Assembly (NCBI GenBank): GCA_025786725.1
Contig: JAHLTZ010000014.1
Span: 62,001 to 126,000 of the forward strand
Reading direction: 5' to 3'
DNA from: Syncephalis fuscata S228
Taxonomy: Eukaryota; Fungi; Zoopagomycota
DNA length: 64,000 bases
Below are positions 1-64,000 of the stretch, one piece after another. Position 1 is the stretch's first letter. Each line of letters starts with the position of its first letter. Position numbers and translations under genes: made by a program. Below the pieces are notes generated by a model, which saw only the letters and a list, made by a program, of their open reading frames with translations, did no database searches and was not told the origin of the DNA.

Positions 1-1752
1 ATTGAACGCAGTAGACTTCCGTCGTGAGCATTCAAAACATCAAATGTTTCTTCATTCCGACACGATCAGCTTTTCACTGTATAAGTTTGTAATACGATCG
101 CCATTTATAAGCCTGCTCCACAGTATACGTCCTTGGTCAGCACTATCAATTGGCAATACTCGACCGTAATCTCTGGCATCAAATATTGATTGTGCTGAAG
201 CATTCAGTGAAACTTTCCTAACACAAATAGTGACAATGTGGCACTGAATTTACCACCTACAAAACGTTTTAAATGATTTTCTTTGTCAAATATAATGATT
301 AAACACATCTTTCTGTATAAGTTAAAGCTCAATTACGCCGTCCGGACAATATGGAATGGTGATTTGATCAGATAGTATTTTTTGACATTGAGATTGACCT
401 TTTGCGCATCAAATACTTCCCATTGGATGCGTGTTGCTTGATTGCCATTGTCAACAGCGTGTAGATTTGGAGTATCGGTGGTCGTAGAATCAGTAGTAGA
501 CTTTTTAGAGTTGGATATCATTGTCCATATAATAAATTGACATTGACTGTAAGAAGCAAACTGAATACAGGCTGGCGAGAGACAATTATCATATTCTGGA
601 CTTCTATCCACTGGTTTCCGTCTAAATCAAATAAATAATATTTGTAATATGAATTTTTCCTATAGCTAGTGTTTAAAAGTACCCAATCATGATAAGAAGT
701 AGACAAATTAAGTATATCTATTCTTTTTCTATCCCTAATTTGGAGTTAAGATAAATGATATTAGGTGGTGAATTGCCAGCAACAGGCCACACTAAAAGAG
801 CCCGTCGTTTTTTAAACTCTCGTTTAGTTGAAGGCGTAGTGGCCGATGAACCCGTAGAATGCTCGTCTAAAGCATTAGAAGCTTTAGATTTATTCTCTTT
901 AATGTACTGTGCCTCCATTTCAGCTACATTTGCTATTGTTGATGTTAATATATGGCTAATATAATCATTAGCATTGATAATCATTACTTACTTACTGGTT
1001 CGCCAATATCTATTAACTTGACATCACTATATGTATATATAAAAACATTACCCACAACAAATCGACGTGTTCCATAAAAAATACTAAATAAACTTTTTTA
1101 CAAAATAACAATGGTGCTGAAGGCATAGTCAGTTTTTTCCAGGTCAGTTCTTCTTTGTTGTGTCCATTTTTCTTATTAAATATATTATGCCAAATTAACC
1201 ACAATTCTGGTGCATCTCTATTTCCCCTTAGTGCATACCAAGGATTGACGCTTCTCAGCGCCGCTTGAGCGTGCTCACTAGTCGGCAACTGACACGTCCG
1301 TTTTTTGAATCGGCCCATCATAAAGTTGCGATTAGTCTGTCGACGTCTTTGATAAGCATAAAACCATTTGGTGGTTTCAAAATTAGGTGCTAACGGCAAA
1401 TGACTATTAGCTGATGTATATTCATTATCGGCATTATCAACAGTTGCAACAGCAGACAATAATAAATGTACCCGGCCTGCTTGATTTACACTGAGTGTAG
1501 ATTTTTCAATTCTGATGTAGGATTGATATCCAGATTATACCATGTAAGCCAGTCTTGTTCGCGTCGATCACCTAGACAAAACTTTTGTCTATATTGTCGC
1601 TCCCAATAATCGGGTTGGTCAACTATTATTTTATAAATATGTCGACAGCAGGTGGCAAAAAGCACCAGTTTTTTCCCTTCCATAAAACGACACAAATACA
1701 GCAAGGTATCATGGTTTTGCCAAAAGTGTTCACTATGTGTACCCAAAGACAT
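1..1752 (-). CDS. F-box-like family protein, copy A (frameshifted; runs off the window start)
   Basis: ORF pieces 1486-1752, 1013-1459, 718-984, 518-706 and 333-611 are collinear homologs of the copies at 36 k, 46 k and 56 k (HDTLLYLCRFM..LVLFATCCRHIYKI; WFYAYQRRRQ.NRNFMMGRF; LLVWPVAGNSPPNIIYL). Confidence 0.75.
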
Positions 1753-4023
1753 AGTTGAACAGCAATAGTTGCTAAAAAGTACTACGTAGTAGATAGGAAA
1801 ACAGTGTTGGATGCAAGTAGAAAGAAAAGGCCTTGTAAGAATGCTGTTTGGATTAGTCTATCTACAATGGTTACACGATTGCATGTATTTACTAAATGTG
1901 TTTGATCTACTTTTGTTTTATTTATAAGAGTAATTCAAAAATTACATACTAGCACAATGAATTACCAATAAATACTAAACAAGGCTTTAATATGGCAATA
2001 AATGGCTAATAGTCACCGGATTATAATGCTACAATGAAATAAAGCAACAATTATAAGCATATAAATAAGCGTAAAATACGAGTTAAATGGTTTTATTGCT
2101 GCTGTTGTTGATAGAACCTAATAGGCTACATAGCTGGTTTTGCGTAACTAAATAATAGCGCATAGAATATCATACGGAGTGTGTAGTTGCAATTATTTAG
2201 CATGAGAAAATCATAAAGGTTATAATTGCTAAATATGGTGATGGCGTTATTTTATGCTTTAAAACATTTCTGTGGCTAGATGTATTCGAAATAGCTGTGT
2301 AGATTGTAAACAATAGAACAATGCAAGCTGCAATGTTAGCATATGTTTATTGCATAGCAGTTATAGCTAGTATTTGTTAGAATGGCATTTTCATAATAGA
2401 TAGGTTACTGATATTAAATGTATAACTAGCTTAATTTCATATATAATGGCTCATAGCATTTTTTTAGTTTAAGTAGCTATTTCATAGATTTGCTATACTT
2501 GTCACTGTCTCTTTAATAAAGTTGTTTTGAATTGTACCATTCGATACATATTGCCATTTGCAAATACAGTTAAATAGTATGGGTTTCGATGATACGGCAA
2601 TCAGTAGTATTTCTGCTATTGTTGAATCTATTTGAGTGGAAAGATAGAATGGCTAAGTTTGTCGATCCATTTTAAATCAATATAATTATCACCGATGATA
2701 TAAACTCTTTTTTGCTAATAAATGGATATTTAAAATATAATATGCAAAACGAATGTTATTGTATTTGATGAAAGAATGTATGAGTACAGAATACTAATAA
2801 ATCTACTTCCTAACGTCATTCACCACTTAGTTCCATGTTCAATAAAACAAATAGACTGCTCAATTGAACGAGTGGTATCAAGTGTATTGATCTGATGTTG
2901 ATTGATACTTATTTTAATGAAGTGCCTATAAACTATAAGTTTTTAATAGTGTTAAATAACTGACAATAGACCGGATATATTGCCACTATTTCAAAATCTA
3001 GACATTGTCATTAGTTAAACACCATTGTTTTATAAATTATTGCTATTTACACCACACTATTGTCAATACAATTAGTGTTTTATTGCTAGCATATCTGCAC
3101 TTGTTTTTAAGTTTAAATAGTCATACATACTATATGATTAGTATAAAACAAGCAATCTATGAGCTTTCTACATTCATATTCATTAAAACTCGCTAATATT
3201 TATCCCGTACTAAATATACTTGTATTATATAATAAATAGCACCAGCTAATACTTGCGCTAATCTATATCACTGCCCTATATTGTTTAACTGTACTTTAAC
3301 CAAACAATGTGTGTTTCGCGCATTATTCGTAGCATTAGTTGCATGCACACCACTAATACAAAGCATACACTATACTCGAAACTAAGCGTTAATGCAGCTG
3401 ATATACCCGATAAATCCATTGTATAGCAATAGGCTTAATTGGTCAGCAGAAGGTGTTATAAGCTTGCGATTTTCATATAGAATATCGTGCAGTTGTGTAG
3501 ATAGACACATTATAATCATAGCTGGCAACCATTTGTACTAGTCAATTAACTATATATATATATACGCAAGTTAATTCGTCAATTTCTAGTTGTTGCAAAT
3601 GTAATAAACGATATTAGTTAGATGTATGTAGATATTTAATATTCATATGTACATTACTTACAATAAACGACTTATTGACTTGGATTGCTTAATAGTCCAG
3701 AAATAGCACTGCTGTGTTTTGTTGTCTAATAATGACTGTCTAACGATTGGTATTTGTATTGGATTGCTGCAATCGTTAGTGATTATAAACTGATTTATTG
3801 GTACAAAATACAGAGAACAAAATAAAACAACTTGAAATGAGAAAACTGTGGGCTAGCCCATTACAAAAAATAAGCAACTGCCGTTCCCAGTCCTTGTCAA
3901 GCTCCGTATTGGAGCGACAAAGCCCGGTGTACAGCGTTGCTTATCTGCTGGTCCCGCCCGTGATAAAAATAGCTAAATTAATATTAGGATTGCTCATTTG
4001 ATTTATACATTTACTTGCCTTGT

Positions 4024-4745
4024 TTAAAAATAATTGTAATATTCCTTGTCAAAGTATTTATCGTAATACTTGTCAAATTCTTCTTCGTCAAACTCCAAGC
4101 TATCAACTTGGTATTCTGAAGCGACCACTTCTGCGGTCAGCTTCTCTTGGATCGGCTTCTTTTTGCACACATTTACTGGTTTTGGCTTACGATAGTGCGA
4201 GATCGCGGCTTTGGAACCGCTAGTTTTTGTTCCACCTTGTCATCGTTCGTACTTGCAGGTGGCACCGCGCGGATGTTGTGGCAACATTATTGAGTCGCAA
4301 CTTTGGGACGGCTATTTTGCAAACCGTCTCATTTCCGCTTGTATGTGCTGGCGCAATTTTGCACGGCCCAGTGTATTCAACACCCTCCATTAGCACCGCC
4401 TCGCATGCGGCGCCAGTGGGGTATAGTAGTAGGAATGAAAGGTGAAGGTATTGGTTGCCTCGACACCTTCCATTGGAACTGCCTTGCAGACAGTCGGCTT
4501 GACAATTAATAATTGAACGCAAAACTAAATGTAAATGCGACAAAGAATGGCGCACGCAAGTCGCGTATCGGTCGTGATACGGACTTTGTTGCACGGATCT
4601 TTTTCAAGGTCTTTGCATTGCCTTGCGGGTATAAGTTTCAGAGAACGTGCGTTTTTGAACGTGCAGAGTTTGTTTGGTAGCGTTTATACTACCACGCGTA
4701 TGGCAGGGTGTAGCCATAATAATCAAGTATAACTATAGCAAAACG
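4024..4745 (-). pseudogene. Degenerate or error-ridden Cys-rich protein remnant, possibly Kazal-like
   Basis: GC-richer island. Minus-strand frames give NKLCTFKNARS..CKDLEKDPCNK, ..EGVEYTGPCK and a terminal DSLEFDEEEFDKYYDKYFDKEYYNYF*. There is no intact ORF. Confidence 0.25.
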
Positions 4746-7267
4746 CACATAACGGATAATTAACATCATGTAAACAGTATATGAAACGCGAGCAATAAAG
4801 TAGCATAACCAACCAAACTGTTTAGTTCAAGTGAATGGATGATCTTACACTCACATCCAATACTTTGTATTATCGTTTATTGTATTGAGTAGTTGTATAC
4901 ACAACTTGTAGCATCTTCTGTACTCATGCAGCTCAATGCAATCTCACTACCAAAACAAACCTGCATCGGACATGAATATCAAATGGTCCGTGTACACCTT
5001 GCTAAACCGGTAAATAGTCCGATAAACTGGATGGCGTGATCACAACAACAAATGGACAAAGCACATGGTCTTGTGTTTACTTTTCATAAATACGCCACCA
5101 CCATGCCTATCGCGTATTAATAGCGCGTATTAATAACGCGTGTACACGGCTGAAACAATAGCAAATCATTTATACAATACATGTAGCTGTAATAACATAT
5201 AATGGTGTTTATTCAAGTCACTTGTATATATTCTAATATTCATAATACGCAGTGTATTTTTATTTATACAATTGCTTCGTTACTTATTTGATTGATTTAT
5301 ATTCCAGTATATCTGTATACTTTTAACAACCATAAACAATGCCAATGCTTTATACAGCACGTTATATTAAAACTTGGTTTAAAGGTGGTTTGTTGGTAAG
5401 TGATTTGTAATTACCGTAGTTTTGTTACTTATGCAGATACATATCATTTAGCTTATTGTAGCCAGTTCACTACTACAACAGTTTGTAATAGCTTGCTGTT
5501 TTACATTATCAATAGCTGATGGTTTCTGCTATATGTAAAATACATGCATGATGTGTATATCAGTGTACTCGGTAGGTATGGTTGTAGTTTACTAGACATA
5601 CTAGACACAATATTGCACAAGTACTTGGCAGAATACGAAAAATAGTAATGTATATATATATATCTAATTGTACACGTAGCTATACACGGCAACATTCTAA
5701 GTAAAAGTTGCAACCGCTTCAAGTGCTGCAGCATAAATTACAAGTTGTCTGGCGATCAGTAATCTATTGCGCACTAAGGGCTCAGCTGTTTGAACGCGTT
5801 GCCATCCGTATCGGTTGATACTATGCCAAAACATTCAGCTTGCTTACTAATCTCAAATGCCCAAGCATATCTATAATTTACTGACATTGTATTCTAAACA
5901 ACATATGCTTGTTACGCTATGTATACTGTAGTAGTATGCAAATTGCGCTTAACTGTCGCTGTAATGTAGTAGAATCAATAACCAACGTGCGTCATAACTA
6001 TTATTGTCACCGATTCTATTGCTACTGTGTCTGTGCTTTATTATTATGCTTGAATAGCTATAAAACACTTTGTGATTACTTTCAATAAACAATATAGGCT
6101 AATTATAATACTTATATATATGCTACATCCTTGGCCAATACTCATCCTGCAATAGCTAGATTTACTTTAAATAATACATGATCTTGATAAAGTTACTATG
6201 GATACACTCAATAAGCAATAGAAGCAGTAGAGTTGAATTTTTAACAAATACAGCTAGCGACAAGCAAGCAACTTCTACCAATAATGCTAGCCATTAGACT
6301 ATGCAGCGATATAAGACAAGAACAAAACAAAACAAATGTGTGTAAATAGTAGTATTAACATTATAGCGTGTATATATGCATGAACAAATGAGCGAGATAA
6401 ACAAAAATAATAACGAGCAGAACTAACATCAGACGGCAAAACAGTTCCAAATAAATTGTAATTATTATATTATAGAATGAATATACAAGAAAAGGCATGA
6501 GTGATAGCGGTGAAACTATAGTGCATATAGTACAATAATCAAACTGAATTAGAATTCGTAAACAATAAAACTATTGACAAATAGACGACAGTTTTGAGTA
6601 TATATTAGGTGCTATATAATGGAATGCATTATAATAGAATGAATATATAACAGAGAGATGCGAGTAATGGTATTGAAGCTATAGTGCATATAACTTGCTA
6701 AATGAATAAGATAAATTGGTCGATATTTGTTAGAATAAAGCTAGAGCAAAAATAAGCATGGCTTTGGATAAAGAAAGGCTAGGCGAATATATAATGATAT
6801 ATAAAATGGTAAATGTATGTATGAAATCATATAAAATGATGTTAAAGTTGTAATGCATATGATGCAACGAATGGAATGAGTAAAGTTTATTGTGATTTAT
6901 AACAAATGGAATATGTCTAGTATATCATAGAACGATATATAATAGTATGAGATAGAATGGGAATGATACAAGTGAATAAGAATATATGCATACTGGATAA
7001 TAAATCTATGATGATAAGTATTTTGATGACTGCTGTCACTCGCCACTCAGCTTTATATACAATAGAACGATTGTCTAGTTTAAATATGTGAATGTTATTC
7101 AGTTTAGTCATTTGACCATTAAATTGTAGTAATTAGCAATAAACTGCTTAATATATGTGACAACTTTGACATAAATAGATAGATAGATATTATAAAATTA
7201 GTACACTTGTTTATTCCCGCTTACGTCACTAGCACACTCTCTGTCCATTACTTCTTTACTATCCACG

Positions 7268-8244
7268 ATGACCGATTCTACAAACTCCGCTACGGCCAAT
7301 GTATGTCGCTTTGAGGGACACACACAATCTATGGGCGGTGAGCAAGCCCATGCACACACGCATGAACATACACATGATCATGCTCAGGAACATGGCCATA
7401 CCCATGAGATAATGGAACATCCAGGTCGTTATACAGAGCGTGATATGCCAGAATACATCGGTCGTAGCTGGGAGGAACGTGCTTTTACCGTTGGTATTGG
7501 CGGGTAAGCACAGTAAAAGTCGCTATAAAACAGTGGCAAGGTTAAACAGCTTGAATATCTAACAATAACAATATGAATAGACCTGTTGGCAGTGGTAAAA
7601 CTGCTTTGATGCTAGCATTGTGTCAACGTCTACGTGAACAATACAGTATTGCCTGCGTTACCAATGATATTTTTACCAAAGAAGATGCCGAGTTCCTGGT
7701 CCGACACGAAGCACTTGTACCAGAGCGAATCCGTGCCATTGAAACAGGCGGCTGTCCAGTAAGTGAATACCATCCACCATAAGTGTAGTCATTTCAACCA
7801 GATTAATGGTGATCGTTGTAGCATGCAGCCATTCGTGAGGACATTTCAGCCAATCTTATGGCACTCGAAGAGTTAAATGCTCAATTTACACCACAACTTT
7901 TGCTGGTAGAGTCGGGCGGTGATAATCTTGCTGCCAACTATAGCCGTGAACTTGCTGATTATATCATCTACGTCATTGACGTGGCAGGAGGTGATAAAAT
8001 CCCCCGTAAAGGTGGACCAGGTATTACGCAGAGTGACCTACTTGTTATTAATAAGATCGACCTGGCCGAGGCAGTTGGCGCGGACTTGGATGTAATGCGT
8101 CGTGACGCGAATCGTATGCGTGACCAAGGACCCACTGTATTCGCCAGTATCAAGCATGGCGATGCTGTAGATGAAATTATCGAGCTTATTATAAGCTCTT
8201 GGAAATCAAGTGGTGCGGCCACAGCCCATGCTAACTTGAAATAA
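7268..8244 (+). CDS. ureG: Urease accessory GTPase UreG with His-rich N-terminus; exons 7268-7503, 7581-7758, 7822-8244
   Basis: [17 protein letters not shown]-loop, [48 protein letters not shown]. Two GT-AG introns restore the frame. Confidence 0.97.
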
Positions 8245-8526
8245 ATTTAAACCAACATGGTAATAAATTTGTTATCCAGTACAAAACATATAGCTTTATT
8301 CATTGTAGTATTGCTGTATTATTTGAATGATTGGCAAAACGCAGTTAGTAAATGTTACTAACTATTAAGCAATATGAATTAATATATTAAAATAGAAATT
8401 TTGTTTATAAAATGTTAGATTATACATTGCCAAGTGCTTGTGAGTTTATTTAAAAAGCAACATTATAGTTTTGTAATTGCATCATCTCTATGATATGTAT
8501 TTAGCAATTAGCTATAGCTTATGAAA

Positions 8527-10136
8527 TTATTCATTCAGAGCTTTAGTGTGTTCTTTTTCCCATTTTTTCCAATCGTCAAATGTTAGTGTACGTGCTAGAT
8601 TGTCACGATGCACTACGCACTCGGCATCAGCATAGCCAAGTAGCTCGCCAATCTCCCAGCTATGTCGGCCCTTTATTCGGACAATTTCCATACTGGAATA
8701 ATTAACCAATCCATGTCCAATTTCCAAGTATTGTTCCGATGCATCCGACGCATCTTTATAAGCATAAACAATACGGATACCTTGCTGTGCTACAAATGTG
8801 CCCTGTACATCAACAATGCCGGCTGAAAATAAACTCCCTTTATGGTTTAATAGTGCACGGACGGCGCCACGGTCAATAGCTATCGTTCCTGCGTTGTGGA
8901 CACCATGTCGGATCCACCATTTACGATCTCTGAGTGGGTTGCGCTTTGCTAAAAAGCATGTGTACAATAGATCGGTGGATTTGCCGATATTGCCCACGCG
9001 AATGGTGGCCGATGGCGAGCCTTCAGAAGCGGTGGGGCTTGATTTAGATCGCATCGCTGGATCAATTGGCGTATTGGCTCGTGAATTAAATACTGAAACT
9101 TCATCTACAATTTTAATGACGTTGGCTGGTGTGGAGCCACGAGCAATAAATGTAGTGACACCTGCCGCCGTTGCTAGTTCGGCGGCAATCATTTTGTCAC
9201 CATACCACCGGTACCCAATGATGTACCAGGTGCTGTCACTTTAACTACAACACATAATAATAAATTAGCAATTATATATATACGTTCTGATTGTATAGCT
9301 TACTTTGTTCTCGAAGTGCTGCAATATCTTCAACTACACGCACTGCCTTTGCTTCTGGATTAGAGCGTGGATTATCGGTGTACAGGCAATCGACATCGGT
9401 CAAAAGAAATAGATAGTCGGCATTGATCATACCAGCAGTGATGGCGCTTAGTGTGTCATTATCACCAAATTTGATTTCCTAATAAACGTATTTATGTTTA
9501 TGTTTATATTAAATGGCTGGTCAAGACTTACAGCAGGACTAATTGTGTCGTTTTCATTAACAATGGGTATTACATCCATTTCGAGCAATTGATCAAAAGT
9601 ATTACATGCATTGATGTATTGTGTACGCTATACAATTGATTAGGTGATCGATCGTTAGTTATATGTGTATATAGACGGATAGCTTACATCGGCTAAATCA
9701 TTACGTGTAAGTAGAATTTGAGCAACTGGCTGGTTAAACTGGGAGAAGAGCGTGTCATAAAGACTCATAAGCTTTCCCTGGCCTACAGCAGCAATAGCCT
9801 AGTAAATCTATTATTAAAAGATTCTTTGTACAAAAAATAATAAATTTACCTGATTTTTAATCACTTCTTTTGGTTTATGGGCAATATTCAAGCAACGCAG
9901 CCCAACTCCAATAGCACCACTTGTCACAAGAACAACTCGATGGCCGGTCTGTTTAGCGCTATGATAGTCTCAACCACCGAGGATAGATTGGCCAGTAGCG
10001 GATAATGGGTTACCGGATCACAGATAGAAGATGTGCCGATTTTAAGCACAATAGTTAAGCCTTGTCGATGATGTGGTCGACGATCGACCATTTTAAACGG
10101 CAATGGATGTGCCAGACTCGTCTGTATCGATGCCAT
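8527..10136 (-). CDS. PRO1: Glutamate 5-kinase with C-terminal PUA domain (4 introns, 2 single-base frameshifts)
   Basis: [59 protein letters not shown], and PUA region [27 protein letters not shown]. Confidence 0.95.
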
Positions 10137-10976
10137 GATTGCTGTGAAGAGCTGCCCTTTTTCTCTTGGTGTATATATGTATATATATGATATGACGAAA
10201 CTAATAAAATAGAATGGGAACAAAATGGGGGGTAATCAGAAAAGCAGCAATGGGAATGCGTCACATCGAGTGATATCGGATCTCGTTTCATTTGCAGCCC
10301 AATTTGATTTGTGACACAACTGTGTTACTTGGGATCCACCCTTGAGATGTTTGCCCATAATAATACATGATAATGGCACATTGAAATATGTGGAGTTATT
10401 GAATAATTATAGAGAGTTTTTATTATTTATTGCCAGTTAGTGTTGGCCATAGTTACGCTTAGATTAATAGTCTACTAGTGCTAACATAGTATATTCTTTC
10501 AAACAAAATACATGGCTGTTGATGGCACAAATAATTTAATAAATAGCTATATTTCTATCTTATCCTGACACGTGAAGTATTGTTTGTATAAAATAATCTT
10601 AAAACATCCAATATCAAATTGTAAATTTTCTATTTCTAATTTACTTTAGACAGAAGGCACTACAGCAGCAAGAAGACAATATTTAGATGCACTGTATCAT
10701 AACAACGTGCCATATCTATTATTTTATGGCTAAATTCACTTTTATCCATAACAACCTTAAAATAATTATTTCTCTGTCAAATTTAGCTGTTCTAATTGCT
10801 TTGTATAAAAATGGTATATACCAATGTGGAATGTTTGTTTTGGAATTCCATAAAGATTGAATCGCCGCTGATGGTTTAAAATCGACGCTTTGTAGCCAAA
10901 AAGACAAACTATTCTTTATCCTCCTCTCATTTTAATGATTTTAAAAACAACTTGAAAAATTAGAAAATTAGTTATT

Positions 10977-12104
10977 ATGAGCCATTTTTCAATTTCTAGT
11001 ACTTTTGTACTTATCCCACTACTTTCTATGTTGTTTATAACGAACAATGTTACCTCAACAAAACTATATTTACCTGAGCCTTCCAACGCAATGCAGTACA
11101 CTTTTATGCCTGAAAGAAATGGCGAACCAGATTTCAGTAGCATTGCCAACAGAATCAAAATCACTATGCCGCCATACATCTCAGGAACTACTGGCATGTA
11201 TTACACACATGTAATGCTAGATGGCAATCAAGGATACATGAAATGCTTAACGTCGGCAGTCAAGGACTTGTATGATAACGAAGTAAATTCGTTAAAAGAC
11301 ATTATGAAACTGCGACAAAGTTCAAATAGCGCAGTAGCCAGTATTGCAAAACAAAATATTGTTGGATTCTTAGATGGCTTTATTGTACCAGTAATAGGTA
11401 ATAAAACAAAAAAATGTTTCTGTGTAGTTACAGAGACTGTAAAATCTGGACGTGATATGCTATCAACTATTGCTCAGTCAGATCCTGATGAAAGGGATGA
11501 AATTACTCGTGAAGTATTTCGACAAACCATTAACGCACTTGCTGTGGTGCACCAAATTGGATGGTCTCATGGCGATTTGACGTCAAACAACATCATGATT
11601 GCACTTGGTACGCCAACGCCAGAGCAAATATTGCAAAAAAATGCCAATGGTTTACCGATACTCAAGTATCGAGGAGCACCTCAAATAGTACGTGCAGTAC
11701 TTATTGATTTTGGTATGGCTACGCGACTTAATATGCGGCTTAAAGTATTAGGTGCTTCTTCTATTCAAGCACCAGAATTAAAGAAAAGACGGTTATTTAG
11801 AACAATCGACCTAACTAAAACAGATGTATGGGCACTTGGTATTACTTTGTATCAAACCGTTGAACAAAGTCTTCCTGATCCATACAGTCAAGCAAATAGT
11901 AAAAATTGGCCACCAAAGGTACAAAAGCATTGGAATCGTGCCATTAATGGAGTAATAGCCGCTATGTTAAATCCACTTCCAAAAAACCGATTATCAGCAA
12001 CACGATTGCTTACTTTGCCATGGTTTAAGGGCGCAGAGGACGGTGATAAGCCGAGGCCATCGGCTAACACGCGCCCTCGCCGTCCTCCTCCTCGTCGCAC
12101 ATAA
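10977..12104 (+). CDS. Intronless Ser/Thr-type protein kinase with N-terminal signal-peptide-like segment (copy 1)
   Basis: 375 aa ORF with a hydrophobic N-terminus, SGTTGMY (Gly loop), GYMKC (catalytic Lys), HGDLTSNN, LIDFG, APE and DVWALG. Confidence 0.9.
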   Translation: MSHFSISSTFVLIPLLSMLFITNNVTSTKLYLPEPSNAMQYTFMPERNGEPDFSSIANRIKITMPPYISGTTGMYYTHVMLDGNQGYMKCLTSAVKDLYDNEVNSLKDIMKLRQSSNSAVASIAKQNIVGFLDGFIVPVIGNKTKKCFCVVTETVKSGRDMLSTIAQSDPDERDEITREVFRQTINALAVVHQIGWSHGDLTSNNIMIALGTPTPEQILQKNANGLPILKYRGAPQIVRAVLIDFGMATRLNMRLKVLGASSIQAPELKKRRLFRTIDLTKTDVWALGITLYQTVEQSLPDPYSQANSKNWPPKVQKHWNRAINGVIAAMLNPLPKNRLSATRLLTLPWFKGAEDGDKPRPSANTRPRRPPPRRT

Positions 12105-13469
12105 ATACTTACATGAAGTAGATTAGAATGAATAGACACCAACCAACAAGGACATATAGTTTTATTTTTATCGTGTTTTAATACGATTAGCACCATTTTT
12201 AATATCCATAGAATAAAACAACTTTTTAGGTGACTTGATAATGCCATTTATACCAAGGTGATAGCGGTTGGAATAAAATAATTTTTTGAAACAGTAATGA
12301 TTTATTGACATTAATTTATAAACGGCTGCAACAACTATAAGGTAGCGTATAGAGCATAAAGATAGTCTTTTATTTAGTAATGTTGTGTAACATAAATATA
12401 AGCTTTGCATAAACTACTTTAAGCGCGGGAGAATGTGGGCATGAAGAATAATTACATTCAAGATAAAACATAATAATAAAATTCATTTAAATTAGACAAT
12501 AAAAACTCAACCGTTCATACAGCTAATATGACTCGTTCTTCTCGAATTCCTCAGTTGTAGCAGGCTTTTCTGAACTTCTTTCGCTATAAAACGCAATTTT
12601 TCAAGTTAGCATGTTGATGTAACTATTGTGCCGTTTAGGAGGGAACATCACAGGTAGGCTTCCTTGTAAATACATAATTAATTTGCATGATATTGACACG
12701 TTGTCTTTGTTACGCTTTTAATATTTATTAATACTATGTGCTTATTGAATTGTATATATAGTTATTTTTAATTTTATTGAAAAGCATTGGCATTAAATGT
12801 AAAGATTCAGTTTTAATAAATATAGAGTGTATTTTTATTGTGCTATAAAAATAAATAAGTTTAAGCATTCAACAATTTTTGGCTACACAAAATTACCATG
12901 CTATTCTGTTTCGTATATCTATTTTTCTGTGACTTTGTTTCAATTAAATCCAGTTTTGACACGATTTGTCTGAAAATGGTAGCAAGATATTTTTGCTTTG
13001 TGATATCTGAGTATTGCCTTGATATTGCTTTTTTGGCTCGGCAGCCATATAATTAATCTGCTATTTGCTTTAGTTTTATTCCTATATTTGTAATTACCAC
13101 CAAATACTATGCGCCGTGTTTTAATGAACGCTTACTATAATAAATCACTAATTCTAGCTATTATCCTTTTGTATTAAAACACTTAAGGATATTTTCCAAA
13201 GACTACATGCCACAAATTAATACTCGATAGCACATTGAAACGTAAAATGGCTGTTTTAGTTTGCCGAAAATGGCAATGAAAGCCTAATAATAGATGATTA
13301 GCTTGGTGGCACGTTTGAATCTATACATCCCTTTAGGGTACGTGTATGTAGCAACTAGCATATTTAAAGGCGCTGTTTAGAGCATTATGTATATTCCATT
13401 CATTAGCTTTCCAATATCTTTTATAGACACAACCAAACAAGCCGATTACTTGAGCTTTTATAGACTACA

Positions 13470-14601
13470 ATGAGCTATCTTTGCCTCAATTCATTTTTAT
13501 CCATTGCGCTATTTTATTGTCTACTGATCCATAAAGATGCCGCTATTAATGTGCATGTAAACGCACTCGAGATTCTCGTCAATCCAAATCAAGCAAACTT
13601 GTCGCCTACAAAAAATGGTGAACCAGATATCAGTAGCATCTCCAACAGAATCAAAATTACTATGCCGCTTCATAACTCAGGAACCACTGGCATGTATTCT
13701 GCACATGTAATGCTAGATGGCAATCAAGGATACATGAAATGCTTAACGTCGGCAGTCAAGGACTTGTATGATAACGAAGTAAATTCGTTAAAAGACATTA
13801 TGAAACTGCGACAAAGTTCAAATAGCGCAGTAGCCAGTATTGCAAAACAAAATATTGTTGGATTCTTAGATGGCTTTATTGTACCAGTAATAGGTAATAA
13901 AACAAAAAAATGTTTCTGTGTAGTTACAGAGACTGTAAAATCTGGACGTGATATGCTATCAACTATTGCTCAGTCAGATCCTGATGAAAGGGATGAAATT
14001 ACTCGTGAAGTATTTCGACAAACCATTAACGCACTTGCTGTGGTGCACCAAATTGGATGGTCTCATGGCGATTTGACGTCAAACAACATCATGATTGCAC
14101 TTGGTACGCCAACGCCAGAGCAAATATTGCAAAAAAATGTCAATGGTTTACCGATACTCAAGTATCGAGGAGCACCTCAAATAGTACGTGCAGTACTTAT
14201 TGATTTTGGTATGGCTACGCGACTTAATACGCAGCTTAAGTGTTGGGCGCACCCCCTATTCGTGCGCCAGAATTAAAGTTGGGTCTAGCGCCAATGCCAT
14301 TGATCTAACTAAAGCAGATGTATGGGCACTTGGTATTACTTTGTATCAAACCGTTGAACAAAGTCTTCCTGATTCATACAGTCAAGCAAATAGTAAAAAT
14401 TGGCCACCAAAGGTACAAAAGCATTGGAATCGTGCCATTAATGGAGTAATAGCCGCTATGTTAAATCCACTTCCAAAAAACCGATTATCAGCAACACAAT
14501 TGCTTACTTTGCCATGGTTTAAGGGCGCAGAGGACGGTGATAAGCCGAGGCCATCGACTAACACGCGCCCTCGTCCCCCTCGCCCTCTTCAACGTTCATA
14601 A
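13470..14601 (+). CDS. Secreted-type protein kinase, copy 2 (single-base frameshift near 14238)
   Basis: ORFs 13470-14276 and 14188-14601 join into one kinase nearly identical to copy 1. It reads CTTAAG where copy 1 has CTTAAAG. Confidence 0.88.
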
Positions 14602-14818
14602 ACATTTTATATCAGCAAAAAATACTGATAAAATACTCAATAAAATTTATAACCAAAGTAATGTGTATCTATCATAAAATGTATTTAAATTTTACTAAAA
14701 TTCAACTTTATAACTAATTGATTTTAACAAATAAATAGCTATAAATTACATTATTAATCCTCTTCTGTGTTTTTAAAAACAATCTGATAGATTTATTGGT
14801 AATTTATTGCAAGCAACA

Positions 14819-17369
14819 TTAATCACGTCCAATATCCCGACCAAATAGCGTTCGCTTAATCCAATCAGAGGCCACCAAAGATCGATTGCGAATTGAAAAT
14901 AGACTTGTAATGTGGATCAGTTACTAGAAAATAATAAATAAAATGTACTTACTTGCTCAAATAGACACTTCTCCAAAACAAATAAGTTGCTAGAATAATT
15001 TACAGTAAATATTGATGACTGTATAATGTTCATTAATGTTTCTACTTACCAACACCGCCTACTGATACGTTGCCATTCATTACCGACAAATCGGCAATCG
15101 CCTTATCGGCACCAATATAACTAATAGTAAACCAATTAATCAACTGCTAGATAGATAATAATATTCAAATAAATACTTACGCCAAAGAACCAAAGTGCGA
15201 ATAGTGGAATGGCCTCAAGTCGGTAGCCTTAACGCCCTCGTCTTCCTTCTTGGCCAACTTGTTAAATACTGCTGCCAAATAAGCACCCTAAGCAACTGTA
15301 AATTAAATGTACTGCAAGCTACTCTATTCCCACTACCTGTTGACTGGCTACTTGAGCAGTTGGCGCATATCTATCGTTGTCATATTAAAATAAGTTTACA
15401 GCTCTGTTAGTATATTTAATCAATTACCTCGTTGCACTGGCATCTCCAATGGCAAAGATATTCTCACTGCCCATTACTTGCATGTGCTGGTCAACAACTA
15501 AACCACGTCTAAATACAAACATTGATCAGTACAGAGTTGTTGTCAAATGATTAATCCATTACTTACCGCTGATTCTGCTCCTTGGGCAAAGCAGCAATTA
15601 GATTACGCACCACAGGACGAGATGTATTACCGGTAGCCCATACCAATAAACCTGCCATTAATCAATTAGCCGTACACTTTATTTGGACTGCTTGCACTTA
15701 CCATATGGAATATCAACACTCTTGCCTGCGGCATCTTCTACAGTAATGTGTTTCTATAATGATATATGCATTTATTATTCGGCCAATATATGTATGTGCA
15801 TTTCACTTACCTGTTCCACGCCCTTTACCTTAGTCTTGGTAAGAATATTAATCTTATTTTCCTTAAATGTAGATTCAGTATATTCAATGAGCTGTTTAGA
15901 GAATGCTGGCAGCACATTTGGCAATGCTTTATTTCTATCGTCAGCTACAATGCTATTCATTGAATCAATCCAACCTACCCTCGACCAAGGTAATCTTGAC
16001 TTTGCCCGCAATGTCTATTCAATCCAATAAGTAATGTAAAAACTCGTCTAGCTTGTTAAATACCTGGATACCAAACCGCCTATCATAATACTTATTAGTT
16101 GATTTTCAATTAAATAGCTACAACTTACCAAATCTTCAACGATAAAATCGTGTAGCTCCGCTGCATATTCAACACCAGTTGGACCACCGCCCACAACAAC
16201 CATATGTAACAAGCGTTGAATCTCTTCCTCACTTTGACCGGCAAAAGCAGCGGTTTCAATACCTAAATGCAGTTATAATCAAATAAACACATCAATAAAT
16301 CAACTACATACAATCCATTAGACGTCCTCGAATTTTCTTGGCATCCCTAAATTAAACTATTAGACAACCAACATAAATAGCAGTATCAAACATACCAAAT
16401 TTCCTTTAAAAAGCAAGCATGTTCCGTAACACCTAATTTTCCATTGTAATTTACAATCAACTCAATGTATATTAACCAAATAGCCATCATTTACCTGGAA
16501 TACCAAATGTTTGATTTTCAGCACCCACTGCTACTACCAAATAATCAAAAGGAATTGTAGTGCTTGTGACGTTGCCTCTGATTTCAGAATTATCTATTAT
16601 ATCAAATATTTAATATTATATATTAGACTGTAGCCCAATTACCTTCTACCGTGATCGTGCGGTTTACTGGATCAATATGAGAACATTCCGCCTCCAACAC
16701 TTTGACCGCTGCCTTTTTATGCCGTGTAATATAACGGATTGGTTGCCTATTCGCAAGTAGGCAATTAACTAAATGTCTATAGATGTAACATATTACAGCC
16801 AATATAACTTACATCACTGATCGATGATCTACCGTGCCTACAGTGCAGCTGGGCAATAGCGGCGTAAATAAAAAGTAATTCTTTGGTGATACAACAATCT
16901 ATTAAGCAAATACAATATTTCATTAATAACAAATAGCAAATAATAGATATTTAAAGATATGTTACTTACCACATTGTAATTCTCAGTATTAATGCCCTTT
17001 AACAATGAAGTCGCGCCCCAGCCTGTACCCAGTATTACTAGCGTCTTTTTATCTTCTCCAGGAGCAGGTTGGTCGCCTGGATATCTCTCTTGGTAGATTT
17101 CTATTATAATAATATCATTAAAAATGGCTATTACCTATGCAATAGTGACAGTGACTCTACTTACTCATGCCAGCATATCCTGTTCCTGCACAGATAGCGC
17201 CATAGGTTGTTAAAGCAAGTATACGCATTTTACGCCATTTCGGCTTGACTGGCGGTGTTTGAGTAGTGGCCCATCGACGCGTCACTGACGTTGCTCCCAA
17301 AGACAGTGACGTCCTACTGGCACTGACACCGGTACCGCGATGACCACGCGCCAATAATGATCGAAACAT
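14819..17369 (-). CDS. Mitochondrial alternative (type II, NDE/NDI family) NADH:ubiquinone oxidoreductase, about 18 introns
   Basis: Arg/Ser-rich presequence [12 protein letters not shown]; [86 protein letters not shown], and C-terminal LFGRDI. Confidence 0.93.
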
Positions 17370-17755
17370 TATAATTAAAGTAATCAAGAGAAGACGCAAT
17401 AGAACTGTAACAGCAGTAACAGTAGCAACAGCAACAACAGCGGTGGCAGTAGCAGTAGCAGTGGCCACAACAGCTACCTTCGTAGGAAAAGAAAAGGAAA
17501 GGCCGGGTGTAACACTGCCGATAAGTAAATCGATGCCATCGTCATCGTGATTCTGATTAAATTTACATGTGCAGTTAAGCCTTACAAAAATAGTATTTGA
17601 AAAAACAAAACGGTCTATTTTTTTATTATTAAAATGTAATGGCACAGTCAACATTTTAGTAAAAACTAGCTTTTTTTAACTATCATTTATGATATGAATA
17701 GTGCAGTTATTACTATTACCACCACTGTTATAGACATAATAGCTGAATTGAAATA

Positions 17756-20700
17756 CTATGACTCGGAAAACGTAAACAATTGACGAAGGGTCAGCAGTGC
17801 CGTACGTGATTGATATCGGGTAAGGTCATCAGGATCTGTTTGTTCAGCTAAGCGAAGTGCTCATAAACGGAACGTATCTGTGTCAACGAAACTTGTCCGA
17901 CCAAATCTGAGCCAAGACCACGGAACAGAAAAACAAATAAACCGGCCGCCGCTACACATAATAACAACGATAACAATAACAACAACAATAATACAGTTAG
18001 ATCACAATAAATATAACACTAGTAACAATAACCGACTTACCACGTCTTAATTCTAGGGCCGATTCTAGTTTAAGTGCGTTCATCGACCAGTCAATGAGAT
18101 CATCAAGATAGGATAGAAATGATAAAGGATAAGTTTCACACATCACACCAAGAATGGATAGAGCCGAGTGACGCATTTCAATTGCTGCATCTCGTTGCAG
18201 TACATACAACAATGATCGTACCAATGTTTCCGCTAAATAGTAGATAAATATGAATATGAGTAGAGTAATAGTTTGTCTAATACTTACCATGGAGACCGAG
18301 TGCTGTGCCATATCGCTTAATAGTTTGCAACAGCACTTCACCAATACGTAATCGATGATCCAGATTAGCACGGCTATCAAGATAAGCAGCAGTTAATAGT
18401 CGAACTACTTGTCGACCATGTACATCAGCCAGCGACGATAATCCCTTAATAGCATTCAAATAAATAAAACTGCCGTAGCAGTAGTTATTATTAATGTTAG
18501 TGTTAATTAATTATCGTTATTACTATTATTACGGCTACTGGTGATCCATGTCATTACCTATCATCATCTTGAACCATAGAGATAAATAAATGAAGTGTAT
18601 TTTCCAATAGTGTTGGATCGTCAAATAATGGATCTTTTGCTAATATCATATTACGTAGTGTCACCATACCATAAGCACGTACAGGTAGCACTTTATCTTG
18701 AAGTGAGCGTAGTGCTTCTTCATATTGTTCACGTGATCGTGTCTCTGTAGATTGTGTTGAGTCTTTGTTTGCCGTATCTTGTTGCAATTGATGCCATAAA
18801 CTATCGGCTAAATCAGCCATAAACTGAGAAGGATGCTGGGTCAATCGCTTCAATACGGCCATTAAGGGATTAACCAGTTGACGACAGGAAGTAGGCAGTC
18901 CATGGTGTTCTACACTCTCCATTAGTTACATAGCTATAACTATAACTATAAGTATGTAATAACTTACCAGTAACAACCGTATTAACCAAAGTAAGTGTAA
19001 TACTTGCCAATTCCAACGCTTCTTCTGTTTCCCCACTATCAACCTCTTTGTTCTCTGTAACTATATTCAATATCGATGGTGTAGTTGATTCATTAGATAC
19101 TTGCACTATCTCTTGATTATCCAATATTTGTATAGCTAATTGTATTATTTGGTGAGGCTGTTTTACGATAGCTGTACCCAATCGGTCAACTAGCAATAAA
19201 AGTAGATTGACTGCTTTCACAATGCTATTATGCATTAATATAGCAATGTATTAATATAAAGTACGCTTATGTTCTCTACTTAATACATACTGATTAGCTG
19301 AATCTTTATCAGCAGTGGCTGTAATCAGTGTATGATATTCCTGTAGTAATAGAGCTGCCAATCCTCCAGAAATCACCTCATTATCCAATGCCTCAACAAA
19401 AGTAATAATCCATTCTTCAGTTAAAAACTCTTCTATACTATATTGCACATTCATGTCTTCACTTTCATCTACATCCATTACTTGTATTAATGGATTTCGA
19501 GGCTTAGGTGTATTTTGTCTATTTTTTCATTATTTAATTAGTTAGCCTATTGGCAATCCATCACTTACACTCCATAAAGTAGAATTGGATAATCATGAGG
19601 GCCAAATGTAAAAGATAGCTTGCCTTTTTCTAAAAATACTAATTGACGCAGTTGGAATAAAGCCGTTGATTCATCCATTACACGGAAATAAACCGTCATT
19701 AAATCATTAACTAATGACTGTAAAGAAAGATGCTTCTGTGTGGTTATACACCATAGTATGTATAATCTTATTAGACAAGGGGTTATTAATGTGTCATATC
19801 TTTCTGGCGAAGGTTCTCCGTTAACCAGTAATTGGTGTAATACATAGGCTGCTTTAATAAGGGCCATCTCCTTTTCTTCTTTACTTGTACCCGTGGTATC
19901 CTTAGAATCATCCGTTGTATAAAGTGGTGCTAATACAGTAGTTTTTAATAAATTCAAACCATCATTAGACCAAGTATCTACACTACGAGCTAAAAGATAA
20001 GCTGCTGCTCTTTCTATAGGTCTAGCTACATTGGTGCTATGACTGCTCGTTTGTGTTGTAAATAGTAGTGTAGAAGATACGGCTACTATGTCAACCAGCT
20101 GTATCATCACTGCATGTATATAATGCTATTTATCATAAAGTGCTAATTAATAACTAATGACTAACAATTAATATCAACTTACTAGTTTAGCGTTTAGTCT
20201 TTCCGGCAATACTAAAAGTAAACGAGCTATATTATCAAGTACATTTTGTGGTACTATTTATTCGTTAATTAATTAATATAAATACACATACACTTGAATA
20301 ATACACCCACCTTCTTTATCTTCATCATTATCCTTTTCAAACGTATATACAAGCAAATGACGTACACCATCCTTACTCGTAATAACAATATTAAGATATC
20401 GACTAACTGCTCTTGTAAACCATCGAGGTCCTCCACTTTTCATCAAAGCCAACAATATTTCCAAGTTTTCCATAGGCTTAACACTATTTACCATTAGCAA
20501 TAGAAAGTCTAGTACAGTTTATCTATTTACCTCGCAAATAAACGACGAAACAATTGCTCATAATCGATTTTATTAATAAGATTGCGTGGTCCATAGGCAG
20601 CATCAAGCAATCCGGTATATAAATCAACCAGAAATCGATTTCTCAATAACTGAGTCAATGGTGAATCCAGCGTATCAAGAGCCCAATTAGATAGTGTCTT

Positions 20701-21290
20701 TAATGTCATTGCTTCATTATCAGCATCAGCCACAGATATCGTCGACTCTAACTGTCTAACTTGATCAACTAACAGACAATTAATTACATAGCATTGCTTA
20801 GTCATAGTAATTAGTTAATCTATTCTATTTACTTACTTGCTACAGCTACACTAGAATTCAATCGACGTTCTAACGATTGACCCACACCAGAACTCATAGC
20901 AGGATAAATCATCCAACAGAACACAAATTCTATTAAAGTTTTGGTATTTTTAATTAAATGTAAATCAACCATTTCCTGTTCTAAACTGCTTATTAACAAT
21001 TATAATATACATGCCTTACTCGTCTATCTGTACCTGTCATTATGTCTGCAGTATTTGTTGTATAGTACTGATTCAGATTTGTTGTATAGTACTGATTCAG
21101 TTGTGTCATACATTCAGCAGCTAACTGAGCCCGTTTTTGTTGCCACACTGAATCTATAACTAGTGCATGTCGTTCCAATTGGCCAACCACGTCTACAAAT
21201 AACCTCAATAAATACGTGTATTAATACATTGCAACTACTGTTACCTGAAGTAAACGCGGCCAATTCATTAACCAGTGTTGCGTCAGTCAT
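17756..21290 (-). CDS. RTP1: RNA polymerase II assembly/import factor Rtp1 / TANGO6 family HEAT-ARM protein, about 12 introns
   Basis: EEALRSLQDKVLPVRAYGMVTLR..FISMVQDDDSFIYLNAIKGLSSLAD..LDHRLRIGEVL..MRHSALSILG matches the RTP1 C-terminal regions. Confidence 0.82.
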
Positions 21291-21406
21291 ACTAAGAGAA
21301 AGGTTAAAGTGAATTTAGGTTTCACCACGCTTTCTATTCTCTCATCCATATTCATACACACCTCGTTTATTCGTCAGTGAACACTATCCTCTATTCTTTA
21401 TTAATA

Positions 21407-23541
21407 ATGGGCAAATGGACAGGTAGGTAGTATAGTTCTACTATTAGTTAGTGTATTAGTAACGTACAAATATCTAGACAAATTGTATATCACTCACTCT
21501 GAGTGGAGCAATGAGTATGGCGGTATGTCTTTTGGTGGTGCTAAACGCCAACAAGCAAAAGAAGGATTCCGCCGACTGCCCTTTGACTGTTGCTCTTTAA
21601 CCTTGAGACCCTTTGAACATCCAGTGTGTACACCCAAGGGGATTGTTTATGACCTAGAGTAAGTTATTGCTAATATATATAAATATATATAAACATAAAT
21701 ATAATTAATAATAACAATTAATAATGATAATAAGGAATATTGCTAAATACTTGAAAAAGGAGAAAACTGATCCTGTAACTGGTGAACGACTTAAGTTAGA
21801 AGATTTGAAAAAGTTACACTATTACAAGAATGCCAATGGTATATACAACAAGTATTGATAATAATAACATCTAATTAACTATGTAATTAGATGAATACCA
21901 CTGTCCAATTACCATGCGGGTATTTAATGAGAATACACATATTGTAGCAATAGGCACTAGTGGCAATGTTTATGCTTATGAAGCAATTGAACGATTAAAT
22001 ATTAAAGCAAAACATTGGCAAGATCTTATGACCGATCAGTCATTTACTCGTAAAGATATTATTACTTTACAGGTAATCACCGATGGTTAATGGTTAATGG
22101 TCAATACTAATTATAGTTAAATAGGATCCATTACATTTAGAGAAACAGAATCTATCAAACTTTAAACACTTAAAGAAAGACAAAAAGGCCATTAAAGGTA
22201 AATATGACATCAATAGAGTAAATACAAATGCTTATTAATTAATAACAGAAACATCGAGTGACATTAAAGGCAGTAGTTTAACACAACGCGTACTTGCCGA
22301 GATTAAATCAACCGACACCAAGGTACAATGGCTAATATGTTAATAGCGAATATGCTAACATTTAATAGAAAACCATTTCAGATCTAAGGAATCAACTTCA
22401 ACGAATAGTGCCGATGCAGTTGAAAAGGCCTATTTTGCCTCTAATTATTCTACAGGTCGGGCAGCTGCTTCACTTACTTCAACCGCCATGGTACCCGAAA
22501 CAACATCTGACCGTATTCTACTTGATAAGAATCAACGCATGTATGATGCCATAAAAAACAAGGGATATGCACAAATAAAGACCAATTTGGGTGATCTTAA
22601 TGTTGAATTATACTGCGATCAAGTAAGTCGTTATATAGCTAGATTAATGTGTATTTAATTAAAATAATAGATTCAAGAAACATGTCATAATTTCATATCA
22701 TTAGCTAAAACAGGCTATTACAAGAATACAGTATTCCATCGACTAATTAAAAACTTTATGGTAATTATGGCAATACTGTTAATACTATTGGTTGCCAATA
22801 TTGTTCCTATCTAGATCCAAGGTGGTGATCCTACTGGTACAGGCAAAGGAGGTGAATCGATATGGAAACGTAACTTTTCCGATCAATTTAAATTAAGTCT
22901 ATCCCATAACAAGCGTGGTCTATTAAGTATGGCCAACCATGGCAAAGATACTAATTCATCTCAATTGTAAGTCATTATTATAGGACTATTATCAACTACT
23001 AACATCTATTCCACTAGTTTTATTACATTGAGACCTTGTAAGCATCTTGATAATAAACACACAATTTTGGTGAAGTTGTAGGTGGACTGGCCATACTTGA
23101 TAAAATGGAAGACACACCGACGGATGATAAAGATCGACCCATCAAAGATATACAATTACTTGATGTTCAAGTATTTGTAGATCCATTTGATGAATATGAA
23201 CAACGATTATCGCGTAAATTGGATAAAATACGCGAATCAAATGAATCAAATAAACGAACTCGAGTAAGTAGATATGATATGATAGTACGTTTCATTAATA
23301 GTGAATAGGCGGAAGAAAAAGAAACATGGCTAGTGCCATCCAATCAAGATGGATCAACAAGCAATGCATCAGTGGGCAAATATCTAAAGACTACAGAAGA
23401 TCGTAAAAGTACGAGTGTGAATGGCAATACAAGGACCAAGACATTGAATCTATTGAATCGATGGATACTATTCATTCAAGTACAATAACCAAGAAGCCCC
23501 GTGTAGCTCGTTCTACCATGAATGATTTCAGTGCCTGGTAG
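21407..23541 (+). CDS. PPIL2: U-box/cyclophilin peptidyl-prolyl isomerase-like 2 (Cyp60), 10 introns
   Basis: [87 protein letters not shown], ending DFSAW*. Confidence 0.93.
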
Positions 23542-23650
23542 TCACCATACTCTACGACCTTTTGGTCTTCTTTCTCTTTCCTTCTAGCGTGTGCGTATTT
23601 CCTTTTATTTTCACTCTCATTCATCATTTTAATAGAACCATATACCGTCT

Positions 23651-24398
23651 ATGGAATTTCCTCATGTGGGCGCTGAATGCGCACTGTCATCCTGTTCTCA
23701 TCATGGTAGATGACCAAAGTGTATATATGCATAGTAATAACTGTAGTGCATACTATATGTATATAGATTTCCTTCCCTTTAAGTGTCAATACTGCACTAA
23801 ACAATTCTGGTAACTACCAACAATAACTCAATAGACGGTGTTTGCTAATAGGAATCGATAGCCAAGACCACTGGAAGGTTGAGGCTCATCAGTGTTCTAA
23901 CGCCGCATACAACCCATTGACGTGCGTGTCCGGTATGTCCACTCTGTCAACGACCGGTGCCAGTGAATCGCGGACAAGACCCCAACCTAGCGGTAAGCAG
24001 TCTATATATTATAGCAATAGTAATATACTGATATGAAATAGGTGGATATGCATATTGGTCAAGGATGTCCAACCCCAAGTGGCATAGCTGCTAATGCAAA
24101 TGCCAATACCGCATCAAGCAATTTACGTAATAATAGCAATAATACATCTAGTCCATCACTTGTGTGCAATGTACGTAGTTGTTCGACTAAACTACTGGTT
24201 AAAATGGACTGTGCCGATTGCGGTGGTCAATTCTGTGTTCGCCATCGATTACCGATAGATCATGCTTGTGAGCCAAAGGGACGACATCAACGAAGACGAC
24301 CAAACCAGTCAGGCAGTAATGGTAATAGTAATACACCGAGTGAAGCAGCATTTGCCGCGGCCATGCGTCGTTTTATTAATCGATTCTCATCTAAATAA
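23651..24398 (+). CDS. AN1-type zinc finger protein (ZFAND2/AIRAP, Cuz1-like), 3 introns
   Basis: MEFPHVGAEC..DFLPFKCQYCTKQFC..H; VCPLCQRPVP..DPN..VDMHI..C; and a second AN1 finger CADCGGQFCVRHRLPIDHAC. Confidence 0.88.
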
Positions 24399-24919
24399 CC
24401 GTATTATTATCGTATTATTATTAAACAGTGACGGATGTTTTAATCAATAGCACGTGTTGCATTTTAATATCTAATAATAACAATAGGAGCAGTAATAAAT
24501 ATTTTATTAAATTATAGTCAATTGTATAATTTACAGTAATTAATACATCAATCGTTCTAATAATATACATATAGTCATTATAATAAACATTTTAAATAAG
24601 CAATTCATTTATTAAATACTTTTTTATTTTCTATTTTGTATTTAATAATGTAAAGGTGCAGCATTCCATTAGCATAGGCCATTTATTGACTGGCCTGTTC
24701 ACTCATAGGAGACGGAGATAGAGAGAATAAACACCGCGCATGTTCTTTCTTTTTCCGTTTTTAACTTTTGGTTACCCCGCTTTTAATTTGAAACTTTGTC
24801 TACTCATTCAGTCTAATAGTTACTGTCATTCTTTCTCTTCTCTCTCTCTCTACGCTTTACTTTTACTTTATTTACGACTACTTTTAATATTATTGATAGT
24901 TACGACTGGTGTACTAACG

Positions 24920-27900
24920 ATGAAACTCCAGCTACGTGCTAGAAATGGACGGTCACGTCCCACTGATATCAATCCATCCAAGTCGGTAGCGTCACCGCCT
25001 AGTGATACCCGTCCATTAACAGGACAATCATTATTTCGCCGTCAAATATCCGTTATGCTATGGAAGCATTGGACACTTCAGGTAAAATAGATACTATTGG
25101 TGTATGTATAGTACTAACAATGGTGGATGAATAGAAACGACACTGGATTACCACGCTTATTCAGCTATTTATTGCTCCGTTGGTCGTCACACTTATTCTG
25201 TTTATTGTTCAACTAGGTGTTGGTGATGGCCGTGCTGGTCAGGGTAAATACGGCATTCCTACATGGGATGTGCCTGGTCTATCTACGTGTACAGTAAGTA
25301 GAAATAAAGATGGCTGATGCAATATTGATGCGTATCAATCTACGATAGCCATTACGTGGCGTACCTTGTGTTACATTAATGTATGGGCCAGCTAATGAAG
25401 AGACGACAAAGTTTATGACGACATTTGCTCGTAAAAATGCTCGTCGTACTACTTCTGCCCCCAATCTTGAATCAAGTCAACTCTCATTAGGTAGTTAAAT
25501 CGAATCAATTCATCGTAAATGTATTCATTTGTTGTATAGATGCGGCCCCTAGTAAGAATCTAGGTATTGTACCGGTGCCTTCAAAGGACTTTATCTACAA
25601 CTATGCCGCCAAGTATCCAGCCTCATCTAATTTTGGTAGGTTATTACCTAGATCATCCAGTATACGGCACCAATTAATATAATATACATCTATTTAGCGG
25701 TAGCATTTGATAAACAAGAATCGAACGGCAATACTAATTATCAATATCAGATTTGGTATAACTTTACTAATGTAGCCAATTACACGGTATTCGATAATAG
25801 TGCCATGGAAGGCGCACTACGTGATACGAGAATTGATGATCCATTCGGTGTTGATCTATTATCGTTAATGCGCGGTATTGATGAGGCCATTCTGTCGACT
25901 GTGGATCCAAATGCTTCTAATGATATACGGGCTCGTATTAAAGCATTCCCGGACATTGGTCGATCTGTTTATGCTTCGAATAAGGATTCAGTATGGAATT
26001 TGGTGGTCTATTTCTCTTTTTGCCTATTATGTTGCTATTTGTTACGGCATTGGCGTCGGTAGTACGTGAAAAGTCATTAAGATTACGAGAAAGCATGGAA
26101 ATGATGTATGTAGTATGGAGTAGATATACTGGTTGATACTAATAGTTAATGAATAGGGGTATGACTCAGACTGTCTACTGGTTAAGTACTTTTATTGCCT
26201 ATGCTGTTATGGTAGTGATTCAATCACTATTTCTATGTCTATTTGGTATGGCATTTCAATTTAGTTTCTTTTTAAATGCCAATTTTGTGGTAAGTGATTT
26301 ATAATATAATATGAATTGAATCGAATCAATATTAATAGTATGTATTAGGTTGTTTACAGTATATTTGTACTTTATGGATGGGCCATGATTTGTTTTGCTT
26401 TATTCTTGTCCACACTATGTAGCCGGGTTGGTGGAGCAGATATCCTTTTTACATTTTATAGATTACTAGTTTATAGTATTGATTATTATTATTATCCTTA
26501 ATGTTAATTTACTAGGGGCAGGTTTTGGTGTAACCATTATTGCTATTATCTATCAAGTATTGTCACCTAGTTTCTGGTTCACTTGGTATGTTGATCTGGA
26601 ACGATCAAAGCGTGGCAGTCCAGTAGCCGGTCATTCAGCTGGATGGATTATCGGTCTCTTCTTTCCCTTCTTTAACTATAGTCAGCTCTATATTGACGTA
26701 GTAACAAAATCATCTGGATCCACCGATCCATTAACGGGACACTTTGTCAATGGACCTGGTAAGTAAAAATAAACTCTATCGTCATGAATACCAATATTTG
26801 AATAGGATTTGGTTTTATGGATTTGTATCGACATCCTGACATTGGTGGCAGTCAATACGGCAATCTTGTACCGATGCCCAATACCCATTTGATGTTCTTG
26901 TTATTGGATATTGTATTCTGGGCCATTGTTACTTGGTATTTGGACAATGTTGTACCCGATGCCTATGGCTATCGTCGACCCTTCCTATTTCTATTTGATG
27001 GTGGCTACTGGGGTGGTCGGGCCGTATCTCGTGAAGCAGTAACTAAAGTTGCCTATGAGGTAAATAAGCGCTGTTATTATTACAGTATAGAGTATTTGCT
27101 TAATAATTGATATGTCATAGGGCAATGCTGATAAAGATGAAGATTGGATGTGGCCAAGGAACGACAACATACACTTAATCTTACTCAACGCAGTAAGTAG
27201 ATTAATAGCTATATATATATATAGTAACGACTAACCATATGGATACTAGTTGCATTGAGAATTGTTAATTTGACCAAATGCTACAAGAGTGGATTATGGA
27301 CACAAAAAAACAAATTGGCCGTTGATCGACTTTGTTTGTCATTTGCAGAGGGACAATTGTAAGTGGTGTATTGCTATTGATAATGTATTAGCTAATAAGT
27401 AATAAATAGATTGGCTTTACTTGGTCAGAATGGTGCCGGTAAAACAACGACGATGTCAATGTTATACGGTGCATTAAAGTCAACATCAGGGGATGCCTAC
27501 ATTTACGGGCATAGTGTTAATCGTAATATGGATGCTATTCGAGGTATGATGGGTGTATGTCCACAAGTAAGTGTTGAATTGGATTACTTGAGTCTATTAA
27601 TAACATTATATGATAGCATGATATTCTATTTGATGATTTGACGGGAGAAGAGCATATTGCTTTATATGCTGGATTAAAGGGTGTCGTTAAGAGTATTGTG
27701 GGTCCACTTACTCGAGAACGATTATCAGATGTCCGTTTAACAAGTGCAGCACGTACTTGTGCCGGTGCATTCAGTGGTGGTATGAAGCGTCGTTTATCGA
27801 TGATTATTGCCACTATTGGCGATCCTAAGATTATTATTATGGATGAGCCCACCACCGGTATGGTAAGTGATACATATAGTTATATACATATATATATTAA

Positions 27901-28516
27901 TGTTAATTTAATAGGATCCGGTTCATCGGCGTCATGTATGGTCATTTATTGAGAAATTCAAGCGAGGTCGAGTCATTATTCTATCGACTCATTTAATGGA
28001 AGAAGCAGATACATTAGGTGACAAAATAGCCGTTATGGCCAAAGGAAAGCTAGTGTAAGTGGATTGGATACCATATAATATATAATATACAATATACAAT
28101 ATACAATATACTGATTTGTATATGTATAGGGCATTTGGTACTTCAATTCATTTAAAGAACAAGTTTGGTGCTGGCTATCGTGTTTCATTGATGTGTGAAG
28201 ACCAAGAACATGCCACGGCTCATTTGAAGGATATTATACCGCGCATTGTACCGACTGCTCGACTTCATGATGCTACAGCGGGTTCATTGGTCTATCAGAT
28301 CCCTTCACTAACTAATTTGACCAACCTAATTCGCTATGTCGAAGATAATCCCCACGGTAAGTTACACTAGATATTAAATAAAATGACATTGACTCATAGG
28401 TGTTGTTACTATTAATAGGTCTTGTACAAGGTTGGGGCATTACCCAAACGACACTTGAAGAAGTATTTCTACGTATTATTACTCGTGATCGTCGACAAAG
28501 TAAACGCATTCAATAA
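24920..28516 (+). CDS. Half-size ABCA-family transporter (one TMD plus one NBD), about 15 introns including one AT-AC intron
   Basis: [34 protein letters not shown], Walker [26 protein letters not shown], signature [48 protein letters not shown], then a stop. Confidence 0.92.
26440..26512 (+). other. AT-AC U12-type (minor spliceosome) intron in the ABCA gene
   Basis: 5' ATATCCTTT, branch TCCTTAAT at 26495-26502, 3' TTTAC. Splicing gives GCA G|TA GGG GCA, in frame with both flanking exons. Confidence 0.9.
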
Positions 28517-28660
28517 ACTATTGACCATTTTATGATATAATACTATTAATTGGATAGTGTAGATTACTTGTTAACTATAATAGACCATTTAATCAGACGG
28601 CATTTTAATTGACCCAATGAACATTAAGTTCACAGTATTTGTTTGTAATCAATATGATGT

Positions 28661-28896
28661 ACACACACACACACACGTGAACATGTTTGCACAGAATGGA
28701 TTTCGCACGCATCTACCAATAGGCCTTTTGTTAACACACACACACACACCTATTTGTCTATATTAAAGTCGTCAACCAAGCCATATCTTTTCTTTTAAGC
28801 CACCTTTCTTTCTTTCTTGTTCGTTCAACTTGTTTCTATCAACCACATCTTTCGTATATTAACAAACAAACTACAGTTCATTCATTCATTCATTCA
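28661..28896. repeat. Microsatellites upstream of XDH: two (CA)n tracts and a (TTCA)n run abutting the ATG
   Basis: ACACACAC tracts at about 28661-28676 and 28734-28749, and TTCA x5 at 28877-28896. Confidence 0.8.
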
Positions 28897-31800
28897 ATGA
28901 CTATTGCTCCAGGTTCTACTACTTCTACCAGCCATGACGGTGCTCGACAGTCAGTGGCTGGGTTAAAACAGCCATTAACACCAGCGTCGTTGTTATTTTA
29001 CGTCAACGGCACACGGGTTCAACTTGATAACCCTGATCCCGACCTTACTCTATTGCAATACCTACGTCATGCCGGTTTTAAAGGCACTAAACTCGGCTGC
29101 GGAGAAGGTGGCTGTGGTAAGTAGATAATCAGAATTTATAAATAATAAATTCTATAGTACTAATGGCTATGGCGACACTATATAGGTGCTTGTACGGTAA
29201 TGATATCAAGCTACAATGCAACCAATGATTGTATCAAGTAAGTAACCCATAAACTAACGAGTTGATATGAATAACCAATATAATGAATAGTCATATACCG
29301 GTCAATGCTTGTCTTGCCCCACTATGTGCTATGGATGGCAAGCATATTATTACAGTGGAGGGCATTGGCAAGGTAAAGAGCCCACATCCTGTACAGGAAC
29401 GTATTGCTTTATTGCATGGTTCTCAGTGTGGTTTCTGTACACCAGGCATTGTTATGTCATTGTATACACTTTTACGTAACAATCCTGAACCTAGTGAGGC
29501 TGATATTGAAGAAGCATTTGATGGTAATGATTAATAACGTTTGTGCGATTGTTTAATAATACATATTGATTATTGTTGTTGTTGTTAGGCAATTTATGTC
29601 GCTGTACAGGTTACAGACCTATTTTGGATGCAGCCAAAACTGTAAGTCACAAAGATTGAATAAATACATTTCACTATAGCGATTATCTATTAGTTTGTTA
29701 CGAGTAAATGTTGTAAATCAACAGATACTACTGAAAAGAAGGTAATCTAGACTATTTACTAGTAATAACTACTAACATTTATATTGCTCGTTAGCCTGTT
29801 GGCTGTGGTCTAGCTGATTGTTGTCAATTAAATGATTCTGGTAAAAGTACCGATATTGCTGGTATGATCAAGCCAGTATTGAAAGAATATGACAGCACAC
29901 AAGAGATTATATTTCCACCTACATTAGCCAATTACGCCAAAGATAAGTCAGAACAAGGCATTCATCGTAGACTTGAATTTGTCGGTCCGCGTACTACATG
30001 GCATCGACCATCAAGTGTTGATGAACTATTACTATTGAAGGTACTATTCTATTGTATACATTATATAGATACTAACTATAATGAATATTTAGCATGACCA
30101 TCCAAATGCTAAATTGATTGCTGGCAATACGGAGATTGGCGTAGAAATCAAGTTTAAACACTGCCACTATCCAGTACTTGTACATGCTAGTGATTTACCA
30201 GAATTGTCTACAATTCAATATACAGGTGCGTTTGTTACATAGTATTTAATTAATTTAAATATACTAATGTAGCTACATTACATAGAGCATGGTGTACAAT
30301 TAGGTGCCAATATTACGTTAGCTGCCATGCAAGCAGAATTTCATCGCTTAATAAAGACAGAACAGGTAAGCGTTGAATGATGGCAATGTATTAATACGGA
30401 TAGAGTATTCATCATCGTTTGTGTTATTAGAAGGAACGTGTTGAAACATTTGAAGCATTATTAAGTAATTTGGAATGGTTTGCAGGTCGACAGATCCGTA
30501 GTGTTGGTACATTGGCCGGCAATATTGCCACTGCCTCGCCTATTTCCGATGTGAATCCAATTCTTGTAGCTATTCACGCTCGATTAATTGTATCATCGAC
30601 TTCACGTGGTCGACGTGAAATTCCTATGACCGAATTCTTCCTTGGTTATCGTAAAACGGCTCTAGAGGCTGATGAAGCCATTATTGCCGTTATTATTCCA
30701 TTCTCTCAAAAGAATGAATATGTTCGTGCCTATAAACAGGCCCGTCGTAAAGATGATGATATTGCATTGTTAATGCAGCCATGCGTGTTCAGGTCTGTCC
30801 TGAGACACAAGTAATTAAAGATATCACCATTGCTTATGGTGGTATGGGTCCAACAACAGTGATGGCCAAAGCTACCAGTGCAGTACTACAAGGTGGCACA
30901 CTTGGCGACCAATCTCTGCTTGATCGGGCTACAGATACATTACTGCAACAGGTAAGTCATTGATTCAAATCAGTTAATTATAGTGTATTAATCAACCACT
31001 TAATGGTAGGAATTACGACTACAAGCCTCTACTCCTGGTGGCATGCCTGAGTATCGTATGTCATTGGCGGCCAGTTTCCTTTTCCGCTTCTGGTGTGATG
31101 TATCCAATCAATTGGGTGTTCAAATGGCCTCTGAAGATATTAGTGGCATCAATGAGATCAAACGTGGCCTGTCCCGTGGTGTACAAACATATGTTGATGC
31201 TCAGTAAGTAGCGAGTTTAATAATGCTATAGAATATAATAGCTACTAATACACGTGTATATAGAAATCTTCAAAGTATTGGCAAGTCATTGGCACATGTC
31301 AGTGCCATGAAACAAGTGACAGGCGAGGCAATTTACACGGATGACATACCACCAGTACAAGGCGAAGTATACGCAGCATTTGTTCGATCCAGCAAGGCCC
31401 ATGCCAAGATTATCAGTATCGATGCCAGTGAAGCATTGGCACAAGATAATGTTTATGGCTTCTACAGCTCAAAGGATGTACCCGGTACAAAACATTTAAT
31501 GCCCAATATGGCTGATGAGCCAGTATTTGCCATTGATGAAGTTATTTGTGTTGGACAGCCAATTGGTATGATTGCAGCCATAGATCAGGTGACTGCACAA
31601 CGTGCAGCACGTATGGTTAAAGTGGAATATGAAGAATTACCGCATATTATTACCATTGAAGTAAGTAAAAGAGTAAATAAATATAATAGAAACGATACTG
31701 ATATATAATGATTTATAGGAAGCCATTGAGGCCAAATCCTTCTTTAAAGTACAAAAAAGGATTAATAAGGGCGATGTAGATGGTGCTTTGGCTACAGCAG

Positions 31801-34366
31801 ATCATGTTTAGAAGGTAATAGTTCAGCTGTGTATCCTATTGTATATATTAACAACATTGATATTAGGTGAATATCGTATGGGAGGTCAAGAACATTTCTA
31901 CTTGGGTACGTAATTACCTAGTTAATGCTATTAGTATATTTACCTATGTAATTATGATTAGAAACTCATGGATGCATTGCCATTCCCAAGGGTGAAGATG
32001 GTGAAATGGAATTGATTTCCTGTACACAAAATCCATCAGAAACTCAAGAAATTACCGCTAGAGTATTGGGTGTACCCAGTTCACATGTTGTATGCAGAGT
32101 TAAGCGAATGGGCGGTGGATTTGGTGGTAAAGAATCACGTAGTGTTGCATTAGCAGCAGCTTTGGCGGTTGTTGCCCATAATCTTAATAAGCCGGCACGT
32201 TGCATGCTTGACCGTGACGAAGATATGTACATTACTGGTCAGCGTCATCCTTTCCTTGGACAATGGCGTGCCGGTATTAGTAAAGACGGTATAATACAAG
32301 GTGTTGACTTTAAGGTAAGTAGCTTATCGGTAGTAGAATAGTTGCTTATCATTGATATTAGCTTTATTCTAACGGTGGCTGTACCACCGATCTATCAATT
32401 GCTGTACTGGATCGCGCAACTACTCATTTGGACAATGCATACTACATTCCTAATATACGTATATTAGGCACTGCTTGTCGTACAAATACACCAAGTAATA
32501 CAGCGTATGTATTTACTATAAGCTATATATATATATATAGTACTAATAATTGTTTAGTTTCCGTGGATTTGGTGGACCTCAAGGTATGATTGTTGTTGAG
32601 GCACTTATGCATCAAATTGCCGATCATTTGAAAGTACCCGTTATGGAAATTCAAGTAAGTTACAATAGTTTAGTAGTAGTAGTAGTAGTAGTAGTAAAGT
32701 ACTAATACAATTATTAATTAGGAACGCAACTTTTATAAAGAAGGCCAATTGACCTATTACAACCAAGCAGTAATAGGCTGGCATGTACCTCAAATGTGGG
32801 AACAATTAAAAGCATCAAGTGATTATGCAAAACGACGAGAGGAGGTTGACGCCTTTAATCGTTCTTCAAAATGGAAGAAGCGTGGTTTGGCGATGTTACC
32901 AACAAAGTAAGTTGTTAAAATGAATATTGTATATTTAGTAATATACTGTTACTGCCATCACTATAAGATATGGTATTTCCTTTGGTTTCCTGACTCTCAA
33001 TCAGGCCGGTGCACTTGTGCATGTCTACAATGATGGATCAGTATTACTCTCTCATGGTATGTAATAGCCTTTCTATACTTGATATATATAAAAAGACTAA
33101 TATATATATGATATGGTATGATATGATATGAATCGACAATAGGTGGTACGGAAATGGGACAAGGACTACACACAAAGATGATTCAAATATGCGCTGAATA
33201 TCTACGTATTCCTGTATCTTCAGTTCATATAAGTGAAACTGCCACCGATAAAGTGGCCAATACAAGTCCCACTGCAGCTAGTGCCTCGAGTGATATCCTT
33301 GATTATAAACTAACAACAGCAACAATAATAATAATAATTGAAATAGTAGCCTTAACTTTTGATTGATTGGTTGATTGATCGATGAGTGTACATCTGAATG
33401 GTATGGCCATCAAGTTTGCTTGTGAGAAAATATCGGCCCGTTTAGAACCATATCGCCAGAAATATCCTGATGCTACATTTGCTGAAGTAAGTGTAACTAT
33501 AACTTGTACAGTAATGACTAACAGTATAGTAGATTGTTCACAAGGCCTACATGGATCGTGTTAATCTCAGTGCCAATGGTTTCTACAAGGTGCCCGATAT
33601 TGGTCATAACTGGGAGACCAACGAAGGACCACTTTATTTATACTATACGCAAGGCACAGCAGTAAGCGAAGTCGAAGTGGATATTCTTACTGGCGATCAC
33701 ACTGTCATCCGAACGGATTTGATGATGGATATTGGCAAGAGTATAAATTATGTCATTGATGTTGGACAGGTATAGTGCTTATAGATTAGTAATAATGAAT
33801 ATTAAATACAATATACGTCGTTAGATTGAAGGTGCTTTGATGCAAGGCATTGGTAAGTGAAGCTTGTACGAGTAAGTTGAAAAGAATGTAACTAAATAAT
33901 GATCTATTTAGGCTGGTGTACCATTGAACAGTCTTTGACCTTCCCTAATGGACATATGTTCACTCGTGGACCAGGTGCCTATAAACTGCCTGGTTTTAGA
34001 GATATTCCACAGGATATGCGGATTCACATATTTAAGGATGGCAATTATGAACACTTGAAGACAATCAATAGCAGTAAAGGTGTGGGTGAGCCACCTCTTT
34101 TCTTGGGTGCTTCAGTGATATTTGCCATTCGAGATGCTTTGCAATCGGCTCGGTAAGTTGTTTAGTTTGTATTGATCAGCGAATGGATGAATGGCTAATT
34201 GACATGACGGTGCACATTTAGACGAGATGCGGGCTGCGAGGAAAGTTTAATACTACACTCGCCGGCTACTGCTGAACGTATTAGATTGGCGTGTATGGAT
34301 AGTATTATGACGGCAGCTCGACTCGGTGAGGCTGATGTTGGTAAACCATGGGTAGTAGAACCCTAG
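28897..34366 (+). CDS. XDH: Xanthine dehydrogenase/oxidase (Fe-S, FAD, molybdopterin), about 23 introns including one AT-AC intron
   Basis: [124 protein letters not shown]. Confidence 0.97.
33293..33391 (+). other. AT-AC U12-type intron in XDH
   Basis: 5' ATATCCTT, branch-like CCTTAAC at 33350-33356, 3' GTAC. Splicing gives AGT G|AT CTG AAT GGT ATG, the conserved SASSDLNGMA. Confidence 0.92.
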
Positions 34367-34876
34367 CTGGCTTTATTATTTGAATTTGTCAATAAATAAG
34401 TGCATTGTGAAGCAAAGAAGTGCTCTATAGCTTGTGTTTGTTTATGCATATATATATATGCTACTAAAGTTTTATTATAATGTCAGTGTATTTGCTTAGT
34501 AGATATTGTTATAGTAGCACTGCGTTATATAGCAGCTTGATAGTCTTTTACTTGAATGGTCAATCTATTTAAGAGTATTTGATTATTGATGCCATTCATC
34601 ATCTAATTTCATCTTTAATAGATAAACAGTCACGCGTGTGTATATATCGAGTGCATGTTGCTCCTGTAATGTGAATATAAAAATAACGTATACATTTAAA
34701 CTTATAGTCAGTTTCAATGCGTGACAATGTAATAGTTTATGCTATACATGATCAATTTATTGGATGTATAGCAACGGCTAATTTATTGTCATTTCGTAAG
34801 ACGTCATAATTTATTACAAATAAAACATGACACAATGATATGGACCACCAGGGAATACGTGAGAATTTGCTTCGAT

Positions 34877-35230
34877 CTACAAAACATAATAAGTTAAGGA
34901 ATGCATGAAACAATAACCAATACTTACCGGCTTGTTTTCGTTAAATTCATTAGCTTCTTCACGTCGAGCGTAGCAATGCAAATTACCCATACGCTTCTTG
35001 TTGAAATATGCGGTGGATATGCAGCCATAATCGACGTTTCGCCAGGCCGTAAATAGTTCCAAGTTGGACCATTCTGTGTGTATTTTTTGGCTGGCAATAA
35101 AGTTATTCATAGTAACTGCACAGTTGATGCCCTTTAAGTCGTTGGAGGGTGCGGCATCAGCAAGTAGTGCACTATCTATAAGGTTTAATGCAGCTACGAG
35201 CGCAAGAGTAATAGGAAAAAGAAGCTTCAT
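34877..35230 (-). CDS. Small secreted protein, 117 aa, 4 Cys
   Basis: Intronless ORF with a signal-peptide-like start MKLLFPITLALVAALNLIDSALLADA and four cysteines in the mature part. Confidence 0.75.
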   Translation of the reverse strand: MKLLFPITLALVAALNLIDSALLADAAPSNDLKGINCAVTMNNFIASQKIHTEWSNLELFTAWRNVDYGCISTAYFNKKRMGNLHCYARREEANEFNENKPVSIGYCFMHSLTYYVL

Positions 35231-36275
35231 TGTCTAATGTGATAGCTTGGGCTGTATATATCAACTAGTGTAAGCGGGAGGTGGAGAGCGTAGTGCTTGT
35301 ACATTTTATGACCGATGTTATTTTGGGTATTATTTTATAGCTGTATTGGTATTGGTAGAAAAGAGCAAATAAAATATTTGCTTGGCTTTTTCTATCTCTA
35401 TACTAATCTAGGTTGCAAAGAATGAGGTGAATTCTACATTACTCCATTGGTAAAATGCCATCACATTAATCATTCTATATATGTATAAAATAATTAAGTG
35501 GGCTTGAAACAAAAGCGACGTGCTAATTTCAGCTATACATTTTTGAAATGTCGGACAAGTTAGATATCGGACAACCAGAAGAACGGAGCTATTAAAGTTA
35601 ATGGCACAAGCAGTCAATTAAATGGCTGAAGATAAGTATAACTATATTAGTATTATTAATCTCACATTTATTAAACTTAGTATTTAAAATTAAAAATTAC
35701 ATTAGAATATACTATTATGGGTCATCATCTTACTGTTATAATTTGCTATTGTAAACCTTATCTATACCCGATAAGAATATCAAAATAAGCGATTGTATCG
35801 ACGAATAAAAGGTTATTGATAAGGGAGTAACCATTTTCTACTTTTAGCAATTGAAAATAGATTTAACATTTTACAAAGACTGTTTCATTCCACGTGTTGA
35901 CTATGTTTTTAAACACAGTTGTAATAGATAGATTGTGTAGATAACAACAGTACTGTAGTGGCTGTATGTGTAAAGTATACCATTGTAGCGATATTTGAGC
36001 ATTGCTATTGGTGATCGCCACTATTGCTCTAAAAGCATTAACAGCTACACCACACTATCGCCAATACGATTAATATTTCTATTGATGACGTATCTATACT
36101 TTTTTACGTTCAAATAGTTATAGATACTGTATGATTATTTACAATAAATGATATATACATATATACATAGTTTAAAACATTAAATATTTGGTTGATACTT
36201 TAATATGCTATGTAATTGTTACAATATGTTTATTACGTAGATTATTTACACTAAACATTTTAAATAAGTTTATTA

Positions 36276-38339
36276 TTATAACATGTATGCTTCGTATACA
36301 CAAGCATCTTTCTCATTAACCCTACCAATAGCAACAGCTGATACTTTATATTCAATAAATTTTGAAAATAAATATTTACTTGGTGGCGGAAACTGTGTTG
36401 TTTCTACAGGATTTAAAGGCATATGTTCTTTGTTCTCTTCACTTGTCTGTCAGTAAGATTGTTGGTGGATTATATATACGACCAGTACGCATGTCTACAA
36501 ACCAATTCTCTTTGTTTTCTGAGCTAAACAATTCACATAATGATCCAAGAAAGGGACAAGTTGAAAGTAGAGTGGACAAGTGATTGAGCGCAATAATCCC
36601 ATTTCGAGCAGCTAACACATCAAGTGCTGGACGATTTTGAACAACAATCAGTTTCTCACTGTATAGCTTTGTAATACGATTATGGCTTATAGATCGACTC
36701 CATAATACATGTCCTTGGTCGGCACTGTCAATTGGCAATACTCGACCGTAATCTCTGGCATCAAATATTGATTGTGCTGAATCATTTGGTGAAAACTTTC
36801 CTAGTACAAATAATGACAATGTGGCACTAAATGTTCTATTTTTAAGACGTTTTGTTTGATTTTTTTGATCATATATAATGATTAAACACATCTTTTCTGT
36901 ATAAGTCAGTGTTTCGATTGTAGCGTTCGGACAATATGGAATGGTGATTTGATCAGATAATATTTTCTGACACTGAGATTGACCTTTTTGAGCATCGAAT
37001 ACCTCCCATTGAATTCGCATTACTTGATTGCCATTGCCATCAATTTGTGGATCTGGAGTAGTAATGAACTTGGAATCAGTGTTGGATTTTACAGAATTGG
37101 ATATTATTTTCCACATGATAAATTGGCATTGACTATAAGAAGCAAACTGAATACAGGAAAGTGAATAACGGTTGTGATGTCGTGGGCCTTCTATCCACTG
37201 ATTTGCATCTAGATTAAATAAATAATATTTATAGCATTTTTCTTTTTCATAGTAAGTGTCTAAAAACATCCAGTCTTCATAAATAGTGGATATTCTACGT
37301 AATTCTGGTTTTTCCGAATTAATATCTTTGGAGTCAAGATAAATGATATTAGGTGGTGAATTGCCAGCAACAGGCCATACTAAAAGGGCACGTCGTGAGA
37401 CAACATATCGTTCATATGAAGCTGTAATGGCTGAAAGGCTAATAGAATACTCATCTAAAGGGTTATAAACCTCATTTTCATTTTCTTTACTATATTGTGC
37501 TTCCATTTCAGCTACATTTGCTATTGTCAATATTGTTAATACATAGCTGATATAATCATTAGCATTGACAATTATTACTTACTGATTGGCCCACCAATAT
37601 CTATTGGCTTGACATCATTATATGTATCTATATCAAATTACCCACAACAAATCGACGTGTTCCATAAAACGCACGGAATAAACCATCATTACAAAATAAA
37701 GACGGCGCTGAAGGCATAGTCAGTTTCTTCCAAGCCAACTTTTCTTTGTTGTGTCCGTTTTTCTTCTTAAATACGTTATCCAAATTAAGCACGTTACTGA
37801 TGCATTTATATCTTCCCTTAGTGCATACCAAGGATTGACGCTTCTCAATGCTGCTTGAGTGTGCTTACTAATCGGCAATTGACACGTCCGTTTTTTGAAT
37901 CGGCCCATTATAAAGTTGCGATTAGCCTGTCGACGTCTTTGATAAGCATAAAACCATTTGGTGGTTTCAAAATTAGGTGCTAATAACAAATGACTATCAG
38001 GTGAGTATATTCATTATCATCATTATCGACAGTTGCAACAGCAGACGATAATAACTGTTCCTGGTCTGTTCTATTTACATTGAGTGTAGATTCATCCGAT
38101 TCTGATGTAGGATTGATATCCAAGTTATACCATGTTAGCCAGTCTTGCTCACGTCGATCACCTAGACAAAACTTTCGTCTATATTGTCGCTCCCAATGAT
38201 TGGGTTGGTCAACTATTATTTTATAAATATGTCGACAGCAGTAGCAAAAAGCACAGTTCTTTCTCTTCCATAAAACGACACAAATACAGCAAAATATCAT
38301 GGCTTTGCCAAAATGTTTACTGCGTGTATTTAATGACAT
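36276..38339 (-). CDS. F-box-like family protein, copy B (1 intron, several frameshifts)
   Basis: ORFs 37980-38426, 37720-37989, 37628-37831 and 36439-37530 are homologous to copies A, C and D. It ends ..YEAYML*. Confidence 0.78.
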
Positions 38340-39925
38340 GGCGAATAGTAATAACAGTTTAAAGTTTGCTACGTAGTAGATAGGAAGAACAGTGTTGGAT
38401 ACAAGTAGAAGAAAAAGCATGCACAATGTGGCTGCTTTGTCTATTTATAGTATTCAATGGTTACACATTTGAATGACTATTAATGATGATATTGCTACTA
38501 TTTGATCAATAAGTAAATGCATAATGAATGCATAAAGTCATATTGAGTCGTCTGTAAAACTAGGCAGGTTTTAATTATTCAATAGGTGACTAATTGCTAA
38601 GAAAACAGCTATATAATTGGTTGGTACTGTAATTGAACGAAGAGCTTATGTTAAAATTGCATACTTGCAAGTACAACGTATCCTTATTATTCAGCTTATT
38701 CACCAATAACTATCAATACTACACTACCAAATTTCCCATAATTTATTAGCTGAATTACTATTTATGTTGATATAATTTTATTGTAATAGATTATATTGGT
38801 GCAATGAAAATAATTAACAATTATAAACATATATAAATGCGTAAAAATACGAGTTAAATAGACTTGGCTATTATTTATTGTTAGCAAACGCTAATTTTTA
38901 TAGATATATTCCAAATAAATAAACATGGCGTTTAAAATATCATGAAAAGTGTGCGGTTACAATTATTTAGATTGGAAAAATCAGGCAATTTTTAATTATC
39001 AAATATGGTAATAGTATATTAAATCATTTATAATTTTGACTAAATTTTACTTTAGCTTTTACATTTTGAGTCCCCAAAGCACAATTGTTCCAATCAGTCA
39101 TATTATTGCTATATGCAACATAGCTATATTACTTTCTATTAAATATTGTTAATAAATTGATTTAAATAAATAATGTAACATACCATTTACTTTCTTTAGA
39201 AGATTTGAGGCCGATTATTTGGTTGTTGGCCATGTGTAGAAAGATTGATCGAATATTAATAAAAGTCATATGATTGCAATTCCATGTCATTCCGCGTTTG
39301 TTGTTGTTGCATCTATGTACAGTATGGATTATTGCATCTAATGGTCACTTCTATTTTCTAATATTATACTATTGCATTTTGGGCATATTTATGCTGTAAG
39401 ATCAATATTAATATAACTATTATAAAAGTCGTTTATTAAACAGTCATTTCCCTATAGCCAACCTGACTAAATAAATGACATTTGAACAATTAATAGCATA
39501 ACGACAACATATATTATTAAGCTATTTTATTAAACATGTTAAATGTGTGATTTCCGTATTAGGAAATAGTTAAGGAATTGTCAAGGATTATATTGATGTT
39601 ATTTATAAAAGTACAATAAAGAAAATGTAACTAATGTTGCTCTAATCCTAACATAATATCTAGAATATTGCTTATGATCGAGCAATACAATCGAAGGTTG
39701 TATCGCTAACTAAAAGGCTGTTGGCTAAATGAGTGACTAGCTTTTCTGGTTTTGGCAATCAACAACAGGTTTATTTCCATCGCAACTGTTTCATTCTGAC
39801 TCATGCATTTGTTGACGACGTTTTTCAGACGAATTTGTAATAAATAGTCAATGTAGATAACGAGGACATCGTGGTATCCCATTTTTAAACTATACTATTA
39901 TTGCATAAAGAACAACAGCGGCAGA

Positions 39926-41482
39926 ATGTGTAATTCTGGTTTGTGTAGACTACCAGACGATGCATTATGCCGTATTCTCATTCTACTTGATGCCGGTGAC
40001 CTTCTTGCTATAGAACGTGCCTGTCTTCGTATCCGCCACTTTCTCGTATCAGCTGGCTGGCGTATTTGGTTGCGTCACATAAGCTGGAATTTTGCATCAT
40101 GTCCAGTGCCAAGTTTACGCATGTTAACTTTTTCAGCCCTTCCTTATTCGCGTGTAAACAACTCGGCAAGTGTTAAATACCAGCCTAGAAAGATTACGGC
40201 TGGACCAAGCTATTTTGCAAAAGTCGGTTCCATTTCCGATAAACTATGGCGTGAAGGCAATCCCACTTCTTATCTTTTTGACCAGCATGCAGAAGCATCG
40301 GGGCCAGTAGTGCGTACAGATGGCACTTTTGTCGCTTGGACCGTACGTAGCCAGGTCAAATGGACTTGTTCAACGGCAAAATGGCCGGCAGAATCATTTG
40401 AAACAACAAAAGTGTTTAGTGCGCATACATCTGATTTAACAGACTTAATACTAGAGGAAGACGGCCAACAGGCCAACATAACGGTCGCTGGTGTTGATGG
40501 CAGTGTTGCTTGTTGGCGTGTAGGCCATAATGTTAAGCATCGACCACTAAGCGAAAAGAATTACAATAACCATTCAAATAGCACCCGGAAAGCAAACGAT
40601 CAAAATGCTAATCTTTGCTGGCGTCTATCGGTAGCAGGAAAAGGAGTACAGCGTATTCAGCAGAAAGCAGGCATTCCTCATCGTTTAATTTCAGTATCGC
40701 ATGACCTACAATTGCGTGTAATAGATACAAATCGACAAAATGTTGTCGCGCAAACAACACTTCCAACGCGTCCATGGGCACTTCAATGGCTTGCGGATGA
40801 TACATTAGCTGTAGGATTATTTGGCTATCCTGGATCTTTAGCTATTTATCGTTTAAGGCCAGATGCTATACAGTTTGATACGTTTCTACTGGGCCATAAA
40901 TCATCCGTCTACGGACTAGATGCTTGTCCACTTGCTCCAAAATTATTGCTATCGGGCGGGTTTGAAGGCGAGACACGTTTATGGGATCTACGACTAGCAA
41001 CAGGTATATCTGGCTCTAGAGATAGTTGCAGTGCTGTACGGGACTTATCGTCGTCGATACCCGGCAGCTATTGCTGTGTTGGCTTGTTTGAAGACCGATG
41101 GGACGACACTGCCGTCTATTGCTGTCGGTGGGATGGACAGCGTGTTGCGTCGGGCCGAGGCCGTAATGGTTCAGTAACCTTTTGGGATACTCGATGGCGT
41201 AATGTTACTACTCGCCTATCTACATCAACTACAGACATGCCATCTCAAGATATGCTTGAAACAAACTATAAATGCTGGACAAAGCGGAATGGCCGACGCT
41301 GGACACCAGTTTATTCAATTTGTTTAGAGCAAACGCGTGTTTTAGCGGCATTAGAAACTGAATTATGGTGGCTAGATTTCTCAGGTAATTCACTCACTGC
41401 ACCAACACAAACACTTCCGCCTTTAGCAAAAGGAAGGAAAGGTCGAAAATATTATCATCAACGACGACACCAACATCAATAG
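39926..41482 (+). CDS. F-box/WD40-repeat protein, intronless
   Basis: N-terminal LCRLPDDALCRILILLDAGDLLAIERAC (F-box). WD repeats SAHTSDLTDL..DGSVACW, LGHKSSVYGL..LLSGGFEGETRLWD and VTFWD. Confidence 0.85.
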   Translation: MCNSGLCRLPDDALCRILILLDAGDLLAIERACLRIRHFLVSAGWRIWLRHISWNFASCPVPSLRMLTFSALPYSRVNNSASVKYQPRKITAGPSYFAKVGSISDKLWREGNPTSYLFDQHAEASGPVVRTDGTFVAWTVRSQVKWTCSTAKWPAESFETTKVFSAHTSDLTDLILEEDGQQANITVAGVDGSVACWRVGHNVKHRPLSEKNYNNHSNSTRKANDQNANLCWRLSVAGKGVQRIQQKAGIPHRLISVSHDLQLRVIDTNRQNVVAQTTLPTRPWALQWLADDTLAVGLFGYPGSLAIYRLRPDAIQFDTFLLGHKSSVYGLDACPLAPKLLLSGGFEGETRLWDLRLATGISGSRDSCSAVRDLSSSIPGSYCCVGLFEDRWDDTAVYCCRWDGQRVASGRGRNGSVTFWDTRWRNVTTRLSTSTTDMPSQDMLETNYKCWTKRNGRRWTPVYSICLEQTRVLAALETELWWLDFSGNSLTAPTQTLPPLAKGRKGRKYYHQRRHQHQ

Positions 41483-41533
41483 TCGAATTAGCAGCATAAT
41501 CCATATAGCTACAGACAATATCTTTACTAGATT

Positions 41534-41571
<38 letters not shown>

Positions 41572-43538
41572 AACTTTTATTGTGAATTATCAATTGTCAA
41601 AAGCTATCATTAATATCATTTAAAAGCTTTTTTTGTTTATTATAAATAAATTGTAGTCATTCATAGGTATTTTTATTAACATCAAGCAGTGATAATGACA
41701 ACTTTAAGCAAGGCTAGAATACTAGGAATAACAAATGTTACACAATAAAGGATATCAAAAGTTACAGCTATGTTACAATGATTCGGTAAGTCACTAGAAT
41801 TTCTATTAGTTATTTGACAAACGACTGTCTTTGTTTCACCCACTTTCACCGTGTTTCATACACTCGTTCATTTCTACAACACGATTAAAACCACAACAGA
41901 CGTTTATTACGTATGTGGTAAAAGTATATGAGACCATCATCATTCATTTTTAGCATTCAGTAATGGAGTTTCAATACGGACTATGAATCTGGCGATTTTG
42001 CAATTCTGGCCATTGAATGTAATTATTGCATCATTATACCCATTTAAAGCAAGGCCTAAAGATTTACCCAACTTGCTTCTATTTTTATCTCTAGCTCGTG
42101 CCACTTTGATAATTGAATGGCCCGCATGACCACCTGTTTTCGGATCATTGACGTTGTATTCAAAGGTTGTAAATAGCAGTTAAAGAATAGATCGACGGTC
42201 TACACCACCAAGTGGAATTTACTATCACTAACAATATGGCGAAACTAGCAGCTGCACTCGTGGCAATAAGATGCATTGGCATCTACAATGCATAAACATT
42301 TTAATTCGCTCATTTATTAACCACCAGGTTATGGTATCCTACTTGCTTATTCACCATTATTAATGATCATGTTGTCAAGCAATCTGGCTCTTGGCAGATA
42401 AGGATAGCAAAAGTTTTATAAAATTGCGTTGTGTTTTGCGCTACACATCGTTTCGAAGTTTCTTTTGTTCGTGCTCTGCAGTCTCGCCTTATTTTCTCAT
42501 ATTTCAGCACCTGCAGTTTGGGCGCACGCTTTGCAGTTCTATGCATAGCATTTTTCTTTTGTTGTCGCGTTTAAATCAAACCTGTTAGCTGTTTTACGCC
42601 ATTGTTATCGACAATAGCCAAGTTTCTATTATTTCTACAACAATAAGCCTGGTAAAATTCCAACTTCCAAGGAGCGGCAACGGTGGTAGTTACCCTGCCT
42701 ATCATTCTGGGCGTTGCTCTGCTATTGTTGTTGTTTTGATTGTGTGTGTGTTGGTTTCTATTAAATCATCGACCTTGACTGTCACTTGTACTAAACACAT
42801 TGTATTGTTATTATCAATATCCTTGTTATTGTTGCCGTCGTCGTCGACTCTATTCCTTCTCGACCAACCAACCAAGTCATAACAAAAGGCAGCAAAACGT
42901 TTTCGCCATCCTTTGCCAACTGTTTCTCACGTTATTATTTTGCTCCATCAGTAAGCCGTGTCTTTATATTCTCTTACATTTCGGTCATTCGCATTGCTTT
43001 TATTTATTCGTGTGCCATATAACATTGGCACAACAACTGCGCCGTTTCTATCGCGTTTCTACTTACCAACGTGTATAGATACTCCCTTCTTGTGTGTGCC
43101 TGCTTATCTTTCACGTGTACCTATTGCACGCGTCTCAAGTCGCTAAAACTGTTTGAGTCATACTCCCTTCACGCATATCAAAACGCTTCAAAACCTTAGA
43201 AAGGTATATAGCTATTTTCGTTACTTGAAGGGATTTCTTATCAGCAGTTTGAGCCTCGTTATCGCCTGTGTCATCCCTATCTCCGGCTGACCATTTCTGG
43301 CTTAGCGGTTCTTCTTTGACAATTTTCTAACATCGCCTTTTGAATTCCAATTTGGCAATTCATCATTATTTAGTCCTCTTAACGAAAATTTTTAATACTT
43401 ATTTCTTTATTTCCCTTACTTGTGTTCGTTGATCACCGTGTAGGTATAGCTATAACGTGTTGTTGTGACAGTCTTTGTTAGAATTTAAAACAGTTGGTGG
43501 ATGAACGCCGTCACGGCTACCACTGCTATCATATTACC

Positions 43539-45092
43539 ATGACATCTAGTGTAATGAAACCTATCGTTGAAGATACTTATAGTCTTGGCGATAACAACTA
43601 TAATAGCACTAGCACCAACAGAAAGCATCGTTCATTTTCCCTGAGTTTATCAGCATTATCTCGTTCTCGATCTAAAGATGATATTGTTAAAAAGCCAGGG
43701 GATTCAATTGATAGTGTTGATTTGATAACATCATCAAAGCTATTTTCGCAATCACAACCATCACTACCCATTAATAACAACAAAAATGCTAAAAAAAGCA
43801 AAGTTATAAAAAAGCGCATTAGTAATAGTGCATTATCTACTTCGTCGGCGTCTTCATCATCGTCGTCGTCGTCGTCTTCTTCGATATTTCATCGTTGGTC
43901 ATCTTTTGGTCGAAAGTCAAAACAATCAAAAGAATCTGAACAATGGTGGCAAGAGTTTGAGCGTGAAGTAGATCCATCTCTACTTAAAACTGCCGACTCG
44001 TCATTGGCGGTATCATCAAAATCTAAGGATGGTTGCGTAAGTAGACTGTAATTTAATCACCGCCTTCATTAATTAACATTTGATTTGATTATTAATATTT
44101 ATTAGAAACCATTGGCAAAATCGAATTATTCTAGCCCATCAGTTCGTCCTAGCGTCTTATCAGATAGCCCTCAGCATATCTTTAGACGGCAGCATGACAA
44201 AATCATTCAGTCGAAAACAATGCATCTGTCAAATCAAACACAAAATTATTGCTACAGCACCTATTACTGTAGCAAGAAAACCAATGGCCTTGGCTACAGG
44301 TCAAAAAGTCGTATCTAAACTACACAATCCAGGTCATGGTGATTTATTTCCAGAATATAATCGTCAACGCAATAGCAATTTAGTTGGTTTGACATTGATC
44401 CAGAGACTCAGCGTCTTGCCGACTTGTCACCAGACACACGTGATTACGTACTCTACCAAAGAATGCAGCAACCAGACATGAGCGCATGTATTTCAAAACT
44501 GCCAAGTCGGCCCACGCGCATACAACACCGTCGCCCCACACTAAACCAATCTACCAATTATCACCCAATAGAATTCTTTAACTCATCCACATCGTTTGCA
44601 ATGTGGCCAGATAAAGAATCGGCAACAACAGTTAGTGCGATGAACGGGGGACGATTACGACGACGACGCAAAGGTCTTGGTATTTATCCTTATGGCGTAC
44701 ATATATTAACGGCATTAGAAGAAGTAACCGAGCCAGAATCGTCCGACACGGAGGCGGACAGCTTTATTTCAGATGCACAGTCTGTAATAACGATGAATAC
44801 TACAGCAACCATTTCAACAACACAAATAGAAAATAGCGCATTACTTGCCATGGACTGGCGCGTTGTCGTGCAAGGATCGCGTGACTCTGGTTTTGGCGAA
44901 ACGCTAGAATTATCAGATAGTAAAACTGACGCTTGCTTGCCTAATAGCGATAGTAATGATAGCTACAATACTAAACAATCACCAATTGCTACAATCACAC
45001 CAACCATTAATGCAACTTTTATTAATACTAATATTATAACCACCCAGCAATATTATAATCAGCAGCTTTATTGCAACTTATTTTTAGACTAA
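43539..45092 (+). CDS. Hypothetical Ser-rich, largely disordered protein (1 intron at about 44036-44105, frameshifts)
   Basis: Consecutive plus-strand ORFs with coding-like composition. I recognise no domain. Confidence 0.55.
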
Positions 45093-45404
45093 GCACATTT
45101 GTGCATGTATAATGATTGACAACTATTCTGTTTGCGCATTCAGTTTTAAATATAAAATTATTTACCATTTAACAAGCTTAATTTTTTATTTAAATCATTT
45201 ATTCAATTTATATGTAAAACATAATTTATACCTTTGGCGGCCATTCCATTGCAATTCCATATCATCACATGTCTTGAATTTGAGTACAGTATGTATATTA
45301 CGCTTCGAGTCAGCAGTTGTAATATTGTGCAATAAACATACGATAATATTTAACTCGTATTATTGAATGTTTACAATCAGCGTAGTTATTTTAACTAAAT
45401 TTAT

Positions 45405-46045
45405 TAAAATATTTTATATTGTTTATGTAAATGCTATCATGATGATTATAAATTACCTAATATTTCCACGCTAAGAATTGCAACTGCACACTTTCTATGA
45501 TATTTTAAGCAATATTGTCTACTTGTGCAATAAGCTTATATGTAGATAAGTAGTTGTATAACAATACAATAGCCAATTCTATTTAGCATATATTTTACAC
45601 ATTTTACATGTTGATAACTAATAGTTTGTTTTATTGTATCGTTGCAATTCATTACAATATGAATGTAAAAGCATACAAAACAAAGAAATTGAAAACGTGA
45701 CATTTTTGTTACTGTTACGGTATCTTCATAAACGTTGCGTTTAATTACAGTACCAACCAATTATATAGCTGTTTTCTTAGCAATTAGTCACCTATTGAAT
45801 AATTTAAAACCTGCCTAGTTTTACAGACAACTCAATATGAATCCATGTGATTCATTATGCATTTACTTATTGACCAAATAATAGCAATAGTCACTCATTA
45901 ATAGTCATTCAAATGTGTAATCATTGAATAATATAAATAGAATAAAACAGTTTACATTGTGCATGCTTTTTCCTTCTACTTGTATCCAACACTGTTCTTC
46001 CTATCTACTACGTAGCAAACTTTAAGCTGTTATTACTATTCAGCC
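45405..46045 (+). repeat. About 640-bp upstream block duplicated at 55221-55864
   Basis: Near-identical sequence, including twin spurious ORFs at 45536-45760 and 55355-55579 that differ at one residue. It is partly shared with 38340-38980 in inverted orientation. Confidence 0.92.
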
Positions 46046-48114
46046 ATGTCCTTAAATACACGCAGTAAACATTTTTTGCAAAGCCATGATATTTTGCTGT
46101 ATTTGTGTCGTTTTATGGAAGAGAAAGAACTGGTGCTTTTTGCTACCTGCTGTCGACATATTTATAAAATAATAGTTGACCAACCCAATCATTGGGAGCG
46201 ACAATATAGACGAAAGTTTTGTCTAGGTGATCGACGTGAGCAAGACTGGCTAACATGGTATAACTTGGATATCAATCCTACATCAGAATCGGATGAATCT
46301 ACACTCAATGTAAATAGAACAGACCAGGAACAGTTATTATCGTCTGCTGTTGCAACTGTCGATAATGATGATAATGAATATACATCACCTGATAGTCATT
46401 TGTTATTAGCACCTAATTTTGAAACCACCAAATGGTTTTATGCTTATCAAAGACGTCGACAGGCTAATCGCAACTTTATAATGGGCCGATTCAAAAAGCA
46501 TATGTGTCAATTGCCAATTAATGAAAGCGCTCAAACCTTCTTGATAAGCATCAATCCTTGGTATGCATTAAAGAGAACTACAGGTGTATCGAACTTGTGG
46601 TTAATTCGGCATAATGTATTTAACAAGAGCAATGGACATAACAAAAAAGAGCTGGCTTGGAAGAAACTGACTATTCCTTCAGCATCGTCTTTATTTTGTA
46701 ATGAAAATCTATTTCATGATTTTTATGGAACACGTCGATTTGTTGTGGGTAATGTTTCTATAGATACATATAATGATGTCAAGCCAATACATATTGGTGA
46801 TCCAATAAGTAAGTAATAATTATTAATGCTAATGATTATATCAGCTATGTATTAACAATATTGACAATAGCAAATGTGGCGGAGATGGAAGCACAGTATA
46901 TTAGAAAAAATGAATCTGAAGTTTCTAATGCTTTAGACGAGCATTCTACTGGTCCATCTACCACTACGTCTTCAACTGAACGAGGATTTGACAAACGGCA
47001 GGCTCTTTTAGTGTGGCCTGTTGCTGGCAATTCACCACCTAATATCATTTATCTTGACTCCAAAGATATGGATTGGGAAGAACCATACATACGTAGCATA
47101 TCCACTATTTATGAAGACTGGATGGTTTTAGAAACTAACTATAAGAAAGAAAACTGCTATAAATATTATTTATTTAATCTAGACGCAAATCAGTGGATAG
47201 CAGGCCCACAATATGACTACGATTGTTCACCTTTCTGTATTCAGTTTACTTCTTATAATCAATGTCAATTTATTATGTGGACAATATCCGATTCTGTAGA
47301 ATCCAACACTGATTACAGGTTCATTACTACTCCAGATCCACAAATTGATGGCAATGGCAATCAAGTAGTGCGAATTAAATGGGAAATATTCGATGCTCAA
47401 AAAGGTCAATCTCAGTGCCAGAAAATATTATCTGATCAAATCACCATTCCATATTGTCCGAACGCTGCAATCGAAACACTGACTTATACAGAAAAGATGT
47501 GCTTAATCATTGTATATGATCAAAAAATCAAACAAAACGTCTTAATAATGGAACATTTAGTGCCACATTGTCATTATTTGTACTAGGAAAGTTTTTACCA
47601 AATGATTCAGCACAATCAATATTTGATGCCAGAGATTACGGTCAAGTATTGCCAATCGATAGTACCGACCAAGGACATGTATTATGGAGTCGATCTATAA
47701 GTGATAAAAGTGTTACAGGTCTATACAGTGAGAAGCTGATCGTCGTTGAAAAGAATGCAGCATTTGATGTGTTAGATGCTCGAAATGGGGACTTATTGCG
47801 CTCAATTGATTGTCCATGTTACTCAAGACTTGTTCCCTTTCTTGGACCATTATGTGAATTGATTAGCTTAAAACACAAAGAGAATTGGTTGTAGATATGC
47901 GTACTGGCCGTATATACGACCCACCAACAAGTCTTACTAACAGACAAGTTGAGGATGATAAAGAACATATGCCTTTAGGTCCCGTAGAAATAACGGAGTT
48001 TCCGCCAATAAATAAACCTCCATCTTGGGAGTCTATTGAATATAAAGTATCAAGCGTTGTTGTATTAAATTCAACAAGAATGATGCTAGTGTATGCGAAG
48101 CATACATGTTATAA
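46046..48114 (+). CDS. F-box-like family protein, copy C (best preserved; intron 46809-46870)
   Basis: SHDILLYLCRFMEEKELVLFATCCRHIYKII F-box-like N-terminus. A phase-1 GTAAGT..CAATAG intron joins the 256-aa and 241-aa ORFs. Confidence 0.82.
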
Positions 48115-48430
48115 ACAATAAACTTTATTTACAAACATTCAATACAAATAATTTTTATGTTACATATATTAAATATTGAATCTTTACTAAATCCACATTC
48201 ACTGATTAATATGGTGTGGTAAATCATTACACCTAAGCAATACTAATTAGTTAACATGTGTGAATTAAACAAACATCGGTAGTTAACCACCCCGTTGGTA
48301 ATACTGCTGTTTCTTTTCTCTTACTACGTACACTTGTCGCTCTTGTATGTTTACTGCTGGTTGTGCACGCGTATTTGTGTCTATTTCTTTTTATTATCTA
48401 CTATCTATCTGCAAACAGCACTGTTGAGTC

Positions 48431-49684
48431 ATGTCAAATCCGGCCGAATCTAGTGATAAACAAAAAACGGTAGACGGTGTCACCGTGGAAGATGTCGACG
48501 ATCTTGACGATCTTTTAGATGGTAATTAACGAACAATAATATAGTGCTTTAGAGTATCTATGTCTTTTATTTATCTGCTGCTACAATAGATGTACTGGAC
48601 AAGTTTCAAACACCTAACAGTGCTCCCTCGGCCACTGCAGCTGGAAAGCAACAGGTAAAGGACACCGGTAAAACAGCCGCACCGTTTAGCAGTGACAATG
48701 TCAGCCATGAAGACGAAACAGACGGACTAATGGATGACGATCTATTTGCCAAAGAACTTGCCGAAGGCATGGAAGAGCTTATGCGACAGATGGATAATGG
48801 TGGCGACTTTCAAAAGGATATTGAACAATTGCTTCAAACTATGAAGTTAGATCCTACTGCTGAAGGACTAAATAGCACAACATCATCCAAGTCTCAACAA
48901 GGAACGGCAAAAGAAGATAGCAAAGCTACAACAACAACAGGCGGAAATGATGGTAAACCACAGAATTTCCAAGATACAATTACCGAAACGATGAATCGAC
49001 TTAAAAATAGCTCAAATCAGGCTAAGGTATACGCATTATACATTTAGATAGCAATATACACTTACATTATGTTTATTATAGACTGAATCAAAGACAGCCG
49101 CAGAAGATGAGACACCTGACGCATTAATGGCTGAAATGATGCGCCAAATGGAGCAGCTTACCGATTCAAGCGACTTTGACGGTATTATCGACGGTATGAT
49201 GAACCAGCTAATGACACGCGATGTTCTTTACGAACCAATGAAGGAACTGGCCGAAAAGGTAAATAAACAAGCAAGCCAATAATTAGTTTGATCAATATAC
49301 TTATTACGCAAATATACAATAGTATCCTGCCTACTTGGCTGAAAACAAAGATAAATTACCAGATGAGACGTTTAAGCAGTATGAACAACAGCATCTGTAT
49401 GTAAAGCAAATTGTAGCAAGATTTGAGGTAGTAGGACCGTCTAAAGCGTCTAATGGCGATGAAATGGCACCAATTGATACGGAAATATCAAAACTAATGC
49501 AAAAGGTAATGATACAAACCATGATCGTTTATGTTATAAATATTAACTAGTTACTACTATTTATTAGATGCAAGAATGTGGACAACCACCAAAGGAATTA
49601 CTTGAACAAATGGCACCTGGAATGGGATTTGATGAAGAAGGTGTGCCCAATCCACCAGATATGGAACAATGCACCATCATGTAA
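48431..49684 (+). CDS. PEX19: Peroxisomal import chaperone Pex19, 4 introns
   Basis: DDLDDLLDDVLDKF, FQDTITETMNRLK, MMNQLMTRDVLYEPMKELAEKYPAYL, MQKMQECGQPPKEL, and C-terminal CaaX CTIM*. Confidence 0.95.
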
Positions 49685-49951
49685 CTATTTAAATAGTGGC
49701 TGATGATGGATAAGTAGCAATTAACTAGAGGAAGATAATAGTAATAAATAAATTGATTTAATTAATAATGATGACACATTTCACAATGATTCATTGATTC
49801 TTTTTTACTCTTATTCACACTACGCACACCTTGTAAACTACTCTACTCTACTCATTCTACTATAGCATACACCACTATAGTAACAGCAATAGCCGTAGTC
49901 ATAGCCCTATCAGTTCTATAAACATATATACACATATATCTACTGGTCAGT

Positions 49952-51606
49952 ATGGAGTGTGCTACCTGTGAATCCGTTCATCGACAAAACTACTGCCGTG
50001 ACTGTATTCAAGATTTGTAAGTTATATGCAGCTATTGAGCAATCAGTTACTCAATACTGTTTATTTATAACTATTTAGAGTACAGGAACATCGAGAACGT
50101 ATGTGCAAAGCAAAGATAGAACGGGATCGTCAGTATCGGAATGTACAACTTGTACTGGAGAATAGTGCCTGGACAGCTCGACAAAAAGTAGCCGAACAAG
50201 AGGCTGTTAGAACACGTATTGCTCAGTCAAAGGAGGGCTGACCAGATTACGTACCGAATACGAACAGTGTAAGTAGAATTGGCTGTATAGGCTGCCATTG
50301 GTATTCGTACTACAGGCTGAGTAACACAGGTTGATTTGTAGTACAGCGCAAGACAACATTATTACGAGAAACAAATAACGATACAAGAAATCGGCTAGAT
50401 GATGCATGGCGTTCAGTAACTACTCGATGGCAACAAACAATACAAAGCCGTCCAGAATACATTGAACAACAACAGAAACGTAAAGCGGAACTTGATAAAA
50501 AGCTATTACTTTCGCGTAAACTATTGTTACGCGAGTTACTTCACGTCTTTAACGTGAGACGTGTCTCATCTAGATCGTCACATCGCCGCAGCCAACAAAC
50601 GAAAGCAACCGCAGTATCAGAACAAGATAGTCCAGTATATACGATAAGAATATCCGGTCTACAATTACCAGAACAGGCTGATTGGTATTCACCTTGTAAG
50701 TTTACGTGTTAAATGTTAATATAGGCATCTATTGATCTATTTAATCTATCTATAATAGTATATTCGCGCAATGCCACTAATACAGCTTGTCAAATGGTCA
50801 TTAATATGTTAAACTTGATGGCTTATTATTTAAATGAAAAGCTACCGTTTACTATGATTGATCAAGGCACTTCCTCGTTTGCCTACCGCTCAACAGCTGG
50901 CGGTGATACTCGGTATGTAATCGTGTTTTATTCTAATATATATATATTATATGTTATATTATATATACAGCTTACTAATAAATGATTCATTTATAGATCA
51001 TCTCCGCTTTATTTAACTGATAATAATTCAGATCAATTTACTCGAGGATTTGCTATGATATGCTACAATGCAGCCTATCTTTGTCATGTACGTGGATTTA
51101 AAACAGCTATAGAGCAATCCACCTATATATTATGGCAATTATGGAGGTGCTGTCGTGGATCTTCAATAGCATCATCATCTCAGCGATCTACCAATGTTAC
51201 TGCTAACAACATCAGCACTATTGCTGTTAATAATAGCAATAGCAATATTAACAATGAAGACGATAATAATAATAGTAGTAGCAATAGTAGTATTGTTTTA
51301 AGGTAGCGACAGTATTAAATCTACATTTATACAGTTTATCTAACATTTCTATTATTGTATAGCTGTACATCAACATTCTCGTTAAGTTTCGACAAATTAG
51401 TAAAACATCTTTACTCGTTACAACGGGCCACAGTCATGCGGGAAAGTGTCTGTTTGGTAGAACGAGATGAAACAGGCACCATGCTATTGCCTACAATGGA
51501 AACATGGGACCTTGTAGAAATGCCTTTACCACCGACACCAGCACAGGTGGCCGAGTTAGAGATGTGGCGAGATAGTCAACGTCAACGAGATATAGGACAA
51601 ACTTAG
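49952..51606 (+). CDS. ATG14/UVRAG(Vps38)-like PI3K complex subunit, about 5 introns
   Basis: N-terminal MECATC..YCRDC zinc motif, a coiled coil, then YTIRISGLQLP, MLNLMAYYLNEKLPF and PLYL..FTRGFAMICYNAAYLC. Confidence 0.7.
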
Positions 51607-51831
51607 TTGTAAAGCAGTTGTAGCAATATAATTGATCGCTCATTTGTATGTATAAATAAATATGATATAATATATAGTAGATAAGGATAAACAGCATTTC
51701 ATTAGTTTTGTTATAACGATGACAATAATGGTTAATTCGTTGGATGTTGGTTGTTGAGAGTTGAAGGATGGCCATGCTGGCTGGAATATGTGTGGTGTGT
51801 GTGTGTGTATAGACAGTAGACAAATAGACCG

Positions 51832-51858
51832 CTAATCATAAGGATTACCTGGATAAAG

Positions 51859-51891
<33 letters not shown>

Positions 51892-52720
51892 GAGATGGCA
51901 ATAGTTATATACATATACATGTACATATATTTAACAATCATATTATACTGAGCAATATAGTAGAGTGAGCTAGAATAGATGACAAACTAACCTGTATAAT
52001 AATTGGCCATAGTATGTGATCCTGGTCCGCCACCGCTATTACCAGACCCGCCACCTAGATTGTTACCGTTGGTACCTGTAACACCACCACCATAACTACC
52101 ACTCGAATGATGCTGAGCTGCAATCATCGAGGAGTGTTGTTGGAATATAAGTGCCAGTTCCTGCTGTTGTTCCGTACGTGGCCCACCTTCCTTGGGCGGA
52201 CCCGTGGTCCGTTCCATCTTGGTAGCCTATCAAAATAGATAGATTAATATTAATATTGCACTTTATAATAAACCCACCTCACGATACTTGGCCAAATAGA
52301 TTTTCAATGCTTCAGCATAGTTATCAAATCCTAATGCTTGCATAGCCCATAATACATCCTCGCCGTTAATTGTCTTGCGCTTTTCTTGCTGGCATCGGTC
52401 ACTTGCTGTAAACACCCGTCCCACGAGCCCATAATCTAATAGTTAAGAATGTTATGGTGCATGCTAGGTGGTTATATATATACTATATATATATATATAA
52501 TAAACAATAAAGGATATTCGCTTGTAATAAATGAAATGAATTCTGACACGCATTCCTGGATAGTCTCTTTGGCTTCTTTGGCAATCTTGGCGTTGTCAGG
52601 TAGACCACGCTTCATGATGCGGGCTACATTGGCAATAGGTAAGAAGCGATCCTGCTCTTTTACTTCGTCACCGGGTGAGCCGGGATCGTCGAATGAATTA
52701 CGCGAGTTGTCGGCCGACAT
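51832..52720 (-). CDS. HAP3: CCAAT-binding factor subunit HAP3/NF-YB, 3 introns, the first of them AT-AC
   Basis: [42 protein letters not shown]|[41 protein letters not shown]. Confidence 0.96.
52408..52517 (-). other. AT-AC U12-type intron in HAP3/NF-YB
   Basis: On the minus strand: 5' ATATCCTTT, branch TTCTTAAC (plus strand 52442-52449), 3' TTTAC. Splicing gives AGC GA|A GCA AGT GAC, the conserved ITSEASD. Confidence 0.92.
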
Positions 52721-53020
52721 GATGTAGGACAACAACAGCAGTAATAGAGAAAAGAGAAGACAAAGAAGCGGTAGCAGCAACGGCAATCACAACACTATTA
52801 ACGCTAATAGTGATAAAGTAATAGTTACGAAAGTATAAGTAGTAGAAGGAAAACTGTAGAAGAAAAAGAAGCTAGTGAAACACTGGTTTTAAATCGTCAT
52901 CAGTTAAAACGTTGCCTTTATCACTTTGTGTTGCTTTTATTTCAGTCTTCAGTCTTTTTTTTACTGTTATCGTCAATAACACTACTTTTAGCTTGTATTT
53001 CAAACAGAAGTATACTTACA

Positions 53021-53498
53021 ATGGATACATTTGGATACATTTATGCTGTTACTGTGTTTGTCGGTGGACTTATGGGCTACCTTAAAGCAGGTGAGTATGC
53101 TAGGTGTTTGATACAAACTATTGACGCTTTAATTATAGGCAGTGTTGCTTCGTTGGCATCCGGTATTGCGTTTGGTACATTAATGGGCGTTGCGGCGAGT
53201 AGAGCTAGTCGCAATCCCCAGGATGTTCAACTAGCATTTGGTAGCTATTTATTGTTGCTGGTAGTTATCTAGTAGTGCTAATAACGGCTGCGTTGCTATT
53301 AATATTATCTACAGGCCTCAGTGTTACGCTATTCCTCGTCATGGGTGCACGTTTTCTTAACAGCGGTAAAGTAATGCCCGCAGGACTTGTATCAATTCTT
53401 AGGTAGGATACATCGATTGTTTATATAATACGATACTTATTAATAATGTCTATAGTTTGTTGATGACAATTCGCTATGGTCAGCGCTTGTTCAGTTAA
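53021..53498 (+). CDS. TMEM14: TMEM14-family small membrane protein, 3 introns
   Basis: MDTFGYIYAVTVFVGGLMGYLKAGSVASLASGIAFG..MGARFLNSGKVMPAGLV. Confidence 0.9.
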
Positions 53499-53617
53499 AG
53501 CACAGTTTTGGTGATAATGTAGCAATTTAAGAATAAATATTGCCAATAGTTAATTTAGTTTAAAAGTATTTATTCAATAATTAAATAATATCATTCAGTG
53601 ACGTGTAAATGTTGTCG

Positions 53618-53974
53618 TCAAGCAGTAATACCCACAGTAGGAATATGACCATTTGGACTTTTGTTTACTTTTTGCCTAATGCCAGACACAAACGGAAATT
53701 GGTCTAATTGTTGTTGCAATTGATCTGGATAGAGATCCGTTTGTGTTTCTGTTGTTTGGTATTTATCATTTGTTCGACGGATTTTTCTGGTTGTTGGAGC
53801 GTTTTTATGCTGGGTCATCAAGTCTTGGTAATTTGAATCTTGGTTCTGGAACAGTTCCACTGTACTAGTATTGTCGTTAATGGGCGATGCGGTTGTCTCA
53901 TACATAAAGGCAAGTAGAGCCACCATGCAGATGGTAGTAGCTGTCTTTAAATTGAAATAGCTATTTAAAATCAT
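53618..53974 (-). CDS. Small secreted Gln/Thr-rich protein, 118 aa
   Basis: Intronless ORF with a hydrophobic stretch TICMVALLAFMYETTA followed by SP, a typical signal cleavage context. Confidence 0.65.
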   Translation of the reverse strand: MILNSYFNLKTATTICMVALLAFMYETTASPINDNTSTVELFQNQDSNYQDLMTQHKNAPTTRKIRRTNDKYQTTETQTDLYPDQLQQQLDQFPFVSGIRQKVNKSPNGHIPTVGITA

Positions 53975-55220
53975 GATAAATCTATTCGTTCAACGAAAAA
54001 ACTTTTTAGCTTAACTTGCAATAAGATGAGATGAAAGAGAAGTGGATGAAGTGTCAATACAGAGCAAGTAGTTCAGGTTAAATGTTGCGCTTTTATATCT
54101 GCATGATATACTGAATAGCTACAAAGATTGTCATGCTTTAAAAGTATATTCTAAAAATAAATTGCAAGCGGAATTTAATTGCTTTCTAAATCAAAACGCT
54201 CCTTGTTTTAACAGATTATGTTGGGTAATATTATAATTTTGCTTATCCTTTTTTGTTCAATTGCGTGGATCGTTTCAAGTCAAAGTTTAAAATAGCCAAT
54301 AATAGCAGATGTAAACAAAACTGGAAAACACCGCTAAACAGCCGAGATACTATTGGTTTATTTGGAAAGAATAGCTGTATATTTGTGATGCAATTTGCCA
54401 TTTCTTTACTCCGTAGCATAATTGTGTCATTTTCTTTTAGTTCATACAAAACAGAAGCTGCTTTTTCTACAGGCTTTTAGGTGTTTGAATGTCAAAAGGC
54501 GATGAGTTCTAAGATAAGTCGCTATGTTTTAACATAATGAGTGTAGTGTTCAACTCGCTATTATTACGTTTGTTTCTTTTCTATGCATGATAAGTGATTG
54601 TAGGCTATAATTTGAAAAACAACTCTTCTTGCTTTGTTGAGTGCGGCAGACAAAAAAGTGCATGAATATTGGTCATAAATATAATGTCTGTGTATATGAT
54701 CAAGTGAGTCAAGTTTGAATTGCAAATAATACTTATTAATGCCATATATAATAATATAGGATAATGAATAATAATAGTAAGATTATATTGTATGTGATGA
54801 AATGAAGGCAATACTCGAAGTAAACAAACTCCATAGTAAATATATATACCAATAAACAAACAGCAGTTGTAAATAAAACACTGCTATTATATGATAGAAC
54901 GATACACAGCAGTATGAATACATAAATAGCTAGAAATATAATAAATAAATTAACCATTATCAGCTAAAAGACACTCAATTTTCTATAAATTAACTGTACT
55001 TTTACATTAATAACTATTAGCCAAGCATAATTATTCTGTGATAAAAATTTAATAATTATAAATAATACTATCATTGTTTTTATATAAACAAGGTTAAGGT
55101 GATATTAACACAATAGCATAGTGTAATTCTATAGGTAGAATTTGGTATTAAATAGTAAAAAATACTCTCCTAAGTAAATGTCATTATCACAAAATTATAA
55201 CTGATCATAGATGTAGTGCA

Positions 55221-55864
55221 TAAAATATTTTATATTGTTTATGTAAATGCTATCATACTGATGATTATAAATTACCTAATATTTCCACGCTAAGAATTGC
55301 AACTGCACACTTTCTATGATATTTTAAGCAATATTGTCTACTTGTGCAATAAGCTTATATGTAGATAAGTAGTTGTATAACAATACAATAGCCAATTCTA
55401 TTTAGCATATATTTTACGTATTTTACATGTTGATAACTAATAGTTTGTTTTATTGTATCGTTGCAATTCATTACAATATGAATGTAAAAGCATACAAAAC
55501 AAAGAAATTGAAAACGTGACATTTTTGTTACTGTTACGGTATCTTCATAAACGTTGCGTTTAATTACAGTACCAACCAATTATATAGCTGTTTTCTTAGC
55601 AATTAGTCACCTATTGAATAATTTAAAACCTGTCTAGTTTTACAGACAACTCAATATGAATCCATGTGATTCATTATGCATTTACTTATTGACCAAATAA
55701 TAGCAATAGTCACTCATTAATAGTCATTCAAATGTGTAATCATTGAATAATATAAATAGAATAAAACAGCTCACATTGTGCATGCTTTTTCCTTCTACTT
55801 GTATCCAACACTGTTCTTCCTATCTACTACGTAGCAAACTTTAAGCTGTTATTACTATTCGACC
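55221..55864 (+). repeat. Second copy of the 640-bp upstream block
   Basis: Near-identical to 45405-46045. Confidence 0.92.
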
Positions 55865-57906
55865 ATGTCTTAAATACACGCAGTGAACACTTCTGGCAAA
55901 GCCATGATATTTTGCTGTATTTGTGTCGTTTTATGGAAGAGAAAGAACTAGTGCTTTTTACCACGCTGTCGACATATTTATAAAATAATAGTTGACCAAC
56001 CCAATCATTGGGAGCGACAATATAGACGAAAGTTTTGTCTAGGTGATCGACGTGAGCAAGACTGGCTAACATGGTATAACTTGGATATCAATCCCACATC
56101 AGAATCGGATGAATCTACACTCAATGTAAATAGAACAGACCAGGAACAGTTATTATCGTCTGCTGTTGCAACTGTCGATAATGATGTAATGAATATACGT
56201 CACCTGATAGTCATTTGTTATTAGCACCTAATTTTGAAACCACCAAATGGTTTTATGCTTATCAAAGACGTCGACAGGCTAATCGCAACTTTATGATGGG
56301 CCGATTCAAAAAGCATATGTGTCAATTGCCAATTTATAACTACGCTCAAACCTTCTTGATAAGCATCAATCCTTGGTATGCATTAAAGAGAACTACAGGT
56401 GTATGAACTTGTGGTTAATTCGGCATAATGTATTTAACAAGAGCAATGGACATAACAAAAAAGAGCTGGCTTGGAAAGAATGACTATTCCTTCAGCACGT
56501 TTTATTAGTAATGAAATCATTTCGGATTTTTATGAACACGTCGATTTGTTGTGATCAAAGCTAATATAAGAACATACAATGATGTCAAGCCAATAATATT
56601 GGTGGGCCAATAAGTAAGTAATAATTGTCAATGCTAATGATTATATCAGCTATATATTAACATCAACAATAGCAAATGTGGCGGAGATGGAAGCACAATA
56701 CATTAGAGAAAATGAATCTGAAGTTTCTAATGCTTTAGACGAGCATTCTACTGGCATCTGCCACTACGTCTTCACTGAACGAGAATTTGGCGAACGGCGG
56801 GCTCTTTTAGTGTGGCCTGTTGCTGGCAATTCACCACCTAATATCATTTATCTTGCTTCCAAAGATATGGATTGGGAAGAATCATACCTATGTAAAATAC
56901 TCACTATTTATGAAGACTGGATGGTTTTAAACGCTTGCTATACGAAAGAAAAATGCTATAAATATTATTTATTTAATCTAGATGCAAATCAGTGGATAGC
57001 AGGCCCACAATATAATATGGTTATTTACCTTCCTGTATTCAGTTTACTTATTGGAATCGGTGCCAATTTATTATGTGGACAATATCCGATTCTGTAGAAT
57101 CCAACACTGATTCCAGGTTCATTACTACTCCAGATCCACAAATTGATGACAATGGCAATCAAGTAACACGAATTCAATGGGAGGTATTTGATGCTCAAAA
57201 AGGTCAATCTCAGTGTCAGAAAATATTATCTGATCAAATCACCATTCCATATTGTCCGAACGCTACAATCAAACAGTGGCTTATACAGAGAATATATGTT
57301 TAATCATTATATATGATAAATGAATCAACCATACCATACTTGTAATAGAAATTTAGTCCACTTTCATTATTTGTGCTAGGAAAGTTTTCACCAAATGATT
57401 CACACAATCAATATTTGATGCCAGAGATTACGGTCAAGTATTGCCAATCGATAGTACGACCAAGGACATGTATTATGGATCGATATATAAATGATATAAG
57501 CGTTGTAGGCCTATACAGTGAGAAGCTGATTGTCGTTGAAAAGAATGCAGCATTTGATGTGTTAGATGCTCGAAATGGGGACTTATTGCGCTCAATTGAT
57601 GGTCCATATTACTCAAGAGTTATTCCCTTTCTTGGATCATTATGCGGATTGATTAGCCCAAAACACAAAGAGAGTTGGTTTGTAGATATGCGTACTGGCC
57701 GTATATACGACCCACCAACAAGTCTTACTAACAGACAAGTTGAAGAGGATAAAGAGCATATACCTTTAGGTCCCGTAGAAATAACGCAGTTTCCACCACC
57801 AAATAAGTCTCCATTTTCGGACTTTATTGAATATAAAGCATCAACTGTTGTTGTTGGTAGGGTTAATGAGAAAGATGCTCGTGTATACGAAGCATACATG
57901 TTATAA
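55865..57906 (+). pseudogene. F-box-like family copy D; many small deletions (pseudogene or low-quality consensus)
   Basis: Collinear with copy C but broken into several ORF pieces. The deletions cluster at about 56400-56580 and 57270-57480. Confidence 0.6.
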
Positions 57907-58731
57907 ATAATAAACCTTATTTAAAAATGTTTAGTGTAAATAATCTACGTAATAAACATATTGTAACAATTACATAGCATATTAAAGTATCAACCAATAT
58001 TTAATGTTTAATGGTGCAAATATATCTATATTATTTATTGTAGAATAATCATGGTGTATTTATATATCTACTTGAGCACAAGTACTAATATAATATTGCT
58101 ACTTATTTAATTGTCTTATTATTGCGTTGTTAGTATTATATTAAAAAAGAATGAATCATTTTACACTATTATAATATATTTGTGTCTTTTATTAACAACT
58201 TACTAGCAACTTAATGTGATTTGGGTATCAAATGGCTAGATTTATAATATTTGTATAATTGGACTACACTTTCTTTCTATTAAATATAAAATTAGATGAT
58301 GTGTAATATCAAAGTTTAAAAGATTCATCATCGTAGATTCATTATTCAGCTCGTATATATTTTTTTATCCATCTATCATTTTTACATTACATACTCATAC
58401 TCATATATTATTTTACGATATAACAAACACAGTTTATTTATTATATACTTTAATATACTTTTCTCAATTTACTTATTGAACTATACGCACTATAACTTTA
58501 ACATCACCATCCATATGCTTTCATAGAAATAATAATAAGATTAACATTTGACAGATACTAAATATATATATATTATTTTAAAATGATTATAAGAACAAAG
58601 TATAGATACGTCAACAATAGAATTGTCAACTGTATTGGTTACAATGTGGTGTAACTGTCGACATTTTACAGCGTAATGATGATCAATTAATAGCCACTGC
58701 CACAACATTGTTCAAATGATTTCAACTTTCC

Positions 58732-60465
58732 ATGGCTGATACTGCAATTATACCGTGTTTACTTGAGAGATGTGTGTCGGTTATTAATACTACTATTAGT
58801 GGGAGTAGTATTAGTAACGATACTGCCACTTTTACCTGTGAGCCTAGTTATTTGAATAGTAAAAACAAGCTACAGCTTAAAGTTGTTGGAGATGAGCTGT
58901 CTGAGGATGTACTTGCTACGCTATTAACATTTGTCGCAACTTTCAATACTGCGCAATTTGCAGCTATCTATCTTGCTGATGTTCACGTTACAACACGTGT
59001 GGCCAACGAGCTATCTCATTTATTGTCGCTGCCCACCTGCCAGCTTGAATCTTTAACCTTGATACGTATACGCTGGACACCTACTGACGCTAAACGCGTT
59101 TCTAACGGACTCACGTTTAACCAGTCGCTTGTTACGTTCAATTGCTCTCACTGTCCGCTTGGTAATTTGTTTGTTTATGCTTGCTGTCGCGGATTCCGCT
59201 TAAACAACCTTCAGAAGCTGCGCAATCTTATATTACGCGATAACCAAATTAATGATGGTGCAATGGATTCACTCTGCCCCATACTTACCATGATGGCCGC
59301 AGCCGATAACCAAGAAAAAAAACAACAACGACATGTAAATACCATAAATCATAAATTATCAACTACTATTGCTTGCGCTTTAGCGCCTAAACTACGGCTA
59401 CTTGATCTAGCACATAATGAAATCACTTCTTTTGGTATGAAAATATTTATTGATGCTGTAGCTGCTGGCATACCAATTATCGATCTTAATTTATCGGGTA
59501 ACTTGATCGTGGCGTCGGCCATGACTTCACTATGCAACACATGTGCTCAACGAGAAACACGTGCCGTTACGCGATTACGTCGTTTAGTGTTGAATGAAGT
59601 TGACTGGAGCATGGCGGGAATACGGGCCTTATGCGACTGGCTTAAACAGTCGGACTGTTCTTTAGTAGCTGTTGAACTAAACGACTGCGATCTTAAAGAT
59701 GAGGCTCTAACGGAATTGGCACTCGCTTTAGGTGTCAATACAGGTCTACGCAGCTTACATTATCAGGGCAATCAGTTTACCATTGGATCGTTAACTTTAT
59801 TCTCCGAGGCTCTTCGTATTAACCGACATCTAGAACATTTGGCAATTGATATATCTGATGCTATAACAGCACAACATACAGTTACTAATACTCAGTTACC
59901 TGATAATAACAATGGTAATAATAGAGAAGATAGACGCCAAGAAGAAGAGCATGAAAGTGAAGTAATCACTAGTTTATGGATACTGGCCAGTGTAATACGA
60001 CAAAGCTTTACACTGCAAACATTCGAGTGTTTAATACCCGAACGAGTTGATGTAATGTATCGTCCAGTATGGAAACAATTACAACGTAATCGACGATGCT
60101 TTAAAGCTGTACATAGTAATGCATTTTACGTATTACATGTGGCCCGTCTATTACTGCACACCCAACAACGATGGATTACTGAATCGAAACATGTAACAAC
60201 GAATACCACCCAAATACTTGGTCCAAAATGGCTTCAATTGCCATTTGAACTATTGGAGCGACTATGCTTCTTTGTTGCACCATTACTTTCAATGGAACAA
60301 TTGCGCTATATTCTATACTATGCATCCCACCATCCATTGAATACACCATGGATTCAACTAGAAGGATGGCCCGATGAACGGACAACATTTCTTGAATATG
60401 TACATTGTTTACGGCCTTGCACCGATGCCCTTTATGCTGCTTATTTTTCTGAATCAAAAGTATAA
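58732..60465 (+). CDS. RNI-like leucine-rich repeat protein, intronless, 577 aa
   Basis: LRNLILRDNQINDGA, LRLLDLAHNEITSFG, IIDLNLSGNLI, LVAVELNDCDLKDEA and LRSLHYQGNQFT repeats. Confidence 0.88.
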   Translation: MADTAIIPCLLERCVSVINTTISGSSISNDTATFTCEPSYLNSKNKLQLKVVGDELSEDVLATLLTFVATFNTAQFAAIYLADVHVTTRVANELSHLLSLPTCQLESLTLIRIRWTPTDAKRVSNGLTFNQSLVTFNCSHCPLGNLFVYACCRGFRLNNLQKLRNLILRDNQINDGAMDSLCPILTMMAAADNQEKKQQRHVNTINHKLSTTIACALAPKLRLLDLAHNEITSFGMKIFIDAVAAGIPIIDLNLSGNLIVASAMTSLCNTCAQRETRAVTRLRRLVLNEVDWSMAGIRALCDWLKQSDCSLVAVELNDCDLKDEALTELALALGVNTGLRSLHYQGNQFTIGSLTLFSEALRINRHLEHLAIDISDAITAQHTVTNTQLPDNNNGNNREDRRQEEEHESEVITSLWILASVIRQSFTLQTFECLIPERVDVMYRPVWKQLQRNRRCFKAVHSNAFYVLHVARLLLHTQQRWITESKHVTTNTTQILGPKWLQLPFELLERLCFFVAPLLSMEQLRYILYYASHHPLNTPWIQLEGWPDERTTFLEYVHCLRPCTDALYAAYFSESKV

Positions 60466-60613
60466 TAACAATAACAATAACAATAATAAATGTATATTAA
60501 CTCTAATAATAATAATGATCACTATTTATTATTATACTACTGTTATAACTACTATTGAATCCATCACAGATACTCGATAAAATATAACATCAAATATCCT
60601 TTTCTTTTCTTGT

Positions 60614-61836
60614 TTAACAAAACTATACATAATGATTAGTATCGTCATTGTTAATAATAATAATATGATACTTACCTTCCAGCGATTATTACAAACGACA
60701 CAAGTAACGAACGTTGTCATCGGTTCGTCGGCACTGCGTGTTTGCAATTGGAAATACGTGCATTGCGTTGCTTGCATCTTGGACACTTGAAGGCATCGGT
60801 GGATGCTTCTGGCTGGCCTGCACCTCGTGCTTTAAATAGATTCTGTTCATTGATACGATTATCTTCTTGCTTTTGTTCCTCCGACATCAATTCCTATAAT
60901 GGCGTAGTCATTAGTTAATTGGTCAACTTGATCTACACCAATAATAGCTACTTACCTCTGAAGACATACTACAGAATCGAGTTGCACTTAGACTGCCATC
61001 AACAATGGCTTCACGTAAACCAGGATTATCATTGCCTTTAAGATTTAAATATAGTTCACGAGCTCGTGCTTTGTATCGATCATTTGGAGATCCAAATGAT
61101 TCATAAAGTGCATTTTCAACTTCTATTGCCTTTAAAATGACTCGATCCGCATCTAATACATTATTGTTATTTATTATTATTATTATTATTATTATAATTA
61201 CGCTTACCAGCTGTGTTATTCTTGGCCAGTGCCGTGTAAAACATTTCAATCATTCTATTACGCACTGCACTACTTGTCTTGGCATACACCACTTCATCCG
61301 TTGTAACAGTCCGTTCTTTCAATGCTGATCCAGGTGAAGGTGGCTCACTACCATTAGAAGTGGATCGATGCATAGGCACTTCTGCCCTATTTGTATTAAC
61401 TGTAACTGTTATTGTATTAATACCATCTATTCTACTAATTGTTTAATCTAAACTTACCTTTCTCAACTGCTTCATCGCGTTTTACCATACGACGCCACTT
61501 TGCCACAACATCCTTTGCCCGATCGGCAATACGTGTATTTTCATGTTTACGTAATTTACCCACAAATACACCCACTTTTGTTGACTGTATTAATGTTAAT
61601 TACAAATCATTATATTCATAAATTTATCAAACTACTTACTCGTAAAATATCCTCATTAACACGGACTCGCCCAAAACTGTCCAATATATTCAATATACTC
61701 TATTGACTGCCATTAGCCATTATTATATAAACCATTGATATGCAAACTACTTTACCGTTTCGTCGTTAATTTCCAACTGTCGAGCTAGCTTCTTTTTCAA
61801 TTGAAGTAAATGATCTTCCGGTTTGGCCGCCGACAT
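60614..61836 (-). CDS. DST1: Transcription elongation factor TFIIS, about 6 introns
   Basis: N-terminal [22 protein letters not shown], central [19 protein letters not shown], and zinc ribbon [36 protein letters not shown]. Confidence 0.96.
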
Positions 61837-62100
61837 TATTTTGAATAAAATAACAATACTTTAACAGCAACGACAGTAAGAGTCAGTAGAAAGTGGCACT
61901 TTATATTCGTTTAGTAGAGCCAGGTACTGCTATCACTACGACGATCGTTAAAGAATTAAGAAAAAGAAAAAGATCCAAAACAGCTAATACAATTAATATA
62001 TTTTGTCATACATTATTGTTTTCTTTACTATTATTGTGCTTCTACAAGTGCTCTCCTTTTTCCTACTGTTTTTTATTTACATGCACTACAACTAGCTATT

Positions 62101-64000
62101 ATGTCTATTCGAGTTATTCCATTGGGTGCTGGCCAGGATGTCGGCAAGAGCTGTGTTCTTGTCTCTATCGGCAATAAGAATATAATGTTTGATTGCGGCA
62201 TGCATATGGGCTTTAACGATGCCCGACGCTTTCCCGACTTCTCCTATATATCCAAGTCGGGCCGCTTTACTGAGCTGCTAGACTGTGTTATCGTATCGCA
62301 CTTTCATCTTGATCACTGCGGTGCACTGCCATTCTTTACTGAAATGTGCGGCTATCACGGCCCGGTCTATATGACCCATCCAACCAAAGCAATATGTCCA
62401 ATTCTACTTGAAGATTATCGTAAAATTATGGTGGAGCGTAAAGGCGAGCAAAATTTCTTTACAGCTGAAATGATACGAGCCTGCATGCGTAAAGTGGTGG
62501 GCGTCAGTTTACACGAAACGATACGTGTCGATGACGAACTTGAAATTAAAGCTTACTACGCTGGACATGTACTGGGTGCAGCCATGTTCCACGTACGGGT
62601 GGGCCACCAATCGGTCGTTTATACCGGCGACTACAACATGACACCTGATCGACATTTAGGTGCAGCATGGATTGATCGCTGTCAACCCGATCTACTTATT
62701 ACAGAATCAACCTACGCCACTACTGTACGTGATTCTAAACGGGCCCGTGAAGCTGATCTTCTTAAAAAGGTACAACGCTGTGTGGAACAAGGCGGCAAAG
62801 TACTTATACCTGTATTTGCACTGGGCCGTGCTCAGGAATTATGTGTACTGCTTGAAACTTACTGGGACCGTGTCCATCTAAATGTGCCTATCTATTTCTC
62901 GGCTGGTCTTACCGAAAAGGCCAATCACTACTATCGTTATTCATTGGATGGACAAATCAAAAGATTAAAAAAACATTTGCCGATAGAAATGCTTTTGATT
63001 TCCGTGGTATTAAAGCATGGCATCCGGCCTATTTCAACCAAACAGGTCCTATGGTATTGTTTGCTACACCGGGTATGCTACATCAAGGCACTTCATTGAA
63101 GGCATTCCAACAATGGTCTGCCGATCCACGCAATATGGTCATTCTGCCTGGATATTGTGTTACTGGTACAGTTGGTGCCAAGGTATTGGCTGGTCAAAAG
63201 AAAATAGATATCGATGCATTTACTACGATTGAAGTGAATCTACAAGTAGAGAATTTGTCATTTAGTGCACATGCTGATGCCAAGGGTATTTTACAACTAA
63301 TACGTCAATGTAAACCACGACATGTTTGTTTAGTACATGGTGAACGACGTAAAATGGAATTACTTGCTGCAGATATTACACGTACACTTCATACACCATG
63401 CTTTTATCCGGCTAATGGATCAGCGATCACCATTAATGGACATCGTGAAATACCCATACGTGTAGCTAAACGCACTTTATTACGAGATCGACTAAAACAG
63501 CTCAATAACAACAACAATAACAACAACGATACAGCAATGGCAACAAATCTACCCAATATTATAACTAAAAGCAGTAAAGAAGCTGCCGGCAATACAGAAG
63601 AATTGGTTAAAGGTATTGTACTGCTTGAAGGTAACGATGTTCAATTAGTATCGTTAGATGAAGCCTCTTATAAAGGACAGAAACATGATGTAAAATATAA
63701 ATTACGTATGATTTGTCAACCATTGTCCAGTTCAGGACATATTGATAACTACAATAACGATAATACGGTAAATACAACATCAATGATAAATGAACTGATA
63801 AATCGTATACATGACACATTATCATCTGCTTCTTCTATGACCAATTGTAAGATACAAACTACAAATAATACAATAACTATTAATGATGTGGCAATTCAAC
63901 TTGTTACATCCTCTACAAGTCCTACAGCTGATATCACTTTTGAGGATAAATACTATGCTGAAATTAGCTGGATTCACTCGGATTATACACTTGCTGGACG
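62101..64000 (+). CDS. INTS11: Integrator complex subunit 11 (CPSF3L) beta-CASP nuclease; intronless here, frameshift near 62937, runs off the window end
   Basis: [110 protein letters not shown] and LVHGE. These are INTS11-type rather than CPSF73-type motifs. Confidence 0.93.

What the first reader, a model, noticed from the sequence alone, without database searches (positions are those of the whole stretch)
26440..52517. Three AT-AC minor-spliceosome introns in 26 kb: possibly a fungus unusually rich in U12 introns
Seen: three unrelated genes (ABCA, XDH, HAP3) each need an intron that starts ATATCCTT, carries a (T/C)CTTAA(C/T) branch site and ends in AC to restore a conserved reading frame. 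By hand I count about 110 introns in the window, so roughly 3% are U12-type. All three are the AT-AC subtype, and I found no GTATCCTT-type donor. Established: U12 introns are well under 1% of introns in most genomes that keep them, GT-AG is usually the commoner U12 subtype, and the minor spliceosome is lost in yeasts and essentially all Dikarya. Inference: this lineage may have an expanded, AT-AC-biased minor-intron set that GT-AG-only gene callers would miss. With n=3 this could be local chance.
Basis: partly seen in the sequence, partly recalled or inferred. Interest (0 to 1): 0.85.

Follow-up and report, generated by a model that had tools for sequence, protein, structure and literature searches.

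The report
Three real, inherited U12 introns
The three AT-AC introns are genuine minor-spliceosome introns in a genome that keeps that machinery, but genome-wide such introns number only about 100-200, roughly 0.2-0.4% of introns, so the 3% seen here is a local cluster and not an expansion.

Summary
Observation confirmed. ABCA (26440-26512, +), XDH (33293-33391, +) and HAP3 (52408-52517, -) each carry an ATATCCTT...AC intron with a CTTAAY branch site.

- **Junctions:** the Pfam profile coordinates of the flanking exons abut, leaving exactly one position for the split codon in HAP3 and XDH. An intron-less relative aligns without gaps across the ABCA junction.
- **RNA:** a transcript contig skips exactly 110 nt at the HAP3 intron.
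- **Machinery:** the genome (29.4 Mb) has U11, U6atac, a full-length U12, a PDCD7/59K hit and a base-pairing candidate for U4atac.

Interpretation only partly supported.
- **Abundance:** strict donor-plus-branch-site patterns give about 35-60 AT-AC and 26-47 GT-AG introns genome-wide. I extrapolate about 100-200 in all, roughly 0.2-0.4% of introns. That matches Rhizophagus, Neocallimastix and Basidiobolus (0.2-0.55%), not 3%.
- **Subtype:** GT-AG U12 introns exist. The AT-AC share is about 60%.
- **Origin:** the XDH and HAP3 introns sit at positions that carry AT-AC introns in metagenomic relatives, so they are retained, not gained.

Unexplained: the branch-site-to-3' splice-site distance is 36-37 nt in two of the three introns (published optimum 11-13 nt). 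Five strict AT-AC hits lie within 107 kb of this contig.

The scan's first readers had already noted U12 introns on other pieces of this genome (62 notes, unchecked).

The parts
26440..26512 (+). U12-type AT-AC intron in the ABCA-like transporter gene (73 nt, phase 1). Donor ATATCCTT at 26440-26447, branch site TCCTTAAT at 26495-26502, terminal AC at 26511-26512.
   Evidence: Gapless alignment of both flanking exons to relative P0001, with one residue left for the split codon. The relative's exon is uninterrupted here.
26349..26439 (+). ABCA exon upstream of the intron. It ends with 1 nt of the split codon.
   Evidence: Weak ABC2_membrane_3 match at profile positions 246-268. Local alignment to P0001 residues 1-18.
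26513..26760 (+). ABCA exon downstream of the intron.
   Evidence: 65% identity to P0001 residues 20-101.
33293..33391 (+). U12-type AT-AC intron in the xanthine dehydrogenase gene (99 nt, phase 1). Donor at 33293-33300, branch site GCCTTAAC at 33349-33356, then a 35-nt spacer rich in TTGA repeats, terminal AC at 33390-33391.
   Evidence: MoCoBD_2 profile positions 65-114 and 116-139 on the two sides. The only in-frame GT/GC-AG alternatives delete 8-12 conserved residues. Three relatives have an AT-AC intron at the same position.
33142..33292 (+). XDH exon upstream of the intron.
   Evidence: MoCoBD_2, E = 2.8e-17.
33392..33486 (+). XDH exon downstream of the intron.
   Evidence: MoCoBD_2 profile positions 116-139.
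52408..52517 (-). U12-type AT-AC intron in the HAP3/NF-YB gene (110 nt, phase 2). Donor at 52517-52510, branch site TTCTTAAC at 52449-52442, terminal AC at 52409-52408.
   Evidence: CBFD_NFYB_HMF profile positions 2-42 and 44-65 on the two sides. The RNA contig skips exactly 110 nt. The position is shared with introns in many eukaryotes and with an AT-AC intron in relative L038.
52518..52720 (-). HAP3 exon 1, from the start codon to the donor.
   Evidence: RNA contig piece 52517-52715.
52278..52407 (-). HAP3 exon 2.
   Evidence: RNA joints at 52225/52277.

Best explanation
These are three ordinary, inherited U12-type AT-AC introns, removed by a working minor spliceosome in an intron-dense, AT-rich 29-Mb eukaryote. 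It is most likely an early-diverging fungus, but I did not establish that.

Inferred mechanism, from the established model and from complementarity found here: U11 and then U6atac pair with the rigid donor ATATCCTT. U12 (GUAAGGA) pairs with the CTTAAY branch site. The 3' cut falls at the first pyrimidine-A-C downstream of the branch site.

Genome-wide the set is of ordinary size for a lineage that keeps minor introns: about 100-200 introns, roughly 0.2-0.4%, of which about 60% are AT-AC. Three in 26 kb is a local cluster, not a sign of expansion. At least two of the three are retained ancient introns.
For: Shown:
- The junctions restore conserved domains with exactly one profile position for the split codon, or align without gaps to an intron-less relative.
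- RNA contigs remove exactly 110 nt at HAP3. The depth of bin 52401-52600 is 0.45 of the contig's depth, and the contig piece starts at 52517.
- U11 scores 47.5 bits and U6atac 37.8 bits, both above their gathering scores. A full-length U12 scores 34.6 bits and keeps UAAGGA and an Sm site.
- PDCD7/59K hit at 29.2 bits, above the cut-off.
- Genome-wide counts: AT-type 54 against 17 control, GT-type 30 against 4. The wider patterns give 119 against 86 and 114 against 32.
- The unbiased 200-kb sample holds one clear U12 intron.
- Relatives carry AT-AC introns at the same XDH position in three contigs and at the same HAP3 position in L038. Fifteen other eukaryote contigs have a U2-type intron at the HAP3 position.
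- Of the five U12 introns checked in this genome (the three here plus one each in L004 and L001), none is in phase 0 (phases 1, 1, 2, 2, 1). This fits the known phase bias (PMC10639083).

Inferred: the snRNA pairings and dependence on the minor spliceosome.
Against: - U4atac was not found by the Rfam model. There is only a complementarity-based candidate.
- zf-U11-48K gave no hit.
- The branch-site-to-3' splice-site distance of 36-37 nt in XDH and HAP3 is far from the published 11-13 nt optimum (PMC3584512).
- Splicing of the XDH and ABCA introns was not seen in RNA.
- Five strict AT-AC hits within 107 kb of contig C46 are more than chance easily gives: about 0.2 expected from 54 hits over the genome.
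- The genome total is extrapolated from strict motifs, and the intron denominator is rough.
Confidence: 0.82

Rival explanations
1. One reading: the lineage has an expanded, AT-AC-biased minor-intron set at about 3% of all introns.
For: Three in about 110 introns in this window. Another first-stage note reports four candidates in 15 kb elsewhere (unchecked). The AT-AC share of about 60% is above the human 26% (PMC10639083).
Against: Three per cent of roughly 50,000 introns would be about 1,500. Strict patterns find only about 60-105 above control in the whole genome, although all four AT-AC introns verified locally match the strict pattern. The 200-kb sample holds one. The XDH and HAP3 introns are conserved in relatives, so they are not new.
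Confidence: 0.03
2. There is a real regional enrichment. This part of contig C46 retains U12 introns more than the rest of the genome, for example through less reverse-transcriptase-mediated intron loss or a block of ancient genes.
For: Five of the 54 strict AT-AC hits lie at C46:7268-114442, with a sixth under the wider pattern. About 0.2 are expected there. Pairs of U12 hits 1-3 kb apart recur elsewhere.
Against: Over the whole genome, pairs within 50 kb number about 7 against about 5 expected, so there is no general clustering (my count). About 460 windows were available to pick from.
Confidence: 0.13
3. These are not U12 introns. Nearby GT/GC-AG sites, or the major spliceosome acting on AT-AC ends, remove them.
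For: In-frame GT/GC-AG alternatives exist near all three introns. For ABCA, GTGGAG...TAG (85 nt) costs only 3 residues. U2-type donors in this genome are degenerate.
Against: Every alternative deletes or changes conserved residues, and none gives abutting profile coordinates. The HAP3 RNA contig fits only the 110-nt AT-AC cut. A perfect ATATCCTT plus a CTTAAY branch site is the U12 signature, and the matching snRNAs are present.
Confidence: 0.02

Closest known systems
Minor-intron sets of early-diverging fungi: Rhizophagus irregularis (205; 0.27%), Basidiobolus meristosporus (237-249; 0.5-0.55%), Neocallimastix californiae (129; 0.2%) (PMC10639083, PMC11347168)
   Same: A rigid RTATCCTT donor, a TCCTTAAC-like branch site, a bias against phase 0, and the order of 100-200 introns. 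U11, U12 and U6atac are detectable while U4atac escapes the covariance model, exactly as reported for mucoromycote and zoopagomycote genomes.
   Different: The genome is much smaller (29 Mb). AT-AC appears to be the majority subtype (about 60%). Several introns have a long distance from branch site to 3' splice site (22-37 nt).
Canonical animal and plant U12-type AT-AC introns (reviewed in PMC3584512)
   Same: Donor, branch site and terminal dinucleotides, no polypyrimidine tract, and conservation of position over long evolutionary distances. The HAP3 position is shared with introns in many eukaryotes.
   Different: The published optimum from branch site to 3' splice site is 11-13 nt. Here it is 12, 36 and 37 nt. 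Relatives with the same introns have 14-18 nt.
Blastocystis and Physarum minor-intron expansions (PMC10639083)
   Same: Blastocystis is rich in AT-AC (77%) with very short minor introns. Both show that U12 sets can depart from the human pattern.
   Different: No expansion here. Counts are two orders of magnitude below Physarum, and the phase bias looks classical.

Membership tests
U12-type (minor-spliceosome) intron, AT-AC subtype | 5' splice site ATATCCTT, a highly conserved donor that pairs with U11 and U6atac | tested here: met
   Exact ATATCCTT in all three introns. This genome's U11 starts AAAAAGGGG and its U6atac has AAAGGAGAGA.
U12-type (minor-spliceosome) intron, AT-AC subtype | TCCTTAAC-like branch site near the 3' end, complementary to U12 GUAAGGA | tested here: met
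   TCCTTAAT, GCCTTAAC and TTCTTAAC. U12 carries GAGUAAGGAUA.
U12-type (minor-spliceosome) intron, AT-AC subtype | Short distance from branch site to 3' splice site (optimum 11-13 nt). This is a characteristic feature, not strictly a defining one. | tested here: not met
   Met for ABCA (12 nt) but not for XDH (37 nt) or HAP3 (36 nt). No closer branch-site-like motif is present. RNA confirms the HAP3 3' site. Relatives show 14-18 nt.
U12-type (minor-spliceosome) intron, AT-AC subtype | AT-AC termini that restore the reading frame | tested here: met
   Profile coordinates abut. Gapless alignment to a homologue. Alternatives are worse.
U12-type (minor-spliceosome) intron, AT-AC subtype | The intron is removed from RNA at these exact boundaries | tested here: inconclusive
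   Met for HAP3, where a transcript contig skips 110 nt. ABCA and XDH lay outside the single 6-kb read-laying run that was allowed.
U12-type (minor-spliceosome) intron, AT-AC subtype | The genome encodes U11, U12, U4atac and U6atac | tested here: inconclusive
   U11 and U6atac are above their gathering scores. U12 is full length but at 34.6 bits, below the cut-off of 53. U4atac has no significant hit. A candidate at C301:50930-50992 rests on pairing to U6atac only.
U12-type (minor-spliceosome) intron, AT-AC subtype | Minor-spliceosome-specific proteins are present | tested here: inconclusive
   PDCD7/59K hit at 29.2 bits against a cut-off of 27. zf-U11-48K gave no hit. 65K, 35K, 25K, 31K and ZRSR2 were not searched.
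U12-type (minor-spliceosome) intron, AT-AC subtype | Splicing depends on the minor snRNAs | not testable with these tools
   This needs snRNA knock-down or blocking oligonucleotides.
Minor-intron-expanded genome (Physarum-like, well over 1% U12) | A genome-wide U12 fraction far above about 0.5% | tested here: not met
   About 60-105 strict hits above control in 29.4 Mb, against an intron density of about 2-3 per kb of genic DNA.

The most novel reading that the evidence does not exclude
In this organism the minor spliceosome has lost the tight spacing rule between branch site and 3' splice site. It picks the first pyrimidine-A-C (or AG for GT-type introns) after the branch site, even 36-37 nt away, and AT-AC is the majority subtype. 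The five verified introns in this genome show 12, 22, 24, 36 and 37 nt. The same introns in relatives show 14-18 nt.
Probability: 0.35. Interest if true: 0.5.

Novelty: new member of a known kind. Interest (0 to 1): 0.35.

Why it matters
Gene callers limited to GT-AG will break or mis-frame ABCA, XDH, HAP3 and roughly 100-200 other genes in this genome. The result adds a small, compact genome to the short list of fungi with a human-like minor-intron density. Such a genome would be a convenient system for studying minor splicing.

The long spacing between branch site and 3' splice site, supported by RNA for HAP3, would relax a rule taken from mammalian work if it proves general. It does not overturn the view that U12 introns stay at or below about 0.5% outside a few expanded lineages.

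Tried and rejected
- **Sampling the genome.** The fetch from genomes stopped after 200 kb, and loci from pattern hits could not be cut out. So 3' splice sites of the genome-wide hits, the three upstream C46 hits and the U4atac candidate could not be read.
- **Counting U2-type introns by motif or ORF-chaining.** Two attempts had no specificity against reversed-sequence controls and poor recall on RNA-supported introns. I abandoned them, so the intron denominator stays rough.
- **PDB searches with the two ABCA exons.** Nothing found. BLASTP of the 30-residue upstream exon against P0001 also found nothing. A local Smith-Waterman alignment was used instead.
- **Searches for machinery.** zf-U11-48K gave no hit. 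U4atac by Infernal gave only E = 2.8, a level at which bacterial control genomes also ring.
- **Hairpins in the long spacers.** These could shorten the effective distance. The XDH spacer folds at -8.6 kcal/mol but with z = -1.4. HAP3 gives z = 0.25. Neither is significant.
- **RNA runs.** Only one run was available, held as contigs, so there are no junction read counts and no view of ABCA or XDH.
- **Organism identity.** Not established.
Full report
**Observation**

ATATCCTT occurs 9 times in the window against 3.6 expected, and none of 100 shuffles reached 9. Three of these sites have a CTTAAY branch-site motif 47-62 nt further on and a terminal AC that restores a reading frame.

| Gene | Coordinates (strand) | Length | Phase | Branch site | Branch A to 3' splice site |
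|---|---|---|---|---|---|
| ABCA | 26440-26512 (+) | 73 nt | 1 | TCCTTAAT | 12 nt |
| XDH | 33293-33391 (+) | 99 nt | 1 | GCCTTAAC | 37 nt |
| HAP3 | 52517 to 52408 (-) | 110 nt | 2 | TTCTTAAC | 36 nt |

The other six ATATCCTT sites and all four GTATCCTT sites have no branch site or compatible frame.

**Junction proof**

Exons were searched one by one by reference. Short junction peptides were only computed locally.

- **HAP3.** The two exons cover CBFD_NFYB_HMF profile positions 2-42 and 44-65. Exactly one position is left for the split codon.
- **XDH.** The two exons cover MoCoBD_2 positions 65-114 and 116-139, again leaving one position.
- **ABCA.** Pfam and PDB were uninformative. A search of 1.8 billion representative proteins gave P0001, 65% identical.
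  - The downstream exon aligns to P0001 residues 20-101 and the upstream exon to residues 1-18, both without gaps.
  - P0001's metagenomic contig has one uninterrupted exon at this point.
- **Alternatives.** In-frame GT/GC-AG alternatives exist near all three introns, but each deletes or alters conserved residues.

**RNA**

The only public run that holds this DNA is a set of transcript contigs. Laid on 49001-55000, it shows 13 GT-AG joints. One further joint row was dropped because it touches the TA repeat at 52470-52511.

- One contig piece begins at 52517.
- The depth of bin 52401-52600 is 580.5, which is 0.45 of the contig's 1290.1. So 90 of the 200 positions are covered, and 110 nt are skipped.
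- Only the AT-AC cut fits this. The in-frame variants of 100, 112 and 116 nt do not.

**Machinery**

- U11 scores 47.5 bits and U6atac 37.8 bits, both above their gathering scores.
- U12 is matched over its full length at 34.6 bits, below the cut-off of 53.
- All three keep their functional boxes: AAAAAGGGG in U11, AAAGGAGAGA in U6atac, and GAGUAAGGAUA plus Sm sites in U12.
- U4atac was not found. Olthof et al. report the same pattern for mucoromycote and zoopagomycote genomes (PMC11347168).
- A pattern built from complementarity to this U6atac finds C301:50930-50992. It has CGUCCUUG, an 8-bp hairpin and CGCCAAC at the human-like spacing. This is a candidate only.
- PDCD7/U11-59K is hit at 29.2 bits, above its cut-off. 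zf-U11-48K is not hit.

**Genome-wide abundance**

| Pattern | Hits | Reversed control |
|---|---|---|
| ATATCCTT N{28,68} YCTTAAY | 54 | 17 |
| GTATCCTT N{28,68} YCTTAAY | 30 | 4 |
| ATATCCTT N{20,140} CTTAAY | 119 | 86 |
| GTATCCTT N{20,140} CTTAAY | 114 | 32 |

- The wider GT-type count includes roughly 35 copies of one repeat family.
- A few hits are duplicate contigs, for example C334:7254 = C46:7268.
- This gives about 35-60 AT-AC and 26-47 GT-AG introns with strict motifs.
- One of the five introns verified in this genome has a branch site outside CTTAAY. It is the GT-AG intron in an AP-mu gene beside the U12 gene in L001. I therefore extrapolate to about 100-200 in total.
- The unbiased 200-kb sample holds one clear case.
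- With 2-3 introns per kb of genic DNA, the genome should hold roughly 45,000-55,000 introns. That is a rough figure, and it puts U12 introns at about 0.2-0.4%.
- Published values are Rhizophagus 0.27%, Neocallimastix 0.2%, Basidiobolus 0.5-0.55% and human 0.28% (PMC10639083, PMC11347168).
- A 64-kb window should hold about 0.1 strict AT-AC introns, so three is a local excess and not the genome's rate.
- The AT-AC share is about 60%. That is above the human 26% and below the 77% of Blastocystis (PMC10639083).

**Age of the introns**

- **HAP3.** I read 80 metagenomic NF-YB loci.
  - Fifteen have a U2-type GT intron at exactly the HAP3 position and phase, and three have a GTATCC donor there.
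  - One close relative (L038) has an ATATCCTT...TTCCTTGAC...AC intron at that position.
- **XDH.** Three ORF fragments from relatives read through the donor as D-I-L. Their contigs (L107 at 93% identity, L108 and L109) all carry AT-AC introns at the same codon.
- **ABCA.** The 65%-identical relative lacks the intron.

At least two of the three are therefore retained ancient introns, which argues against recent gain.

**Unexplained**

- The distance from branch A to the 3' splice site in this genome is 12, 22, 24, 36 and 37 nt. These are ABCA, L001, L004, HAP3 and XDH. The published optimum is 11-13 nt (PMC3584512).
- The same XDH and HAP3 introns in relatives have 14-18 nt.
- The XDH spacer looks like an expansion of a TTGA repeat.
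- In all five introns the site used is the first YAC (or AG for the GT-type intron) after the branch site. HAP3 skips a GAC.
- Spacer hairpins are not significant.
- Contig C46 holds 5 of the 54 strict AT-AC hits within 107 kb, where about 0.2 are expected. Genome-wide there is little clustering beyond pairs 1-3 kb apart.

**Verdict**

These are real, ordinary U12 introns in a genome with a working minor spliceosome. There is no expansion. The subtype balance is moderately shifted towards AT-AC, and the 3' spacing may be relaxed.

First-stage readers flagged U12 introns on other pieces of this genome: 62 notes over about half of it. These notes are unchecked, but they are in line with the estimated total.

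Noticed in passing
L001:943-1012 (-), i.e. G000:C157 beside the U12 snRNA gene: A GT-AG U12-type intron (GTATCCTTT...ACTTTAAC...TTAG, 70 nt, phase 1) in a clathrin-adaptor mu-like gene. It lies about 500 bp from the U12 snRNA gene. Its branch site is outside CTTAAY, so strict patterns undercount.
   Followed up: yes
G000:C301:50930-50992 (+): A candidate divergent U4atac. It has CGUCCUUG and CGCCAAC, complementary to this genome's U6atac stems, with a perfect 8-bp hairpin between them. The locus could not be fetched.
   Followed up: partly
G000:C46:327491-327616 (-): An exon matching the C-terminal part of PDCD7 (U11/U12-59K) at 29.2 bits.
   Followed up: no
G000:C46:7268, 8221, 21885 (-), upstream of the window: Three more ATATCCTT...CTTAAY hits on the same contig. 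That makes 5-6 within 115 kb. Two of them are 1 kb apart and may lie in one gene.
   Followed up: partly
G000 contigs C24, C34, C102, C201, C311, C320, C325: A repeat family of at least 30 copies begins GTATCCTTGCTATTTTG and is rich in GTTAAC and AGTTAAGTAATTA motifs. It mimics a GT-type U12 donor plus branch site and inflates naive counts.
   Followed up: no
G000: C334:7254 = C46:7268; C339:70251 = C14:21068; C359:7260 = C24:207716; C62:17477 = C310:125619: Identical intron sequences on different contigs. The assembly seems to hold haplotigs or recent duplications.
   Followed up: no
window 721-987 (-), 46813-47583 (+), 56618-57094 (+); also 1016-1534 (-), 37983-38444 (-), 55765-56221 (+): Several copies of the same ORF-bearing repeat, probably a transposable element, lie in the gene-poor parts of the window.
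   Followed up: no
window 10956-12101 and 13464-14598 (+): A tandem duplicate of a protein-kinase-like gene. The antisense ORFs at 11231-11473 and 13727-13969 are identical.
   Followed up: no
window 52118-52186 (-): The RNA contig also removes a 69-nt GT-AG intron (GTGGGC...TGCAG) from the low-complexity C-terminal coding part of HAP3.
   Followed up: no
window 50207, 50507, 50656, 50664, 50862, 53194; insertion behind 50235: The transcript contigs differ from the genome at six bases and by one inserted C. This suggests another allele or strain, or an assembly error at 50235.
   Followed up: no
L071, L079, L080 (metagenomic NF-YB loci, plant- or moss-like): At the HAP3 intron position these loci have a GTATCCAC donor and a TTCCTAAAT motif about 11 nt before the AG. 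The position may be an ancestral U12 intron shared by fungi and plants.
   Followed up: partly
P0012-P0042 (XDH fragments from other organisms): Many XDH homologues read on through ...SDLNGMAV and then break about 6 codons downstream of this intron position. This suggests a different, nearby U2-type intron in those lineages.
   Followed up: no
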